The notes beneath the pieces are model-generated. The model did not search any database. It had not been told where the DNA came from and worked only from the letters and a program-made list of their open reading frames with translations. A stretch of DNA of 54,043 nt from a virus (Duplodnaviria; Caudoviricetes), in the IMG/VR virus record IMGVR_UViG_3300046836_000171, positions 1 to 54,043 of that record; one strand, written 5' to 3'. Positions 1-54,043 of this stretch are shown here, piece after piece. Position numbers and translations under genes: made by a program. Position 1 is the stretch's first letter. Every line of letters starts with the position of its first letter.

Positions 1-934
1 GCGTGCTGGTGGGGGCCGGCGGCTCGCCGATCACGGCGACCGCGGCGGGCTCGGCCGGGCAAGTGCTGACGTCGAACGGGGCGAGCGCCGATCCGACGTT
101 CCAGGCGCCCGCGATGGTGCTGCTGGCCAACGCCTCACCGATCGGGACCGGCGTCGTCACCTTCAGCTCGATCCCTCAGACCTACGCCGATCTGATGGTT
201 GTCATCCGGGGCCAAAGCACGGCGGCCGGGGTGAACAGCGCCAACGCGCAGCTCACGTTCAATAACGACACCGCGACCCACTATCAAAACCAACTTGTGC
301 GGGGCAACGTCACCACGGCTTCTGCGGCCGCGTCGGTCGCCCACAGTTCCATCGACTTCCTGACACTGGCGTCCGTTGGGACGGCGACCAATCCGGCGTC
401 CTACGGCGTCGCAAAAATCTACGGATACACCAACACAGCCCTGAACAAGTCGGTGGAGTATCAGGTGGGATTCTCGGTTGGAAGCACGACAGCCGGCATG
501 TTTACTCAACAGTGCTATGGCGTGTGGCTTAGCACCGCCGCGATCACCCGGCTCGACATAACCCTCAGCGCCGGCAACTTCCTGACCGGCTCCCTGGTCA
601 GCCTCTACGGGATCAACGGCTGATGCCGATCGCCGGCGGCCCCGTGGGTTCGATCCCGATCGCCGGAACGCCAGGGGCCACCGTGGTGAGCATCACCGCG
701 CGATCGGCCGCCGCGTCACAGGGCCGCGCACAAGCCGGGGCGGCGGCGCATCTGGCGACGCGCTCCAGATCGGCGGCGCGCTCGACCGGGAAGATCGGCG
801 GGGCGACGACGCTGGGCGCGCGAGGGCTGGCCGCTGGTCGTGACACGGGGCGGCCAAGGGCCGCCGCGCAGCTCGCCGGCAAAGGGCGGGCCGCTGCGCA
901 CGGGACGGGAGGGCTGGCGGCGGCGGCGCATCTG
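1..934. repeat. Terminal redundancy, left copy (diverged allele of 53110-54043)
   Basis: Aligns without gaps to 53110-54043 (offset 53109). The first ~125 nt are identical, followed by many substitutions. Confidence 0.95.
3..623 (+). CDS. 3' part of fibre-like virion protein (allele of 52758-53732), truncated by the window edge
   Basis: Near-identical to the C-terminal 206 aa of ORF 52758-53732; Gly/Thr/Ser-rich fibre-like sequence. Confidence 0.85.
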   Translation: MLVGAGGSPITATAAGSAGQVLTSNGASADPTFQAPAMVLLANASPIGTGVVTFSSIPQTYADLMVVIRGQSTAAGVNSANAQLTFNNDTATHYQNQLVRGNVTTASAAASVAHSSIDFLTLASVGTATNPASYGVAKIYGYTNTALNKSVEYQVGFSVGSTTAGMFTQQCYGVWLSTAAITRLDITLSAGNFLTGSLVSLYGING

Positions 935-1462
935 GCCGCCAGCAGCGCCAGCGCCGCGCGATCGAGCGCCGCGGGGCGGTTCCGCGCGCAGCTCGTCGGG
1001 CTCGCCCGATCCGCGGCGCGGGGCGTGGCTGGCCGCACGGCGCGTGCGCTGCTGGCGGGCGCCGCGAAGAGCGCAGCGCGTGCGGCGGGGACAATGACCG
1101 GCGGGGTCCGCATGGCGGCCCGGTCGGCGAGCGCTTCGCACGCGAGGGGCGCGACGCGCTCGGGCGTTCTGCTGGCGGCGTGGTCGAGGGCGGCGGCGCA
1201 TGGGCGCGCCAGCTATGACCGCCTCGCCGTGATCCGCGCCGCCTCGCGCTCGATGGCGCGAGCCGTGGCCGCGCTGCGCATCCGGGTGATCGGCCCCCAG
1301 GCGCACCCGTCCGACGCGCCAGCCTACCGGGCCAGCGCCCGCGACGTCGCCGTGAACACGCTCGTGCTTGACGCGGCCGACGCCCACACTACCGTCGCCG
1401 AAGCTGCGCCGGGCGCCACGCCGGCCGACGCCGCGGCCAGCGCCAAGGCGAGCGACGAATGA
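623..1462 (+). CDS. Ala/Arg/Gly-rich repetitive virion-associated protein
   Basis: TGATG coupling to the upstream gene; loose repeats of the form A.L.A.S...A.G; ATGA overlap with the next gene. Confidence 0.65.
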   Translation: MPIAGGPVGSIPIAGTPGATVVSITARSAAASQGRAQAGAAAHLATRSRSAARSTGKIGGATTLGARGLAAGRDTGRPRAAAQLAGKGRAAAHGTGGLAAAAHLAASSASAARSSAAGRFRAQLVGLARSAARGVAGRTARALLAGAAKSAARAAGTMTGGVRMAARSASASHARGATRSGVLLAAWSRAAAHGRASYDRLAVIRAASRSMARAVAALRIRVIGPQAHPSDAPAYRASARDVAVNTLVLDAADAHTTVAEAAPGATPADAAASAKASDE

Positions 1463-1755
1463 ACACCTACCAGATCGACTCGGAGGTCACGCTTTCGACG
1501 CTCTTCACGGCGTCCGATGGCGTCACGCCGATCGACCCGACCACGGTCACGCTCTACATCGTCGCGCCGGACGGGACCGAAATGGAGCTGACCGGCAGCG
1601 ATCTGGCGCATCCCTCGACCGGCAGCTTCAGCTACGGCGTGCTGGTCAATCAGTCCGGCATCTGGATTTACAAATGGCAGGGCGCGGGCGCCGTGGACGT
1701 CACCACGCCCGACACCTATCTGGCGGTGCAAGAAAGTGTCCCTCTCCCCGGCTAA
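1459..1755 (+). CDS. Small beta-rich (Ig/BppU-like) virion protein
   Basis: ATGA overlap; D.G.PIDPTTVTLYIVAPDG...G.W.Y.W pattern typical of small phage Ig-like adaptors. Confidence 0.6.
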   Translation: MNTYQIDSEVTLSTLFTASDGVTPIDPTTVTLYIVAPDGTEMELTGSDLAHPSTGSFSYGVLVNQSGIWIYKWQGAGAVDVTTPDTYLAVQESVPLPG

Positions 1756-2605
1756 GGTGGGTCGCCTGGGCCTCGATCGCGGCCGCTACATTCGCGGCCC
1801 TGCGCGGGTAAAGGCGAAGGTTCTCGCGCCCGTCCGCCCGAACGTCGGGATCGAGCTGGCCTATCGCCGCGCGCTGATGAGGCTAGTCGATCGGATGCAG
1901 GCGGATATCGACGCGCTGCTGAAGCCGACTTACGGGATGCTGGCGCCGGCGATCGTCGCCCAGGACGCAGCCCCAGCCGTCGAGCTGGCCGGGCTCATGC
2001 GCGGGTTGCGCCGACGCTGGGAAGCGAACTTCGACCGCGCCGCGCCCGAGCTGGCCGCCTACTTCGCCCAGGCCGCCCAGGATCGCAGCTCGCGGACGCT
2101 GAGCGCCATCCTGCGCCGCGCCGGGCTCACGGTGCAGTTCCGCATGACGCCGGCGGCCCAGGAGGTCTACGACGCCGCGGTGATCGAGAACGTCGGGTTG
2201 ATCCGCTCGATCGCCCAGCAGCACCTTCAGGAGGTCGAGGGGATGGTGATGCGCAGCGCCCAGCACGGCCGCGACCTGGGGCCGCTCGCCAAGTCGCTGC
2301 GCGCCCGCTACGGCATCACCAAGCGGCGGGCGGCGCTGATCGCGCGAGACCAAAACAACAAGGCGACCGCGGTCATCACCCGCGTGCGGCAGAAGGAGCT
2401 GGGGATCACGCAGGCGCGGTGGGTCCACAGCCACGCCGGCAAGACGCCGCGGCCGGACCATGTTGCGTTCAGCGAGGGGCGCGGCGGCGGCCCCTACTAC
2501 GACGTCGAGAAGGGCGCGCTGATCAGCGGCGAAAGGATTTTCCCCGGCGAGTTAATCAACTGCCGGTGTGTGTCCCGGTCGGTCATTCCCGGTTTCGGTG
2601 TATAA
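1736..2605 (+). CDS. Minor head protein, SPP1 gp7 / Mu gpF (MuF) family
   Basis: RAALIARDQNNK, W.HS...PRPDH and PGELINCRC motifs; no C-terminal toxin extension. Confidence 0.92.
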   Translation: MSLSPAKVGRLGLDRGRYIRGPARVKAKVLAPVRPNVGIELAYRRALMRLVDRMQADIDALLKPTYGMLAPAIVAQDAAPAVELAGLMRGLRRRWEANFDRAAPELAAYFAQAAQDRSSRTLSAILRRAGLTVQFRMTPAAQEVYDAAVIENVGLIRSIAQQHLQEVEGMVMRSAQHGRDLGPLAKSLRARYGITKRRAALIARDQNNKATAVITRVRQKELGITQARWVHSHAGKTPRPDHVAFSEGRGGGPYYDVEKGALISGERIFPGELINCRCVSRSVIPGFGV

Positions 2606-2800
2606 CGCCGGTTTCGGGCGGGTTGCCAAAAGGGACGATGCCCTAGAAGCCCCAGGGATGCACGTACAGGGCCGTTTGACTTCCCTGATATCATCCTACC
2701 GCCCCACCCCGTGTTCACGTTTGTTCCCTTTTTCGGGTTGTATCGCCTCTCTACTCAGGGGAGACTCGGCAAGATCATGCCCCGCCCCGCGATGAACCGC

Positions 2801-2830
2801 TTGACGTCTCGCTGGACGTGAGTCCATAAG
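2801..2830 (+). promoter_or_regulatory. Putative sigma70-type promoter for the small RNA
   Basis: TTGACG (2801-2806), 18-nt spacer, CATAAG (2825-2830), directly upstream of a structured element. Confidence 0.5.
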
Positions 2831-2836
2831 GCGGGG

Positions 2837-2933
2837 CGCTCGGTTGCTTTCCCCTTCCCCTAAAGCCCCCCCAGCCCCGGAAGGGCCGCCGAGCCCGGCC
2901 CCCGCGTCCACCGGCGCGGGGGCCTTCGCTTTT
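2837..2933 (+). ncRNA. Candidate structured small RNA with a C-rich loop
   Basis: Closing stem GCTCGG(2838-43)/CCGAGC(2889-94); hairpin GCTTT-[CCCCTTCCCCT]-AAAGC; hairpin GCCC-[CGGAA]-GGGC; ends in a terminator; intergenic. Confidence 0.55.
2897..2933 (+). terminator. Intrinsic terminator
   Basis: GGCCCCCGCGTC-CACC-GGCGCGGGGGCC stem (one G-U pair) followed by TTCGCTTTT. Confidence 0.7.
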
Positions 2934-2959
2934 CGGGGTGGCGTGATAGCGTCCGATTC

Positions 2960-3388
2960 ATGGCGACATTTGCGAAGCGCGCGACACCCGGTCAGGCGGC
3001 GATCCTCCGCATGATCGAGGGCGGCATCAAAAGCGCCCAGCACGCCCACCCCGAAATCATCATCAGCCCGCGGCATCGCACGTCGATCGCCAAGCGGGCG
3101 GCAGGGCTAATCTCGGCGGCGACGCCGGGCTTGGTGTCGGCGGCATCGCGCCCGCCGATAGCATCGCCGGACGGACACTTCTCAGACCCGACCGGCGGCC
3201 GTCGATCCATTGTGGGGGTCGAGGGCAGGGCGGGAACGGGCCAGCTAACTGACCGTTCCCGCCTGGGTCCGCTGCGCAGCCTGCGCCGGCAGATCGAGCG
3301 CGATCTGTGGGCGGTCGATGACTTGGCCGCGCGCAAGGCGTATGTGCATACCCTTCGGCTGATCGCCGAGCTGGGGGTGCGCAAGTGA
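2960..3388 (+). CDS. Hypothetical protein
   Basis: ATG ORF with GTGA overlap into the protease gene. Confidence 0.6.
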
Positions 3389-4965
3389 CCATCGCCGATC
3401 TTGAACGCATCCTGGCGGCTGATCGGGCGGTGCTGGCCTATGACCCGCTGAAGCCCGGCAAGAGCCGCGAGGTCATCAGCGCCAACATCGGCGAGCTGGT
3501 GCGCGCCGGCCATGCCGTCAAGCAGGCGGCCGCCATCGCCTACAAGGAGGCGGGCGAGGATTGCGAGACCTTCAGCGAGGATGAGCTGACCGGGATCGCC
3601 AGCCGCGCGCTGCTGGCGGGCGCCAGCGACCGGATCGCGTTCGACTTCGACACCGCGCGCCACACCGACGTCGATGGGCGACTGCATGTCGCGGTCAGCC
3701 ACATCAGCAAGGCGACGGTGAATCCCTACTACGGGCGGGAGATTCCCAACGCCGAAGCGCTCGGGCTCGATCCCGGCAGGGTCTACCATCTGCTGCGAGA
3801 CCCCGAAGAGCTGCGCCGGGCGGCGGCCACGTCGAACAACTTGCAACTATTGATGCAGCACGTCCCGGTCAACGCGGACGATCCGAAGAAAGAAATCACG
3901 GTCGGCTCCACCGGGACCGATGCCGCCTTCAATAGTCCGTACCTCGACAACTCTCTGGTTGTTTGGGATTCGGCCGCGATCGAGGCGATCAAATCTAAAA
4001 AGCAGCGCGAGCTTAGCTGTGCGTATCGATATATAGCGGACATGACCCCCGGAACCTACCAGGGCTTGCGGTACGACGGGGTGATGCGCAATATCGAGTT
4101 CAACCACGTCGCACTCGTAGACAGGGGCCGCGCCGGCTCTGACGTCTGCGTCGGTGATCAGGACCCAGGGGCGAACATGCTCAAGCCGATTTCCTCGCGT
4201 AAGGCGCTGCTGGTCTCGGGCGCGATCCGCGCCATGGTGAAGCCGCTGCTGGCCGCCGACGCGGCGATCGACTTCAGCGCCATCGTGGAGGGCGTCACCG
4301 CCGCCGCCTACGACTCGAAGGTCATCGCCGAGCGCGTGGCCGCCGCCACCAAGGGCAAGCTGAAGCCCGACGCCGACCTGAAGCCTCTCGCCGTCGCGCT
4401 CGACGCGATGGAAGACGAAGAGGATGAGGGCGCCGAAGACGACGAAATCGACGGCGAGCCCGACGATGACGACGACAAGGGCGAGGGCGGCGAAGAGGGC
4501 GGCGAGGGCGGCGGCGACAAGAAGGCGCGGGACAAGCGCGCCCGCGACAAGAAGGCGAAGGATAAGGCCGCCCGCGACAAGAAGGCGCGCGACGAAGCCG
4601 AAGCTGCGGCCCGCGAGGAAGACGACAAGGAAGACAAGTCGATGGACCGCAAGGCGACCGACCGCGCGATCCAGATGGCGCTCGACGCCCGCGATCAGCG
4701 CTACGCCGCGCAAGAGGCGGTGCGGCCGTTCATCGGCGCGCTCGCCAACCCGCCCGAGACCGCCGGCGGCGTCTACAAGCTGGCGCTCGACCACTTCGGC
4801 ATCGACACCAAGGGCCTGCCCGAGGCGGCCATGAAGCCGACGTTCGACGCCGTGAAGGCGCACCAGCGCCAGCCGGGCCAGCGCCGCGAGCGCATCGCCC
4901 AGGACGGCGCCAAGGGCGCCACCACCATGTTCCCGGCCATGGGCCGGATTCGCCAAGCAGGTTAA
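3385..4965 (+). CDS. DUF2213-family prohead protease/scaffold with N-terminal extension
   Basis: [24 protein letters not shown] and [12 protein letters not shown] motifs; acidic/charged scaffold C-terminus; position upstream of the capsid genes. Confidence 0.9.
4519..4593 (+). repeat. Five imperfect 15-bp coding tandem repeats (KKARD-type)
   Basis: Encodes [25 protein letters not shown]. Confidence 0.85.
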
Positions 4966-4977
4966 GGACACCGGCGC

Positions 4978-5910
4978 ATGACGGGCTTCCAAACCCAGGT
5001 GAACTATCAGCAAGCGCCGGCGGTCCCCGGCGACTTCGCCACCACGAACCCGCGCGCCACCGTGATCGCCGGCCCCGGCGCGCTGGTGGCGGGACCGTCC
5101 GGCGTCACGGTCGGCCGCTTCGGCTGGGTCGATCCGGCCACGCAAACGCTGGTGTCGAACGGCGGCGCAGGCAAGCCGAACGGCTTCGTCGGCAACCACC
5201 ACAACGCGCTGATCACCACCTACCTCGCCGAGACGTCGCTGGTGATCCCCGGCGGTTTCGAGCTGTTCCTGTGGGCCTACGGCGACTTCTGGATGAAGAA
5301 CGACTCTTCGACCGAAGCGCTGCCCGGCCAGAAGATTTTCGCCTCGCAGACCACCGGCCAAGCCTCGCAGCTCGCCGCGGCGGGTACGCAGCCGAGCGGC
5401 GGCGCGTCCGTCACCGGCTCGATTGCCGCCTCGACCGCCAGCGTCACCGGCTCGATCGCCAACGATATCCTGACCGTCACCGTGGTGGGCTCGGGCGCGA
5501 TCGTGGTCGGCGGAACGCTCAGCGGCTCGGGCGTCGCCACCGGGACGATGGTCACGGCGCAGCTCACCGGCACGCCGGGCGGCATCGGGACCTATCTGGT
5601 GTCGATCCCCGAGCAGACGGTGGCCTCGACCACCATCAGCGAGACCTACGGGACGCTGACCGTCTCGGCGGTCGGCTCGGGCGCCCTTTCCGTGGGCGAC
5701 GTCATCAGCGGCTCCGGTGTCACCGCCGGGACCTACATCACGGCGCTGGGGACCGGCGCGGGCGGGACGGGGACCTACATCGTCACCCCGAACACCGTCG
5801 TCTCCTCGACCACGATCACCGCCAACGCGACGGTGGAGACCGATTGGTACGTCGGCAGCTTCGCCGCACCGGGCGAGCTGATGAAGCTTACGCATCGAGC
5901 CCTGGGGTAA
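4978..5910 (+). CDS. Capsid cement/decoration protein with two inserted beta modules
   Basis: [16 protein letters not shown]...GVTVGRFGW...GDFW, ending ETDWYVGS...GELMK; lies between protease and capsid. Confidence 0.85.
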
Positions 5911-5916
5911 CAGCAC

Positions 5917-7074
5917 ATGCTGCGTCGTAGCGCCGAACTCACGGCCGTGATGGAAGAGGCGGGGATCGTCTTCGATTCCGCCGTGGACTTCCTGCCCCGC
6001 ACCCGGCTCGACAAGCCGGTCACGGAAATGACCAGCCTTGGGCCGGTCGAAACCAGCTTCGGCGGGATCGACATGAGCGCGGCCACGCGCCTCGCCCAGG
6101 ACGCCGGGCTGGCGTTCGATGCGCCGAACTCGCCGGCCAGCCCGCAGGCGGGTCTGGTCACGGTCGCGAACGCCGGCATCCCCAGCTTCCTGACGATGTA
6201 TGTCGATCCGAAGCTGATCGAAGTCCTCTACTCGCCGCTGAAGGCGGCCATGCTCTACGGCGAAGCCCGCAAGGGCGACTGGCTGATGGAAACGGCCATG
6301 TTCGCGATGATCGAGTCGACGGGCGAGGTTTCGTCCTACGGCGACTTCGCCACGAACGGCCGCGCCGGCGCGAACGCCCAATGGCCGCAACGGCAAGCCT
6401 ACCTCTATCAGGTGTTCACCGAGTGGGGCGAGCGCGAGCTGGAGCGCATGGGGCTGGCCCGCGTCGATTGGGCCGCGCGCCTCAACATCAGCTCGGCGCT
6501 GACGCTGAACCGCTTCCAGAACACCAGCTACTTCTTCGGGATCAACGGGCTCCAGAACTACGGCGCCCTGAACGATCCCAGCCTGCCGGCCCTGCTGACG
6601 CCGACCACCAAGACGGCCGGCGGCACGAGCTGGTCGGTCGCGCTGCCGACCGAAATCCTCGCGGACTTCCAGAAGGTGTTCGCGCAGCTCCAGATTCAGA
6701 CCGGCTCCAACCTGGAGCTGGACACGCCGATGACCGCTGTCGTCCACTCGGTCAGCGAGGTCTATCTGGCGAACACCAACAGCTTCGGCCTCACCGCCGA
6801 AGGCATGATCAAGAAGGTGTTCCCCAACCTGAAGATCATGCAGGCGCCACAGCTCGGCTATCCGACCGGCGCGCCGACGCCGACGCTCTTCACGATGCAG
6901 ATGTGGGTCGATGAGCTGGAGGGCCAGCGGACGATCGAGTGCAGCTTCAATGAGAAGATGCGCGCGCACCGGATCGTGCAGGACACTTCGTCTTGGCGCC
7001 AGAAGAAGACTCAGGGCACCTGGGGGGCCATCGTCTATCGCCCGGCGTGCGTGTCGGGCCTCACCGGGATTTAA
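5917..7074 (+). CDS. Major capsid protein (DUF2184-like)
   Basis: ANAGIP.FLT.YVDP, E.TGEVSSYGD, WGERELE, N..YFFG..GLQNYG.LNDP and QKKT.GTWGAI.YRP motifs. Confidence 0.93.
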   Translation: MLRRSAELTAVMEEAGIVFDSAVDFLPRTRLDKPVTEMTSLGPVETSFGGIDMSAATRLAQDAGLAFDAPNSPASPQAGLVTVANAGIPSFLTMYVDPKLIEVLYSPLKAAMLYGEARKGDWLMETAMFAMIESTGEVSSYGDFATNGRAGANAQWPQRQAYLYQVFTEWGERELERMGLARVDWAARLNISSALTLNRFQNTSYFFGINGLQNYGALNDPSLPALLTPTTKTAGGTSWSVALPTEILADFQKVFAQLQIQTGSNLELDTPMTAVVHSVSEVYLANTNSFGLTAEGMIKKVFPNLKIMQAPQLGYPTGAPTPTLFTMQMWVDELEGQRTIECSFNEKMRAHRIVQDTSSWRQKKTQGTWGAIVYRPACVSGLTGI

Positions 7075-7078
7075 GCCA

Positions 7079-7642
7079 TTGGCCGAAAGCGCCCAAAAGA
7101 CCGCCGACGCGCTCGGAGCCGCCGGCGCGGCTGCGGCTGCTGCGGCCGCCGGTCCCGAGCGGCCCACCATCACGGAACCCGCCAAGGCAAAGGCCGCCAA
7201 GGCCGACCGCGCGGGGGGCGTGGTCTATGTCGGCTGCAAGCTGCCGAACGGCGTTGTCCTCGATCTGGATCGGTACGTCCCGATCAACGATCGCGGCGAC
7301 GTGCGCCTGGAGAAGGGCAAGCTGCCGCCCGTCACGCTGAAGGGCTGGGCGTTCCGCGTCGGCATCGACGCCCCGCTGGTCAGCGCCGGCGGCTACGTCT
7401 TCACGCCGGTCCCCGGCGAGTTCTGGGAAGAGTGGATCAAGCGCAACGGCGAGGGCGATCTGATCGCCTCGCAGATGATCATCTTCGGCGAGACGATGGA
7501 CGCAGCCCAGGGCAAGGCGAGCGAGCGCGGCGAGCTGGTCCGCGTCTTCCGCGGCGCGATCCCGTCGAAGGCCGATGGCGTCGCGACCGCGACGGACGAT
7601 CGCGGCAACCCGGTGCTGGCGAGCGCTAGCGCCCTCATCTGA
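7079..7642 (+). CDS. Conserved head-region protein downstream of the capsid gene
   Basis: Probable TTG start just after the capsid stop; VYVGCKLPNG...GY..TPV..EFWEEW motif. Confidence 0.7.
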   Translation: MAESAQKTADALGAAGAAAAAAAAGPERPTITEPAKAKAAKADRAGGVVYVGCKLPNGVVLDLDRYVPINDRGDVRLEKGKLPPVTLKGWAFRVGIDAPLVSAGGYVFTPVPGEFWEEWIKRNGEGDLIASQMIIFGETMDAAQGKASERGELVRVFRGAIPSKADGVATATDDRGNPVLASASALI

Positions 7643-7652
7643 GGGGCGGCGC

Positions 7653-8105
7653 GTGACCATCGTCGCCTTCAACTTTCAGACCTGGGCGGCGCGCTTCCCC
7701 GAGTTCATCCCGGCCGTGACCGAGCCGATGGCCGACCGCTTCTTCGCGGAGGCGTGTCTCTACATCAACAATACCGACTCCTCGCCGATCAGCGCCGACC
7801 CGCCGAACGGGCCGCGCGCGATGATCCTCGATCTGGCGACCGCCCACGTCGCGAAGCTCTACAAGGGGACGAACACGGACCCGGCCAGCGGGCTCGTGGG
7901 CCGGCTCAGCCAAGCAGCCGAGGGCTCGGTGAACGTCAGCACCGAGCTGGAGCCCGGCGCGGAGCCGTCGCGCGCGTGGTGGGTCCAGACGCCCTATGGC
8001 TTCAGCGTGTGGCAGGCGACCGCGCCCTACCGGATCGGCATCTACATTCCGAACCCGCCGGACACCTTCGGCGCGGGACCGCTGGGCTTCCTCCGGGGCT
8101 GGTGA
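7653..8105 (+). CDS. Head-tail adaptor (DUF4054-like)
   Basis: F...FPEF, LATAH...L, GR.SQA.EGSV.VS and W.QTPYG..W motifs; GTG start. Confidence 0.85.
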   Translation: MTIVAFNFQTWAARFPEFIPAVTEPMADRFFAEACLYINNTDSSPISADPPNGPRAMILDLATAHVAKLYKGTNTDPASGLVGRLSQAAEGSVNVSTELEPGAEPSRAWWVQTPYGFSVWQATAPYRIGIYIPNPPDTFGAGPLGFLRGW

Positions 8106-8108
8106 TCC

Positions 8109-8567
8109 GTGGCTGACGTTCCATTCGAGGGCGGGGAGAAGCTGACGGCGGCGCTGGAGCGCATCAGCCGCGCCCTGGGCGGTAGCCCCAAGGTTCGCGT
8201 CGGCCTGCTTGAGGGCGCGACCTATCCCAACGGGACCCCCGTTGCGCTGGTTGCGGCCGTGCAGGAATACGGCGCGCCCTCCCGCGGCATCCCTCCCCGC
8301 CCGGCGATCCGCGGCATGGTGGCGAAGGAGGGGCCGGGCTGGGGCGACGCCCTGATGGAAGCCCTGAAGGCGAGCGACTACGACGCCGGCCGGGCGCTGG
8401 AGCTGATGGGCGAGGGGATCAAGGGCCAGTGGCAGCAGGCGATCCGCGACTTCTGGGGCGTCCCGCTGGCGCCCGCCACGATCGCGCGCAAGGGCTTCGA
8501 CAAACAGCTCATCGATACGGGCCACATGATCAACAGCGTCGATTCGGAGGTCATCAGTGGCCGCTGA
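8109..8567 (+). CDS. Neck / tail-completion protein
   Basis: VG.LEGATYP.GT.VA.VA...EYG...IPPRP and PLAP.TI.RKG.DK.LIDTG.M motifs. Confidence 0.85.
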   Translation: MADVPFEGGEKLTAALERISRALGGSPKVRVGLLEGATYPNGTPVALVAAVQEYGAPSRGIPPRPAIRGMVAKEGPGWGDALMEALKASDYDAGRALELMGEGIKGQWQQAIRDFWGVPLAPATIARKGFDKQLIDTGHMINSVDSEVISGR

Positions 8568-8820
8568 TCCGCGCGATCATCCGGCGGTGCGCGCCGAGCG
8601 CGACGGGATCGTCAACCCGATCGGCCAGCTCCGATGCCCGGCGTGCGGCGCGTGGTTCCTCATGCGCTCGACGTGGCTGCGCCACCGGGAGGTCGAGCTT
8701 CCGAGCTTCCGCGCCTGGGCCGAAGGTGCGAACCGGCATTGGGAGAAGACCCGCAACCGGCCGGTGATCGTCAGCCGCGATGAGATTCACGCCCGCGAGC
8801 TGCGCGTGGTGACGCCGTGA
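8557..8820 (+). CDS. Hypothetical CxxC protein inserted in the neck operon
   Basis: Overlaps both neighbours; CPACG motif. Confidence 0.55.
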   Translation: MAADPRDHPAVRAERDGIVNPIGQLRCPACGAWFLMRSTWLRHREVELPSFRAWAEGANRHWEKTRNRPVIVSRDEIHARELRVVTP

Positions 8821-9188
8821 ACCTGCGCTCGATCGCCAACAGCGCGACGCGCGCGGTGAACCCGAACGTGACCGGCAGCGTGATGCAGTCCACCGGCTAC
8901 ACCACCGGGCCGGACGGGTCGCGCACGCCAACCTACGACACCGTGACCGGCGTCAGCTTCCAAACCCAACCGCTCAGCACCGCCGACCTCTTGCAGCTCG
9001 ACGCGCTCAACATTCAGGGCGTCACCCGCAAGGTCTACGCGAACATGCAGATCAAGGGCGTCGAGCGGGCGGCCGGGACCGGCGGCGATCTGCTGGTGTT
9101 CAGCGGCGAGACGTGGCTGGCGAGCGCGATCCTTGAGCCGTTCGACCAATCGGGCTGGTGCAGCGTCGGCGTGACGCAACAGGCATGA
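8817..9188 (+). CDS. Head-closure/stopper protein
   Basis: MNL..IA...T..VNPN, Q.Q.LS..DL, GGDLL.F..W and W..V motifs; synteny. Confidence 0.8.
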   Translation: MNLRSIANSATRAVNPNVTGSVMQSTGYTTGPDGSRTPTYDTVTGVSFQTQPLSTADLLQLDALNIQGVTRKVYANMQIKGVERAAGTGGDLLVFSGETWLASAILEPFDQSGWCSVGVTQQA

Positions 9189-9925
9189 GCGCCTACCTCG
9201 ACTTCACCGAAGCCCAGGCGCTCACCGTGCTGCGCAGCTTCCTGCTGAGCATCCTTCCGCCAATCGAGGTTGTCCGCGGCCAGATCAACCGGGTCGGCGA
9301 GCCCACCGCCGGCGACTTCGTGGTGATGACGCCGATCCTGCGCACGCGCCTCGAGACGAACACGCCGACCTACATGGACGCAGTTTTCACCGGCTCGATC
9401 GCGGCGACCACGCTCACGGTCTCGGCGGTGGCGCACGGCTCGATCCTTGTCGGCGCACCCGTCGCGCCCGCGCCCGGCGGCCACTCGGTCGCCGATGAGA
9501 CCTACGTCGTCGCCCAGCTCACCGGCTCCGTGCCTGGAGACGTCGGGACCTACCGGGTGAGCGTCAGCCAGACGGTCGCCAGCGGCGGGCTGCTGGCCGG
9601 CGTGGTCGAGACGTTGCAGCCGACGCAGCTCACCGTCCAGCTCGACGTCCACGGCCCGGCCAGCGGCGACAACGCGCAGATCATCGCGACGCTGTTTCGA
9701 GACCCGATCGCCTGTCAGGCTTTCCGCGCTTCCGGCTTTCCGACGCAACCGCTCTACGCCTCCGACCCTGCGCAACGGCCCTTCCAAAACGCCCAGGATC
9801 AGATCGAATATCGATGGGGCGTCGATGCGGTGATTCAGGTAAACCCCGCCGTCTCGACTCTCCAGCAGTTCGCGGCTAGCCTCGCCGCAACGCTTGTCAG
9901 CGTCGATGCGACCTACCCGCCTTAA
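9185..9925 (+). CDS. Tail terminator/neck protein with an inserted beta module
   Basis: GQ.NRV.EP...FVVMTP, VQLDVHGP.S.DNA, PLYA.DP and EYRW motifs; ATGA overlap. Confidence 0.8.
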   Translation: MSAYLDFTEAQALTVLRSFLLSILPPIEVVRGQINRVGEPTAGDFVVMTPILRTRLETNTPTYMDAVFTGSIAATTLTVSAVAHGSILVGAPVAPAPGGHSVADETYVVAQLTGSVPGDVGTYRVSVSQTVASGGLLAGVVETLQPTQLTVQLDVHGPASGDNAQIIATLFRDPIACQAFRASGFPTQPLYASDPAQRPFQNAQDQIEYRWGVDAVIQVNPAVSTLQQFAASLAATLVSVDATYPP

Positions 9926-9937
9926 GGGGGCTCAAGG

Positions 9938-11656
9938 ATGAGTGTTCAGCTCGCGATCCCGGCTTCGCAGCTTGTCGCTGTCAACCCCGGCGTCATCACG
10001 GCCGCCGGCGCGGCCGCCGATCTGTTGGGGCTGTTCCTGACCGAGTCGACGCGGGTTCCGATCGGGGCCGTCAACAGCTTCCCCACGCAAAGCGCCGTGG
10101 CCGCCTACTTCGGCGGCAACTCGGCCGAAGCGGCCAAGGCCGCCGTCTACTTCCTGGGCTTCGACAACTCGGCCCTGAAGCCGGCGGCGATGCTCTTCGC
10201 GCAATGCCCCTACGCGGGGCCGGTGGCCGCCTACCTGCGCGGCGGCAACATCAGCGGGCTGACGCTGACCCAACTCCAGGCGATCAGCGGCGTCATCACC
10301 CTGACGATCGACGGGCATCCCTTTACGTCCGGCAACATCAACCTGTCGGGCGCGACGTCCTTCTCGGATGCGGCCGCCACCATTCAGACCGCGCTCGGCG
10401 CGTCCGACGCGACCGTCACGGGCTCGATCGCCGCGACCACCCTCACCGTGAGCGCGGTCGGCGCTGGCGCGCTGGCGGTGGGACAGGTGATCAGCGGCTC
10501 GGGCATCACGGTCGGGACCCGGATCACCGCCCTGGGCTCGGGCTCGGGCGGGACCGGGACCTACACGGTCGCCCCCTCGCAGAGCGCCAGCTCGACCAGC
10601 ATCACCGCCGGCGCGGTCGGCGTCAGCTTCGACAGTCAGTCCGGCGCGTTCGTGATCACCGCCGGGACGCCCGACGACACCGGCTCGATCACCTTCGCCA
10701 GCGGCTCAGCGGCCGCCGGCCTCATGCTGACGTCGGCGACGGGCGCCGTCCTCAGCCAAGGCGCTGATCAGGTGGGCTCCGACGTCACGCCGGCCGAGTT
10801 CATGGACGGGATCGTGGACGTGACGACCAATTGGGCGACGCTGGTCACGGTGTTCGCCCCGATCACCGCCGACAAGGTGGCGTTCGCCGATTGGGTCAAC
10901 GCCCAGAACAACCGCTTCGTCTACGCCATGTGGGACACCGACATTACCGCGACGGAGTCCAACGACTCGGCGTCGGCCGGCGCGCAGATCATCGCCAAGG
11001 GCGACTCGGGGACGATCCCGATCTACGAGCCCAGCGACCTGAACCACGCGGCGTTCGTCGCCGGCTACTTCGCGTCGATCGACTTCACCCAGCCGAACGG
11101 CCGCGTGACGCTCGCCTACCGCAAGCAGCAAGGACTCACGGTCGGCGTCACCAACCAGACGACCGCCGCCCAGCTCTTGCTGAACGGTTACAACTTTTAT
11201 GGCGAATACTCGACGTCGAACGCCGACTTCAACCTGTTCCAGAACGGCTCGATCACCGGCCCGTTCGCCTGGGCGGACAGCTACGCGAACCAGATTTGGC
11301 TGAACGCCCAGCTCCAGCTCGCGCTGCTGACGCTCCTGCAACAGACCTTCTCGATCCCGTACAATCAGGAGGGCTACAACCTGATCGCCGCGGCCGCCGC
11401 GGACCCGATCAACGCCGCCCTCGCCTTCGGCGCCATCCGCGCCGGCGTGACGCTCAGCCAAGCCGAAATCGCGGAAGTGAACAACGCCGCCGGGCTCGAC
11501 GTCGCCACGACGCTGCAAAATCGCGGCTGGTATCTCCAGATCAAGGATGCGGACCCGAGCGTTCGCATCGCGCGGGGATCGCCGCCGATCACGTTCTGGT
11601 ACATGGACGGCCAGAGCGTCCAGAAGATCACTCTGGACTCGGTCGAAATCCAGTAG
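9938..11656 (+). CDS. Contractile tail sheath (DUF3383-like)
   Basis: IPAS.LV.V.PGVI, V..YFG..S.E, NGYNFYG.Y, W.DSY.NQIWL, IPYN..GY and FWYMDG.SVQ.I motifs. Confidence 0.93.
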   Translation: MSVQLAIPASQLVAVNPGVITAAGAAADLLGLFLTESTRVPIGAVNSFPTQSAVAAYFGGNSAEAAKAAVYFLGFDNSALKPAAMLFAQCPYAGPVAAYLRGGNISGLTLTQLQAISGVITLTIDGHPFTSGNINLSGATSFSDAAATIQTALGASDATVTGSIAATTLTVSAVGAGALAVGQVISGSGITVGTRITALGSGSGGTGTYTVAPSQSASSTSITAGAVGVSFDSQSGAFVITAGTPDDTGSITFASGSAAAGLMLTSATGAVLSQGADQVGSDVTPAEFMDGIVDVTTNWATLVTVFAPITADKVAFADWVNAQNNRFVYAMWDTDITATESNDSASAGAQIIAKGDSGTIPIYEPSDLNHAAFVAGYFASIDFTQPNGRVTLAYRKQQGLTVGVTNQTTAAQLLLNGYNFYGEYSTSNADFNLFQNGSITGPFAWADSYANQIWLNAQLQLALLTLLQQTFSIPYNQEGYNLIAAAAADPINAALAFGAIRAGVTLSQAEIAEVNNAAGLDVATTLQNRGWYLQIKDADPSVRIARGSPPITFWYMDGQSVQKITLDSVEIQ

Positions 11657-11671
11657 GGGCGGGCTGACAGC

Positions 11672-12112
11672 ATGGCGAACAATCGGACCCTCACGGCGGC
11701 GGACGTGCTGATCACCCTCAGCGTCGCTGAGGTCTTCGGCGCGCCGTTCACGCTGCACGGCTTCGCGACCGATGACGTCTACGACATGCCGGAAATCGAC
11801 GTCGCCGAGACCGCGATGGGCGTCGATGGGCGCCTGTCGGCCGGCTTCGTCTTCCGGCCGGTGACGCAAGCCTACATGCTCCAGGCGGACAGCCTCTCGA
11901 TCGACCAGTTCGAAACGATCTACGCCCAGCAGCAACAGAATCGGTCGGTCTACGCCTTCACCGGAATCACCACTCTCCTAGCGGTCGGCAAGCAGTACGC
12001 CATGAACCGCGGCTTCCTGCGCAACTACAGCCCGGCCGCGGCCGGCAAGCGCATCCTCCAGCCGCGGCGCTTCGGGATCGAGTGGGAATCGGTGCTTCCT
12101 CAACCCGTCTGA
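11672..12112 (+). CDS. Tail tube protein (DUF3277-like)
   Basis: TLT.AD, L.GFA.DD, MGVDG.LSAG.V, LQADS.S and LQPR.F.I.WE motifs. Confidence 0.9.
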   Translation: MANNRTLTAADVLITLSVAEVFGAPFTLHGFATDDVYDMPEIDVAETAMGVDGRLSAGFVFRPVTQAYMLQADSLSIDQFETIYAQQQQNRSVYAFTGITTLLAVGKQYAMNRGFLRNYSPAAAGKRILQPRRFGIEWESVLPQPV

Positions 12113-12115
12113 ACC

Positions 12116-12149
12116 CTGGGTCAAATCTGACCCGGATTTGACCCAGATT
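12116..12149. repeat. Intergenic inverted repeat overlapping an 11-bp tandem repeat
   Basis: CTGGGTCAAATC(12116-27)/GATTTGACCCAG(12135-46); TGACCCGGATT-TGACCCAGATT. Confidence 0.8.
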
Positions 12150-12162
12150 TGAGGTAGCGCGC

Positions 12163-12645
12163 ATGGGCCGCAAGGTCGCTGAGGTCATCATCCCGGCCGA
12201 CGATCCCGGCCGCGACAAGGGCAAGAAGTTCCGCATCACCGAAATGCCCGCGCTCCAGGCTGAGCGCTGGGCGATCCGCGCGATCACCGCGATCGGCAAG
12301 GCGGGGATCGAGGTCCCCGACGAAGCCCTCGACCTTGGAATGGGCGCGCTGGCCGGCGTGGCCCTGCGCGCGATCGTCCAGATCGAGTTCGATGACGCGA
12401 TGCCGCTGCTGGCCGAAATGATGGCGTGCGTTCAGCGCGACATGGGGAACGGCGTGGTCCGCGCGCTGACGGAAGACGATATCGAAGAGGTCCCCACGAT
12501 CCTCAAGCTGCGCGGGGAGACGATCGCGCTGCATGTGGGTTTTTCGATGGCCGACGTCATGTCGAGACTCCGGTCTGGATCGGCGTCGGCCTTACCAGCG
12601 AACTCATCCGACCCCGCAACGTCCCCCTCAACATCGCAACCGTGA
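12163..12645 (+). CDS. Tail assembly chaperone (gpG-like)
   Basis: GRDKGK.F.ITEMPA.QAE.WA.RA and DDIEEV.T.LKLR motifs; lies between tube and tape measure. Confidence 0.88.
   Translation: MGRKVAEVIIPADDPGRDKGKKFRITEMPALQAERWAIRAITAIGKAGIEVPDEALDLGMGALAGVALRAIVQIEFDDAMPLLAEMMACVQRDMGNGVVRALTEDDIEEVPTILKLRGETIALHVGFSMADVMSRLRSGSASALPANSSDPATSPSTSQP
12537..12543 (+). other. -1 programmed frameshift slippery site G GGT TTT
   Basis: In-phase X XXY YYZ heptamer; the -1 frame is open to 12779. Confidence 0.8.
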
Positions 12646-12779
12646 TCCAGGGGCGGCTTGCGACGCTGGCGGAACTTGATTCCGTCTACGGGGTGGAAGA
12701 CCTTCACGACATGCTAGAGCTGCTGATGGTCGAGGCGGTGAATCGCAAGATCATCGACCGGGACGCGGAAGAGGGCTGA
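12543..12779 (+). CDS. Frameshifted C-terminal part of the tail chaperone (gpGT-like)
   Basis: The -1 frame encodes ATLAELDSVYGVEDLHDMLELL, typical of gpT segments. Confidence 0.78.
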   Translation, partial: FDGRRHVETPVWIGVGLTSELIRPRNVPLNIATVIQGRLATLAELDSVYGVEDLHDMLELLMVEAVNRKIIDRDAEEG

Positions 12780-12788
12780 GGGACCGGG

Positions 12789-14498
12789 GTGGCCGACGTC
12801 GTAGACGCCTTCGTTGTCACGCTGGGGCTGAAGGACGATGATTTCGTTCGTCACGCCCGCATCGTGCTTGAGCTCCAAAAGAAGATGCGCGAGGAAGCGC
12901 ATCAGCAGACCAAGGAGACCCAGGAAAACGCGGCGAAGTCGGTCGCCAGCTTCGCCTCGATCAAGCGCGAAGTGCTGGGGCTAACCAGCCTGATCCTGGG
13001 CGGGATGGGGATCACCGAGTTCGTCCAGAAGACGATCGCGCTCACCGCCAACGTCGGCCGCCTCAGCACGATCCTGGGCCAATCGACCGAACAGATCAGC
13101 GCGTGGCAGGGCGCGATCCGCGCGATGGGCGGGACGTCCGAAGAGGCGTCGGGCGATCTGATGAAGATCGTCCAGGCGTTCGAAGATATCCAGCTCACCG
13201 GCAACAGCCCGATGATCCCGGTGCTGCGCCAGCTCGGGTTCGGGCTCGATGACCTGAAGGACCCGACCGCCTTCCTGCTGAAGCTGAGCGACCGCCTCTC
13301 GGCCATGCCGGACAAGCGCGAGGCGTTCAACCTGGGCTCGCGGCTGGGGCTCAGCCCCGAAATGGTCAACCTGCTGATCCAGGGACGCAAGGTCACGCAG
13401 GAATATCTCGACGCAGCCGCCAAGGCGTACCCGATCCACCAGCGCGACGCGGCCGCCGCGATCGAGGCGCAGAAGCAATTCAGCCTGCTGCGGGACTCAT
13501 GGCAACGGCTCGGGAACACCGTGCTGGTGGAGCTGGCGCCCTCGCTGATCAAGCTGGCGGACGGGCTTGAGGGCATCGCGCTCTTCCTGAACCAGAATCC
13601 GGCGCTGGCGATGACCGGCTTTGGGGTGGCGATGTTCTTCGCCGCGTCGGGCGCGTTCCGTCTCGCCGCCGGCTTGGCGGCCGCCGGCGCGGCCAACATC
13701 GCCACGATCGCGCGCATCCTCGCCTTGCTGGCTGGCGTGCCTGGGGCCGCCGTGGCCGGCGGCGCGGCGCTCAGCCTGATCCCCGGCAGGGCGCGCGGAT
13801 CGCTGGCGGGCGCGGGCGCGGGCCGCTCGATCGATGAACAGATCGCGGCGCTGCAAAAGCAGCTCGCCGACCCCGACGCCCCCAAAGCCTACGTTCAGCG
13901 CCGGCTGGCCGAGCTTCTCGCCAAGCGCGCCGTTCTCGGCGGCAAGGCCGACTTCGCGACGCCGATCGGCGCGGGGGCCGTTCCCGCCCAGCTCGCCGCC
14001 GGCGGGTCGGTTCCGGGTCAGGTGGCCGCGTTCTTCCAGGCGCACGGCGCGAGCGCGGCCGGCGCGGCCGGGATCGGCGCGGGCGTCGCCGCCGAAGGCG
14101 GGAGCGAGTTCGCGCGCGACCAGTATGACAGCCGCGGACGCTACGCCTACGGCGTCTTCCAACTGCGCGGCGCGCTCCAGAAGAAGCTGTTCGCGCAATA
14201 CGGGCCGAACGCCAACCTCGCCCAGCAGCTTCAGTTCGTGCTGGGCCAGCTCAAGACTGATCCCAGCCTGGGGGGCGCGTCGATCTTCGGCGCCACGAAC
14301 CCGGTCGCCGCGCTTCAGACCTTCATCGCGCAGTTCTTGCGCCCGGGGCGCGGCGCGGCCGGCGATCTGGAGCGGGGCGCGCGGGCGCTGCATATCGGGA
14401 CATTGATCATTCACGCCGGCGCGGGCGCTGACGGGCGGCAGATCGCCCGCGACCTTCAGGCCGAGCTGATCGCCCAGGGCAACAGGGGGATGAGCTGA
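12789..14498 (+). CDS. Tape measure protein with a C-terminal lysozyme-like domain
   Basis: Position after the chaperone; helical Ala-rich body; C-terminal AAGIGAGVAAEGG...AYGVFQ..G...QL.FV..L resembles tail lysozyme domains. Confidence 0.85.
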   Translation: MADVVDAFVVTLGLKDDDFVRHARIVLELQKKMREEAHQQTKETQENAAKSVASFASIKREVLGLTSLILGGMGITEFVQKTIALTANVGRLSTILGQSTEQISAWQGAIRAMGGTSEEASGDLMKIVQAFEDIQLTGNSPMIPVLRQLGFGLDDLKDPTAFLLKLSDRLSAMPDKREAFNLGSRLGLSPEMVNLLIQGRKVTQEYLDAAAKAYPIHQRDAAAAIEAQKQFSLLRDSWQRLGNTVLVELAPSLIKLADGLEGIALFLNQNPALAMTGFGVAMFFAASGAFRLAAGLAAAGAANIATIARILALLAGVPGAAVAGGAALSLIPGRARGSLAGAGAGRSIDEQIAALQKQLADPDAPKAYVQRRLAELLAKRAVLGGKADFATPIGAGAVPAQLAAGGSVPGQVAAFFQAHGASAAGAAGIGAGVAAEGGSEFARDQYDSRGRYAYGVFQLRGALQKKLFAQYGPNANLAQQLQFVLGQLKTDPSLGGASIFGATNPVAALQTFIAQFLRPGRGAAGDLERGARALHIGTLIIHAGAGADGRQIARDLQAELIAQGNRGMS

Positions 14499-15400
14499 TG
14501 CCGCTCTATCCGATCGTTCCCGATCTGCCCGGTGTCCCGCCGGTCGCGCGCTCGGCGGTCAACGCGCTCGGGCTTCTCGCCAGCGGCCAAGGCACGATCC
14601 GCGACACCACGCTGACCGTCAGCCAGCTTGTCGGCGCAGCGCTCAACCCCGGCCAGTTCCTCAGCGGGGCCGGGCTGGCGTCGGGCGTGCAGATCGTCGC
14701 TCAGCTCGCGGGCGTCACTGGCGGCCTTGGCGACTACCGGCTCAGCCAAGCGGCCAACATCGCCGGGCTGGCGTTCGCCACGTCGCACTTCTTCGCCCCG
14801 ACGCTGGCGACGTTCGACGGGATCAGCTCGGCGCTCATCGGCGGCGCGGCCGGCGATCGGCCTCAGTGGGGCGTCTTCGATGACGCCGGCGAGCTGGTGA
14901 TCGCGCCTGACAGCGTGGTAGATTTCGACCTGCGCGCCGAACAGCGCCTCGCGATCTTCCCGATCGAGAAGGGGTCCTTCGGGTCCTACAACAAGGTGGC
15001 GATGCCTTTCGAGGCGCGCATGAAGATGAACAAGGCCGGGACCGAGTCCGACCGGACGGACTTCCTGAACGCCTGCGACGCCGCGCTGAAGAGCCTGAAG
15101 CTCTACACAGCGGTGACGCCCGAAGTGACCTATGACAACGCCAGCGTGGAACACTACGACTACCGGCGCACCAGCGAGAACGGCGTGCAGCTCATCACCG
15201 TCGAGCTGTGGCTTCAGGAAGTCCGCGTCGCCGCGTCGCCCACCTTCAGCAATACCAAGACGCCCCAGGGGCAGGACGCCCAGCAGGACGGCGCGGTGCA
15301 GGCGCAGACGCCGACCACCCAGCAGGCCAGCCAAGCCAGCGCCGCGCTCGACGCCAACGGGCCGCTGGGCGGCGTGGGGGGACCACCGGGCGATGACTGA
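14498..15400 (+). CDS. Baseplate/tube-initiator protein with an inserted beta module
   Basis: VP.LPGVPP, QWG.FD, PIEKGSF.SYNKV..P, VTPE.TY and YDY.R motifs. Confidence 0.8.
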   Translation: MPLYPIVPDLPGVPPVARSAVNALGLLASGQGTIRDTTLTVSQLVGAALNPGQFLSGAGLASGVQIVAQLAGVTGGLGDYRLSQAANIAGLAFATSHFFAPTLATFDGISSALIGGAAGDRPQWGVFDDAGELVIAPDSVVDFDLRAEQRLAIFPIEKGSFGSYNKVAMPFEARMKMNKAGTESDRTDFLNACDAALKSLKLYTAVTPEVTYDNASVEHYDYRRTSENGVQLITVELWLQEVRVAASPTFSNTKTPQGQDAQQDGAVQAQTPTTQQASQASAALDANGPLGGVGGPPGDD

Positions 15401-15743
15401 AACCGAGCGCGGCTTCCTGCTGACGTCGATGAGCGACCGGGACGTGGCGAAGGCACTCAGGCGCTCGCTGGCATGGGTCCAGCGCGAGCGCGCGGTGCTG
15501 GCGGGCATGGAGCCCCAGCCGATCCAGCGGCGTCCCAGGCGGCCCGCTATGTGCAACGGGGGCCACGATGGATTGTCCAGCGCGCCCCAGGCGCTTCAGG
15601 CGCCCCCCAGGTACACAGTACCCCCAAGGGTCGCGCGCTGGGCTCTGTGGTTCCTGGGGGCCGGCTGGCCGGTGGCTGAGGTCAGCTACCTCTTCGACCA
15701 GACGCCCGCCGACCTTGAAGCGTTGCGGGAGCGCGCCGCCTGA
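15393..15743 (+). CDS. Hypothetical protein with HTH-like segments inserted in the baseplate operon
   Basis: Overlaps the upstream stop and has TGATG coupling downstream; MSDRDVAKALRRSLAWV and AGWPVAEVSYLF segments. Confidence 0.55.
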   Translation: MTETERGFLLTSMSDRDVAKALRRSLAWVQRERAVLAGMEPQPIQRRPRRPAMCNGGHDGLSSAPQALQAPPRYTVPPRVARWALWFLGAGWPVAEVSYLFDQTPADLEALRERAA

Positions 15744-16072
15744 TGCTGATCGTCCCGCTCCAGCCCGTCGTCGCTCAGACCCTCTCGATCGCGCTCGGCA
15801 ACCAGCCGTGTCAGCTCCGGGTCTACCAGAACGCCGCCGGGCTCTTCGTTGACCTGTATGTCAACAATGCCCTGATCATCGGCGGCGTCATCGCGCTCAA
15901 CGGGACGCGGATCGTGCGCGACGTCTACCTGGGCTTCGCGGGCGACCTCTTCTTCGCCGATATGTTCGCCACCCCGACGCAGCCGGGCGTCGATCCCACC
16001 GGCGGCGCGCAGCTCGGCGTCCGCTGGCTGCTGTTCTACTTGGAAGCATCAGAAATCGAGGGGGACGTCTGA
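15743..16072 (+). CDS. Baseplate protein (plug-like)
   Basis: VPLQ....Q.L...L.NQ.C, YLGF.GDL.F.D and LG.RW.L.Y motifs. Confidence 0.8.
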   Translation: MLIVPLQPVVAQTLSIALGNQPCQLRVYQNAAGLFVDLYVNNALIIGGVIALNGTRIVRDVYLGFAGDLFFADMFATPTQPGVDPTGGAQLGVRWLLFYLEASEIEGDV

Positions 16073-16136
16073 TGAGAACGAAATCGGAACTCGCCCCCTG
16101 TAGATTTTTGGTTCGCGATTCGTTCAGGGCGCGCTG

Positions 16137-17033
16137 ATGGCGTTCGTCCGGCGCAGGATCGACCTGAAGTTCCAGCTCGGGACCGGCTCATTCGGCGACA
16201 GCGGGATGAACACGGTCAACGTCACCGGGCTGCGCGTTCACGCCACCATCACCAAGGCCGGCGGGCTCGGCATGGCGACCGCGCATGTGGACGTCTACGG
16301 GCTCGACCCGAAGATCGCCAACCAGATCAGCACGCTCGGAAAGGTGCTGACCGCCGGGCGCAACAATACGATCACGATCAGCGCCGGCGACGACGATGCG
16401 GGGATGGCGGTCTGCTACATCGGCACGATCGACATGGCATGGAGCGACTACACCAACGCGCCCGACGCCAAGGTGCAGATCAGCGCCCACATGGGGCTGC
16501 TGGAGAACCTGAAGCCGATCGCGCCGACCAGCTTCAAGGGCTCGGCCGACGTCGCGACCATCCTTCAGACCCTCGCCGGGCAGATGGGATTCACGTTCGA
16601 GAACAACGGCGTCAGCGTGCAGCTCAGCAACCCCTACCTCTCGGGGACCGCGCGCGAGCAAGCCTATGCGGCCGCGGCCGCGGCGAACATCAACATCGTG
16701 ATGGACGATCAGCCCGGCGGCGTGAACACGCTGGCGATCTGGCCGAAGGACGGGCAACGGCAGGGGAACCCGCCGGCGATCGGGCCGGACACCGGGCTGG
16801 TCTCCTACCCGACGTGGATCGAGAACGGCGTGGTGCTGAAGTCGATCTTCAACCCGAAGATCATCGTCGGCGGGACTGTCGCGATCACCAGCTCGGTCCC
16901 CAACGCGAACGGGACGTGGCAAGTGTTCAACCTCCAGCACGATATCGAGTCGGAGTCGCCGGACGGGCCATGGTTCTCGACGGTGAGCTGCAACGTGCTG
17001 GGGCATCAGACGCCGCTGGCCGGGGGGCAGTAG
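16137..17033 (+). CDS. Baseplate hub protein
   Basis: GLRV.A.I, I.AGD, P.SFKG..DVA.I, FENNGV...L.NPYL.G and TGL..YP motifs. Confidence 0.85.
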   Translation: MAFVRRRIDLKFQLGTGSFGDSGMNTVNVTGLRVHATITKAGGLGMATAHVDVYGLDPKIANQISTLGKVLTAGRNNTITISAGDDDAGMAVCYIGTIDMAWSDYTNAPDAKVQISAHMGLLENLKPIAPTSFKGSADVATILQTLAGQMGFTFENNGVSVQLSNPYLSGTAREQAYAAAAAANINIVMDDQPGGVNTLAIWPKDGQRQGNPPAIGPDTGLVSYPTWIENGVVLKSIFNPKIIVGGTVAITSSVPNANGTWQVFNLQHDIESESPDGPWFSTVSCNVLGHQTPLAGGQ

Positions 17034-17636
17034 ATGGCCGGCTCGGATCAGGACTATCTCGGGCTGGCGCGCCCGGCGGACATGGGCTCGCACTTCAACG
17101 CGATCGCCTTCCTGATCAAGGCGATGACCGGCCAGCTCTGGACCGCGACGCTGGTCAAGGTGGTCGCCGTGACCGGCGGCGGCGGCGCGGTGGCGCTGGC
17201 CGGGACCGTGGACGTGCAGCCCTTGGTCAACCAGCTCGACGGGCAGGATCAGGCGACGCCGCATGGGACGATCTTCGGCGTCCCCTACTTCCGCGCGCAG
17301 GGTGGCGCGAACGCGATCATCCTCGACCCGCTGGTGGGCGACCTGGGGATCGCCGTCTTCGCCGATCACGACATTTCGAGCGTGGTCGCCAACAAGGGCG
17401 CCGCCAACCCCGGATCGCGGCGGCGCTTCAGCCCGTCCGATGCGCTCTATCTGGGCGGCTTCCTGAACGCGGTCCCGACCCAATACCTCGCCTTCGCCGG
17501 CGGGATCGACGTGGAGTCGCCCGGCGTGGCGTTCTCGGGCAATGTCACGGTCGGAAGCGGCTGGTCGGGGAGCTTCCCGACCGGGACCGGCCAGATCGTC
17601 ACCGTCGTGGCCGGCATCATCACGGACGTAACATGA
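17034..17636 (+). CDS. Baseplate spike (gp138/gpV-like N-terminal OB domain)
   Basis: GTVDVQPLV.Q.DG, VPY.R.QGG.NA.I.DP..GD.G, D.DIS.V and S.R....DA.Y.GG.LN motifs. Confidence 0.85.
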   Translation: MAGSDQDYLGLARPADMGSHFNAIAFLIKAMTGQLWTATLVKVVAVTGGGGAVALAGTVDVQPLVNQLDGQDQATPHGTIFGVPYFRAQGGANAIILDPLVGDLGIAVFADHDISSVVANKGAANPGSRRRFSPSDALYLGGFLNAVPTQYLAFAGGIDVESPGVAFSGNVTVGSGWSGSFPTGTGQIVTVVAGIITDVT

Positions 17637-17998
17637 GCTTCAACGCCGAGTTCTTCACCAACCTCGCCGCGCAGATCGAGAACACCGACTCGTGCGCCGA
17701 GCTGCAAACGCTGGTCGATCGGGCGTTCGCCCAGCTCGCCGACGTCAACGCCTTCATCGCCACCCAGCAGGCGCTTCTGGCGCCGCTGGCCTCTCTGCTG
17801 ACCGCGCCGACCGACCTCAGCGAGGTCATCACATGGATTACCGGGACGATTACGGTGTTCACGAATATGTATGCGCCGTATGCGAAGTACGCGACGCAGC
17901 TCACCGAGCTGGTCGCCGCGGTCGCCAGCCTGACGACGGCGATTAACGACGCGGCCGCCAGAATCGGCGACTGTAGCATCACCATCCCGCCGATCTGA
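17633..17998 (+). CDS. Helical hypothetical baseplate-region protein
   Basis: ATGA overlap with the spike gene; MSFNAEFF...C...C.I.IPPI. Confidence 0.7.
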   Translation: MSFNAEFFTNLAAQIENTDSCAELQTLVDRAFAQLADVNAFIATQQALLAPLASLLTAPTDLSEVITWITGTITVFTNMYAPYAKYATQLTELVAAVASLTTAINDAAARIGDCSITIPPI

Positions 17999-18007
17999 GG
18001 CACCCCC

Positions 18008-18358
18008 GTGGACACGCTGTTGCTCGATCAGGCGACGTGGGACCTGACGCTCGACGCGAGCGGGAACATGGCGGTCGCCAGCAACCCCTACTCGATCGCC
18101 CAGGATGCCGGCTCGGCGCTCAAGCTCTTCAGGGGCGAACTCTGGTATGACACCACCAAGGGCATCCCCTACTTCGAACAAGTCCTGGGCTCGCAGCCCC
18201 CGGTCGCGTTCCTGAAGGCGAAGTTCGTCACCGCGGCGCTCAGCGTTCCCGAGACCGTCCACGCGGCGGCCTTCATCGACGCGATCACCGCGCGTAAGGT
18301 CAACGGCCAAGTTCAGGTGACTACGAATAGCGGGATCGTCCTCCCGGTGGGGCTCTAG
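18008..18358 (+). CDS. Baseplate wedge / sheath initiator
   Basis: TLLLD..TWDL.LD..GN.A, AQD..S...LF.GE.WYD...GIPYF motifs. Confidence 0.85.
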   Translation: MDTLLLDQATWDLTLDASGNMAVASNPYSIAQDAGSALKLFRGELWYDTTKGIPYFEQVLGSQPPVAFLKAKFVTAALSVPETVHAAAFIDAITARKVNGQVQVTTNSGIVLPVGL

Positions 18359-18361
18359 CGC

Positions 18362-19783
18362 ATGACCACGAACGTCCCCGTCCCGGCCTTCGGCCCTATC
18401 GGCTTCGTCTCGCCGGCCGAGTCCGCGATCCTCGCCGGCGTGCTGGCCGACCTTCAGGCGGCGTTCGGCGGCAACCTGAACCCGAACCTTGAGACGCCCC
18501 AGGGGCAGATCGCCAGCTCGCTGACCGCGATCATCGGCGACTTCTACGGGCTCTTCACGTTCTACACCCAGCAGGTTGACCCGGCCTTCGCCAGCGGCCG
18601 GATGCAGGACGCCATCGCGCGCATCTACTTCCTGACGCGCAAGCCCGCCCAGGCGACGGTTGTCCAGGCGCTATGCACCGGGCTGGCGAACACCCCGATC
18701 CCCACCGGCTCGATCGCCAAGGCGAGCGACGGGAACCTCTACGAATGCACGACCGGCGGGGTGATCCCGCTTGGCGGCTCGATCACGCTCCCGTTCGCCT
18801 GCGTCACCGCCGGCCCGATCCCCTGCCCGGCCAACAGCCTGACCGTGATCTATCAGGCGATTCCCGGCTGGGACACGATCAACAATCCCTCAGACGGGGT
18901 GATCGGCGAGAACATCGAGACCCGCGAGGATTTCGAGTTTCGCCGCGAGGCGTCGGTGGCGGCGAACTCAGTGGGCGCGATGGGCGCGGTGATCGGCGCG
19001 GTGGCGGCGGTCGCCGGCGTGCTGGACTTCTTCGGCTACAACAATGGGACCGGCTCGCCGGTGACGATCGGCGCGGTGACGATCCCGGCCCATACGATCT
19101 TCGTGTGCGTCGAGGGCGGCGCGCAGATCGATATCGCGCAGGCGATCTTGTCGAAGAAGGCTCCAGGCTGCGGGACCTACGGCAATACGGCCGTCACCGC
19201 CTATGACAGCAACCCGCTCTATTCGGCCCCGATCCCCTACACGATCAACTTCGAAGTCCCGACGCCGACGCCGATCCTCTTCGCCGTCACGCTGGCGAAC
19301 AACATCAACGTGCCTGCCGACGCGCAGCAGCTCGTAGCCGGCGCGATCCTGAACGCCTTCTCAGGGTCGGACGGCGGCCCGCGGGCGCGGATCGGCTCGA
19401 CCCTCTTCGCCAGCCGCTATTACACCGGCATTGCGGCGCTAGGCTCGTGGGTCAACATCGTCTCGATCCTGATCGGCGCGCCGACCTCGCCGGGCGCCAG
19501 CTTCACCGCCTCGATCGCCTCGACGGTGATGACCGTCACCGCGGTGGCGTCGGGGACGCTGGCGGTGGGGCAGACCGTCGTCGGGGCCGGGGTCTCGCCA
19601 GGGACCATCATAGCCTCGCTCGGGACCGGGAGCGGCGGCACCGGGACCTACAACCTCAACCTTCCCCAGACGGTTTCCAGCGAGGCGATGACCAGTATCC
19701 TGCCGGCGCTCAACTCGCTCACGCTGGGGATCGATCAGGTTCCGACGATCAACGTCGCCGACGTGTCGCTAGCGCTCGTCTGA
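18362..19783 (+). CDS. Baseplate J-like wedge protein
   Basis: [38 protein letters not shown] and E.R..FE.RR motifs. Confidence 0.9.
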
Positions 19784-19831
19784 CAGCTTCGCTACAGTCG
19801 CCGCGCCGCGGAGCGGCCAGGGGAGTCGCGC

Positions 19832-20287
19832 ATGGCCGTACAAGGCCCCTTCACGATCTTCGACGCCGCCAAGCTCAAGGTGCTGAACGGCAGCGGGACG
19901 CCGATCAATCTCCCGGCCGACACCTTCAAGGCGGTTCTCTGCACGTCGGCCCAGGCGCTTGCGCCGAGCTTCACCGGCGGTTCGGGCGCCGCCCGCTACG
20001 CCGACCTGACCGCCGAGCTGCCGACCGCGAACGGCTACACCGTGGGCGGGATCACGCTCACGTCGGTGACGCTCACGCAGACCGGCCCCGTCGTCACCTG
20101 GGACGCCGATGACCTGACGTGGACGCTGAGCGGGCCGATCACGTTCAAGTATCTGGTGATCTACGACAATACGCTGGGGACCAAAGACCTTGTGGCCTTC
20201 TGCGACTTCGACACGTCCGGCGGCTCCGTGACCGCGCTCGCCGGCCCGCTGGTGGTCACGGTGAACGGCATCGAGACGTTGCAATAA
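19832..20287 (+). CDS. Tail fibre-associated virion protein
   Basis: DTFK..L, EL.T.NGYT.GG.TL, WDADD.TW and LV.F.DF motifs. Confidence 0.7.
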   Translation: MAVQGPFTIFDAAKLKVLNGSGTPINLPADTFKAVLCTSAQALAPSFTGGSGAARYADLTAELPTANGYTVGGITLTSVTLTQTGPVVTWDADDLTWTLSGPITFKYLVIYDNTLGTKDLVAFCDFDTSGGSVTALAGPLVVTVNGIETLQ

Positions 20288-20288
20288 G

Positions 20289-21839
20289 ATGGCTTGGGAC
20301 TCGGAGTTCACCGAAGGGTTCGACAAGTACGGTCAGCCGGGCAACGGCACCCTCAACGCGCTCTTGCTCGGCGGCGAGTGGACGTCGATCGGCGGCGTCA
20401 ACGTCTCGACGGTCTACAATCTGTCGCTGGTGGCCGGACTTTCTGGCGGGCAGGCGCTCAAGCTCACCAGCACCAATTTCGGCGCAATAGCCTACGGCCC
20501 GAACAAGACGCTCGGCGCGAACTACGCGCAGCACATCGGCGGGCGGTGGTTCAAAGCGGACCTTCTCAGCACCTATGTGCTGTGTTCGTTTCAGGACTCG
20601 CTGACGTCGCAATGCTGCATCACCGTCGAGACCACCGGCAAGTTGGGTCTGCGTTCGGGCGGCCCCACCGGGACGCTGCTGGCGTCGTCGTCGCTATCGG
20701 TCTCGGCGAACTCGGTGCATTGCGCCGAGTGGTCGGTGACGATCAATCACACGACCGGCGCGGCCACGGTCTATCTGGACGGCGCGGCGTCGGGGCTGAC
20801 CTTCTCGGGGAACACCCGCGGCGGGACCGCCAATGACTACTACAACGGCATTTCCTACGGCATGTTCAACAGCAGCACCGGATCGGTGCTGACGGTCGAT
20901 AACGAATACGATCGCTTCTATCTGGTGGCGGGCGCCGACACGCCGGCGCTCGACTGCCCGCGCGTCGAGACGCAGTTCCCGGTCAGCGATGCGTCGGTGC
21001 AGTTCACGCCGGGGGCCGGGGTGCTGGGGGCCGACTACAGCATCACCGCGAACACCAACGCGCCGGGCGCAAACGAACTCTTCCTGCGGCAGTTCACGCC
21101 CCAGGTGAACGCGACGATCAACAGCGTCTCGATCCTGCCCGAAGCGACCAGCGCCGGCGCGAAGTTCAAGGCGGTGATCTATTCGGACAGCGCCGGCGCG
21201 CCCAACGCGCTGCTGTCCAGCGGGACCGAAGTGGTCGGCGCCACGTCGGGGACGGTGCTGACCGGCCCGCTGGTGACGCCCCAGGCGCTCACCGCCGGGA
21301 CGCCCTATTGGATCGGCTTCATCACCGACACGTCGGTGGCGCTGGCGCAAGTGGACACCACCACCACCGGATCGAAGGCGGCGAACACCTACGGCTCGGG
21401 CGCGCCTGGGACCGCGCCGGGGATGACCGGCCTTCAGCCGTCGTGGATCGTCTTCGGCAACTGCACCGGGCAGGCGCATAATTGGGCGCAGGTTGCGGCC
21501 GGCTTCAGCAACCCGCCGCTCGGCGATCCCAGCTACAATTCCGACAGCACCGTAGGCCACGCCGACCTCTTCAACTTCCCGGCGCTGACGTCCGCGCCGA
21601 CCACCGTCCACACCGTCGCCGTCAAGGCGTACATGGAGCGGTCGGACGCCGGCGCGCGGACGGTGAACCTTCAGACCCATTCCGGCAGCACCACGGGCAA
21701 CGGCAGTACGGCGGGGATCACGCCGGCGACCTCCTACGGCTTTCAGTCGAGCTACTTCGATCAGGACCCGAACGGCCCGGCCGCCTGGACGCCGACCGGC
21801 GTCAACGCCGCTACGAGCGGATATCAGATCGCCACCTAA
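20289..21839 (+). CDS. Putative receptor-binding / tail-associated protein
   Basis: EGFD.Y N-terminus, lectin-like beta-rich body, C-terminal DPN..AAWT...VNA...G. Confidence 0.7.
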   Translation: MAWDSEFTEGFDKYGQPGNGTLNALLLGGEWTSIGGVNVSTVYNLSLVAGLSGGQALKLTSTNFGAIAYGPNKTLGANYAQHIGGRWFKADLLSTYVLCSFQDSLTSQCCITVETTGKLGLRSGGPTGTLLASSSLSVSANSVHCAEWSVTINHTTGAATVYLDGAASGLTFSGNTRGGTANDYYNGISYGMFNSSTGSVLTVDNEYDRFYLVAGADTPALDCPRVETQFPVSDASVQFTPGAGVLGADYSITANTNAPGANELFLRQFTPQVNATINSVSILPEATSAGAKFKAVIYSDSAGAPNALLSSGTEVVGATSGTVLTGPLVTPQALTAGTPYWIGFITDTSVALAQVDTTTTGSKAANTYGSGAPGTAPGMTGLQPSWIVFGNCTGQAHNWAQVAAGFSNPPLGDPSYNSDSTVGHADLFNFPALTSAPTTVHTVAVKAYMERSDAGARTVNLQTHSGSTTGNGSTAGITPATSYGFQSSYFDQDPNGPAAWTPTGVNAATSGYQIAT

Positions 21840-21842
21840 GCC

Positions 21843-22814
21843 ATGACCGACGCTCGCATAAGCGGCGTCGCCCGCGAAGTTCTCGTCGCCGAGAATGCGC
21901 CGCTGCGCGTCAGCCAGCTCGCCCGCGAAGTGCTGGTCGCCGAGAACGCCCCCTTGCGCGTCTCGCGCCTCGCCCGCGAAGTGCTGTGGGGGCTTCTGCC
22001 GCCGCTGCGGGTCTCGGGGCTGGTGCGCGAAGTGCTGCTTTCGAGCGCGTGGGCGCCGGCGCACGGCTCGATGATCTGGGCCGGCGGGATGCCGGTGCTG
22101 GGCGCGTTCGCGCCGGCGGCCGGCTCGATGGTCTTCACCGGCGGGATGCCGGCAATCTCGCACCCGACGCGCTTCACCGTCCCGCCCGGCGCGCTGACCT
22201 TCATCGGCAAGATTCCGGTCCTGACCAATGACGCCGAAGCGCCGTTCGATTGGCGCGCGACCGTCATCAGCCAGTACCAAGCCAGCCCGATCATCCTTCA
22301 GATCGTGGCGAACATGGCCGCCACCATCGACCCGCGGCTCAACTTCGACGCCTTCTTCAATCTGATCTGGAACGTGCAGACCGCGCAGGGGATCGGGCTC
22401 GATATCTGGGGCCGGATTGTGGGATGCAGCCGCATCATCGAGGTCCCCAGCGCCGGCGCGTTCCTGGGCTTCGAAGAGGCAGGCGATCCGACCGCGCGCA
22501 CGCCCTGGAACCAAGCGCCGTGGTTCTCGGGCGCCACGGCGTCGAGCTCGTTCCCGCTGACCGATGACGCCTTCCGGCTGCTGATCTACGCGAAGGCGCT
22601 GGCGAACATCACGGACGGCTCGATCCCCGGCCTCAACGCCATCCTGTTGACCCTCTTCCCCGGCCGGGGTGACGCCTTCGTCACGGACGGCGGCGACATG
22701 ACCATGACCTACGAGTTCGAGTTTCCGCTCACGCCGGTGGAGCTGGCTATCGTAAGCTCGGCCGGTATCCTCCCGACGCCGACCGGCGTCTCCGCAACGG
22801 TGGTTCAAAGCTGA
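21843..22814 (+). CDS. DUF2612-like baseplate wedge protein with a repetitive N-terminal extension
   Basis: TVISQY..SP, WN..TA.G.GLDIWGRIVG, L.DD.FR.LI..KA..NI and LP.P.GV motifs. Confidence 0.88.
   Translation: MTDARISGVAREVLVAENAPLRVSQLAREVLVAENAPLRVSRLAREVLWGLLPPLRVSGLVREVLLSSAWAPAHGSMIWAGGMPVLGAFAPAAGSMVFTGGMPAISHPTRFTVPPGALTFIGKIPVLTNDAEAPFDWRATVISQYQASPIILQIVANMAATIDPRLNFDAFFNLIWNVQTAQGIGLDIWGRIVGCSRIIEVPSAGAFLGFEEAGDPTARTPWNQAPWFSGATASSSFPLTDDAFRLLIYAKALANITDGSIPGLNAILLTLFPGRGDAFVTDGGDMTMTYEFEFPLTPVELAIVSSAGILPTPTGVSATVVQS
21856..22040 (+). repeat. Four imperfect 51-bp (17-aa) tandem repeats
   Basis: RISGVAREVLVAENAPL / RVSQLAREVLVAENAPL / RVSRLAREVLWGLLPPL / RVSGLVREVLL. Confidence 0.9.
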
Positions 22815-23719
22815 TGCTGGCGAGCGCCATCCCAACGAAGTTCCCGATCCCCTGGGGCAACAGCGCGGGGGGCAGCTTCATCCGGCCGATCCCGGTCGCT
22901 TCGCAGATCGGGATTCAGCCCGGCGCGGCCTCGCTGACCGATGGCTTCCCGCCGCTCAACTTCCTGCCGGACGGCTCGGGCGGCATCCCGTCCTTCGGTC
23001 AGGACGAAAACGGCATCCTCAAGCAGATCACCCAATGGTGTCAGTGGGTCGGTGCGGGCGGCCCGATCGCCTATGACCCGACCTTCTCGGCGGCGATCGG
23101 CGGCTATCCGAAGGGCGCGCTGCTGGCGGACTCGACCACGCTGGGCGGCTTCTGGGTCTCGACGGTGGACAACAATACGTCGGACCCCGACACCGGCGGC
23201 GCGAATTGGCTGGCGGTGGGTCTGTCTCAGATGCTCGCCGGCGACGTCTCGGGGCCGCTCGGCGCGACCGTGCTTGGGAACGGCAAGGTCACGACGGCGA
23301 AGATCGCCAACAGCGCGGTGACGAACACCCTGCTGGCGAACATGCCATCGGCGACGATCAAGGCGAACATCACCGGCGGCCCGGCGCCGCCGACCGACGC
23401 CACGGTCAGCCAAATCCTCTCGATGCTGAACATCGGCATGGGCGGGTCGAAGGCGACGCCGGGCTACATGCTGGTCCCCGGCGGGTGGATTCTCCAGTGG
23501 ACGACCTTCAGCCTGGGCGCGGGGACCGGCTCGACGGTCAACGTGACGTGGCCGATCACCTTCCCCACCGCGGTGCTTCCCCAGGGCTTCATTCTGGTGG
23601 ATCACGCGGCCGACCAGCAGATCGGGACCAACAGCGTCACCACGACGGGCGCCCAGGTTCAGAAGGGCAACATGGACTTCACCGCGCGCTCTGGTCTCGT
23701 GGCCGCGCTCGGCTGGTAG
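22814..23719 (+). CDS. Tail fibre protein (gp53-like C-terminus)
   Basis: AS.TDGFPPL, GG.P..GQD.NGIL, AIGGYPKGA and GY..VPGG.ILQW...WPI.FP...ALGW motifs. Confidence 0.88.
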   Translation: MLASAIPTKFPIPWGNSAGGSFIRPIPVASQIGIQPGAASLTDGFPPLNFLPDGSGGIPSFGQDENGILKQITQWCQWVGAGGPIAYDPTFSAAIGGYPKGALLADSTTLGGFWVSTVDNNTSDPDTGGANWLAVGLSQMLAGDVSGPLGATVLGNGKVTTAKIANSAVTNTLLANMPSATIKANITGGPAPPTDATVSQILSMLNIGMGGSKATPGYMLVPGGWILQWTTFSLGAGTGSTVNVTWPITFPTAVLPQGFILVDHAADQQIGTNSVTTTGAQVQKGNMDFTARSGLVAALGW

Positions 23720-23730
23720 GGAGGCGAGGA

Positions 23731-24129
23731 ATGTTCTACTGGAGCCCTTCGACGGGCGGCTTCTATCACCCCGACGTCCACGGGCCGAAGCTCGCCCCGG
23801 TGGCGCTGAAGCGCGGGCTCTTCCGCAAGCCACTGACGACGGCTCGGCAGGTTGCGCCCGGCTCGATCCCGCCGGACGTGATCGAGGTCAGCGACGAAGA
23901 ACATGCGGCGCTGCTGAAGGGGCGCGGCGAGGGGCGGATGATCGTGCTGGTGGACGGGCGCGCGGCGCTGGCCGAGCCCGAACCGGCGGCGGCCGAGACG
24001 CAGCCCCGCTACGCCCCGCCGGGCGAGCTGTTCGCCATGCTCTACCGCGACCTGAAGGCGGCCGGGATCGATGGCGAGTTCGTGAAGCACGTCGAGGCGG
24101 CCCGCGCTGCTATGACGCGCGACGAATGA
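23731..24129 (+). CDS. Tail fibre assembly chaperone-like protein
   Basis: MFYWSPSTGGFY..DVHG...IP.D..EVS.EE..ALL.G...G..I motif; AGGA RBS. Confidence 0.8.
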   Translation: MFYWSPSTGGFYHPDVHGPKLAPVALKRGLFRKPLTTARQVAPGSIPPDVIEVSDEEHAALLKGRGEGRMIVLVDGRAALAEPEPAAAETQPRYAPPGELFAMLYRDLKAAGIDGEFVKHVEAARAAMTRDE

Positions 24130-24180
24130 CGCCACTGTCACATTGGGGCGGAATCGTGCAAACCGGGACTCGCGTCTGCG

Positions 24181-24507
24181 TTGACGACCTGGGGGGGGAG
24201 CATCACGTTGCCGATTTGGGCGCAAGCTATCATTGCGGCGTTCGGCGCGCTTCCGGGGATCGGGGCGGCGATCGGCGCGTTCTTCTGGTTCGGGCGACTC
24301 AGCGCGAGGCTCGACGCCGTGGAACATGAACTCACCGACCTGAAGGATATCGGCCGCGAGGTCGCGACCATCGCCGAGCGGACCAAGAACACGGCCGACA
24401 CCGTGAACGGGATCGGGACCGACGTGCGCGCCGTAACCCGCCACCTTCTCGATGAGGGGCGGGTCTTCGCCCGCCAGCTCGTGCGCGATCACCAGGGCGC
24501 AAACTAG
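24181..24507 (+). CDS. Membrane protein with coiled coil (holin/antiholin-like)
   Basis: N-terminal hydrophobic helix followed by a coiled coil; first gene of the lysis cassette; start uncertain. Confidence 0.55.
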   Translation: MTTWGGSITLPIWAQAIIAAFGALPGIGAAIGAFFWFGRLSARLDAVEHELTDLKDIGREVATIAERTKNTADTVNGIGTDVRAVTRHLLDEGRVFARQLVRDHQGAN

Positions 24508-24558
24508 ACGCGCGCAGCGCGAGAAGCTAAGGCGTGTCGTCACACGGGACGAATCGCC

Positions 24559-24927
24559 TTGCCCTGGACCTACCAGATTTCGACCGGCAAGCTGTGGCAC
24601 GACTCCACCTATGAGGGGTCCGGCTACTCTGGCCGCCGCTCGGGGCTGAACAACCCGGCGCTGACCGGCGTCGAGGGCGTCGGCCCGATCCCCGCCGGGG
24701 ATTGGACGATCCACGATCCGCTGAATCCGCCGGACCACCTGGGGCCGCTGGCGATGCCGCTCACGCCGATGGACGGGACCGATGCGCGCGGCCGGTCGGC
24801 CTTCTTCATTCACGGCGACAATTCCGAAGCGGACCACACCGCCAGCCACGGCTGCGTCATCTTGGGCCGCGCGTTTCGTCAGGCGATCATCGCCAGCCAA
24901 GACCGTTGGTTCAAGGTCATCGACTAG
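24559..24927 (+). CDS. DUF2778/Tlde1-family L,D-transpeptidase-like protein (putative endolysin)
   Basis: WTY..STG, GYSG...G.NNP, GPIP.G.W.I and GRS.F.IHGD......ASHGC.I motifs; TTG start. Confidence 0.82.
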   Translation: MPWTYQISTGKLWHDSTYEGSGYSGRRSGLNNPALTGVEGVGPIPAGDWTIHDPLNPPDHLGPLAMPLTPMDGTDARGRSAFFIHGDNSEADHTASHGCVILGRAFRQAIIASQDRWFKVID

Positions 24928-24935
24928 GGACACCC

Positions 24936-25361
24936 ATGCACCTTCTGCTGATCGCCGCCGTCGCCACCGCGACCGCCTCCATCGACCTGTCGCCCATTCT
25001 GGCCTTCCTGTTGCAGATCGCCGGGCTCGTGCTGACCGGGATCGTCGGGTGGCTGGGGACGCGCCTCGCCCTCTACTTCCACGTCTCGACGCAAAGCCAG
25101 CTCTTCGCGAACGTGCTGGGCGCCGTCGATCGCGGGATCGCCTTCGCCCAGCAGAACCTCGCCGCCAGGATCGCCAACGCCACCGGCGACAAGATCGCGC
25201 TCGGCAGCGCCGTCCAGGCGCAGGCGGTGAACTACGTCGTCAGCAAGCTTCCCGACACCCTGTCGAAGCTGGGGATCACGCCGGCGCACGTCGCCGATCT
25301 GGTGACTGCAAAGCTGGGCTCTGTCCCGGCCGCGCCGCCCCCGTCCGCGCCAGCCGGCTGA
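24936..25361 (+). CDS. Putative holin
   Basis: Hydrophobic N-terminal helices, then AV..GI.FA...AV.YV....PD.L.KLGI; lies in the lysis cassette. Confidence 0.65.
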   Translation: MHLLLIAAVATATASIDLSPILAFLLQIAGLVLTGIVGWLGTRLALYFHVSTQSQLFANVLGAVDRGIAFAQQNLAARIANATGDKIALGSAVQAQAVNYVVSKLPDTLSKLGITPAHVADLVTAKLGSVPAAPPPSAPAG

Positions 25362-25369
25362 CCGCCCCC

Positions 25370-25609
25370 GTGTGGGCCAGCCTCGCATCGTTCCTCGCGC
25401 CCGCGCTGAACACGCTCGTCTTGGCGCTGGCCGCCGGGCTCGGGCTGTGGATCAAGCAGAAGCAGGACCGCGCGGACGGCGCGGCCGCCGCCGCTGCAAC
25501 CGTGACCGCATCGAGCGCGTTGACGTTGGCGGCGGAAGCCCAGGCTGAAGCGGACGCGCCGAAGACGCTCGGCGGCGCGATCGATAGCCTGAAGAAGGGG
25601 GACTTCTGA
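25370..25609 (+). CDS. Putative inner-membrane spanin
   Basis: One TM helix plus an Ala-rich periplasmic part ending LKKGDF; TGATG coupling to a lipoprotein gene; start uncertain. Confidence 0.6.
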   Translation: MWASLASFLAPALNTLVLALAAGLGLWIKQKQDRADGAAAAAATVTASSALTLAAEAQAEADAPKTLGGAIDSLKKGDF

Positions 25610-25848
25610 TGCGCCGCGCGCTGATCCTCATCGCCGTCGCCCTCGCCGCCTGCCACACTACGGACGTGGCCGTGGCGAAGCGGTGCGTCCCGCTGAAGCC
25701 CTACACGCCGGCTGAACAAGCCGCGGTCGCCGACCAGCTCGACAAGCTCGCCCAGGCCGACCCGGCCTTCGTAGGCTCGCCGGTGGCCGGCATGATCACC
25801 GACTACAAGGCGATGCGCGACGCCGATCGCGCGTGCATCGCCCAATGA
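25609..25848 (+). CDS. Putative outer-membrane spanin lipoprotein
   Basis: MRRALILIAVA-LAAC lipobox; C.PLK.Y...Q...A and DY..MRD..RAC motifs. Confidence 0.75.
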   Translation: MRRALILIAVALAACHTTDVAVAKRCVPLKPYTPAEQAAVADQLDKLAQADPAFVGSPVAGMITDYKAMRDADRACIAQ

Positions 25849-25913
25849 CCCGGCGTCGCGGGAAAGGCTTCGTCCGCGCCGCTCTAGCAGCCGAAGCCGT
25901 AGGAATCCTGATC

Positions 25914-26372
25914 ATGTTCGATGCCCTGATCGCGCTGGCCCGCAAGCTGGCCGGGGACGATGAAGAGTTCGCCGGCGAGCTGGCGGCGCTGGAGCAAGCC
26001 GTCGCCGACGCGAAGACCCAGGAGGCGGCCGACCAGCAAACGCTGACCGACCTGAAGGCGAAGGTCGATGCGCTCGGCGCGCCGGTGGACACGTCCGGCT
26101 TCGCCAAACAGTCCGACGTTGACGCAATCAACGCGGGGCTCGCCGACCTGAACACGCAGATCGCCGCACTCGGCCAGCCGGCGGTGGCGACTCTCGTCCC
26201 CGGCCTAGCCCCAACGGCGCAGCCCGCCGCCACGGCCGACCAGATCAACGCGCCGCTGCCCGGCGGCGCGATCACCGCGACCAGCGGCCAGCCCGACACC
26301 ACGCAACCAGCCGCGCCGGCTGATGCGTCCGCCGCCGCAACCGGCGACGCATCGCAAGCCTCCACGTCCTAA
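25914..26372 (+). CDS. Hypothetical coiled-coil protein with a low-complexity tail
   Basis: AGGA RBS before the ATG; last gene before the terminator. Confidence 0.7.
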   Translation: MFDALIALARKLAGDDEEFAGELAALEQAVADAKTQEAADQQTLTDLKAKVDALGAPVDTSGFAKQSDVDAINAGLADLNTQIAALGQPAVATLVPGLAPTAQPAATADQINAPLPGGAITATSGQPDTTQPAAPADASAAATGDASQASTS

Positions 26373-26403
26373 CGGGCGCTGGACGCCCAGCAGTCGGCAA
26401 GGG

Positions 26404-26438
26404 AGCGCCGGCGGTCTCTGAGCCGCCGGCGCTTTTTT
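26404..26438 (+). terminator. Intrinsic terminator ending the late operon
   Basis: AGCGCCGGCGG-N8-CCGCCGGCGCT followed by a T run. Confidence 0.9.
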
Positions 26439-26460
26439 GCGCTCTGACCCACATTCCCTG

Positions 26461-26524
26461 TTGCAACGGGGGCTACGTTGCATCATAGTGATGGCGCGGG
26501 AAGGGAAGCCCGCGCGACGTAGGA
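26461..26524 (+). promoter_or_regulatory. Promoter/leader cassette A
   Basis: TTGCAA-N17-CATAGT; TGCAACG-N7-CGTTGCA inverted repeat; hairpin GCGCGGG-AAGGGAAG-CCCGCGC; GACGTAGGA RBS. Confidence 0.75.
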
Positions 26525-26532
26525 TCACCACC

Positions 26533-27306
26533 ATGGAACTCTTCAAGAGACACGGGAGCCCCGCGGCGGCCGCGGGCGTCGATGAGAAGGGCAAGCCCTT
26601 CGCGATCGAAATGATCCCTTGCTCCCGGTGTGGGGGCTCGGGATGGATCAACCACTATCGCCACGTCGAGGGCGGCATCTGTTTCAAGTGTGAGGGCCAG
26701 CCTTCGCGCCTGCTGGTCGCCGTGCGGGTCAGGCTCTACAGCGCCGAAGAGCTGGCGAAGCTGAACGCGATCGCCGCGAAGAAGGCGGCGAAGAAGGCCG
26801 AGAAGGCGGCCAAGGCCGCGGCCGAGAGGGCGGCGGCGGAAGCTGCGGCGCGGATCGCTCGGGCCGCCCAGGTCGCGGCCGATCCCTTCCATCAGCGGCT
26901 TCTGAGCTACGCCGGCGAAAACGAGTTCTTGGCGAACCTCGCCGAGAAGATGCGGATCGCCGATCTGAGCGAGCGGGCGATGGAGGCGGCCGAAGAGGCG
27001 ATGGCGCGGATCGATGAGAAGCGCAGGCTGGCGGCGGAAGCCGGGTGGGTCGGCGAGCTGGGCGAGCGGATCAAGTTCGAAGGCGTGGTCAAGTCAGTCA
27101 GGCTGATCCACCAAGCGGAAGGCTATTGGGACCGGGATCGGTGGCTGGTGGTGATCGAAATCTCCGGTGGCCTGCTGAAGTGGTTCGGCAACTCGCCTCC
27201 CGCCAGCGAGGGCGAGAGGGTCAAAGGCTCGGCCAAGATCGAGAAGCACGGCGAGTTCCAGGGCATCAAAGAGAACCTGATCAAGAACCCCCGGTGGGCG
27301 GCATGA
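26533..27306 (+). CDS. Zn-finger protein with a C-terminal OB-fold-like domain
   Basis: CSRCGGSG...GICFKCEG; C-terminal WVGELGERI...KWF...K.HGEF.G.K. Confidence 0.75.
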   Translation: MELFKRHGSPAAAAGVDEKGKPFAIEMIPCSRCGGSGWINHYRHVEGGICFKCEGQPSRLLVAVRVRLYSAEELAKLNAIAAKKAAKKAEKAAKAAAERAAAEAAARIARAAQVAADPFHQRLLSYAGENEFLANLAEKMRIADLSERAMEAAEEAMARIDEKRRLAAEAGWVGELGERIKFEGVVKSVRLIHQAEGYWDRDRWLVVIEISGGLLKWFGNSPPASEGERVKGSAKIEKHGEFQGIKENLIKNPRWAA

Positions 27307-27491
27307 GCCGCGCCCTGATCATCGGGCTGGTCATCGCCGGCCCCACCGCGCTGCTGCTGGCCGGGCTCGCTGACAGCATCGCCCACCGGCGCCCATGGCG
27401 CGCGGCCGGCTGCGTCGCCGGGCTCGCGCTTCTCTACATCGCGCTCCCGGCGCTCGCCGCCTGGGACGCCGCTCAACTTCGGAGGAATTGA
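27303..27491 (+). CDS. Small two-TM membrane protein
   Basis: ATGA overlap; two hydrophobic stretches. Confidence 0.6.
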   Translation: MSRALIIGLVIAGPTALLLAGLADSIAHRRPWRAAGCVAGLALLYIALPALAAWDAAQLRRN

Positions 27492-27835
27492 TGGCGACCA
27501 TCGTCGCACCGAACCGCATCTGCCCTGAGTGCGGCCAGCGCTTCAAAGCCCACCACGGGCGCCAGCGCTTCTGCGAGACCGCGCACAAGACCGCCTTCCA
27601 CGCCCGCAACCGGGACCGCGGCAAGGTCGCGATCCCGCTGGTGCAAATCTGGCGGCTCGGGAAGAACGGCAAGACCGCCGAACGCAGCTACGCCTTCAGC
27701 CAGCTCTGCGCGCTCACCGACCTTTGGAACGAAGAGGATCGCAACGCCGGTCGCCGGCCCGATCTGGTGGTGAAGGCGAAGATGCGCGCCGGCTGGATCG
27801 CGGCCGACGCGCCGGGCGGCGGGATGGCGTACTAG
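27491..27835 (+). CDS. Zn-ribbon hypothetical protein
   Basis: GGAGG RBS; CPECG..F.......RFC...H motif. Confidence 0.7.
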   Translation: MATIVAPNRICPECGQRFKAHHGRQRFCETAHKTAFHARNRDRGKVAIPLVQIWRLGKNGKTAERSYAFSQLCALTDLWNEEDRNAGRRPDLVVKAKMRAGWIAADAPGGGMAY

Positions 27836-28521
27836 GCGGGGACCAGCCTCAGCCCGCGCTCCACCTGACGCCCAAGATCGTAGACAGCGGCCGAGCCCTC
27901 CAGCTCGGCCGTTTGCATCAGCACCGGGAGCCCGGTCTCGATCGACGTCAGGACTTCTTCGCGCGTCGCCACGCGGCCGTTCGCCCACCACTCAAGCGCT
28001 TCGGGGTCGCCCAGGCTGAACAGCACGCCGCGGCGGCCCTTCGCCCGGCCGACCGCGTGGATCAGATCGGGCGGGTGGAACGGCGTCCCCTTGCCCGTCC
28101 AAAGCAACGTGACGCCGGGGTTGCGCTGAATCCCGATCCCCGCGACCGTCGCCTCGATCGGCATCCCCACGTCGTCGCGGATGCGCTTCGGCTGGCTGAG
28201 GAACGGGCAGGCGCGGGCGCTCCAGCGGGCGCACGCCAGATGACACGGCGGCTCGGCGGTGACGCGGTTGATCGCGCACATGGGGCCGATGACGTAGGTC
28301 CCCGTCGCGCCCAGGCGGATCGGGCGGCCGCAGACCCAGCACCGGCGCTCGCGGATCGCCTGCCGAAGATGGTTGCCGTCCATGATCCTGAAGTCGGGGC
28401 CGCCATTGTGCAGCGGCGCGCTGCGGTCCACGAACCACGGGACCGGGTAGCCGCGCGGGTCCCGATCGAGCAACGCCATCAACGGCGGCAGCTCGGCGAT
28501 CAGCTCGTCAAGTCGGCTCAC
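27832..28521 (-). CDS. Conserved phage hypothetical Cys/His protein
   Basis: RGYPVPWFV, CWVCG, GPMC..NR...EPP.H..CA..S...CPFL motifs. Confidence 0.8.
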   Translation of the reverse strand: MSRLDELIAELPPLMALLDRDPRGYPVPWFVDRSAPLHNGGPDFRIMDGNHLRQAIRERRCWVCGRPIRLGATGTYVIGPMCAINRVTAEPPCHLACARWSARACPFLSQPKRIRDDVGMPIEATVAGIGIQRNPGVTLLWTGKGTPFHPPDLIHAVGRAKGRRGVLFSLGDPEALEWWANGRVATREEVLTSIETGLPVLMQTAELEGSAAVYDLGRQVERGLRLVPA

Positions 28522-29570
28522 TGGTTCAGCTCATCGATCCGGTTGGCGATCGACTTGTCGATGCGCTTGGCGTCGGCGCGGGCGTAGGCGATCAGGCGCT
28601 TGAAGCGCCGGTCGGCCACAAGCGCCTCGCCCTGCGTCGCGATCACCGCCGGATCGTCCAGCGCGATGATCCGCACGCGCTCGGCTTCGGCCCACGCCTT
28701 GATCGAGTCCATGTCGTCGGGCTGGTTGCCGGTGGAGTCCGGGGGCGGCGCGGGGGAATTATCCGGCCCTTTAAAAGGCCCTCCATTGTCCGGCGCGTCG
28801 CGCGGGTCGCGGCTGTCCTGCTTGCCGCTCGCCTTCGCCTCCCACCGCTCGCCGGCCTTGGTCTGCGCGTCGGTCGGCGGGATGGTGTCGAACTCGGGCG
28901 CGTCTTCCTCTTCGAAGAGCGCCGGGCGCCCGGCGGGGGACTCCAGCACCGCGATTTCCTCGCGCGTATAGAGCCCCAGAATGCGCGCCGGCCGGTGACG
29001 CCGCGCCCAGGCGCGGGCGCCGTAGTAGGCGAGCTGCTGATCGGCGTCACTGAACCACAGCGGCGAGTTCTTGACGCCGATCTGCGCGACGGTCGGCGTG
29101 GTGATCTGGCGCGTAACCACGCGGCCGGTGCGGGCCAGCAGCTTGCCGGTGACGCGCACGAAGCGCCCGAGCGCCAGCGGCCGCGCCGGGTCGGCATAGC
29201 CGTAATCGTAGGCCAGCGGCTCTTGCAGCAGGGGGTCGGACTCGATCAGCGCCATGACCCATTGCGCCTCATAGCCGATGCGTTCCTTGTCGCCGGCCCC
29301 GGTGAAGTAGGTCTTCGACGCCAGGGCGACCGGATCGGCCCCGAAGCGCGCAGCCTGATAGGCGATGAACATCGCCGCTTCCGGCCGGCGAAGCTGGGGC
29401 GCCATCCCCGGCGCGGTGGCGACCAGCGAGGCGGCGCGTTCCAGATCTTCCCAGGCGGCCGGCATGAAGGCCGCGTCGCGCGTGATGACCGCTACGCGGC
29501 TGGGCTCGGCGAGCGCCGGAAGGTGGGTCTCGGGCTCATCGATCGGATCGAGTTCGGCAGGTTCGGCCAT
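28518..29570 (-). CDS. recT: RecT-like single-strand annealing protein
   Basis: A.KTY, YEAQ...A.I and KNSPLW..D.DQQL.Y...RAWARRH.P..ILGLYTREE motifs; adjacent to a RecE-like gene. Confidence 0.78.
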   Translation of the reverse strand: MAEPAELDPIDEPETHLPALAEPSRVAVITRDAAFMPAAWEDLERAASLVATAPGMAPQLRRPEAAMFIAYQAARFGADPVALASKTYFTGAGDKERIGYEAQWVMALIESDPLLQEPLAYDYGYADPARPLALGRFVRVTGKLLARTGRVVTRQITTPTVAQIGVKNSPLWFSDADQQLAYYGARAWARRHRPARILGLYTREEIAVLESPAGRPALFEEEDAPEFDTIPPTDAQTKAGERWEAKASGKQDSRDPRDAPDNGGPFKGPDNSPAPPPDSTGNQPDDMDSIKAWAEAERVRIIALDDPAVIATQGEALVADRRFKRLIAYARADAKRIDKSIANRIDELNQ

Positions 29571-29584
29571 CGTCTTGCTTCCCT

Positions 29585-30730
29585 TCAGGACGTGATTGAC
29601 TCGTGTAGCACCGCGCCTCGATCGAGGCTACGGCGGGTAAAGTTGAACTCGGTCAGGCGCAGCAGCCCGCGATCGGCGACCCACATTTCGGCGTCGTCTT
29701 GGCCGAAGCGCTCGCGCATCACCCGGTAGTTCTCGCGCGCCAGATCGGCCTGCACCTTGGCGGATGAGAACGCGATCAGCCCGGTGGGGAACTCGATCGT
29801 GTCGCACTCGGGAATCCCCTGGGTCGAGACCGCGACCCACCACCACGACGGGTCGGTGAAGTCGGCCACCTTGTCGAAGAACGTCAGATCGTCGGCGGTG
29901 GGCGGCCGGGCGAAGACGGCGCCATCCTCGCCGGGCTCGGGCATCCCGCGCCAAATCTTCCGCTGCGCCACCAGCTCGGGGAGGATCGTGGTGCGCGCCT
30001 CCATGTAGTAGGCCGCCTGAACCTCATAGGCGAACTTCTCGCGGGAGGCGTTGAAGACGGCGATCGTGTCGCCGCCCTGGGCGTTGGCGAAGGTCTTCAG
30101 ATCGGCCAGCGTGCGGATGCGCAGGTAGTCGAAGCGCGCCTTGTAGCGGTCGCCATGTTCGTCGGTCCAGAACATCGAGACTTCAGCTCGGCCGCTCGAA
30201 AGGAACTTGCGCGCCTCGCTGTGGCGATCGACCACGCGGGCGGTCAGCTCGACCGACTGCCGGGTGGTCTCGCTGATCACGTCGCGCCCGTCCGCCAGCT
30301 CGGCGACTCGCACGTCCCAGCTATCCGCTAGCTCGATCCCCCAGGCGGCGCAGGCGGCTTCGAACTCGATCGCCTTGCGGCCCATGCTCGGCGGTGTCTG
30401 GCCGATCGCGCGCAGGGCGTCGGCCATCTGTTCCTTGGTGGAGGGCAGATCGGGCCGCGGCGGGCGCACGAAGTAGCGCGCATCGAATTGGTCGGGCTCG
30501 ATGATGGCGGCGTGCAGGCATGAGCCGAACCGCTTGCCGGCCGCTTCGGACTCCCGCTTCTTCAGGGGTTTGGAGTCCGCGAGGATGCGCCGCCATGTCG
30601 GATTGCGCTGCGACCCATGCCAGAAGACCGAGTTGATCAGGAGTTGCTTCAGATCGCTGGAGCCCAGCGCCGGGTCGGCGACGTGGGCCTCGTGCGGAAG
30701 ATCAAGCCAAATGCCGTCAGGAATCACCAT
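29585..30730 (-). CDS. RecE/exonuclease VIII-like PD-(D/E)XK nuclease
   Basis: H.ADPALGSS.LK, FGS..H..I.EP, EVS.FW, KARFDYL...DLKT and Y.VQAAYY motifs; alternative GTG start at 30781. Confidence 0.82.
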   Translation of the reverse strand: MVIPDGIWLDLPHEAHVADPALGSSDLKQLLINSVFWHGSQRNPTWRRILADSKPLKKRESEAAGKRFGSCLHAAIIEPDQFDARYFVRPPRPDLPSTKEQMADALRAIGQTPPSMGRKAIEFEAACAAWGIELADSWDVRVAELADGRDVISETTRQSVELTARVVDRHSEARKFLSSGRAEVSMFWTDEHGDRYKARFDYLRIRTLADLKTFANAQGGDTIAVFNASREKFAYEVQAAYYMEARTTILPELVAQRKIWRGMPEPGEDGAVFARPPTADDLTFFDKVADFTDPSWWWVAVSTQGIPECDTIEFPTGLIAFSSAKVQADLARENYRVMRERFGQDDAEMWVADRGLLRLTEFNFTRRSLDRGAVLHESITS

Positions 30731-31091
30731 GGCGTCCTGCGGGTTCGGTGGGCGAGGGGACGGCGGCGAGGACGATTTCACAACGCTCCGCCATGAACGC
30801 GTTGATCAGCGCCCTGGCCTCAGCTTCAGGCGCGCCCTTCTTGCGGTGTTCATCCACGTAGAAACGGAACTGGTTCGCGGCTAGCACCAGCGCCTTCCTC
30901 ATCCCCTCTGAGGCAGCGGCCTCGGCTGGAGCGGGAGGGGCGGCTGCGAGGACTGCGTTCCATAGTGCAGCGGCAACGGCGTCGTGGTGTCGCTGCCGGT
31001 AGCCGACAAGGGCGTCGCCCATCGCCGCCCACATTTCGCGGGTCGGCTCTCGCGGCACAAGCACCCAGCCCTCGGGTTCGGTGGTCAGCAA
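30717..31091 (-). CDS. Hypothetical protein (GWVLVPREPT.EM module plus QF..Y module)
   Basis: Common phage GWVLVP.EPT motif; the C-terminal module is shared with ORF 39306. Confidence 0.7.
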   Translation of the reverse strand: MLTTEPEGWVLVPREPTREMWAAMGDALVGYRQRHHDAVAAALWNAVLAAAPPAPAEAAASEGMRKALVLAANQFRFYVDEHRKKGAPEAEARALINAFMAERCEIVLAAVPSPTEPAGRHGDS

Positions 31092-31321
31092 GGTTGCAGC
31101 TCCAGCAACAGCTCGACCGTCTGCCCGACGTGGACCGGCCCGGCGGCCTTCGGGCTGATCACTCGCTTACAGCGGTGGGAATGTCCCTGCAACTGTCCCG
31201 TTACACGCACCGGGAAGCTGATCAGATCGTGGGTGTGCGCGAAGTCGCGCGAGGCGTTGGCGCGGACGTAGATGCCATCGCGGCGAACGCTGAGGTAGGC
31301 GAATCCGTCGAGGGTCATCAC
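31085..31321 (-). CDS. Hypothetical protein
   Basis: Coupled to both neighbours in the leftward operon. Confidence 0.5.
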   Translation of the reverse strand: MMTLDGFAYLSVRRDGIYVRANASRDFAHTHDLISFPVRVTGQLQGHSHRCKRVISPKAAGPVHVGQTVELLLELQPC

Positions 31322-32193
31322 GCCCTCACGCTTCCCAGGTAGTCGATGAAGAACACCACGCCGGGGATCGGCTGGGCCGGGACCACGACGCGGCGCTGGG
31401 CGTGCTGGTCATCGTCGCGGAACTTCCACTCGGCGAACGCTTCGGAGTCCCCGCGGTATTTGCGCAGCGCCGCCGCCAGCGCATCGGCCGTGAAGCTGGC
31501 GCCCAGCGGCCCGAGCGAGGCGCGCAGCGCCGCGACGTCTTCGACCGCGAACCCCCTCTGTGAGCGCACGCCGGTGGTGGCGACCGGCGTGCGGGTGCGG
31601 GCGACTTCCTGCACCGGCCCGCTGGCGCGCTGGTCGAGGGCGTCGGCGATCCGCTCGGTCTTCATCGCCGAGTCGAGGATGATTTCGGCCACCTGGGGCT
31701 TGTTCGCCGCTTCCTGGGCGGCTGCGGCGTCGGCCGCCGCCTGGGCCTTCTTGCGCTCGACTTCGGCCGCCTCGCGAGCGATCCGCCGCTGTTCCTCAGC
31801 GACGCGGAAACCGTAGCCGCTGATCAGCGCCTCGATCCGGCGCTTGTGGCCGGTGAGCGGCCCGAAGCGCGGGCCGGTGCTGGTGTTCAGCCCGCTGAAG
31901 AACGCATCGACGTTCCGGCCGGCGTTCAGCACCGGCGCTTTGACGTCATCGTGCGTGTCGTCAACGATCTTGGTCAGATCGCGCAGCGCGATCACCGCGG
32001 CGGCGGCAACCTGATTGTCGTCGGGGTTATCGACGGCGACGATCCCGGCCGCCTGCGCCACCAGTGCGGCGACTTGGCCGGCGAGCGGCGCGTGGTCTTC
32101 GGCGAGCTGCGTCACCGAGTAGGCGATGGCGAGCTGGTCCGCGAGAGGCGGGGCGTTGTGCCCGAGCCCAGGATTGTCAACGTCGTAGGTCAT
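31318..32193 (-). CDS. Coiled-coil hypothetical protein of the recombination module
   Basis: GHNAPP N-terminus, K.P.L..GR.VD.FF and IPGV motifs. Confidence 0.78.
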   Translation of the reverse strand: MTYDVDNPGLGHNAPPLADQLAIAYSVTQLAEDHAPLAGQVAALVAQAAGIVAVDNPDDNQVAAAAVIALRDLTKIVDDTHDDVKAPVLNAGRNVDAFFSGLNTSTGPRFGPLTGHKRRIEALISGYGFRVAEEQRRIAREAAEVERKKAQAAADAAAAQEAANKPQVAEIILDSAMKTERIADALDQRASGPVQEVARTRTPVATTGVRSQRGFAVEDVAALRASLGPLGASFTADALAAALRKYRGDSEAFAEWKFRDDDQHAQRRVVVPAQPIPGVVFFIDYLGSVRA

Positions 32194-32208
32194 GGCTGAT
32201 CTTCCCTT

Positions 32209-32430
32209 TCAGCTAATCTTGTCTCTGAGGCAGATGCGCCCGAAGGCGGTCAGCTTCATCATGGTGCGCGGTTGCCCGTTGATCGTGGTCGCGCGCAGCT
32301 CGATGAGCCCGCGGGTCTCCTGGGCGCGGCAGGCTTCGTTCGGGCTGAAGCATGGCGGGCAGAGCGCCCACTCTTCGGGGTCAACCCTCAACAGGTGGTT
32401 AAGCGCGCGGCGGTCATCGTCCGTGATCAT
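32209..32430 (-). CDS. Small winged-helix-like protein
   Basis: RGLIE...KLT.FGR pattern; ATGA overlap with the upstream gene. Confidence 0.55.
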   Translation of the reverse strand: MITDDDRRALNHLLRVDPEEWALCPPCFSPNEACRAQETRGLIELRATTINGQPRTMMKLTAFGRICLRDKIS

Positions 32431-32753
32431 GTCCCGACGTCTCCCCGCGCCGCGTCCCGCCGGGCGGCCTCGCTGCGGATGGCGGCGAACGCCTTGTCGA
32501 GCGCGCCCTTCCACGGGGCTTGGTCGTACCGACGATAACGCGCCACCAGCTCGTCATCTGACAGCAGCGTGACGTCTTCGGCTTCGGCCCGGCGGGCCAC
32601 TTCGGCCAGCAGCGCCTCGCGCTCTTCGCGCCGGTAATCCTCGCCGCGGCCGCGGGCGTCATCGAACAGTCGCGCGAGGGCATTGTGAAGGTGGCCGTTC
32701 GCCATGTCAGATATGACATGCTCGCGCCCATCGCTCGATCGGTAGGTGGTCAT
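32427..32753 (-). CDS. Hypothetical protein
   Basis: GGAGG RBS; DG....I.DM..GHL.NAL..L motif. Confidence 0.65.
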   Translation of the reverse strand: MTTYRSSDGREHVISDMANGHLHNALARLFDDARGRGEDYRREEREALLAEVARRAEAEDVTLLSDDELVARYRRYDQAPWKGALDKAFAAIRSEAARRDAARGDVGT

Positions 32754-32944
32754 GTCGCGCCTCCCGTGCGGATCAGCGCGCAGAGTCGCCGCCAGCATCG
32801 GGCGCAGAAGTGCAGCGTGCCGGGACCGATGACCGCCTTGTCTTCGCCGGCCCCGCGCCGAGGGGTGATCGACACCCAATCGGCAGGGAGCCGGTCGTGG
32901 GCCTCGGTGTCGCAGTCCTTGCCGTCGCAGCGGTAGGCGATCAT
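32750..32944 (-). CDS. Small Zn-finger protein
   Basis: CDG.DC...HFC..C motif. Confidence 0.65.
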   Translation of the reverse strand: MIAYRCDGKDCDTEAHDRLPADWVSITPRRGAGEDKAVIGPGTLHFCARCWRRLCALIRTGGAT

Positions 32945-32974
32945 TTCAGCGGCTCCCCAGCAGCAGCGCGCCCC

Positions 32975-34114
32975 TCAGTTCGCTCGGGGCGCCAACAATC
33001 CGTACCAATCCGGGTTATCAGACGTCGCGCAGAATGTCACGGCTAATGTCTCGCGTGCGGTCGCGCCGCCGAAGTCGGCGAAGCGCAGGATCACCGACTC
33101 GGTGGTGACATAGCTCAGCAGCTCGCGGAACCACTGAGCGTTGACGCCGAGCCCGATCGCCTCGCCGTCGTAGTCGATCGCCACGTCATCGATCGCCTCG
33201 CCGCCGTCCATGTTGGCGGCCCGGAAGCGCAGGGTTCCCGGCTCGACCGCCATCGCCACGCGGCCGGTTCGGGCGTCGCCCATGATCTGCGCGCGCCTGA
33301 CGGCGGTATCCAGCAGATCGACGTCCATCGTCAGTTCGGCGACGAACTCGCGCGGGATTACCCGGTCGTAGGCCGGGTAAGAGCCGTCTATGACCTTCGT
33401 CACCAAGGTTGCCTGCCCTATCCCCAGGACAGCCCGCTCAGGGGCCAGCTCGACGCTCACTTCGGCATCAGGGGCTACGTTGCTCAGCAGGCGCTCGATG
33501 GTGGCGGCCGACGCCGGGGATAGCATCGTGCCACGTTCCCACGCGAACCCCTCTGGAGCGGCCGCCTCGCAGTAGGTAAGGCGAAAGCCGTCCGTCGAGA
33601 CGACGCGGATCGTGTCGGGCGTCGGGGTGTGCAGATAGACGCTGCGCAGGTAGCCGCGCGCATCCTTGTCGGACGCCGCGGCGAACCCGCCGGCGACCAG
33701 CAGGCGATGCAGCACCCGCGCCTCGATCGTGAAGCTGGCGGCGGTGGCTTCGGCGCTCAGCACCGGGAAGTCGCTGGCCGGGAGCTGGGGCAGCGCGTAG
33801 CGCGAGCCGCCGCACATGACGCTGAGTCGCGTGTCGGCCTTGCTGAAGGCGAGTTCGCCGCCCTGGGGGCTGACGCCCACGATATCGCGCAGCTTGCCGA
33901 ACGCGACGGTGGTCGCGCCCTCGACGGCGATCTGCGCGTCGGCGACGGCGAAGGTGACGCACTGGTCAAGGTCCGTGACCGTCAGGCTCAAGAGCCCGTC
34001 GCGGGCGGTGATCAGCACGTTCTGGAGGATGGGGATCGTGGTCCGGCTGAGAACCGTCCCGTGCAGCGCCGTCATCGCGGCGGCCGCGCTCTTTTGCTCG
34101 ATGGTGAACTTCAT
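32975..34114 (-). CDS. dnaN: DNA polymerase III beta sliding clamp
   Basis: R.TIPIL.NVLI, TDLD, DFP, R.YL, STDGFRL, TKVIDG.YP.Y.RVIP and IDYDGE...G.N motifs. Confidence 0.93.
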   Translation of the reverse strand: MKFTIEQKSAAAAMTALHGTVLSRTTIPILQNVLITARDGLLSLTVTDLDQCVTFAVADAQIAVEGATTVAFGKLRDIVGVSPQGGELAFSKADTRLSVMCGGSRYALPQLPASDFPVLSAEATAASFTIEARVLHRLLVAGGFAAASDKDARGYLRSVYLHTPTPDTIRVVSTDGFRLTYCEAAAPEGFAWERGTMLSPASAATIERLLSNVAPDAEVSVELAPERAVLGIGQATLVTKVIDGSYPAYDRVIPREFVAELTMDVDLLDTAVRRAQIMGDARTGRVAMAVEPGTLRFRAANMDGGEAIDDVAIDYDGEAIGLGVNAQWFRELLSYVTTESVILRFADFGGATARETLAVTFCATSDNPDWYGLLAPRAN

Positions 34115-34118
34115 CTGG

Positions 34119-34304
34119 TCAGCCGATCGGCGCGCGGATCGGACGGATGCGGTTCAGCAGCGCGGGCGCCCAATACTTCGCCCAACTCAGCAGGTTCGCG
34201 TCGCGCTCGGGACCATCGGGCTCGGCCATGATCATGTCGAACTCGACGTAGCACTCGGCCTCATCGGCCGTGCGGAAGTCGATCGGTTGGGGGCCGCGGA
34301 CCAT
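34119..34304 (-). CDS. Hypothetical protein
   Basis: Fills the gap in the leftward operon. Confidence 0.5.
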   Translation of the reverse strand: MVRGPQPIDFRTADEAECYVEFDMIMAEPDGPERDANLLSWAKYWAPALLNRIRPIRAPIG

Positions 34305-34307
34305 CGC

Positions 34308-34541
34308 TCAACCCACCAGCGCCGGCGGCGTGGCCGCCTTCACTTCGGCGATATGCGCGGCGCAGGCGTCGCGCAGGCGCTCCAGCATGGTCAGCCGCGC
34401 CTCGCCGCTGAAGCCGACCAGCAGGCAGCTCAGCCCGCCGATCGTCAGGAACGAAAAGCCGGGGGCTGGAACGCTGAAGTTCAGGCTGGCGGGATCGTCG
34501 CCGACCCAAACCGTGATTTCGGTGCGCGGTGCGCTCATCAT
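34308..34541 (-). CDS. Hypothetical protein, first gene of the leftward operon
   Basis: ATG directly after the GGTAGGG RBS of cassette B. Confidence 0.6.
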   Translation of the reverse strand: MMSAPRTEITVWVGDDPASLNFSVPAPGFSFLTIGGLSCLLVGFSGEARLTMLERLRDACAAHIAEVKAATPPALVG

Positions 34542-34545
34542 GTTT

Positions 34546-34610
34546 TCCCTACCTCGCGCCGGCTTCCCGCCGACTCCCGATCTGTGCGCCGAGCCGCCCC
34601 GGCGTGTCAA
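34546..34610 (-). promoter_or_regulatory. Promoter/leader cassette B (leftward)
   Basis: TTGACA -35 (34605-10); hairpin GTCGGC-GGGAA-GCCGGC; GAGGTAGGG RBS; -10 unclear. Confidence 0.65.
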
Positions 34611-34625
34611 CAGGCGTGACATGGC

Positions 34626-34660
34626 TTGACGGTGGACGATTCCACGGCGCATGAGAGGGG
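34626..34660 (+). promoter_or_regulatory. Putative rightward promoter, divergent from cassette B
   Basis: TTGACG at 34626 followed by a GTGGA-CGAT-TCCAC inverted repeat in the spacer. Confidence 0.45.
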
Positions 34661-34815
34661 CATGTTGCAGACGCCCCCGCCGCGATGCTATCTCCCGACT
34701 CGGGTCGCCGGGCTCTTCCCGGCCGGCGCCACTCGCCGTCTCTTGGCGGTCTATGGTGACGGTCTTGTCCAGCGACCAAGCGGCCGCGCTTCTCCTACGG
34801 GGCGCGGCCGCCCGC

Positions 34816-35724
34816 ATGTCTGAACGCCCCCTCGCGATCGACCTGTTCACCGGCCTGCACGGCTGGGCCGAAGGACTGATCGCGGCCGGCTGGGACGTGA
34901 TCGGTTTCGACCTTGAGGACATGAGCAAGCTGCTCGGCGAGCCTAAGCCCAAGCATTTCTGGCTGGTGATCCAAGACGTGCTGACGCTGCACGGCGCGCA
35001 ACTCAAGGACGCGCAACTCATCGTCGGATCGTCGCCCTGCCAGGAGTTCAGCTATCGCGCGATGCCGTGGAAGCGGGCAAAGGCGCTCGGGCCTCCCGAA
35101 CTCGGCATGGCGCTCTTTCACGCGCAGTTCCGCATCCGCCAAGAGGCAAGCGAGGCGGCGGGACGTCCGATCCCGATTGTGGTCGAGAACGTGCGCGGCG
35201 CGATACCCTGGGTCGGCCGCTCGCGCGCCAACTTCGGGTCCTACTACCTTTGGGGCGACGTCGCGCCGCTGATGCCGATCGTTACCCAGCGAAAGACGAA
35301 CCATGACCGGCGAGACCCGAAACGAGACGAAGGCGGTAGTTGGTTCGCGCAGTCGCACAGCAAGGTAGTGTCGAACAATCCGGCCCGCGGTGAGGCGATC
35401 GGCGAAGGCCGCAAGCTCCCCGGCTTCCGCGACCCAGACTGTCCGACGCGGCAGGGGGGCCAGAAAGCCGCAGCCAAGGGATGGTTCAACGACTCGGGCG
35501 ACCCGGATCGCATGGCGATGAAGTCCAGCAAGTCCCCAGCCCGCAAAGCCGCCAGCGCCAAGATCGCCAAGATACCGTTCGCGCTCGCGTACTGGATCGG
35601 GCTGGCGCATCTGCCGGGCGGCTCCTCGCTTGCGGATCATCTGGACGCGACCGGGCTACGTTCGCGCTACCTCTTTCGCGAGGTCGGCCGCGACGATGAC
35701 GGCCAACTGAGCCTCTTCGGATGA
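34816..35724 (+). CDS. DNA cytosine-C5 methyltransferase-like protein (atypical)
   Basis: Motif I IDLFTGLHG, motif IV SSPCQEFS and motif VI VVENV; C-terminal AKIAKIP..LA. Confidence 0.8.
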   Translation: MSERPLAIDLFTGLHGWAEGLIAAGWDVIGFDLEDMSKLLGEPKPKHFWLVIQDVLTLHGAQLKDAQLIVGSSPCQEFSYRAMPWKRAKALGPPELGMALFHAQFRIRQEASEAAGRPIPIVVENVRGAIPWVGRSRANFGSYYLWGDVAPLMPIVTQRKTNHDRRDPKRDEGGSWFAQSHSKVVSNNPARGEAIGEGRKLPGFRDPDCPTRQGGQKAAAKGWFNDSGDPDRMAMKSSKSPARKAASAKIAKIPFALAYWIGLAHLPGGSSLADHLDATGLRSRYLFREVGRDDDGQLSLFG

Positions 35725-36170
35725 GCGCAGCACGCGCCTTCTCGCCCGCGCCAGCTCGGCGCGGGACCTACACTCGGCCGGAAGACCGGCTTCAGATGAA
35801 CGTGATCGAGTTCTGCCGGTTGGCGCTGAAGAAGCCTGACCGGGTGTGGTTCTGCCCCAACGGCGGAAACCTATCGAAAGCCCAGGCGGGCCGCTTCAAG
35901 GCGATGGGGCTGAGCCCCGGCGTCCACGATCTGCATTTCATCTGGCGCTCGGGCTCGCTCGGCCAGTTCCCGAACTTCGGGACGATCGAGCTGAAGGCCG
36001 GCAAGAACACGCTGACCGGCGAGCAAGAGACCTTCGGCCGCGACATGGCCGCCGTGGGCTGGCCGTGGGCTGAAGCCCGCACCGTCGAAGACGTCGAGCG
36101 CGCATTGCGCGCCTGGGGCGTTACGCTGCACGCCACGATTCTGCCGAGCGGAGTGATCCTGAAGCGATGA
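35721..36170 (+). CDS. VRR-NUC-like nuclease
   Basis: ED.LQ, PNGG, K.MG..PGV.DL, IELK..K..LT.EQ motifs. Confidence 0.82.
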   Translation: MSAARAFSPAPARRGTYTRPEDRLQMNVIEFCRLALKKPDRVWFCPNGGNLSKAQAGRFKAMGLSPGVHDLHFIWRSGSLGQFPNFGTIELKAGKNTLTGEQETFGRDMAAVGWPWAEARTVEDVERALRAWGVTLHATILPSGVILKR

Positions 36171-37000
36171 TATGGCCGGGCGTGAGCGAACCCCTGGAGG
36201 GCGCAAGGCTGCGCGTGCTGAGCCTGGGGGCCGGCGTGCAGTCTTCAACGCTGGCGCTCATGGCGGCGCGCGGCGAGGTCGGCCCGATGCCCGACTGCGC
36301 GATCTTCGCCGACACGCAATGGGAGCCGCAGGGCGTCTACGACTGGCTGGCGTGGCTGGAGGCGCAACTGCCGTTCCCGGTCTACCGCGTCACCAAGGGA
36401 TCGCTGCGTGAGACCCTGACCCGTTCCGGCGGGGAACGGACGCGATTCGCGTCCGTTCCCTTCTTCGCCGAGCGCGGCGGGATGGGGCGGCGGCAATGCA
36501 CGCGCGAGTTCAAGGTTGAGCCGATCGAGAAGAAGCTCCGTGAGCTGATCGGGCTGGCGCCGCGGCAGCGCGGACCCAAGACTCCGGTCATCGAGCAATG
36601 GCTAGGAATCTCGCTCGATGAAATCCAGCGCATGAAGGATAATCGCCGCGCCTTTATCAAGCACCGATGGCCGCTGATCGAGGCGCGGATGACGCGGGCG
36701 GACTGCCTGCGCTGGATAGATGAGCGTCAATATCCGACGCCGCCGAAGAGCGCTTGCATCGGCTGTCCCTTTCACACCGATGCGATGTGGCGCGACATGC
36801 GCGAGTCCGACCCTGAGAGCTGGTCCGATGCGATTGCGATCGACGCGGGGATTCGTGCGGAGGGACCGCGCAAGGGCTGGCGCGAGAACCAGTTCATGCA
36901 TCGCTCGCTGAAGCCGCTCGCTGAAGCGCCGATCGAAGACCCGAACGAGGGACAGATGAGCCTATTCGATGGCGAGTGCGAAGGAATGTGCGGCGTATGA
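36167..37000 (+). CDS. PAPS-reductase-family (PP-loop, Cys-rich) protein
   Basis: LSLGAGVQS, FADTQWEP, RQCT..FK..PI, GIS.DE..R, KSAC..CPF and C-terminal ECEGMC motifs. Confidence 0.85.
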   Translation: MIWPGVSEPLEGARLRVLSLGAGVQSSTLALMAARGEVGPMPDCAIFADTQWEPQGVYDWLAWLEAQLPFPVYRVTKGSLRETLTRSGGERTRFASVPFFAERGGMGRRQCTREFKVEPIEKKLRELIGLAPRQRGPKTPVIEQWLGISLDEIQRMKDNRRAFIKHRWPLIEARMTRADCLRWIDERQYPTPPKSACIGCPFHTDAMWRDMRESDPESWSDAIAIDAGIRAEGPRKGWRENQFMHRSLKPLAEAPIEDPNEGQMSLFDGECEGMCGV

Positions 37001-37290
37001 CCGAAATCCCCGAGACCGTCCGGCGCGTGATCGAGCGCGTCGCCCAGCGGTGCGAGGTCGAGCCCGCGACCGTGCTGAAGCCGCACCGCCGGGTCGCCGG
37101 CGAGGTCCGCGCCCGCTCGATCGCCATGCAGGCGGTGGCCGAGCTGACCGTGGACGGCAAGCCCCGCTATGGGCTCGACCAGATCGCCCGGTGGTTCGGT
37201 GTGTCAAGAAACCGCCTTCACGCCTACCGCACGCGGGCGGAAGGATACCAGCCGCGGCGGGTCCACAAGAACTTGAGCGCCGGGGCCTAG
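36997..37290 (+). CDS. HTH protein (DnaA domain IV-like)
   Basis: VIE.VA....V....V...R......AR..AM...L.QIA.WFG pattern. Confidence 0.65.
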   Translation: MTEIPETVRRVIERVAQRCEVEPATVLKPHRRVAGEVRARSIAMQAVAELTVDGKPRYGLDQIARWFGVSRNRLHAYRTRAEGYQPRRVHKNLSAGA

Positions 37291-37390
37291 ACGGCGCGAA
37301 ACGTGGCCGTAATGTGAAGAGCCCCGCGACGTCGCAAGCGCCGCGGGGCTCGGGATCAGCGCTTCTACCGGGGAAAGGGCGTCAGCGCAG

Positions 37391-37735
37391 ATGGAAGACC
37401 TACATTTAGCGGTTCAGATCGAGTCCGCCAACTACAGCTTGGGTTGGGGGCTCAACCCTCCACAGGCTCGGATCGTTCCGATCGGCTGGCGGCAGATAAT
37501 CCAGGCGGTTGCCGACAAGCACCGGATCACCGTCGCCGACCTGACGGGTCAAAGCCTCATCTGGCCGCACACCCGTCCCAGGTTCGAAGCCTGCTACGAT
37601 CTGGCGCGGCTGACCACGTTCAGCCTTCCGCAGATCGGCGCGCGCCTGGGCGGCCGCGACCACACCACCATCCTCAACGGCATCCGCCGACACTGTGAGC
37701 TGAACGGTCTCCCCCACCCTCGCCCCCGCGCGTGA
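37391..37735 (+). CDS. DnaA C-terminal (domain IV)-like HTH protein
   Basis: II..VA..H.IT..DL.G...SLPQIG..LGGRDHTTIL.G motif. Confidence 0.85.
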   Translation: MEDLHLAVQIESANYSLGWGLNPPQARIVPIGWRQIIQAVADKHRITVADLTGQSLIWPHTRPRFEACYDLARLTTFSLPQIGARLGGRDHTTILNGIRRHCELNGLPHPRPRA

Positions 37736-37739
37736 GGGG

Positions 37740-38354
37740 GTGGCGGGACCGGAAGACGTCAAAGCGTGGATGCCCGTTTTCGTCGGCGATTGGGACGCCG
37801 ACACCGCGGACCTGACATGCGAGGAAGACGGCGCTTACTGGCGACTCGTCCGCCACTACTGGCGCCGTGGCGCGCCGCCTGACGACGATCACCGCTTGGC
37901 CCGGATCGTCGGTGTCTCGCCGACCCGCTGGCGCTCGATGCGCCCGGCGCTGACCGTCTTCTTCGTGATCGCCCTGGGCGTCTGGACCCACAAGCGCGTC
38001 GAGCGCGAGCTGGTCGATGCGGTCTCCAGAAAGAGGGCTTACGTCGAGCGCGCGGCCAAGGGCGGCCGGGCCAAGGCGGCGAAAAAGGCTGCTTCAAGCA
38101 CCACTCAAGCGCTGCTTGAAGGTGTGCTTAAACCCTGCACATCACCATCACCATCACCTGAAGGGAATAACGGTCCTTCGGACAACGTTATTCCCCTTCA
38201 GGGCGCGAGCGCGGATTCGCTGCCGGTGGGCGATCCGCGTCGCGCCCAGGCGGAAGCCGCTGAGGCGGCGATGACGCCTGAAGAGAAGGCGACGATGCAG
38301 GCCGAGCTGCGCGCGCTCGCCGCCACGATGAAGACCAAGAGGATGCCCGAATGA
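37740..38354 (+). CDS. DUF1376/YdaU-family replication initiator-like protein
   Basis: WMP.FVGD..ADT..L..EE.GAY..L..YW...PDDD..LARI...W.HKR...EL motif. Confidence 0.88.
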   Translation: MAGPEDVKAWMPVFVGDWDADTADLTCEEDGAYWRLVRHYWRRGAPPDDDHRLARIVGVSPTRWRSMRPALTVFFVIALGVWTHKRVERELVDAVSRKRAYVERAAKGGRAKAAKKAASSTTQALLEGVLKPCTSPSPSPEGNNGPSDNVIPLQGASADSLPVGDPRRAQAEAAEAAMTPEEKATMQAELRALAATMKTKRMPE

Positions 38355-38941
38355 GCGCGGCCGAAGCGATCGAGCCCCACGCCTTCGCGCCGCTCCCGGC
38401 CGGACCCTTCGGCGTGATCCTCGCCGATCCGCCGTGGCGCTTCATGTCCTACAGCGGCCCGACGATCCCGAGCCGCCGGCCCGATCGGCTCTACGAGTCC
38501 GTGAGCCTCGCCGATCTGAAGCGCCTGCCCGTCGCCGACGTCGCAGCTCGCGACTGCGCGCTCTACGTCTGGACGTTCGGCCCGCACCTTGCGCAAACGC
38601 TGGAGCTGGGCGCTGCCTGGGGCTTCAAGTTCAAGACCGACGTTCATTGGTGGGTGAAGACCCGCCGAGGCGGCTGGCCGGTCCCAGGGCTCGGCCACTG
38701 GTCGCGCAAGCAAGGCGAGCAAGTGTGGCTGTTCACCCGCGGCCACCCGAAGCGGCTCAGCGGCGGCGTCGAACAGATCATCTACGCCATGCGCGGCGCC
38801 CACAGCGAGAAGCCGCCCGAGCTGTATGACCGGATCGAGGCGATGGTCGCCGGCCCCAGGCTGGAGCTGTTCGCTCGCCAGCGCCGGGCCGGCTGGACGG
38901 CATGGGGCGACCAGATCGAAGAGGGGGGGCTGAGCCTATGA
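38351..38941 (+). CDS. MT-A70-family adenine N6 methyltransferase
   Basis: VILADPPW, LPV..VA..DC.L..W, AWGF..K, HSEKP and LELFAR..R.GW..WG motifs. Confidence 0.92.
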   Translation: MSAAEAIEPHAFAPLPAGPFGVILADPPWRFMSYSGPTIPSRRPDRLYESVSLADLKRLPVADVAARDCALYVWTFGPHLAQTLELGAAWGFKFKTDVHWWVKTRRGGWPVPGLGHWSRKQGEQVWLFTRGHPKRLSGGVEQIIYAMRGAHSEKPPELYDRIEAMVAGPRLELFARQRRAGWTAWGDQIEEGGLSL

Positions 38942-39309
38942 CCTTCAGGTTCACCGAAGACGACAAGCGCCGCTTCATGTCCTACGTGATGAAGCACCCG
39001 TGCGGCTGCTGGATTTGGATCGGCGGTCGATCGCGCGGGAAGGGCAACAAGACCTGGTACGGGTCCTTCTGGATCGATGGCCGCACCCGGCGCGCCCACA
39101 TTGTCGCCGCGGTGATGTTCGGCAAGGGCCACGTCCCCGGTCATCACGAAGACCACCTTTGCAACTTCACGCTCTGCGTCGCGCCCGATCACGTCGAGAC
39201 CGTGACCCAGGCGGTCAACCAGCAGCGCAAGATGGAGCGCCAGCGCGAGCGCGCCGCCTTCATCGCCTCAGCCCTCCAGCACGCCATCAACCTAGGGAAC
39301 CTCCAATGA
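38938..39309 (+). CDS. HNH endonuclease-like protein
   Basis: CWIW.G, YG.F, AH.V and DH.C....CV.PDH...VT..VN motifs. Confidence 0.85.
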   Translation: MTFRFTEDDKRRFMSYVMKHPCGCWIWIGGRSRGKGNKTWYGSFWIDGRTRRAHIVAAVMFGKGHVPGHHEDHLCNFTLCVAPDHVETVTQAVNQQRKMERQRERAAFIASALQHAINLGNLQ

Positions 39310-40061
39310 GCGACCAGACCACCATCGCCACGATCATCCGAGCGCTCGTCTCGGTGCGCCAGCGGATCGGGCCGCACGCCCAAGCCGACTACGCCCTAGG
39401 GCTGCTGGTCGAAGACCTGAAGGAGGCGCAGACACCCGCGCACCTGAAGGCGGACGGGGGCCACGAAGCGCGCCGAGCGCAGGCGCTTGGACCCGCTCCC
39501 GATCCTGCACCGCCAGCCGGCATGGACCCAGCGCCCGCTGGCGTCGCCGAGAATGGCGCGGTCTTCGGCCACTACCACTTGCCGCTGCCGCTGTGCGTCG
39601 AGCGGCTACCGACGCGGGCTCGCACGCTACTGGTCGAGTTCGATGAGGCGGTGGACGGCGACGACGTTCGCGCCCTGTGGGCGCTGCTGGCCGCATGCCT
39701 GCCGATCCCGATGCCGATGGAAAGCCAAGCCCAGGCGACGCGGATGACCAACGCGGGACTCGAGCCTGATCGCTTCGCGCCCCGCCCGGCCGCAGCGCTC
39801 GATGAAGCCTTCCGTCGCGCGTCTGAAGCGGCTGCGGACTACACCGAGCTGAACACCGGCGCGCCCCGCGTCGAGGTCCCGGCCGCTATAGCGCGCATGG
39901 CCGTAGCCCTGACGCGCTGCGCCGGCCAGTTCGAACACTACGCCGAGCTGGAGCGCGCCAAGGGGACCGAAGACGGGAACTTCAAGGCCGACGCCAATCT
40001 TGCGATGGCGCGGGAGTGTCGGGTGGCGCTCGGGGTTGAGCCCGAACGGCCCGCGCTCTAG
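39306..40061 (+). CDS. Hypothetical protein
   Basis: ATGA overlap; the C-terminal module is shared with ORF 30717-31091. Confidence 0.7.
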   Translation: MSDQTTIATIIRALVSVRQRIGPHAQADYALGLLVEDLKEAQTPAHLKADGGHEARRAQALGPAPDPAPPAGMDPAPAGVAENGAVFGHYHLPLPLCVERLPTRARTLLVEFDEAVDGDDVRALWALLAACLPIPMPMESQAQATRMTNAGLEPDRFAPRPAAALDEAFRRASEAAADYTELNTGAPRVEVPAAIARMAVALTRCAGQFEHYAELERAKGTEDGNFKADANLAMARECRVALGVEPERPAL

Positions 40062-40070
40062 CTTCGCCAC

Positions 40071-40835
40071 ATGGCCCTGACCCAGCGAGAGTCCGCGTTC
40101 GTTGACGCCTACCTGACCGACTTCAACGGGACGCGCGCCATGCTGACCGTGAAGCCATCGATCAGGGAAACCAGCGCCGCGACCATCGCCAGCCGGCTGT
40201 TAAGGAAAGTGGAGGTGCAGTCTGAGATTGCGCGCCGGGCGCTCGCGATGAAGGACACGATGGAGTTGGAGGCGCGCGACCTGACCCGCATGTGGGCGCA
40301 GATCGTCACCGTAGACCGCAACGAAATCGCCGAAGTGCGGCGCGTCTGCTGCCCCTGGTGCTGGAGCCCGAACGACGATCCCCAGGAGACGCCCGGCCAG
40401 CGTTCGGCTCGCTGGCGGAAGCACGAGTCCCTGATCAAGCAGATCGCAGCGAGGGCGAAGGAAGGTCAGCCGCTCACCTTGCCCGAGTTCCCCGAGTTGG
40501 GCGGCGTGGGCTACGACGCGCGCCGGCCGATCAATCCGAGCTGCACCGAGTGCTTCGGCGACGGTCAGACCAAGCTGATTGTGAAGGACACCCGCAAGCT
40601 GAGCCCGGCGGCCCGCGCCGTCTATGAAGGCGTCGATATCAAGAACGGCGACGTGGTGGTGAAGATGCACAGCCGCGAGAAGGCGCTGGAGCTGATCGCC
40701 CGCAAGCTCGGGATGCTGAAGGACGCGGCCGGCGGCGCACCCCCTGGATCATCGGACGAAGCCATGCGCAATGTCACGTCTGACGATCCTCAAGAGGCGA
40801 GTCGCCTGTACCTGCGAATGATCGAGGGAAGCTGA
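40071..40835 (+). CDS. terS: Terminase small subunit with Zn-binding insert
   Basis: LT.R...FV..YL.DFN.T.A, ASRLL, RR.CC..CW, P.C.ECFGDG and K.ALE.I...LG motifs. Confidence 0.9.
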   Translation: MALTQRESAFVDAYLTDFNGTRAMLTVKPSIRETSAATIASRLLRKVEVQSEIARRALAMKDTMELEARDLTRMWAQIVTVDRNEIAEVRRVCCPWCWSPNDDPQETPGQRSARWRKHESLIKQIAARAKEGQPLTLPEFPELGGVGYDARRPINPSCTECFGDGQTKLIVKDTRKLSPAARAVYEGVDIKNGDVVVKMHSREKALELIARKLGMLKDAAGGAPPGSSDEAMRNVTSDDPQEASRLYLRMIEGS

Positions 40836-40837
40836 TC

Positions 40838-41086
40838 ATGCTGGCTGACGAAGTGATGGAAGGCGCGGAGCTGCTGAGGTTGCGCGACCAGCTCAAGGCG
40901 GGGCTCGTCTCGATCCGAGATAACGTGGCTGGGTCCGGCAAAGTGCAGATCGATATCGGTCAGACCGAAATCGCTGAATACGACTGCAAGGGCCGGGCCT
41001 CGCCGCGTACCGGCCGGCGCTTGATCAACGCCATGCTGAGCGACGTCAACGCCCGGCTCGACGTGCTGGGGATCGTTTTCGAATGA
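40838..41086 (+). CDS. Hypothetical protein
   Basis: Coupled ORF between terS and def. Confidence 0.6.
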   Translation: MLADEVMEGAELLRLRDQLKAGLVSIRDNVAGSGKVQIDIGQTEIAEYDCKGRASPRTGRRLINAMLSDVNARLDVLGIVFE

Positions 41087-41631
41087 CGACTGAGCGCATG
41101 ATGACCCCCGGAGAGGCGGCCGCCGCGATCATCCTGAAGGACGGCGACCCGCGCCTGCGCGAGCGGTGCAAGCCGTGGGTCTTCGGTGGCGGCATGGACG
41201 GCTCGGCGAACGAGCTGGGCGAGCGCCGCGAGCTGGCCGAGCTGCTGAACCTGACCATGCGCAAGGCCGGCGGCGGCGGGCTGGCCGCGCCGCAGATCGG
41301 CGTCATGCGCCGGGTCTTCTGCATCGCGCTCGGCCCAGCGGCGGGGCTGGTGTGCTTCAACCCCTCGATCGGCGTCCGCATGGGTGCGCGCAAGAAGGTC
41401 AGCGAGGGCTGTCTGAGCTACCCCGGCGTGTTCATCAACGTGTGGCGCAGCGAAGGCGTGCGGGTCCGCTTCACGTCGATGACCGGCGCGCCGATCGAGC
41501 GCGAGCTGTGGGGCCGCGAGGCGCACGCCTACCAGCACGAACTCGATCACCTTGACGGGCGGACCCTGCCCGACTTCGTTCCGGCCCATGTGTGGGAGCG
41601 CGAACGGCTGGCCGCGAAGGCGAGGGCATGA
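41083..41631 (+). CDS. def: Peptide deformylase
   Basis: All three PDF motifs are present: GGLAAPQIG, EGCLS and QHELDHLDG. Confidence 0.93.
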   Translation: MTTERMMTPGEAAAAIILKDGDPRLRERCKPWVFGGGMDGSANELGERRELAELLNLTMRKAGGGGLAAPQIGVMRRVFCIALGPAAGLVCFNPSIGVRMGARKKVSEGCLSYPGVFINVWRSEGVRVRFTSMTGAPIERELWGREAHAYQHELDHLDGRTLPDFVPAHVWERERLAAKARA

Positions 41632-41686
41632 TCTGGCTGCTGCTGGCGATGTTCTGCCCGAGCTGGCCGTGGCCGCGACATGCGCC

Positions 41687-41968
41687 GTGAATCCTTGGAC
41701 GATCTGCTGTGTCCCCGGCTGCGCGCACCGGACGCGGCGCTATACCCGCCCCTGGGATGGCGAGTGGATATGCGCCGAGCATTGGCGACTCGTCCCCGGG
41801 TCGCTTAAGTCGCTTCGCGCCCGCTTGGTGCAGCGCTACCGTCGCCGCGGCCAGATGGACATGACCGCTCTTCACTACCTGCCACAGACCCGAGCCGCCG
41901 ACCGCATGTTGCGCGGCGTCTGGCGGCGCATGAAGGCGGCGGCGATCGAGCGCGCGGCCGGTCTCTGA
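41687..41968 (+). CDS. Small Zn-finger protein
   Basis: C.VPGC...WIC..HW..VP motif; TGATG coupling to terL; start uncertain. Confidence 0.6.
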
Positions 41969-43638
41969 TGGCTGACGGCTCCGGTCTTCCCGTCGCCTTC
42001 GATTGGAAGAACCCCGACTACGTTGACGTGTTCGACCGCCGCACCCGCCGCCTGCAATGGCTGCGCGGCGAGATGGCGCGCGAAATCGAAGAGGGCCTAG
42101 AGCCCACCGTCCTGCCGACGCTGCGCCGCTACTACCGCGACCACCCGGCCGACTTCATCAACGATTGGGGCGTGACCGTCGATCCGCGCAACCTGGAGCG
42201 CGACCTGCCGGCGGTGATCCCCTTCCTGTTGTTCCCCAGGCAGCGCGAGTTCGTGGACTTCGTGATGGAGCGCTGGCGCGGCCGCGAGCCCGGCCTTGTC
42301 GAGAAGAGCCGCGACATGGGGATGAGCTGGCTGACCGTCGCCTTCGCCGCGACGCTGTGCCTGCATATCCCAGGGATGGCGATCGGCTTCGGCTCGCGGA
42401 AGGAAGAGTATGTCGATGGGACCGACAACCCGAAGTCCCTCTTCTGGAAAGCCCGCCAGTTCGTCCACTACCTGCCCCGCGAGTTCCGGGGAGGATGGGA
42501 CCGCCGGCGCCACGCGGCGCACATGCGCCTCGCCTTCCCCCTAACGGGGGCCACGATGACCGGGGAAGCCGGCGACAACATCGGCCGCGGCGACCGCACG
42601 GCTATCTACTTCGTGGACGAAGCCGCGCACGTCGTGCGCCCCCAGCTCATCGAGGCGTCGCTCAGCCAGACGACGAACTGCCGCATCGACCTGTCGAGCG
42701 TCAACGGCATGGCGAACGCCTTCGCGGCCCGGCGCTGGGGCGGCAAGATCAAGGTCTTCATCTTCGATTGGCGCGACGATCCGCGGAAGGATGACGCTTG
42801 GTATCTGAAGCAGCAGGACGAGCTCGATCCCGTCGTGCTGGCCCAGGAGGTTGATCGCGACTACACGGCCGCCGTCGAGCGCGTGCTGATCCCGGGCGTG
42901 TGGGTCCGCGCGGCGATCGACGCGCACCTGAAGCTTGAGCTGCTAGGCCACGGCCGCCGGCGCGGCTCGCTCGACGTCGCCGACGAGGGGGCCGACCGCA
43001 ACGCCTTCATCGCCCGGCGCGGGGTGATCATCGACCACATCGAGAGCTGGTCCGGCAAGGGGTCCGACACCTTCGCGACCACCGAACGCGCCTTCTTCCT
43101 GGCCGACACGCTGGGGCTGGAGGGGTTCAAGTACGACGCGGACGGGATCGGCTCAGCCTGCCGCGGCGACGCTCGGGTGATCAATGAGCGGCGCGTGGCG
43201 AGCGGCGGCCGCAAGGTAGAAGTGCTGGCCTACCGCGGATCGGCCGGCGTGATCCATCCCGAGCGCGAGGACGTGAAGGGCCGGCTGAACGAAGACTTCT
43301 TCATGAACCGCAAGGCGCAGGATTGGTGGCGGCTGCGCCAGCGGTTCCAGGCGACCTACCGGGCGATCGAAGACCTGAAGCTGCCGCCCGACCAGCGCCG
43401 GCCGGTCGATATCAACGCGCTGATCAGCATCAGCAGCGAGGCGGGGCCGGCGCACTTGCAGCTCGTAGCCGAGCTGTCCCAGCCAACCTTCACGATTAAC
43501 GTCGCCGGCAAAGTGGTGGTAGACAAGAAGCCGGATGGGGCGAAGTCCCCGAATCTGGCGGACGGGGCGATGATGGAGTTCGCTGAAGACGACGCCCTGC
43601 CGATCGTCATCACCGACGACGCGCTGGCGAAAATCTGA
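41968..43638 (+). CDS. terL: Terminase large subunit
   Basis: [10 protein letters not shown] Walker A variant, YFVDEAAH Walker B, and nuclease motifs LDVADEG.D, YDADG.G and SPNLAD. Confidence 0.93.
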
Positions 43639-46508
43639 TGGCTGACGACGCCGGCACGTTCGCCCAGCCCTACCGAGTGGTCGCAAGCGCCCGCTGGTCG
43701 CAGCCGGCGCGCGGCCCCGAGTGGACGCTAACCGGCATGGACGCGCTCGCCGGCGGGCTCGGGGCCAGCGCCGAGCTGGTCCCCTACAGCCACGTCCCGC
43801 GGATGAACCCGAAGGATATCTTCAGGGCCTACCAGCCGCCCCCAGGCTTCGGCGCGGCCGGCGTCGATGCGGCCAAGGGCGGCGACGCCACGCTGGCGAT
43901 GGACGAAGCGATTGCGATCGCCCAGGATTGGGACAACGCCGTGGGCGCCCACGCGCTCCAGATCGGCGGCGCGCAGCTCACCCAGGGCATCGGCTTCCTG
44001 GGCTACCCGTTCCTCGCCGAGCTATCGCAGCGCCCCGAGTACCGGAAGATCAGCGAGACGATCGCCGAAGAGCTGACCCGTAAGTGGATCAGGGTCTCAT
44101 CGATCAGCGACGGCGAGGACAAGACGCAGAAGGTCGATGACCTGAACGGGGCGATCGAGCGCTTCCGCGTGCGCGAGCGCTTCCACAAGGCGGCCGAGCT
44201 GGACGGCTTCATGGGCCGATCGCAGCTCTACATCGACGTGGGGAAGAGCAGCGACGCAGCCGAGCTGGCGACGCCGCTCATGCTGACGCCCGAGAAGATC
44301 GCCAAGGGCTCGCTCAAGGGCTTCCGCGTGGTCGAGCCCATGTGGAGCTATCCGCTCGACTACAATTCATCGGACCCGCTGGCCGAGAACTTCTACGTCC
44401 CCGTGAGCTGGGCGGTGATGCAGCGCCGCGTCCACGCCTCGCGCCTGCTGACCTTCATCGGCCGCCCGATGCCCGATCTGCTGAAGCCGGCCTACGCCTT
44501 CGGCGGGCTCAGCCTCAGCCAGATGGCGATGCCCTACGTGCAGAACTGGCTGCGCACCCGGCAGTCGGTCAGCGACCTGATCCACAGCTTCAGCGTGATG
44601 ATCCTCTCGACCGACATGGGCGCGACGCTCGACGCGGAGGGCATGAACAAGCTGTTGCGCCGCGCCCAGGCGGCCGCCCTCTTCCGCGACAACCGCGGGC
44701 TCCAGATCATCAACAAGGCGACCGAAGAGTTCGCCAACGTCAGCGCACCGCTGAGCGGCCTCGACGCGCTTCAGGCGCAGTCGCAGGAACAGATGGCGAG
44801 CGTCAGCGGCATCCCGCTGGTCAAGCTGCTGGGAATCACGCCGAGCGGGCTGAACGCCTCATCGGATGGCGAGGTTCGGGTCTTCTACGACCGGGTGAAG
44901 GCGACCCAGGAGAAGTTCATGGGGCCGAACCTGAAGCATGTCATGGACGTGCTTCAGCTCAATGAGTGGGGCGAGGTTGACCCCGATATCGTCTATGAGT
45001 GGGTTCCGCTGTGGGAGCTGGACGAAGCCGGCAAGGCCGCGGTGCGCAAGACCGACGCGGACACCGGCGCGGTGCTGATCGAGTCGGGGGCGCTGGCGAC
45101 CGAAGAAGAGCGCAAGCGCATCGCGAGCGCGCCGGATTCGCCCTACCAGGGGCTCGACGTCGATGACATGCCCGATCCGCCCGACATGGGCGAGGGCGAA
45201 GAGGGCGCGCCGGATATCCCCGGCGCTGGGGCGAAGGCGAGCGGCAACCCGGCGAGGACTGCCGAGCCTGCGGCCGTCGAGCGCGCCGGCGACCATGCGC
45301 TCGACGCCGAGTTCCGCGAGTCCGACCACCCGCGCGACAATGACGGCAAGTTCAGCGAGGGCGGCGGTGGTGGCGGTGGCGGTGGCGCGGTCGAGAGGCG
45401 ACGGGCTGGGGCTAACCCGGCCAAGCTGACCAAGCCGCAGCGCGTCGCGCTTGAAAGGGTCGCTGCCGGTCAGCAGCCGGGCAACGTCGGTCATGTGCGC
45501 GAGCGCCTTACGGAGGGGGGGCTGATCCATCACACCTTCAACGAACATGGAATTGGCACCGCGCACCTGACCGAGAAGGGGCGCGCGGCGCTGGGGATCA
45601 AAGAGCCGAGCGCGCCGCCCCCGGCCAACGTCCATCCCGAAGTCGCCAAGACGCTCGGCGAGGCGGGGCTCAAGCGTCTGCACGATGCGATCGGCAGCAA
45701 GGATCACAAGTCGATCCTCGCCGCGCTCGCCCCCGCGGCCGGAAAGCGGCGCGAGGGCGCGTCGATGCCGATCGAGCATCACGGCTCGCCCCAGGCGATC
45801 GCGAAGTTCCTGGGATCGCGCACCTACGTCGCGCCGGACGGATCGGAGGCCAGCCACCCCGAAATCATCGATCATCTGGTGGACAAGGCGCTGAGCTACG
45901 CGGGGGCCGGTGGCGTGCGACGGAATCGTGAAGTGCTGTTCGTCACCGGGCCGCCGGCGGCCGGCAAGTCCACGATCGCCGAAATCCTCGCCGAGCGGAA
46001 CGGCGCGGCGATCCTCGACCCCGACGACGCGAAGAAGGTCATCCCCGAGTTCAACGGCGGCCTCGACTCCAGCTACGTCCACGAAGAGTCGTCAACGCTC
46101 ACCGGCTACGTCGGGGGGCGCCTGACCGATGAGGGCGCGAACATCATCTATCCGATGGTGGGGGACAGCGCGGAGAAGATCAGCAAGAAGATCGATGACT
46201 ACCGCGCCAAGGGCTACAAGGTCGGCATCGTCAATCTGGACGTCTCGGCCGACAACGCCGCGCAGCGCATGGCGAGGCGGTTCGTGAAGACCGGCCGGCT
46301 GATCGATCCCGGCTACTTCGGGAGCATCGTGAACGAAGAAGCGCCGCAGAAAGCCTATGCGGCCCTGCGGCAGGATAGTCGCCTAGAGCTGGGCGCGGCC
46401 CAGGTGGACGGGAACACCGCGCCGGGCGAGGAAGCGATCAAAGACGTGATCGGCTCGCCGGCGGGCTATCGCCACGGCCAGCTCGCGAAGGGGCGGCAAG
46501 CGCCCTAG
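43638..46508 (+). CDS. Portal protein (DUF1073-type) fused to an HPR motif, a winged-helix-like segment and a zeta-toxin-like P-loop kinase
   Basis: Portal motifs FLGYP.LAEL.QRPEY, VH.SRL, IPLVKLLGITP.GLNASSDGE and W.PLW in aa ~100-500; ALDAEFRESDHPRDNDGKF at ~aa 554; GPPAAGKST at aa 771; DPDDAK..IPEF, VHEESS and R...R...TGR motifs. Confidence 0.9.
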   Translation: MADDAGTFAQPYRVVASARWSQPARGPEWTLTGMDALAGGLGASAELVPYSHVPRMNPKDIFRAYQPPPGFGAAGVDAAKGGDATLAMDEAIAIAQDWDNAVGAHALQIGGAQLTQGIGFLGYPFLAELSQRPEYRKISETIAEELTRKWIRVSSISDGEDKTQKVDDLNGAIERFRVRERFHKAAELDGFMGRSQLYIDVGKSSDAAELATPLMLTPEKIAKGSLKGFRVVEPMWSYPLDYNSSDPLAENFYVPVSWAVMQRRVHASRLLTFIGRPMPDLLKPAYAFGGLSLSQMAMPYVQNWLRTRQSVSDLIHSFSVMILSTDMGATLDAEGMNKLLRRAQAAALFRDNRGLQIINKATEEFANVSAPLSGLDALQAQSQEQMASVSGIPLVKLLGITPSGLNASSDGEVRVFYDRVKATQEKFMGPNLKHVMDVLQLNEWGEVDPDIVYEWVPLWELDEAGKAAVRKTDADTGAVLIESGALATEEERKRIASAPDSPYQGLDVDDMPDPPDMGEGEEGAPDIPGAGAKASGNPARTAEPAAVERAGDHALDAEFRESDHPRDNDGKFSEGGGGGGGGGAVERRRAGANPAKLTKPQRVALERVAAGQQPGNVGHVRERLTEGGLIHHTFNEHGIGTAHLTEKGRAALGIKEPSAPPPANVHPEVAKTLGEAGLKRLHDAIGSKDHKSILAALAPAAGKRREGASMPIEHHGSPQAIAKFLGSRTYVAPDGSEASHPEIIDHLVDKALSYAGAGGVRRNREVLFVTGPPAAGKSTIAEILAERNGAAILDPDDAKKVIPEFNGGLDSSYVHEESSTLTGYVGGRLTDEGANIIYPMVGDSAEKISKKIDDYRAKGYKVGIVNLDVSADNAAQRMARRFVKTGRLIDPGYFGSIVNEEAPQKAYAALRQDSRLELGAAQVDGNTAPGEEAIKDVIGSPAGYRHGQLAKGRQAP

Positions 46509-46678
46509 GGCTTCTTGCCCTTGTTCTCTGCGAACCGCGGGTCATCCTTGGCGAGAGGCGTTCCGACCAGCGGAACCTCGCCGCGCATGACCGCCCGTTC
46601 GAAGTCGTCCATCCGATCCTGCGCCGCCGGCCCGTGGGGACCGTCGCGCCAATCGGCGGGTTTCTGTTTGTCTGCCAT
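46505..46678 (-). CDS. 57-aa ORF convergent on the portal-toxin gene (candidate immunity protein)
   Basis: MADKQKPADWRDGPHGPAAQDRMDDFERAVMRGEVPLVGTPLAKDDPRFAENKGKKP; AGGT RBS; stop overlaps the portal stop in CTAG; absent from the ORF track. Confidence 0.7.
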   Translation of the reverse strand: MADKQKPADWRDGPHGPAAQDRMDDFERAVMRGEVPLVGTPLAKDDPRFAENKGKKP

Positions 46679-46696
46679 GTTGGCTACCTAAGCGGG

Positions 46697-46837
46697 TTAG
46701 TCTCCTTCTTCAAGTTCGTCTTCCGGCTCATCATCGCCGTCGAGGCGGTTGCCGTCTTCGTCGCGGGGCGCTTCGTCCGCCTCGCGCATTAGGCGCTCAC
46801 GCCAATCGGCGTTCCGGTTGGGCCAGCGGGGAGTCAT
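46697..46837 (-). CDS. 46-aa highly acidic protein
   Basis: MTPRWPNRNADWRERLMREADEAPRDEDGNRLDGDDEPEDELEEGD; AAGGAG RBS; ATGA overlap; absent from the ORF track. Confidence 0.7.
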   Translation of the reverse strand: MTPRWPNRNADWRERLMREADEAPRDEDGNRLDGDDEPEDELEEGD

Positions 46838-47064
46838 CGGTCGGCTCCTTCATTCAGCTCGCGCAGCCCGCGGCCGATCAACTCCACGATCTTGCCGTGG
46901 CGCGTCTCGCCGGGCTGGGCGTCTATCGCCGCCGCCATGTCGGGCTCCAGCCGCAGCGCGATCTGAACCCGCTTCACGGCCCGCGGCGGGCGTCCCATGC
47001 GCTTCGGTGGGTTGGCCGCGGCGAGCTGGGCGTACAGCTCGGCCGCGTCGGGCTTGGCGGTCAC
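46834..47064 (-). CDS. Ribbon-helix-helix (Arc/BrnA-like) DNA-binding protein
   Basis: GRPP...RVQIALRLEPDM...ID......R...IVELI..GL pattern. Confidence 0.7.
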   Translation of the reverse strand: MTAKPDAAELYAQLAAANPPKRMGRPPRAVKRVQIALRLEPDMAAAIDAQPGETRHGKIVELIGRGLRELNEGADR

Positions 47065-47264
47065 AGGTTGCTCCCTTTTGTCGCGACCTGGAGCCGCGCT
47101 TTGGCGATCATCTGCCGGGCCTTGGCGCCCGACAGATCGAGCGGCGGATGATGGCGGGCAGAGTGAGGATCGCCGCGCTGCACCGCGAGCTCCCGGAGCG
47201 TCTTCGTCCCCTCAAAGCGGACTTGGTAGGTCGCCCCGGTGTCGTCGCTGACGTAGACGATCAT
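47061..47264 (-). CDS. Hypothetical protein
   Basis: GGAGG RBS; coupled on both sides. Confidence 0.6.
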   Translation of the reverse strand: MIVYVSDDTGATYQVRFEGTKTLRELAVQRGDPHSARHHPPLDLSGAKARQMIAKARLQVATKGSNL

Positions 47265-47743
47265 GCGACCGCCCTCCGAGCCTTAGCTCGCGCCTGCCAT
47301 TCGTCCGCCGCCTTCGCCTGGGCGGCGTCGCGCGGCAGATACATGGCCGGATCGAGGAACGCTCCGAGCGCTTCGCGATCCTCATCGTTGAAGTGCGAGT
47401 TGTCGGGCTTCGCCACTCCGCGCGATGCGTGATGCTCTAAGAACTCGCGCGGCCAATCGAACACGTCGGGGTTCTCGCTGGCCAGCTCGACGGCGGCCGA
47501 CAGGTCGGCGCGGCGCGGGCTCTTGATCCGGTTTTTGTAGTGCTGGAGCGCGCCGGTGCAGAGGCTCGCTTTCCCGGTCCCGCCGCACGTCTTGTGGCAG
47601 GCGATCGGGATATCGAGCTGCACCATCGCCACGAACTCGACGGCCGGGAAGCCGCCCAGCCAGCCCGGCGGGTGCTTGCGCCGCCACGGACATTCATCGC
47701 AGGGCTGCGCGCCCGCGGGCTTCATCTGCAAGTCATCGGTCAT
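47261..47743 (-). CDS. Cys-rich protein (DUF6283-like)
   Basis: PC.ECPWRR...F...ACH.T.....LC.G motif; first gene after cassette C. Confidence 0.7.
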   Translation of the reverse strand: MTDDLQMKPAGAQPCDECPWRRKHPPGWLGGFPAVEFVAMVQLDIPIACHKTCGGTGKASLCTGALQHYKNRIKSPRRADLSAAVELASENPDVFDWPREFLEHHASRGVAKPDNSHFNDEDREALGAFLDPAMYLPRDAAQAKAADEWQARAKARRAVA

Positions 47744-47753
47744 CTGTCTCGTC

Positions 47754-47817
47754 TCCTACGTTGTGCGGCTTCCCGGCCGCTGGTTGATGGATATCAGATA
47801 TCAGGGAACGGCGTCAA
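47754..47817 (-). promoter_or_regulatory. Promoter/leader cassette C
   Basis: TTGACG-N17-ATATCC; tandem TGATATC; hairpin GCGGC-CGGGAA-GCCGC; ACGTAGGAG RBS. Confidence 0.8.
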
Positions 47818-48017
47818 GTCAGGGGACTCTCCAAAAGCTGAAGGATCACGAGACAAAGCACCGCGTGCGGGTCCTGGTTGGGGTCTGGATCATCGACCAC
47901 GGAAAGGGCGTCGCGCATGAGTCGCCTGATCTCAGTCACCGTGAACCCGCGTGGCCGAACGCCCATGCTCCGCAGCATCCGTTTGACTTCCTGCATCCCG
48001 TGTCGGTCACGCATCAC
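47814..48017 (-). CDS. Hypothetical protein
   Basis: Short ORF filling the gap; start uncertain. Confidence 0.45.
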   Translation of the reverse strand: MMRDRHGMQEVKRMLRSMGVRPRGFTVTEIRRLMRDALSVVDDPDPNQDPHAVLCLVILQLLESPLT

Positions 48018-48855
48018 AGGTGGCGGCGAGCAAGCCTTCGATCCGCTCGGCGGCCCACGTCGTGTTGCGCCCCAGGTGACGCTGCCATGCGCCTTCCGAG
48101 GGCGCCCAGCGGAAGCCGCTTGCCTTCAGGGCCGCGATGATCGCCGGCGCGGGCTTGCCGGGGAACTTGAGCTGGAGGCGGTTGGCTTCGATGTTCTCGA
48201 CCACCACCAGCCCGCCGGCCCCCTCGCGCTCGATCTTGTCGATCCCCGCCTCGATCAGCGGCGCGCGCTCGGCCTCGATGCGCTCCAGGTGCGCGATCCG
48301 CTTCTTGATCCGGCGCATGTTGGCCGAGCGGTTGGAGAACCGGTAAGCCGGTATCCCGACCAGACGCGGTAGTCTGGGGTAGGGCGGGACCAGAAGCTTC
48401 TCGGCCAAGTCCTCGCTGTAGCCGAGGGCGACGATGGCCGCGACCTGGGCCTCGTGGCCCGCGCTCCAGTTCTTCTTGATCGCCGCGTTGATCGCCAACT
48501 CCTGGGCGTGCTTGGCTTCGTGCTCGGCTAGCTCGGCCTTCAGCTTCGAGACCGCGTCCGGGTCGTCGCTGCTGATCCCGCCCAGGCCGACACCCGCCGC
48601 TCTGGCCTCGACCGCCGCCGCCTCTTTCGAGAGCGCGACGCCTCGACCCATGGCCGCGTGAGCCCGCGCGATGACCGCGCGGTGGCGGCGCTCGCTATGG
48701 TGCCCGACCAAGATCGGCTGACCGAAGGGGATGCCGGTCGCCGCCTCGCTCAGATCGGCGCGCTTGAACGCGCCGGCGGCCTCGCGCTGGAGCCGTTCGG
48801 CCCGCGCCTCAAGGCGCTCGCGGCGCGCCTCCTGCTTGGCTTCGTAATGGTTCAA
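48007..48855 (-). CDS. DUF3560-domain protein
   Basis: N.YE.K.E.RRER, GIPFGQPILVGHHSERRHR, ISSDDPDAV.KL and NRLQL.FPGKP......LK..GFRWAPS..AWQR motifs; TTG start. Confidence 0.85.
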   Translation of the reverse strand: MNHYEAKQEARRERLEARAERLQREAAGAFKRADLSEAATGIPFGQPILVGHHSERRHRAVIARAHAAMGRGVALSKEAAAVEARAAGVGLGGISSDDPDAVSKLKAELAEHEAKHAQELAINAAIKKNWSAGHEAQVAAIVALGYSEDLAEKLLVPPYPRLPRLVGIPAYRFSNRSANMRRIKKRIAHLERIEAERAPLIEAGIDKIEREGAGGLVVVENIEANRLQLKFPGKPAPAIIAALKASGFRWAPSEGAWQRHLGRNTTWAAERIEGLLAATCDA

Positions 48856-49103
48856 TTCCCGTCTCCTTCTGGTAGGGCGTGCAGGCGCTTCAGCGCGCGA
48901 TCGTGGGCGCTGAAGATGCCGTTAAGTTCCAGGGCGCGCAGCCAGCTATGCCCCGTGCGGTCGATCGAGTTGCCCCCGTTCAGGGTCTCTCGCGCCGCCT
49001 CCATGAAGCGCGCCAGCTTGTCGGCGTCGGCCGCCCAGGGGTAGCGCTTCAGCTCTTCCTCGTAGGCCGCGAGGATTCCGGCTTTGGTTCCGTGCTGCGC
49101 CAT
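48852..49103 (-). CDS. Hypothetical protein
   Basis: TGATG coupling; MAQHGTKAGIL... Confidence 0.65.
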   Translation of the reverse strand: MAQHGTKAGILAAYEEELKRYPWAADADKLARFMEAARETLNGGNSIDRTGHSWLRALELNGIFSAHDRALKRLHALPEGDGN

Positions 49104-49423
49104 CAATCCACGTAGCTCCATGCCTTCGAAGGGTTGATGCCGTGAGCGCTGGCGGCGGCCTCGAAAGCCCGCTTCGCCTTGATTTCGATCTGGTCGTGCT
49201 GCGACCGGATGCCTTTGGGCATCCGCTTGGCGACGTAGACCTGATCGGACTTGAAGCCGTAGCCGGCGGCCAGCAGCGCCTTGGCGAACTTGGTGTTCGC
49301 GCGGTAGCCGAGCATGTAGCCGCCGCAGCTCCCGCAGTCCTGCTTGCCGTCCTTCTCCCACTGAGCGAGCGCTGCGGCGTCGTGGGCCGCGATGCACTCG
49401 GCAAGGATCGCTTCGATGTTCAT
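49103..49423 (-). CDS. Hypothetical protein (begins MNIEA)
   Basis: First gene after cassette D; DCGSCGG and Q....K..A..A..A...GI motifs. Confidence 0.75.
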   Translation of the reverse strand: MNIEAILAECIAAHDAAALAQWEKDGKQDCGSCGGYMLGYRANTKFAKALLAAGYGFKSDQVYVAKRMPKGIRSQHDQIEIKAKRAFEAAASAHGINPSKAWSYVD

Positions 49424-49432
49424 CTGAGTGGT

Positions 49433-49497
49433 TCCTACGTGGCGCGGCCTTCCCAAGCCGCAGATAATGGATATCAGGAAATAGGATCGGCCGTCAA
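49433..49497 (-). promoter_or_regulatory. Promoter/leader cassette D
   Basis: TTGACG-N17-ATATCC; hairpin GCGGCT-TGGGAA-GGCCGC; ACGTAGGA RBS. Confidence 0.8.
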
Positions 49498-50004
49498 CCA
49501 CTTTCGCAGCTCGGCGCGCATTTTTCCGATCGGCCCATTGATGGTGGTGGTGCGAGCCGACTCCATGACGTACCCGGCGCGCCGGAACTCGCCCAGGAAG
49601 GCGCGCATCACCGTGAGGTAGAGCGCCCCGCCGCACAGCGCGACGTCATCGAAGGGCTCGGCGTCGAGCGTCGGGGTCAGGGTCATCGAGTGCGCTTCGG
49701 CCGCGGCGTGCATCCCGCCCATGCTGCCCTTGCCGTACTCGGGCCAGCGCTTGCCGATCCCGCCGTCGATCATGCGCTCGGCCAGCTCGGCGGTGAGGCG
49801 GGTGTCGTAGGGCTGCGTCTGAAGCCAGCGCGCTTCATTGAAGCCGTAGCGGGCGGACAGCACCGCTACCCGCGCCAGCTCGCCCTTCGGGTCCACAGCC
49901 TTGAGCGTCAACCAAAGGGGGCCACGATAGCGCTCCAGCGCCGTCATGTAGCCGGGCGCCGGGTCCTTCGTAGCCGAACACGCGAGGATCAGAAGGCGCT
50001 TCAT
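49474..50004 (-). CDS. DUF6884/YaaA-like protein
   Basis: LLILACS.TK....A.E.Y.GP.W, .LSA.YG, PYD.RLT, GG..Y and G.IG..R..L..W motifs. Confidence 0.75.
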   Translation of the reverse strand: MKRLLILACSATKDPAPGYMTALERYRGPLWLTLKAVDPKGELARVAVLSARYGFNEARWLQTQPYDTRLTAELAERMIDGGIGKRWPEYGKGSMGGMHAAAEAHSMTLTPTLDAEPFDDVALCGGALYLTVMRAFLGEFRRAGYVMESARTTTINGPIGKMRAELRKWLTADPIS

Positions 50005-50180
50005 GGGCGCGCCCTGGTCAGGTACTCGACACCGATCCACTCGGCGGCGCGGTTGGGCCAGAAGACATAAGCTCGCGTCCCGCGCTCGCCCAGGTCGCGA
50101 ACCTCATGCACGTCGCCCCGCGGCCCACGCGGATCGTCGCGGTGATAGACCCGTTCGCCGGGCTCCAGCTCTTTCATCAT
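50001..50180 (-). CDS. Small SH3-like hypothetical protein
   Basis: AAAGGA RBS; PGERV.H......G.V...A.V.W.....W....L pattern. Confidence 0.6.
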   Translation of the reverse strand: MMKELEPGERVYHRDDPRGPRGDVHEVRDLGERGTRAYVFWPNRAAEWIGVEYLTRARP

Positions 50181-50749
50181 GCTCCGATCCTTTCCTTGTG
50201 GCGCCGCTCGTAGGCGCGGACTTCCTTCTCGGCCTTCTCCAGCAGGCGCTTGGCGCGCTCCAGCTCGGCCGCCCACTTGTCGCGCCGGGCGACCATCCGG
50301 CGGTAGCGCTGCGCCACCACGTCGGGCTTGGCGGGCGCAGGCGGCGGCGCGACGGGCTCGACCAGCTTCGGCTCATGCCACCCCCGACTGATCGCGAACT
50401 TGGTCAGTCGCGCCTCAAGCCGCATCTGGCGGATCGAGTGCGGCGCGTCCTTCGGGTGAAGCCGGTAGTGGGCGACGTGGCTGATCGCGTGAATGATCCC
50501 GCGGATGCCGCCCTCCCCAGGTAGGTCAGGGTTCACGTAGAAGGTCCCGCGGATCGGCCGGGTGACGCGCCGGCCGCTGGTCAGCTTCCACTCACCTTTC
50601 CAGCCCTTCCCGGTGGCGTGGCGCCACAGCTTGCGGGCCGCCGCGAGGCTGTCCGCTGGGCTCAGCACGGGCCGCCTGCCGCCCCACAGTGTGTTGATGT
50701 TCTGGTCCCAAAGGGCGCGGTCGCGCCGGGTGCGCTGCTGGGCGTTCAT
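50177..50749 (-). CDS. Basic hypothetical protein with a His cluster
   Basis: GGAGG RBS; IIHAISHVAH...PH (zincin-like but lacking the catalytic Glu); C-terminal coiled coil. Confidence 0.7.
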   Translation of the reverse strand: MNAQQRTRRDRALWDQNINTLWGGRRPVLSPADSLAAARKLWRHATGKGWKGEWKLTSGRRVTRPIRGTFYVNPDLPGEGGIRGIIHAISHVAHYRLHPKDAPHSIRQMRLEARLTKFAISRGWHEPKLVEPVAPPPAPAKPDVVAQRYRRMVARRDKWAAELERAKRLLEKAEKEVRAYERRHKERIGA

Positions 50750-51015
50750 CAAGCCTCCAATCCGAGTTGAGCGTTGAGGCGGCCTTTGAACCAAGGGCGG
50801 TCGTCGAGCGCGTCCTGGGTACGCTCGATCCGGGTGACGCCGAAGGCGTAGAACCAGTTCCGGCCGTCGATATCTGCGGCCGCCTCGCTGGCCGGGAACA
50901 CAAAGGGCTCGGCCGCTTCCTTCGTGTCGAACGGCCCCGCCAGCCATGCGACGCGGGTGTTCGCGCCGCCGACTGGTCCGTCGATCATGGTCACGTAGAA
51001 CGCTTCGATGTTCAT
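50749..51015 (-). CDS. Hypothetical protein (begins MNIEA)
   Basis: First gene after cassette E; FYVT..DG...LAGPF.T.E.A...D....F.AFG motif. Confidence 0.75.
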   Translation of the reverse strand: MNIEAFYVTMIDGPVGGANTRVAWLAGPFDTKEAAEPFVFPASEAAADIDGRNWFYAFGVTRIERTQDALDDRPWFKGRLNAQLGLEA

Positions 51016-51026
51016 GTTGGTGGTTC

Positions 51027-51098
51027 TCCTACGTCGCCGGCTTCCCAACCGGCACATTCTGGATATCATGTTAGTTCGATCATTGTCAACATCGAACT
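51027..51098 (-). promoter_or_regulatory. Promoter/leader cassette E with an operator-like palindrome
   Basis: TTGACA-N17-ATATCC; AGTTCGAT-N10-ATCGAACT flanks the -35; hairpin GCCGGT-TGGGAA-GCCGGC; ACGTAGGAG RBS. Confidence 0.8.
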
Positions 51099-51184
51099 TA
51101 GCGGATACCCGAAAAAGTTCGGCCCTTTGCGGCGCCCGCCGGTTGCGCTAGCTTCGCCGCCACCGACCAGCCGGGGGACTCGCG

Positions 51185-51844
51185 ATGCCGCTCGCTCACG
51201 TCAACAATAGCCTCGACCTGGGGCCGCAGCTTAACGGCATCCTGAACAAGCTCATCGACGGGGTGAACGCGGCCGCCAGCGTGATCGGGCTCTCGGGCGC
51301 CGACGTGACGCTTCAGGCCCCGGCCACCGGCGATGCGAACGTCATCGCCGGCGATGGTACGAGCGGCGCGGGCGGCGCGATCGGCATCGATGCGGGGGCC
51401 AGCTCAGCCGCGGGCGGCGGGGCCATCAATATCGAGGCGGGCGGCGGCGCGACCGATGGCGGCAGCATCACCATTTTCGGCGGCGACGGAACCAGTGGCG
51501 CAGGCGGCGGCGTCGATATCGAGGCGGGTGGCGGCGCGACGGGTGGCGGGAACATCATCATCGGCGCGGGCCACGCCAGCTCCGGAAACGTTGCAGGCGG
51601 CAGCGTTACGCTCTTCACCGGGGCCGGCCACGGAACCGCAGAGCAAGGCGGCGACCTCAACCTGCAACTCGGGGCTGGCGCAGGCGGCGGCCGCAACGGC
51701 CAGCTCGTGATCACCGGCTCGACCAATACGCCCGGCGCGGCGACCGGCACCCTCACCAACGCGCCGAAGACCGGCAATCCGCAGCTCTGGCTCGCCGTCA
51801 TGGTCGATGGCGTGCAGTATTATATCCCGGCTTGGCACGTCTGA
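51185..51844 (+). CDS. Gly-rich repetitive fibre-like virion protein
   Basis: Repeats of GG.I.I.AG.G; C-terminal TLTNAP..GNP..W......Y.IPAW. Confidence 0.75.
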   Translation: MPLAHVNNSLDLGPQLNGILNKLIDGVNAAASVIGLSGADVTLQAPATGDANVIAGDGTSGAGGAIGIDAGASSAAGGGAINIEAGGGATDGGSITIFGGDGTSGAGGGVDIEAGGGATGGGNIIIGAGHASSGNVAGGSVTLFTGAGHGTAEQGGDLNLQLGAGAGGGRNGQLVITGSTNTPGAATGTLTNAPKTGNPQLWLAVMVDGVQYYIPAWHV

Positions 51845-51848
51845 GGCG

Positions 51849-52748
51849 ATGCCGGGCCTCTCCGACTACGCCGCCGCGAACCTGCTGAATTGGGAAGCCG
51901 GGGGCGTCGCCTTCCCGGCGCTGCCGGCCGTCTATCTCGGGCTCTTCACCGTCGCGCCCACGAGCGACGCGGGGACCGGCGGGACCGAAGTCTCGGGGAC
52001 CGGCTACGCGCGCCCCCAGGTGGGCGGCTCGCTCGCCACGAACGGAACCACCGCCAGCGGCAACGCCATCCTGCACTTCGCGTCGGTCCCCGCGTGGATC
52101 GTGGCGGGGATGACCGTGCGCGACGCCACCACGCCGGCGGCGATCCCGGCGGCGACGACGGTCCTAAGCACCACCGGGACCACCGTCACCCTCTCGGCCA
52201 ACGCGGCCGGCGGCGGCGTCGGCAACGGCGACATGATCACGTTCAGCGCCTTCGCCGCGGCCGCCGCGTCGGTTGGGTCCGCGCCCTCGATCACGCCCGC
52301 CAGCCTGACCAGCTCGGCGATCGTCACCTTCCCCACGTCGGGCTCGGATTGGGGGACCGTCGTCGCCTTCGGGCTCTTCGATGATCCGACCGCCGGGCAT
52401 CTGCTGAATTGGGACTACCTGGGGACGTTCTCGTGGCTTCCGGCCACGATGAGCGCGGCCAGCCCCGGCGTGATCACCGCGACCGCGCATGGCTTCAGCG
52501 CGGCCGACTCGGTGGTGGTCACGAGCAAGTACGGGGGGACGCTCCCCACCTTCAGCCAATCGAACCTGACTGGCATCCTCGCCGTGGTGTCGCCGGCCAC
52601 CGACACCTTCACCGTCACCAACGCCGCGACGGCGGTGAACACGTCCAGCACCGGGGACTTCAGCGTGCGCAAGCTGCTGAAGCAGGCGATCCCGCTGGGG
52701 ATCGTCGCCAGCTTCCCCGCCGCCTCGCTGATCCTCTACGCGGCATAG
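51849..52748 (+). CDS. Fibre-associated virion protein with inserted beta domains
   Basis: LSDY....LLN, YLGLFT..P.D.G.GGTEVSG.GYAR and FP....WGTV..FGL.D..T.G.LL motifs; ASPGVITATAHGF (FCCH-like) insert. Confidence 0.8.
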   Translation: MPGLSDYAAANLLNWEAGGVAFPALPAVYLGLFTVAPTSDAGTGGTEVSGTGYARPQVGGSLATNGTTASGNAILHFASVPAWIVAGMTVRDATTPAAIPAATTVLSTTGTTVTLSANAAGGGVGNGDMITFSAFAAAAASVGSAPSITPASLTSSAIVTFPTSGSDWGTVVAFGLFDDPTAGHLLNWDYLGTFSWLPATMSAASPGVITATAHGFSAADSVVVTSKYGGTLPTFSQSNLTGILAVVSPATDTFTVTNAATAVNTSSTGDFSVRKLLKQAIPLGIVASFPAASLILYAA

Positions 52749-52757
52749 GCCGCGGCC

Positions 52758-53732
52758 GTGGCCGCTTCGGTCTTCTACAACCGGGCGCAGATGGCGACCG
52801 CTACGACGGGGACGGGCGCGATCACGCTCGGCTCGCCGAGCCCTGCCTACCAGAGCTTCGCCGCGGCCGGCGTCCAGAACGGCGACACGGTGTCGTACCT
52901 GATCCTCGACTCGGGCAACGCCTGGGAAATCGGGAGCGGCGTCTACACGTCGTCGGGGACCAGCCTCGCCCGCACGCTGACCCAATCCTCGACCGGCTCG
53001 CTGCTGAACCTCTCGGGCAACGCGACGGTCTCGATCATCGAGCAAGCCTCAGACCTCGCGAACTCGGTCGGGCTCGGGAAGACCGGCGCCAGCACGCTGA
53101 CCGCGCATGGCGTGCTGGTGGGGGCCGGCGGCTCGCCGATCACGGCGACCGCGGCGGGCTCGGCCGGGCAAGTGCTGACGTCGAACGGGGCGAGCGCCGA
53201 TCCGACGTTCCAGGCGCCCGCGATGGTGCTGCTGGCTACCGCCTCGCCGACCGGGACCGGCGTCGTCACCTTCAGCTCGATCCCTCAGACCTACGCCGAT
53301 CTGATGGTTGTTATCCGGGGCCAAAGCACGGCGGCCGGGGTGAACAGCGCCAACGCGCAGCTCACGTTCAATAACGACACCGCGACCCACTATCAAAACC
53401 AGCTTGTGAGGGGCAACTCTACCTCACCTTCCGGGGCCGCGACGGTGGCCCACAGTTCCATCGACTTCCTGACTCTGGCTTCTGTAGGAACGGCGACTAA
53501 TCCGGGGTCCTACGGCGTCGCCAAAATCTATGGCTATGCCCTTACTGCCATCAACAAATCAGTGGAGTGTCAGGTTGGGTTCTCGGTCGGAAGCACGGCG
53601 GCCGGCATGTTCACTCAACAGTGCTATGGCCTGTGGCTTAGCACCGCTGCGATCAACCGCATCGACGTGACCCTCAGCGCCGGCAACTTCCTGACCGGCT
53701 CCCTGGTCAGCCTCTACGGGATCAACGGCTGA
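52758..53732 (+). CDS. Fibre-like virion protein / putative receptor-binding protein
   Basis: R....T.TTGTG.ITL, WEIG.G.Y..SGT.L.R and G..GQVLTSNG motifs; C-terminal [10 protein letters not shown]...W.STAAI..I....GNF..GS...LYGI domain. Confidence 0.85.
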
Positions 53733-54043
53733 TGCCGATCGCCGACGCACCGCTAGGGTCGGTCCCGATCGCCGGAACGCCGGGGGCCACCGTGGTGAGC
53801 ATCACCGCGCGATCGGCCGCCGCGTCACAGGGCCGCGCACAAGCCGGGGCGGCGACGCATCTGGCGACGCGCTCCAGATCGGCGGCGCGCTCGACCGGGA
53901 AGATCGGCGGGGCGACGACGCTGGGCGCGCGAGGGCTGGCCGCTGGTCGTGACACCGGGCGGTCAAGAGCGGCCGCGCAGCTCGCCGGCAAAGCGCGGGC
54001 CGCTGCGCACGGGACGGGAGGGCTGGCGGCGGCGGCGCATCTG
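53110..54043. repeat. Terminal redundancy, right copy (diverged allele of 1-934)
   Basis: Gapless alignment to 1-934. Confidence 0.95.
53732..54043 (+). CDS. 5' part of the Ala/Arg-rich protein (allele of 623-1462), truncated by the window edge
   Basis: [18 protein letters not shown] versus MPIAGGPVGSIPIAGTPG. Confidence 0.75.
   Translation, partial: MPIADAPLGSVPIAGTPGATVVSITARSAAASQGRAQAGAATHLATRSRSAARSTGKIGGATTLGARGLAAGRDTGRSRAAAQLAGKARAAAHGTGGLAAAAHL

Follow-up and report, generated by a model that had tools for sequence, protein, structure and literature searches.

A candidate operon boundary with a terminated leader between the MuF and head-protease genes of an uncultured soil myovirus

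In phage lambda, PR' is a host-type promoter directly upstream of the long late structural operon; it gives a short structured transcript of ~194 nt, the 6S RNA, and late transcription must pass the strong terminator tR'. A small phage RNA can also silence early transcripts by pairing, as do the CI RNA of P4 and the c4 RNA of P1 and P7, whose target sites are paired and longer than the match considered below, and which are processed from the operon that they control. To our knowledge, very few phages control an entire early regulon by RNA alone. The Gifsy-1 prophage makes IsrK in two forms from one promoter, a short RNA that ends at a terminator and a read-through mRNA; the short form can act in trans and activates the translation of its read-through counterpart (PMC4825925). 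The cuckoo/CcsR family of Alphaproteobacteria consists of RNAs with two to four adjacent hairpins, each with a CCUCCUCCC loop, and C-rich loops are described as a common signature of small RNAs (PMC4615179). The earlier sequence-only reading cited C-rich-loop RNAs of alphaproteobacteria as targeting purine-rich ribosome-binding regions.

We analysed an element at the junction between the MuF and head-protease genes of a phage genome. A sequence-only reading had described it as a candidate small RNA whose exposed loop would kiss the hairpin loops of five early leaders. Its features suggest an ordinary boundary between operons, with a leader, rather than an anti-leader small RNA.

Genome setting and the gap after MuF

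The window, that is, the whole stretch of DNA analysed, is a record of 54,043 bases with a G+C content of ~68%. Its termini repeat each other (1-934 corresponds to 53110-54043, with the first 127 bases identical and 66 mismatches after them), so the genome is ~53.1 kb and the record continues into a variant copy. Scans with Pfam and PHROGs gave a myovirus-like gene layout. The plus strand carries a block from 51185 to 2605, with fibre-like genes and, at 1736-2605, a MuF-like gene for head morphogenesis, and a 23-kb head-tail operon from 2960 to ~26372 in the order orf142, DUF2213 head protease (3385-4965), cement protein and major capsid protein, after which come genes for the neck, sheath, tape measure, baseplate and fibres and then others. 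The early and DNA-metabolism blocks (~27.8-34.5 kb and 46.8-50.9 kb) lie on the minus strand, and methylases, a primosomal protein, terminase and portal (~34.8-46.5 kb) on the plus strand. No close cultured phage was found, the capsid protein being <60% identical in all 542 matching records, and the source phage is an uncultured soil myovirus. The scans recognised no repressor family in the phage and no Q-, N- or other antiterminator family among 16 + 50 + 43 proteins, with many small ORFs unmatched.

The gap after MuF, previously put at ~350 bp, spans 2606-2959 (354 nt) and is non-coding. It contains no credible ORF in any frame, read stop to stop, and the coding-type GC3 signal is absent upstream of 2960; a coding capacity on either strand was dropped on these two grounds. 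It is the longest gap that we noticed between ORFs with coding-type GC3. Its left part (2606-2800) is apparently unconstrained as judged from ORFs, GC3 and the deletions in a relative: the contig of a divergent relative (run X5) carries 1-nt deletions at 2612, 2665, 2679, 2681 and 2691. This contig is ~83% identical to the window and aligns from 2200 through 2905; it comes from one of two soil/rhizosphere runs, X5 and X6, whose contigs contain relatives of ~83-90% identity. A search for RNA runs with this DNA listed none. A second promoter candidate, at 2676-2693 (TTGACTTCCCTGATATC), was rejected for its wrong spacing and for the relative's deletions at 2679, 2681 and 2691, and a tRNA-like function was dropped, as no tRNA or tmRNA was found; mimicry of a CRISPR repeat was dropped as well. 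The left part also has a 13-nt identity with 47979-47991.

On the right, the gap ends at orf142 (2960-3388, plus strand), which has a GC3 of 0.80 and overlaps the protease start (GTGA). No Shine-Dalgarno sequence precedes it. It has no Pfam or PHROG match, and its only two database homologues are an identical 125-aa form and a protein of 45% identity. None of 80 viral loci encodes orf142, and searches of viral contigs with orf142 and with its 45% relative (P0002) gave no match.

The gap itself was searched for in collections that may lack the records nearest to the window. Rfam, proposed earlier as a check, has no family that reaches its gathering threshold anywhere in the window, and relaxing the limit to E <= 10 in 2500-3100 gives only two chance-level matches, which score 9.8 and 9.6 bits where 45 is required. 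On conservation in relatives, on which the small-RNA proposal had also been staked, blastn found no homologue of the gap in 201 loci (best E = 0.31), and the segment 2500-3500 has no blastn match in cultured phages. With the MuF protein as query, viral, genome and metagenome contigs gave relatives of no more than 58% identity. A search of genome contigs with low-complexity patterns of the protease gave no match, an exact 22-mer is absent from viral contigs, and a two-box pattern gave 5 unrelated matches. Patterns of the leader cassettes described below gave at least 120, 13 and 3 matches in viral contigs, and among the matches listed none has the layout of promoter, hairpin, Shine-Dalgarno sequence and ATG.

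Promoter-like site, predicted RNA and terminator

The element was said to begin with a TTGACG promoter. The hexamer is there, as a -35-like sequence at 2801-2806 on the plus strand (CTTGACG from 2800), and a -10-like CATAAG follows after 18 nt at 2825-2830; they match the sigma-70 consensus at 5/6 and 4/6 positions, respectively. A strict sigma-70 scan, however, finds no promoter in 2400-3200, because CATAAG is without the final T. Transcription from the site would start near 2836-2838.

CTTGAC occurs 15 times on the two strands, and three of these sites, at 2800, 34625 and 47818, are intergenic and face a gene or transcription unit. The extended pattern CTTGACG-N18-CATRAG is found exactly twice in the window, at 2800 and 34625, where 0.11 occurrences would be expected, a generous statistic because the pattern was defined after both sites had been seen. 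The second match (CTTGACG-N18-CATGAG, 34625-34655, plus strand) heads the methylase-to-portal (replication/packaging) operon and lies in the divergent region where this rightward operon must begin. Downstream of it come a C-rich stretch, which includes CTTCCC at 34715, and then a 13-bp G+C hairpin (34780-34811) that closely precedes the likely start codon, ATG 34816. By this comparison, the promoter at 2800 looks real, but of the kind that heads an operon.

If the promoter fires and the terminator T1 (below) stops the polymerase, the predicted transcript would cover 2836-2933 on the plus strand (~97-98 nt) and fold at -50.7 kcal/mol. This RNA is 47% C, and the segment 2801-2933 folds better than 198 of 200 shuffles (z = -2.75). 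In the MFE, the ensemble and nascent-chain folds, the 5' domain (2838-2894, plus strand) is a long, irregular, C-rich hairpin with a GCUCGGU/GCCGAGC closing helix, a CCCUUC/GAAGGG inner helix and a C-rich apical loop of ~20 nt.

The motifs to which the earlier proposal referred are all in place on the plus strand: CCCCTTCCCCT, taken as the exposed loop, at 2851-2861, with CTTCCC at 2854-2859, and the hairpin GCCC-CGGAA-GGGC at 2874-2886. The fold built from them is not the favoured one. It is a three-way junction in which GCUCGG pairs with CCGAGC, GCUUU/AAAGC presents CCCCUUCCCCU and GCCC/GGGC presents CGGAA, and at -46.0 kcal/mol it is ~4.7 kcal/mol worse than the MFE. The favoured fold instead pairs CCCUUC (2853-2858) with GAAGGG (2881-2886), so that GGAAGGG, part of the hairpin GCCC-CGGAA-GGGC, is the intramolecular partner of CCCUUCC. 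Forcing the loop-presenting GCUUU/AAAGC helix costs 3.8 kcal/mol of ensemble energy, which corresponds to a probability of 0.002, and the CCCUUC core has an unpaired probability of ~0. When the growing chain is folded, GCUUU/AAAGC forms only at ~36-44 nt and is displaced by 52 nt, GGAAGGG having emerged; a kinetic trap is unlikely because this weak helix gives way once GGAAGGG is transcribed. The open state is a minor one, although not impossible, because opening the hexamer costs only 2.6 kcal/mol.

Downstream of this domain, the 12-bp terminator that had been noted is confirmed as T1 (2897-2934, plus strand) by a stem scan and by folding. Its stem of 12 pairs, 11 of them G-C, closes a 4-nt loop (UCCA) at 2897-2924 and is followed by the tail TTCGCTTTTC, with an interrupted U tract (UUCGCUUUUC). 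T1 therefore has the G+C-rich stem, short loop and U tract of an intrinsic terminator, the tract being interrupted after 2 U (UUCGCUUUU). The hairpin has an energy of -27.6 kcal/mol, and its d'Aubenton-Carafa-type score is 19.4, compared with 46.3 for T2, the terminator that closes the head-tail operon at 26405-26432. Scans of the window, which overlooked the clear terminator T2, gave 26 terminator-like sites against ~24 expected, and T1 is the sole one with more than 7 pairs. T1 is the first terminator 3' of the MuF stop codon, 290 nt downstream of it. The ATG of orf142 follows T1 after only 35 nt that contain no promoter-like site or Shine-Dalgarno sequence; a promoter in this interval was considered and dropped, none being recognisable there. 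With a promoter-like site, a structured C-rich domain and a strong terminator, a small transcription unit is plausible, and therefore a ~97-nt RNA may well be made. This much of the earlier proposal stands; that the unit was built to pair with early hairpins does not.

Terminators recur at this junction in distant relatives. Of 103 distinct relatives that encode MuF and protease on the same strand, at least 14 carry a terminator-like hairpin in the intervening DNA, and in 13 of these 14 the protease ORF has its next in-frame start 5-30 nt past the stem. In L006, L007, L012, L016, L072, L096, L102, L111 and L112 the terminator stands directly before the head-gene block, as T1 does, and in L006, L007, L016, L072, L111 and L112 a hairpin with differing complementary stems is followed by a T run and a start codon. 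The start codons at these junctions often have no Shine-Dalgarno sequence, and several relatives (e.g., L006 and L112) leave no space for a promoter or a small RNA. Unlike the window, the relatives show neither a promoter and 60-nt domain upstream nor orf142 downstream, and their terminators have no sequence similarity to T1; they are best regarded as putative positional analogues of T1 rather than as demonstrated homologues. The protease match begins within 100 nt of the MuF stop in 51 of the 103.

Complementarity to the early leader hairpins

The pairing proposal concerned GGGAAG, held to be conserved in the early leader cassettes, and an alignment shows that it is indeed invariant in 5/5. 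Each cassette consists of a promoter-like site, a 5-7-bp G+C hairpin with a loop that contains GGGAA, the sequence (A/G)(C/G)GTAGG and a start codon; the hairpin stems differ between copies and covary, and the loop is invariant. In the alignment, the hairpin of cassette 1 (loop AAGGGAAG) lies at 26494-26515 on the plus strand, and those of cassettes 2 (34558-34574, loop GGGAA), 3 (47765-47780, CGGGAA), 4 (49444-49461, UGGGAA) and 5 (51036-51053, UGGGAA) lie on the minus strand. As folded, the leaders do present target loops for kissing. The second hairpin of the candidate RNA, described as a mimic of the leader hairpins, differs from them in having CGGAA on a 4-bp stem rather than (U)GGGAA on 5-7 G+C pairs.

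CTTCCC, complementary to GGGAAG, is present in the candidate as claimed, but its presence is at chance level. When the 98 nt are shuffled 20,000 times with dinucleotides preserved, 29% of the shuffles contain the hexamer, and 25% do when only the first 60 nt are shuffled; among random 98-nt windows of the genome the share is 2.6-4.7%, depending on the strand. The sequence-only reading had itself cautioned that a match of 6-7 nt could be chance, and that caution was well placed.

The CUUCCC:GGGAAG helix is worth -7.9 kcal/mol before opening costs. Once the cost of opening both partners is paid, four leaders come out at a net -0.8 to -2.2 kcal/mol; in cassette 1, the first GGGAAG copy gives +4.2 kcal/mol and the second copy in the same loop gives -5.3 kcal/mol, the best value. 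These values come from helix enumeration combined with opening energies, as whole-molecule RNAduplex gave meaningless long G+C duplexes, and they weaken kissing without excluding it because the nearest-neighbour model describes kissing complexes poorly.

We also compared 67 start regions (-60 to +20) for perfect matches to the 5' domain of the RNA. Gene 8109 has the longest (11 nt), followed by 25609 (10 nt) and by 24181 and 623 (9 nt each), so the leaders are not the top matches and other phage start regions match better. The cassette-2 region also has a 9-nt match, but in a different part from GGGAAG. The GGGAAG-type matches extend over 8 nt in cassette 1, 7 nt in cassette 4 and 6 nt in the other three. 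Judged as a kissing-loop antisense RNA, the candidate has its hexamer paired in both the MFE and the ensemble, and its complementarity is neither beyond chance nor specific to the leaders. The leader hairpins themselves, with an invariant purine loop adjoining the ribosome-binding site, look like putative binding sites for an RNA-binding regulator, and these five hairpins are probably the more interesting objects and the better lead in the window.

Competing readings and known systems

Our preferred reading, held tentatively at a probability of about 0.45, combines an operon boundary with a terminated, promoter-proximal leader of the head-tail operon. The recurrence of terminators at this junction in relatives, the promoter that matches the one at 34625 and the precedent of IsrK count in its favour. 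T1 would close the fibre-MuF transcription unit at the MuF/head-protease junction. The host-type promoter CTTGACG-N18-CATAAG, ~95 nt upstream of T1, would fire into the 60-nt C-rich hairpin and then into T1, and polymerases stopping there would leave the ~97-nt RNA as a by-product. Polymerases reading through the imperfect U tract would supply the 23-kb head-tail operon, or, alternatively, some terminator-resistance factor would let them pass T1 into it. The head-tail operon has no other recognisable promoter, and with only 35 nt between T1 and the ATG, its mRNA must cross T1. The interrupted U tract and the low score of T1 relative to T2 fit partial termination, and read-through is thus a plausible source of head-tail mRNA. 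Several points speak against the leader reading: the -10 is weak and the promoter is rejected by the strict scan; the statistic of the two-site pattern is generous; a promoter cut off from its operon by a strong terminator is wasteful in the absence of regulation, and the scanned proteins include no antiterminator family; the terminators of the relatives are positional analogues of T1; and read-through from fibre-MuF could feed the head genes without a local promoter.

A second possibility is that only the terminator matters, T1 ending the fibre-MuF operon, TTGACG and CATAAG being chance occurrences and the rest being decaying DNA at a mosaic junction. The negative strict scan agrees with this, as do the junction terminators of the relatives, which have no unit upstream, and the short MuF-protease distance in about half of the 103 relatives. 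The gap and orf142 also appear lineage-specific, and the left gap is indel-rich in a relative and holds scraps resembling early-region sequence. Chance, however, would rarely produce the 13.5 specified positions shared with the 34625 promoter; the length of the gap, the longest noticed between ORFs with coding-type GC3, and the better-than-shuffled fold of 2801-2933 also count against decay, and the relative's contig is still aligned through 2905. We consider this account unlikely, if one to be taken seriously.

An autonomous small RNA acting in trans, with the C-rich apical loop (~2857-2878) pairing with the G-rich ribosome-binding sites of mRNAs, whether of the phage or of its host, seems to us improbable. 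A promoter and a terminator ~97 nt apart, a 5'-terminal stem and a stable fold would suit it, and the apical loop is predicted to be unpaired. This loop could pair over 9 nt with CUGGGGGGG, at +8 of gene 24181, and over 8 nt with GCUGGGGG, at -15 of the protease gene, and the adjacent segment 2871-2881 has an 11-nt match at -17 of gene 8109. In a genome of 68% G+C, however, matches of this length (8-11 nt) are to be expected, and the RNA has no Rfam family, no homologue in the fetched loci and no A/U-rich single-stranded site of the Hfq type. The readings overlap here, as a by-product RNA can also act in trans.

The sequence-only reading went further, with CCCCUUCCCCU kissing the five (U)GGGAA loops, or the CGGAA hairpin decoying their ligand, to make the RNA an early-regulon repressor or exclusion factor. 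The invariant GGGAAG, the longer complementarity in cassettes 1 and 4, the lack of a recognised repressor family and the RNA-based immunity of P4 and P1/P7 are what recommend it. The loop is predicted to be buried, though, its match to the leaders is at chance level for this composition, the net energies are mostly weak and the leaders are not the best targets, this match falling outside the top 20 of the 67 start regions in three of the five. T1 is explained independently, as a junction terminator of the kind that recurs in relatives. We regard both silencing by kissing and the decoy as very improbable. The low opening cost makes a two-state RNA conceivable, a riboregulator in which a closed CCCUUCC/GGAAGGG state alternates with an open junction that kisses the five leader loops and switches the early regulon without a protein repressor. 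This too is highly improbable; if true, it would be of high interest, as a decision resembling lysis-lysogeny, or superinfection exclusion, made by RNA alone.

The boundary and leader reading, if correct, describes routine phage transcription architecture, and its main use would be in annotating the operons of this lineage. A function in trans of the short RNA, if proven, would matter more because RNA-only control of an early regulon is rare among phages.

Compared with the P4 and P1/P7 RNAs, the candidate has a match of only 6-8 nt, which is at chance level, and it lies in the late region. It resembles the cuckoo family in having a C-rich segment that might bind ribosome-binding sites rich in purines and in its high-G+C proteobacterial setting; unlike those RNAs, its C-rich hexamer is predicted to be paired, it has no Rfam match, and the CCUCCUCCC motif, allowing up to 1 mismatch, is absent from 2801-2933, all 5 matches in the window lying elsewhere. 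With IsrK it shares a promoter with putative short terminated and read-through forms of the transcript; the sequence and the host group are unrelated. The arrangement is lambda-like in its promoter-like site (2801-2830), its terminator (2897-2934) and the head-tail operon beginning at 2960. It differs from lambda in that no Q-family antiterminator is found among the scanned proteins, the upstream gene is MuF and not a regulator, and the RNA would be ~97 nt rather than ~194 nt. Set beside these systems, the element adds one more case, from an uncultured lineage, to a familiar type of phage transcription signal.

Short matches to the MuF gap and a near-copy of its promoter-like site

The non-coding gap between the MuF-like gene and the head-protease region (2606-2959) may hold scraps of an early-region module, as judged from two short identities. 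A 13-nt stretch, CCGTTTGACTTCC, at 2672-2684 recurs at 47979-47991, adjoining leader cassette 3 (one of the five sets of promoter-like site, hairpin and ribosome-binding box that precede early genes), and a 10-nt stretch, TCCCTGATAT, at 2682-2691 recurs on the minus strand at about 47798-47807, in the promoter region of the same cassette. Bases of the gap within these CCGTTTGACTTCC and TCCCTGATAT matches are deleted in a relative. Two copies of a direct repeat, CGGTTTCGG, lie 18 nt apart at 2591-2618 and span the MuF stop codon.

A near-copy of the putative promoter at 2800 in the gap opens the region 34625-34821, and it is followed by a frame of approximately 52 codons and a G+C hairpin. The frame, which was read by eye, starts at an ATG at 34662, 6 nt past the -10 element of the 34625 copy, and ends at a TGA a few bases beyond the likely methylase start at 34816, with a hand-counted GC3 of approximately 0.72. 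The frame possibly represents a leaderless upstream ORF. The hairpin, of 13 bp, lies at 34780-34811.

Terminators and the head-protease junction

A clear terminator closes the head-tail-lysis operon at 26405-26446, where a G+C stem of 10-11 bp is followed by TTTTTT (score 46.3). The terminator scan of 20001-40000 missed this element, which is evident from the sequence.

Among distant relatives, six loci (host G+C 42-60%) share a hairpin, a T run and ATTGCC directly 5' of the head-protease start codon, at L006:2950-3000, L007:4005-4055, L016:4705-4755, L072:4085-4130, L111:4535-4585 and L112:4270-4325. In the high-G+C relatives among these loci, a Shine-Dalgarno sequence is absent before the head-protease start, and the distance from TATTGC to the ATG is constant at 6-9 nt. 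The junction element of these relatives may be a terminator that overlaps the promoter of a leaderless head mRNA.

Window ends and encoded proteins

The two ends of the window, 1-934 and 53110-54043, are two versions of one DNA, with the initial 127 bases identical and 66 mismatches thereafter. The assembly seems to have closed the circle and then run on into a strain variant, and the real genome size is approximately 53.1 kb.

Profile matches show that the phage encodes a peptide deformylase (41083-41631), a full, three-domain DnaN-type sliding clamp (32975-34114) and two small proteins at 36976-37735 that match the DnaA C-terminal helix-turn-helix, the first of them weakly (E 0.00069, below Pfam's cut-off). 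By the same kind of match, a 'tail fiber'-like segment (phrog_38233 and phrog_21413) is repeated as insertions at 5403-5794, 9387-9429, 10408-10580, 14578-14621 and 19495-19662, in the cement protein, the neck terminator protein, the sheath, the 14498-15400 protein and a baseplate wedge protein. One decoration domain appears to be distributed over five virion proteins. In the sheath/tube intergenic region (12113-12162), a GACCC(G/A)GATTTGA-like repeat is present three times directly 5' of the start codon.

Early leader hairpins

Alignment and folding place the five early leader hairpins at 26494-26515 on the plus strand and at 34558-34574, 47765-47780, 49444-49461 and 51036-51053 on the minus strand. 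Their stems differ in sequence from copy to copy and keep complementarity, and the loop (U)GGGAA and an (A/G)(C/G)GTAGG ribosome-binding box 3' of the hairpin are conserved across all five. Variable but complementary stems together with a conserved loop and box suggest a protein-binding site at the RNA level, which may resemble N-type boxB pentaloops or CsrA-type GGA loops.

Follow-up and report, generated by a model that had tools for sequence, protein, structure and literature searches.

A repeated promoter, hairpin and ribosome-binding-site cassette in a soil-associated phage: a candidate leader RNA with a conserved loop

What does a small hairpin do when a single phage carries it at the head of several transcription units, each time behind a promoter and just ahead of a ribosome-binding site (RBS)? 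The window analyzed here is the whole 54,043-nt stretch, a record of an entire virus sequence with a GC content of 68% and a myovirus-like gene content; a search of sequence runs finds holders of this sequence only among soil and rhizosphere metagenomes. The repeated cassette is real, and the window holds exactly five copies, A on the plus strand and B to E on the minus strand, all built in the same order: a TTGACR -35 element, a weak -10 region, a GC hairpin whose 5-7 bp stem carries a GGGAA loop, then GTAGG(A/G) and ATG. The preliminary description had placed five sites here, with their stems and with TTGACR-N17-ATATCC common to C, D and E; sites and stems all match, and the shared promoter is exact.

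Five cassettes of one build

Cassette A (26461-26535, plus strand; -35 TTGCAA at 26461-26466, GTAGGA at 26519-26524, ATG at 26533) contains a hairpin at 26494-26515 (GCGCGGG, loop AAGGGAAG, CCCGCGC; -14.0 kcal/mol) and heads two function-unassigned genes (26533-27306 and about 27491-27835). The other four cassettes are read from the minus strand. Cassette B (34539-34610; -35 TTGACA at 34610-34605, GTAGGG at 34552-34547, ATG at 34541), with its hairpin at 34558-34574 (GUCGGC, loop GGGAA, GCCGGC; -9.7 kcal/mol), heads a leftward unit that extends to 27832 and encodes a beta clamp, an exonuclease and a RecT-like protein. In cassette C (47741-47817; -35 TTGACG at 47817-47812, GTAGGAG at 47759-47753, ATG at 47743) the -10 region is TGATATCC and the hairpin lies at 47765-47780 (GCGGC, loop CGGGAA, GCCGC; -8.1 kcal/mol); a DUF6283 gene and three small genes follow, down to 46505. 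Cassette D (49421-49497; -35 TTGACG at 49497-49492, GTAGGA at 49438-49433, ATG at 49423) precedes a 106-aa ORFan and a DUF3560 gene (48007-48855), and its hairpin at 49444-49461 (GCGGCU, loop UGGGAA, GGCCGC; -11.1 kcal/mol) can alternatively form 7 bp with a GGGA tetraloop. The -35 element of D lies within the 3' end of the gene upstream. Cassette E (51013-51089; -35 TTGACA at 51089-51084, GTAGGAG at 51032-51026, ATG at 51015), whose hairpin occupies 51036-51053 (GCCGGU, loop UGGGAA, GCCGGC; -11.4 kcal/mol), heads an 88-aa ORFan and genes down to 49474. C and D are internal promoters within one leftward array. The first gene behind C belongs to DUF6283; those behind A, B, D and E have no Pfam family match.

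The motif is far from a chance arrangement. GTAGG and a start codon follow the GGGAAG loop region in all five cassettes, as had been described, and GGGAAG-N1-14-GTAGG occurs six times in the window vs. a mean of 0.13 in 100 shuffled sequences, none of which reaches six. The sixth match (19647-19666, minus strand) has a stem of just 4 bp and lies inside a coding sequence. A stem of at least 5 bp encloses GGGAA in 5/5 cassettes vs. 3 of the remaining 93 GGGAA sites of the window.

A -35 element, TTGACR or TTGCAA, stands at the proper distance in every cassette. Matches at -10 are weak: C, D and E have TATCCA preceded by TG-A, the other two CATAGT and CACAGA. A promoter consensus scan calls none of the five cassette promoters. 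The spacing is regular: the first T of the -35 element and the first base of the stem are 33-37 nt apart in 11/11 cassettes (five in the window, two in phage G001 and four in phage G015, the two relatives considered below), so that the predicted +1 coincides with the start of the stem. Within the window, GTAGG lies 3-5 nt past the stem and ATG 5-10 nt past GTAGG(A/G), and the GGA of the loop and that of the Shine-Dalgarno (SD) sequence are separated by 16-19 nt in 5/5 cassettes (14-20 nt in G015).

The proposal that these cassettes head the non-structural units is true of the five units above but not of the genome at large: scans with two covariance models, R1 and R2, find no cassette in the rightward unit 34651-46508, which encodes methylases, DnaA-domain proteins, the terminase and the portal, and model scans of the window find none for the unit starting at 51185. 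With two long rightward units lacking the cassette, the term "phage-wide" does not hold for such a regulon.

A selected hairpin in a seemingly portable module

The seed of R1 comprises C, D, E and a single cassette of a different phage; A and B are left out of it, yet rank straight after the seeds (25.4 and 17.3 bits); the best non-cassette match among the 45 listed scores 14.5 bits. R2 scores the five cassettes at 61.5 (A), 57.5 (B), 57.9 (C), 73.2 (D) and 67.4 bits (E). When 40 phage records are searched with R2 at E <= 0.1, four match: the window record (five copies), its close relative G001 (two copies, the counterparts of A and B), G015 (four copies) and G031, where a single marginal, partial match scores 14.8 bits. 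Save for that match, the 37 further phage records searched with R2 have no cassette. G015 is an otherwise unrelated phage, yet its four cassettes are of like build, with AGGGAN loops (AGGGAA, AGGGAC and, twice, CAGGGAUGA); two copies outside the R2 seed are still found, at 29.2 and 15.6 bits. The RBSs behind the G015 cassettes are canonical GGAG types (AGAGGAG, AAGGAG, AGGGAG, GGAGGA). Rfam has no match in the whole window at gathering thresholds, and permissive scans of 47600-51200 and 26300-26700 place no family on any cassette.

The preliminary description had held that the stems vary while pairing is kept, and had looked to a covariance model and other phages to support a selected 5'-leader structure. 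Both expectations are borne out: cassettes are present in G001 and G015, and covariation is seen. Across eight hairpins, 89.1% of cells pair vs. 65.6% in shuffled alignments (0/500 shuffles reach 89.1%), three of six stem pairs have changed on both sides, and the covariation score is 0.607 vs. 0.203 (0/500 reach 0.607), although these hairpins come from three records and are partly paralogues, so that the covariation events are not independent. Slid alignment controls pair at 47.8% or less. Pairing between the two arms of one hairpin is 5/5, and between non-cognate arms 2.6/5 on average. In runs X2 and X3, a natural variant at 51052 replaces C-G by U.G at the second stem pair of hairpin E. The hairpin is present in the minimum-free-energy and centroid folds of 7/7 leaders, with stem energies of -8.1 to -14.0 kcal/mol (5-7 bp) in the window; whole-leader folding energy is ordinary (z -1.74 to +0.37). 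The GGGA core of the loop is invariant in 11/11 hairpins of the window, G001 and G015, and GGA sits in the hairpin loop in 5/5 window copies and in 6/6 copies of the two relatives. An invariant loop, compensatory pairs and a stem at the predicted +1 together support the view that the hairpin is a selected structure within a 5' leader.

The surroundings are less constant. Homology to G001 stops at 26523/26524, the 3' border of cassette A, and restarts at 27297; the match of a contig from run X4 to the window begins at 49421, the corresponding border of cassette D. Judged from these comparisons, the cassette behaves as a portable module, the genes behind it apparently being swapped between close relatives. 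By BLAST, the protein overlap between the window and G015 is limited to a DUF3560 protein (39%) plus one weak match to a nuclease.

Readings of the hairpin

Each site is best explained as an early promoter with a leader cassette, which probably sets translation or stability of the early genes. A sigma-70-type promoter would give a transcript whose first nucleotides fold into the 5-7 bp GC hairpin, followed by 3-5 unpaired nucleotides, the GUAGG(A/G) SD sequence and the start codon (AUG) of the unit's first gene. The cassette would then act as RNA, the 5'-terminal stem shielding the 5' ends of early mRNAs. Tentatively, the loop is read by a trans-acting factor: the loop GGA and the SD GGA 16-19 nt downstream could together serve as a two-site operator, its protein recognizing GGA in hairpin loops and, once bound, occluding the RBS or altering decay. 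Among the functions offered in the preliminary description, a putative RNA-binding-protein site is the best remaining one. An antisense target finds no partner, since the one additional complement of ACGTAGGA, at 38980, is no more than chance would give. Control by a single factor is plausible because the motif is common to all five cassettes; if so, the leading cistrons of the five units all answer to it. The cassette-bearing phages, i.e., the window phage and G015, have no candidate protein in common, which makes a host-encoded factor more likely.

A CsrA/Rsm-family dimer is the leading, if doubtful, candidate for this factor. As set out in the available text of the source, high-affinity CsrA/RsmE sites are ANGGAX hexaloops seated immediately on a stem, the AGGGA pentaloop being bound with high affinity as well (PMC4005645); the CsrA SELEX consensus, RUACARGGAUGU, has its GGA in a hairpin loop (PMC7652899). 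Two of the four G015 loops are exact ANGGAX hexaloops, the other two being CAGGGAUGA. The leading A is present in one of the five window loops (C and twice U take its place in three others, and one has no base there), namely in hairpin A, whose AGGGAA is held within an 8-nt loop. A CsrA gene is not found in the three phage records. The closest gene relatives point to Alpha- or Betaproteobacteria, and among five genomes of such lineages that carry the nearest DUF3560 relatives, the gene is found in one and not in four. No phage early regulon built on CsrA-type sites was found in the literature searched.

The hairpin could instead be a plain 5'-terminal stabilizer, a role in which stem-loops are familiar, e.g., in the ompA and T7 gene 10 leaders. 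The +1 stem would slow 5'-end-dependent decay (of the RNase E/RppH type) and keep the RBS clear of upstream pairing, no trans factor would read the loop, and GGGA would be kept merely as a stable GNRA-type cap. The +1 position of the stem in all 11 cassettes, GC-rich stems of -7 to -14 kcal/mol (relatives included) and the GGGA tetraloop fold available to D, E and two G015 copies fit this account, as does the sparse protein overlap between the window and G015, since no common phage protein is required. But a stabilizer predicts drift of the loop among GNRA and other stable loops, whereas GGGA is fixed in 11/11 copies from two unrelated phages, and is fixed although half of the stem pairs have changed on both sides. 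GGGA lacks a standard closing pair in A, B and C, as in two of the G015 copies, and so is not a clean tetraloop there. We consider this reading unlikely, though the strongest of the rivals.

Similar words stand ahead of genes internal to the units, so the loop could also be a ribosome-site mimic, in which GGGAAG captures the 30S subunit as a standby site or enhancer for the true RBS about 16-19 nt downstream. GGGAAG-type words precede the ATG by 6-8 nt in 28518-29570, 31085-31321, 31318-32193 and 40838-41086; two of them are in hairpin loops (32195-32213, minus strand; 40818-40839, plus strand), and GGGAA occurs within 30 nt upstream of 5/61 non-cassette genes vs. 1.44 expected (P about 0.016). 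Yet the G015 loops keep GGGA rather than the GGAG of their own RBSs, and GGGAAG would pair just moderately with the standard anti-SD, which may not be that of the host. On balance a mimic is improbable.

A site acting as DNA, whether a phage repressor operator or, as has been suggested for the stem-loops of T4-like phage cassettes (PeSLs, below), a hot spot of recombination between cassettes, is very improbable. An operator would fit the location at +1 to +18, the mosaic joints at the 3' edges of A (in G001) and D (in the X4 contig) suit exchange, and 46834-47064 may, by eye, encode a small ribbon-helix-helix-like protein, although no family is matched. However, the half-sites vary and the asymmetric center is fixed, the reverse of selection by a dimeric DNA binder; the G.U pairs in B, D, E and one G015 copy, with T opposite G in the DNA, keep the RNA stem while breaking the DNA palindrome; and joints at gene starts are commonplace in phage mosaics.

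The nut/boxB-like antitermination site put forward earlier fares slightly worse still. Here a small phage protein would bind the GNRA-like loop and modify RNA polymerase. Lambda boxB has a 5-bp stem and a GNRNA pentaloop, and boxA has the motif YGCTCTTWA. Hairpin B, a GGGAA pentaloop on a GC stem, fits the boxB pattern, and the site comes early in every transcript; the other four loops are not pentaloops (6 nt, 8 nt or a GGGA tetraloop). Allowing one mismatch, boxA has 9 matches in the window vs. 12.4 expected, none in the leaders or near any cassette, and a hairpin that starts at +1 leaves no transcript space upstream for one. Intrinsic terminators, the kind that the prediction covers as opposed to Rho-dependent sites, are not predicted on the cassettes' strand within the cassette-headed units, nor anywhere on the minus strand between 26000 and 35000 or between 46000 and 54043. 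The window and G015 have no small protein in common by BLAST, which N-like peptides could escape.

Least probable of all is a terminator or attenuator of upstream transcription, a role reported, in the available text, for the stem-loops of T4-like phages (PMC2839356) and one that would suit C and D, which lie inside the leftward array and would meet read-through from E: all five stems lack a U run behind them, the terminator scan calls none of them, and a terminator placed after the -10 region would also halt the cassette's own transcript.

Comparison with known systems

The ompA and T7 gene 10 leaders resemble the cassette in having a stem at, or within 2-3 nt of, the mRNA 5' end and a free RBS downstream. 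To our knowledge, their stabilizing stem-loops need no fixed loop sequence, whereas in the cassette no part is more conserved than the loop. A lambda nut site consists of boxA and boxB, with a short GC stem and a GNRA-like, purine-rich loop, and occurs more than once per phage. The cassettes likewise place such stems and loops early in early transcripts and at multiple sites; they differ in the lack of boxA, in a hairpin at the very 5' end, in mostly hexaloop structures, and in having five sites, each directly ahead of an RBS and with no downstream terminators predicted.

CsrA/Rsm-repressed leaders such as glgC and hcnA, as far as the available text of the sources describes them, also present GGA in a loop atop a stem (PMC4005645; PMC7652899) and have a second GGA overlapping the SD sequence. 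The 16-19 nt between the two sites falls within the 10-63 nt that a CsrA dimer spans (PMC7652899), and the G015 loops match ANGGAX and CARGGAUG. By contrast, 4/5 window loops are without the leading A, and in length and strength the cassette stems exceed those of most SELEX ligands, which have four pairs or fewer (PMC7652899).

The closest parallel is with T4-like phages and their PeSLs, or promoter-early stem-loops (Arbiol et al., 2010, PMC2839356; Comeau et al., 2014, PMC4122927). In the portions of these papers at hand, PeSLs are likewise short composite cassettes in several copies per phage genome; they combine a sigma-70-like early promoter (here a predicted one with a weak -10), a GC-rich stem-loop and an RBS, precede small function-unassigned genes and mark points of gene replacement between close relatives. 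The same portions describe them only from T4-like phages. The present phage is not T4-like in gene content: it has Mu-F-like head morphogenesis, an HI1409-type portal and a contractile tail, and its TerL is closest to those of Burkholderia phages (58% identical to that of Bups phi1). The PeSL stem-loop varies in position (five subclasses) and serves as a terminator, whereas the hairpin described here always lies at the predicted +1 and combines an invariant GGGA loop and compensatory change with the lack of a U run, features that argue for a function as RNA within the transcript of the cassette itself.

Cassette anatomy and the leader hairpin

At all five sites, A (26461..26535, +), B (34539..34610, -), C (47741..47817, -), D (49421..49497, -) and E (51013..51089, -), the cassette reads exactly as the preliminary description had it. 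The order of elements is a -35 hexamer (TTGACR; TTGCAA in A), a weak -10, a hairpin, 3-5 unpaired bases, GTAGG(A/G), 5-10 bases and an ATG. The pattern GGGAAG-N1-14-GTAGG has six matches in the window against 0.13 expected, a number reached by 0/100 shuffles; the sixth match (19647-19666, -) lies within coding sequence and has a stem of only 4 bp. Under one fixed rule, stems of at least five pairs surround GGGAA in 5/5 cassettes and at 3/93 other GGGAA sites. In a search with a covariance model (R1) built on C, D, E and a single copy taken from another phage, A (25.4 bits, E 1.5e-4) and then B (17.3 bits, E 0.017) come straight after the seeds, the next among the 45 matches listed scoring 14.5 bits, and a model of the whole cassette (R2) finds exactly five copies in the window record.

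The cassette promoters are putative, since a generic promoter scan called 0/5. C, D and E have one and the same -10 region word, TGATATCCA, which can be read as an extended -10 (TG-A-TATCCA) at a spacer length of 18 bp. Counted from the first T of the -35, the first stem base lies 33-37 nt away in 11/11 cassettes: five in the window, two in its close relative G001 and four in G015, an otherwise unrelated phage. In a standard promoter, that T and +1 are about 35 nt apart, so that the stem starts at about -2 to +3, and the transcript would begin with the hairpin at its predicted +1. The hairpin alone is worth -8.1 to -14.0 kcal/mol and is present in the MFE and centroid structures of 7/7 leaders folded; the z-scores for folding of whole leaders (from -1.74 to +0.37) fall short of significance, as such a G+C content would lead one to expect, and are uninformative here. 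In leader E (50986-51035, -), the ribosome-site block ACGUAGGA is predicted, by MFE and centroid folds alike, to form 8 bp with UUCUACGU within codons 6-8 of the first gene (z -1.74); none equivalent is predicted in the other four leaders.

Eight hairpins were aligned (five from the window, one from G001, two from G015). Standard pairs occupy 89.1% of cells against 65.6% in 500 shuffles, 0/500 of which reach the observed value, and both-side changes at 3/6 pairs (9 cells) are reached by no shuffle; these figures are slightly conservative, MAFFT having misplaced a gap in the rows of B and its G001 counterpart at the cost of one pair each. The covariation score is 0.607 against 0.203 shuffled (0/500), in a small sample of partly paralogous hairpins whose events are not independent. 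When the 3' partners are slid by 1-3 columns, pairing falls to 47.8% or less. Cognate arms pair 5/5 and non-cognate arms 2.6/5 on average; 13/90 non-cognate combinations pair fully, which indicates about five stem classes, not ten. A natural variant of hairpin E in two metagenome runs (X2 and X3) has U.G, not C-G, as its second pair (51052). The loop core GGGA is unchanged in 11/11 hairpins, its 5' neighbor being A, C, U or absent and its 3' neighbor A, C or U. The selected 5'-leader RNA structure proposed in the preliminary description is borne out, with pairing kept through both-side changes, a fixed loop, a stem at the predicted +1 and covariation among these partly paralogous homologues; the phage-wide regulon proposed with it is not upheld.

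Genomic setting, relatives and portability

The window spans an entire virus record of 54,043 bases, with 66-71% G+C throughout and no tRNA genes found. As laid out by PHROG and Pfam scans, a long rightward block begins at 51185, crosses the record ends and stops at 26372 (+), with genes for head, sheath, tape measure, baseplate and fibre; it is followed by a small rightward unit (26533-27835, +), a leftward unit with a beta clamp, a PD-(D/E)XK exonuclease and a RecT-like protein (34541-27832, -), a rightward unit with two methylases, DnaA-domain proteins, DUF1376, HNH, small terminase, deformylase, large terminase and portal genes (34651-46508, +), and a leftward array of small genes, mostly without family, plus DUF3560 and DUF6283 (51015-46505, -). 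The late block ends at a strong terminator-like hairpin with a T run (26374-26440, +); weak, sub-threshold Rfam matches (Xoo2, sX11 and other sRNA families) all fall on this hairpin and reflect the terminator only. A late-promoter word common to both rightward upstream regions was sought and none was found. The last 934 bases (53110-54043) repeat the first 934 (1-934) at 93% identity, either as a genuine tandem paralogue or as a diverged terminal redundancy in which the assembly fused two strains; unique sequence may amount to ~53.1 kb.

In public runs, the window DNA is found only in soil and rhizosphere metagenomes, with no RNA run listed among them, and an atlas search for the host returned viral clusters only. 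The nearest TerL proteins are from Burkholderia phages (58% identity), the nearest clamps from alphaproteobacterial phages (33%) and the nearest genomes by DUF3560 are Inquilinus and Alcaligenaceae (40-49%); TerL was not found among 401 sampled genomes of G040's class (E <= 1e-50).

The beta clamp search returned one locus, G001, a 26.7-kb fragment whose clamp is 96% identical and which keeps cassettes A and B. A putative C5 cytosine methylase gene region of the window (34821-35776) is absent in G001, which has 196 unrelated bases there instead. G015 (49.6 kb, ~59% G+C in the part seen) has in common with the window only the DUF3560 protein (39%) and a weak nuclease match. It carries four cassettes of the same build, with TTGMCA/TTGATA as -35, CATTGT/CATAGT/CATACA as -10, the stem at the same distance, the loops AGGGAA, AGGGAC and CAGGGAUGA (twice), and then a GGAG-type ribosome site and ATG; two of the four lie outside the R2 seed and still score 29.2 and 15.6 bits.

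The DUF3560 search yielded 38 viral and 47 genome loci, with cassettes in G015 only: R2 finds nothing in 36 of the 37 other phage records with a DUF3560 relative and one marginal partial match (14.8 bits) in the last, and none was found in the 47 prokaryote loci. Searches with the 188-aa and 160-aa proteins found no relatives. Among cultured phages, megablast of 24 kb gave no match and blastn with cassette E gave seven weak matches, all chance; Burkholderia phage Magia, scanned with R1, reaches at most 13.1 bits, and no cassette was found there. Rfam has no matching family. In viral contigs, GGGAAG-N7-11-ACGTAGGA has at least 120 matches, none of which, among the matches listed, combines a stem with a nearby ATG; TGATATCC-N12-16-GGGAAG-N6-11-ACGTAGG has three in metagenome contigs, all chance, and a collection-wide pattern scan with the G015-type word returns G015 itself only. 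A phage of 38% G+C (record G038) has at locus L167 (G038:C1:42604-42638, -) a GC hairpin on its own, CCGGC/CGGGAA/GCCGG, with an ATG ~17 nt further on; such a hairpin is unusual in sequence so AT-rich, and this one is not called by R2.

The cassette behaves as a portable module, with joints between relatives at the 3' edges of A and D. Homology between G001 and the window spans cassette A, ends at 26523/26524 within the ribosome site and resumes at 27297; the 257-aa first gene behind A is replaced in G001 by a 64-aa gene that starts ATGAACATCGAG. A contig of another metagenome run, X4, matches 49421-50010 only, a stretch made up of the 188-aa gene and cassette D, and breaks off precisely at the start codon (ATG) of the gene that follows. 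The first genes behind D and E encode unrelated proteins (BLASTP E 2.1), and their first 15 bases (five codons; 49409-49423 and 51001-51015, -) are identical, ATGAACATCGAAGCG. D and E differ in promoter spacers, discriminators and stems and agree in the -35, TGATATCCA, UGGGAAG, ACGTAGGA and first codons, a relation that is, to judge from the sequences, a patchwork of retained blocks and not a recent copy.

What may read the loop

Because the loop is fixed while the stems drift, something appears to read its sequence. It is plausible, if somewhat short of probable, that the loop is bound by a trans factor which, acting through the ribosome-site GGA as well, governs how the first cistron in all five units is translated or decays. 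The two cassette phages have DUF3560 as their only shared protein, and the cassette is missing from 36 or 37 other phages with DUF3560, which makes one phage-encoded reader for both unlikely and a factor from the host likelier. That the factor belongs to the CsrA/Rsm family of GGA-reading RNA-binding regulators is possible though doubtful. In each cassette one GGA sits in the loop atop the stem and another lies 16-19 nt further downstream, in the ribosome site, the same build as in CsrA/Rsm-repressed leaders. According to PMC4005645, binding is of high affinity where an ANGGAX hexaloop sits immediately on a stem, and AGGGA pentaloops bind well too; PMC7652899 gives the CsrA SELEX consensus as RUACARGGAUGU, with GGA in a hairpin loop, and describes one dimer bridging two sites 10-63 nt apart and 5'-end-bound CsrA shielding flhDC mRNA from RNase E. 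The G015 loops conform to these rules, two of the four being exact ANGGAX hexaloops; among the window loops, only A has the leading A.

A CsrA gene was found in none of the three phage records (window, G001 and G015). Of five genomes from the lineages of the nearest gene relatives, which need not be the host's lineage, a Rhodospirillaceae MAG encodes CsrA (87.6 bits), and it was not found in two Inquilinus, one Parapusillimonas and one Pleomorphomonas genome. The loop GGA on the +1 hairpin and the ribosome-site GGA would together form the operator, through which the phage would sense the physiological state of its host at the moment of infection via a CsrA/Rsm-type global regulator. It is rather unlikely that two otherwise unrelated phages independently placed the first gene of every early unit behind such a two-site GGA operator, with a host CsrA/Rsm-type regulator gating early translation. 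A limited literature search found no phage early regulon on CsrA-type sites. On the strand opposite the -35 of cassette A, 26440-26458 (-) forms a 5-bp hairpin whose loop, ACAGGGAA, matches ACARGGA within the CsrA SELEX consensus, perhaps by chance; the hairpin immediately precedes a bidirectional terminator (~26404-26438) and is present in G001 too.

Judging by position alone, the stem at the 5' terminus very probably has a protective effect on that end as well. A plain stabiliser, in which a 5' stem protects the mRNA, would account for position and stems and leave the fixed loop unexplained, and we regard it as a fairly unlikely account. An improbable alternative is that the loop GGGAAG imitates a Shine-Dalgarno (SD) sequence: several internal start codons have GGGAAG as an SD-like word 6-8 nt ahead of them, in two cases in a hairpin loop, yet G015 has canonical GGAG ribosome sites and its loops keep GGGA. 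The two internal-gene hairpins, with stems of 5-7 bp (32195-32213, -, and 40818-40839, +; genes 31318-32193 and 40838-41086), end 1 nt before the ATG or overlap it, and 32195-32213 is identical in G001. A DNA operator or recombination site is very improbable, as the half-sites vary around a fixed asymmetric center, and G.U pairs preserve the RNA stem, not a DNA palindrome. The nut/boxB-like antitermination site entertained in the preliminary description is hardly credible: boxA is absent, the stem has no transcript on its 5' side, and the cassettes' strand shows no predicted terminators. Least credible is a terminator like the stem of the promoter-early stem-loop (PeSL) cassettes of T4-like phages, no stem being followed by a U run. 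An antisense target was dropped; the sole extra complement of ACGTAGGA, at 38980, equals chance expectation.

Relation to PeSL cassettes

The cassette hairpin has the hallmarks of an RNA element under selection: it stands at a constant place where the transcript is predicted to begin, its GGGA loop does not vary and its stem changes compensate each other. G015, a phage with almost no genes in common, has cassettes of this build too. Should a host factor such as CsrA read the loop, one could test directly whether a global regulator of the host controls phage early genes; otherwise the cassette would remain a small, portable unit of expression, which packs a putative promoter, a 5' stabiliser and a strong ribosome site into 77 nt, and a new RNA motif without an Rfam family.

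PeSLs are described (PMC2839356, PMC4122927) as repeated cassettes of a sigma-70 promoter and a GC stem-loop that adjoin ORFans and mediate modular shuffling in T4-like phages, the stem acting as a terminator (PMC2839356). The window cassettes resemble them in composite build, copy number, ORFan association and joints between relatives. By contrast, the window phage belongs to another lineage, its stems stand constantly at +1 and lack a terminator tail, and its loop is invariant while the stems undergo compensatory change. The window cassettes are thus a variant of the PeSL kind, not PeSL members, and place a PeSL-like cassette in a very different phage, an uncultured, high-GC phage of soil.
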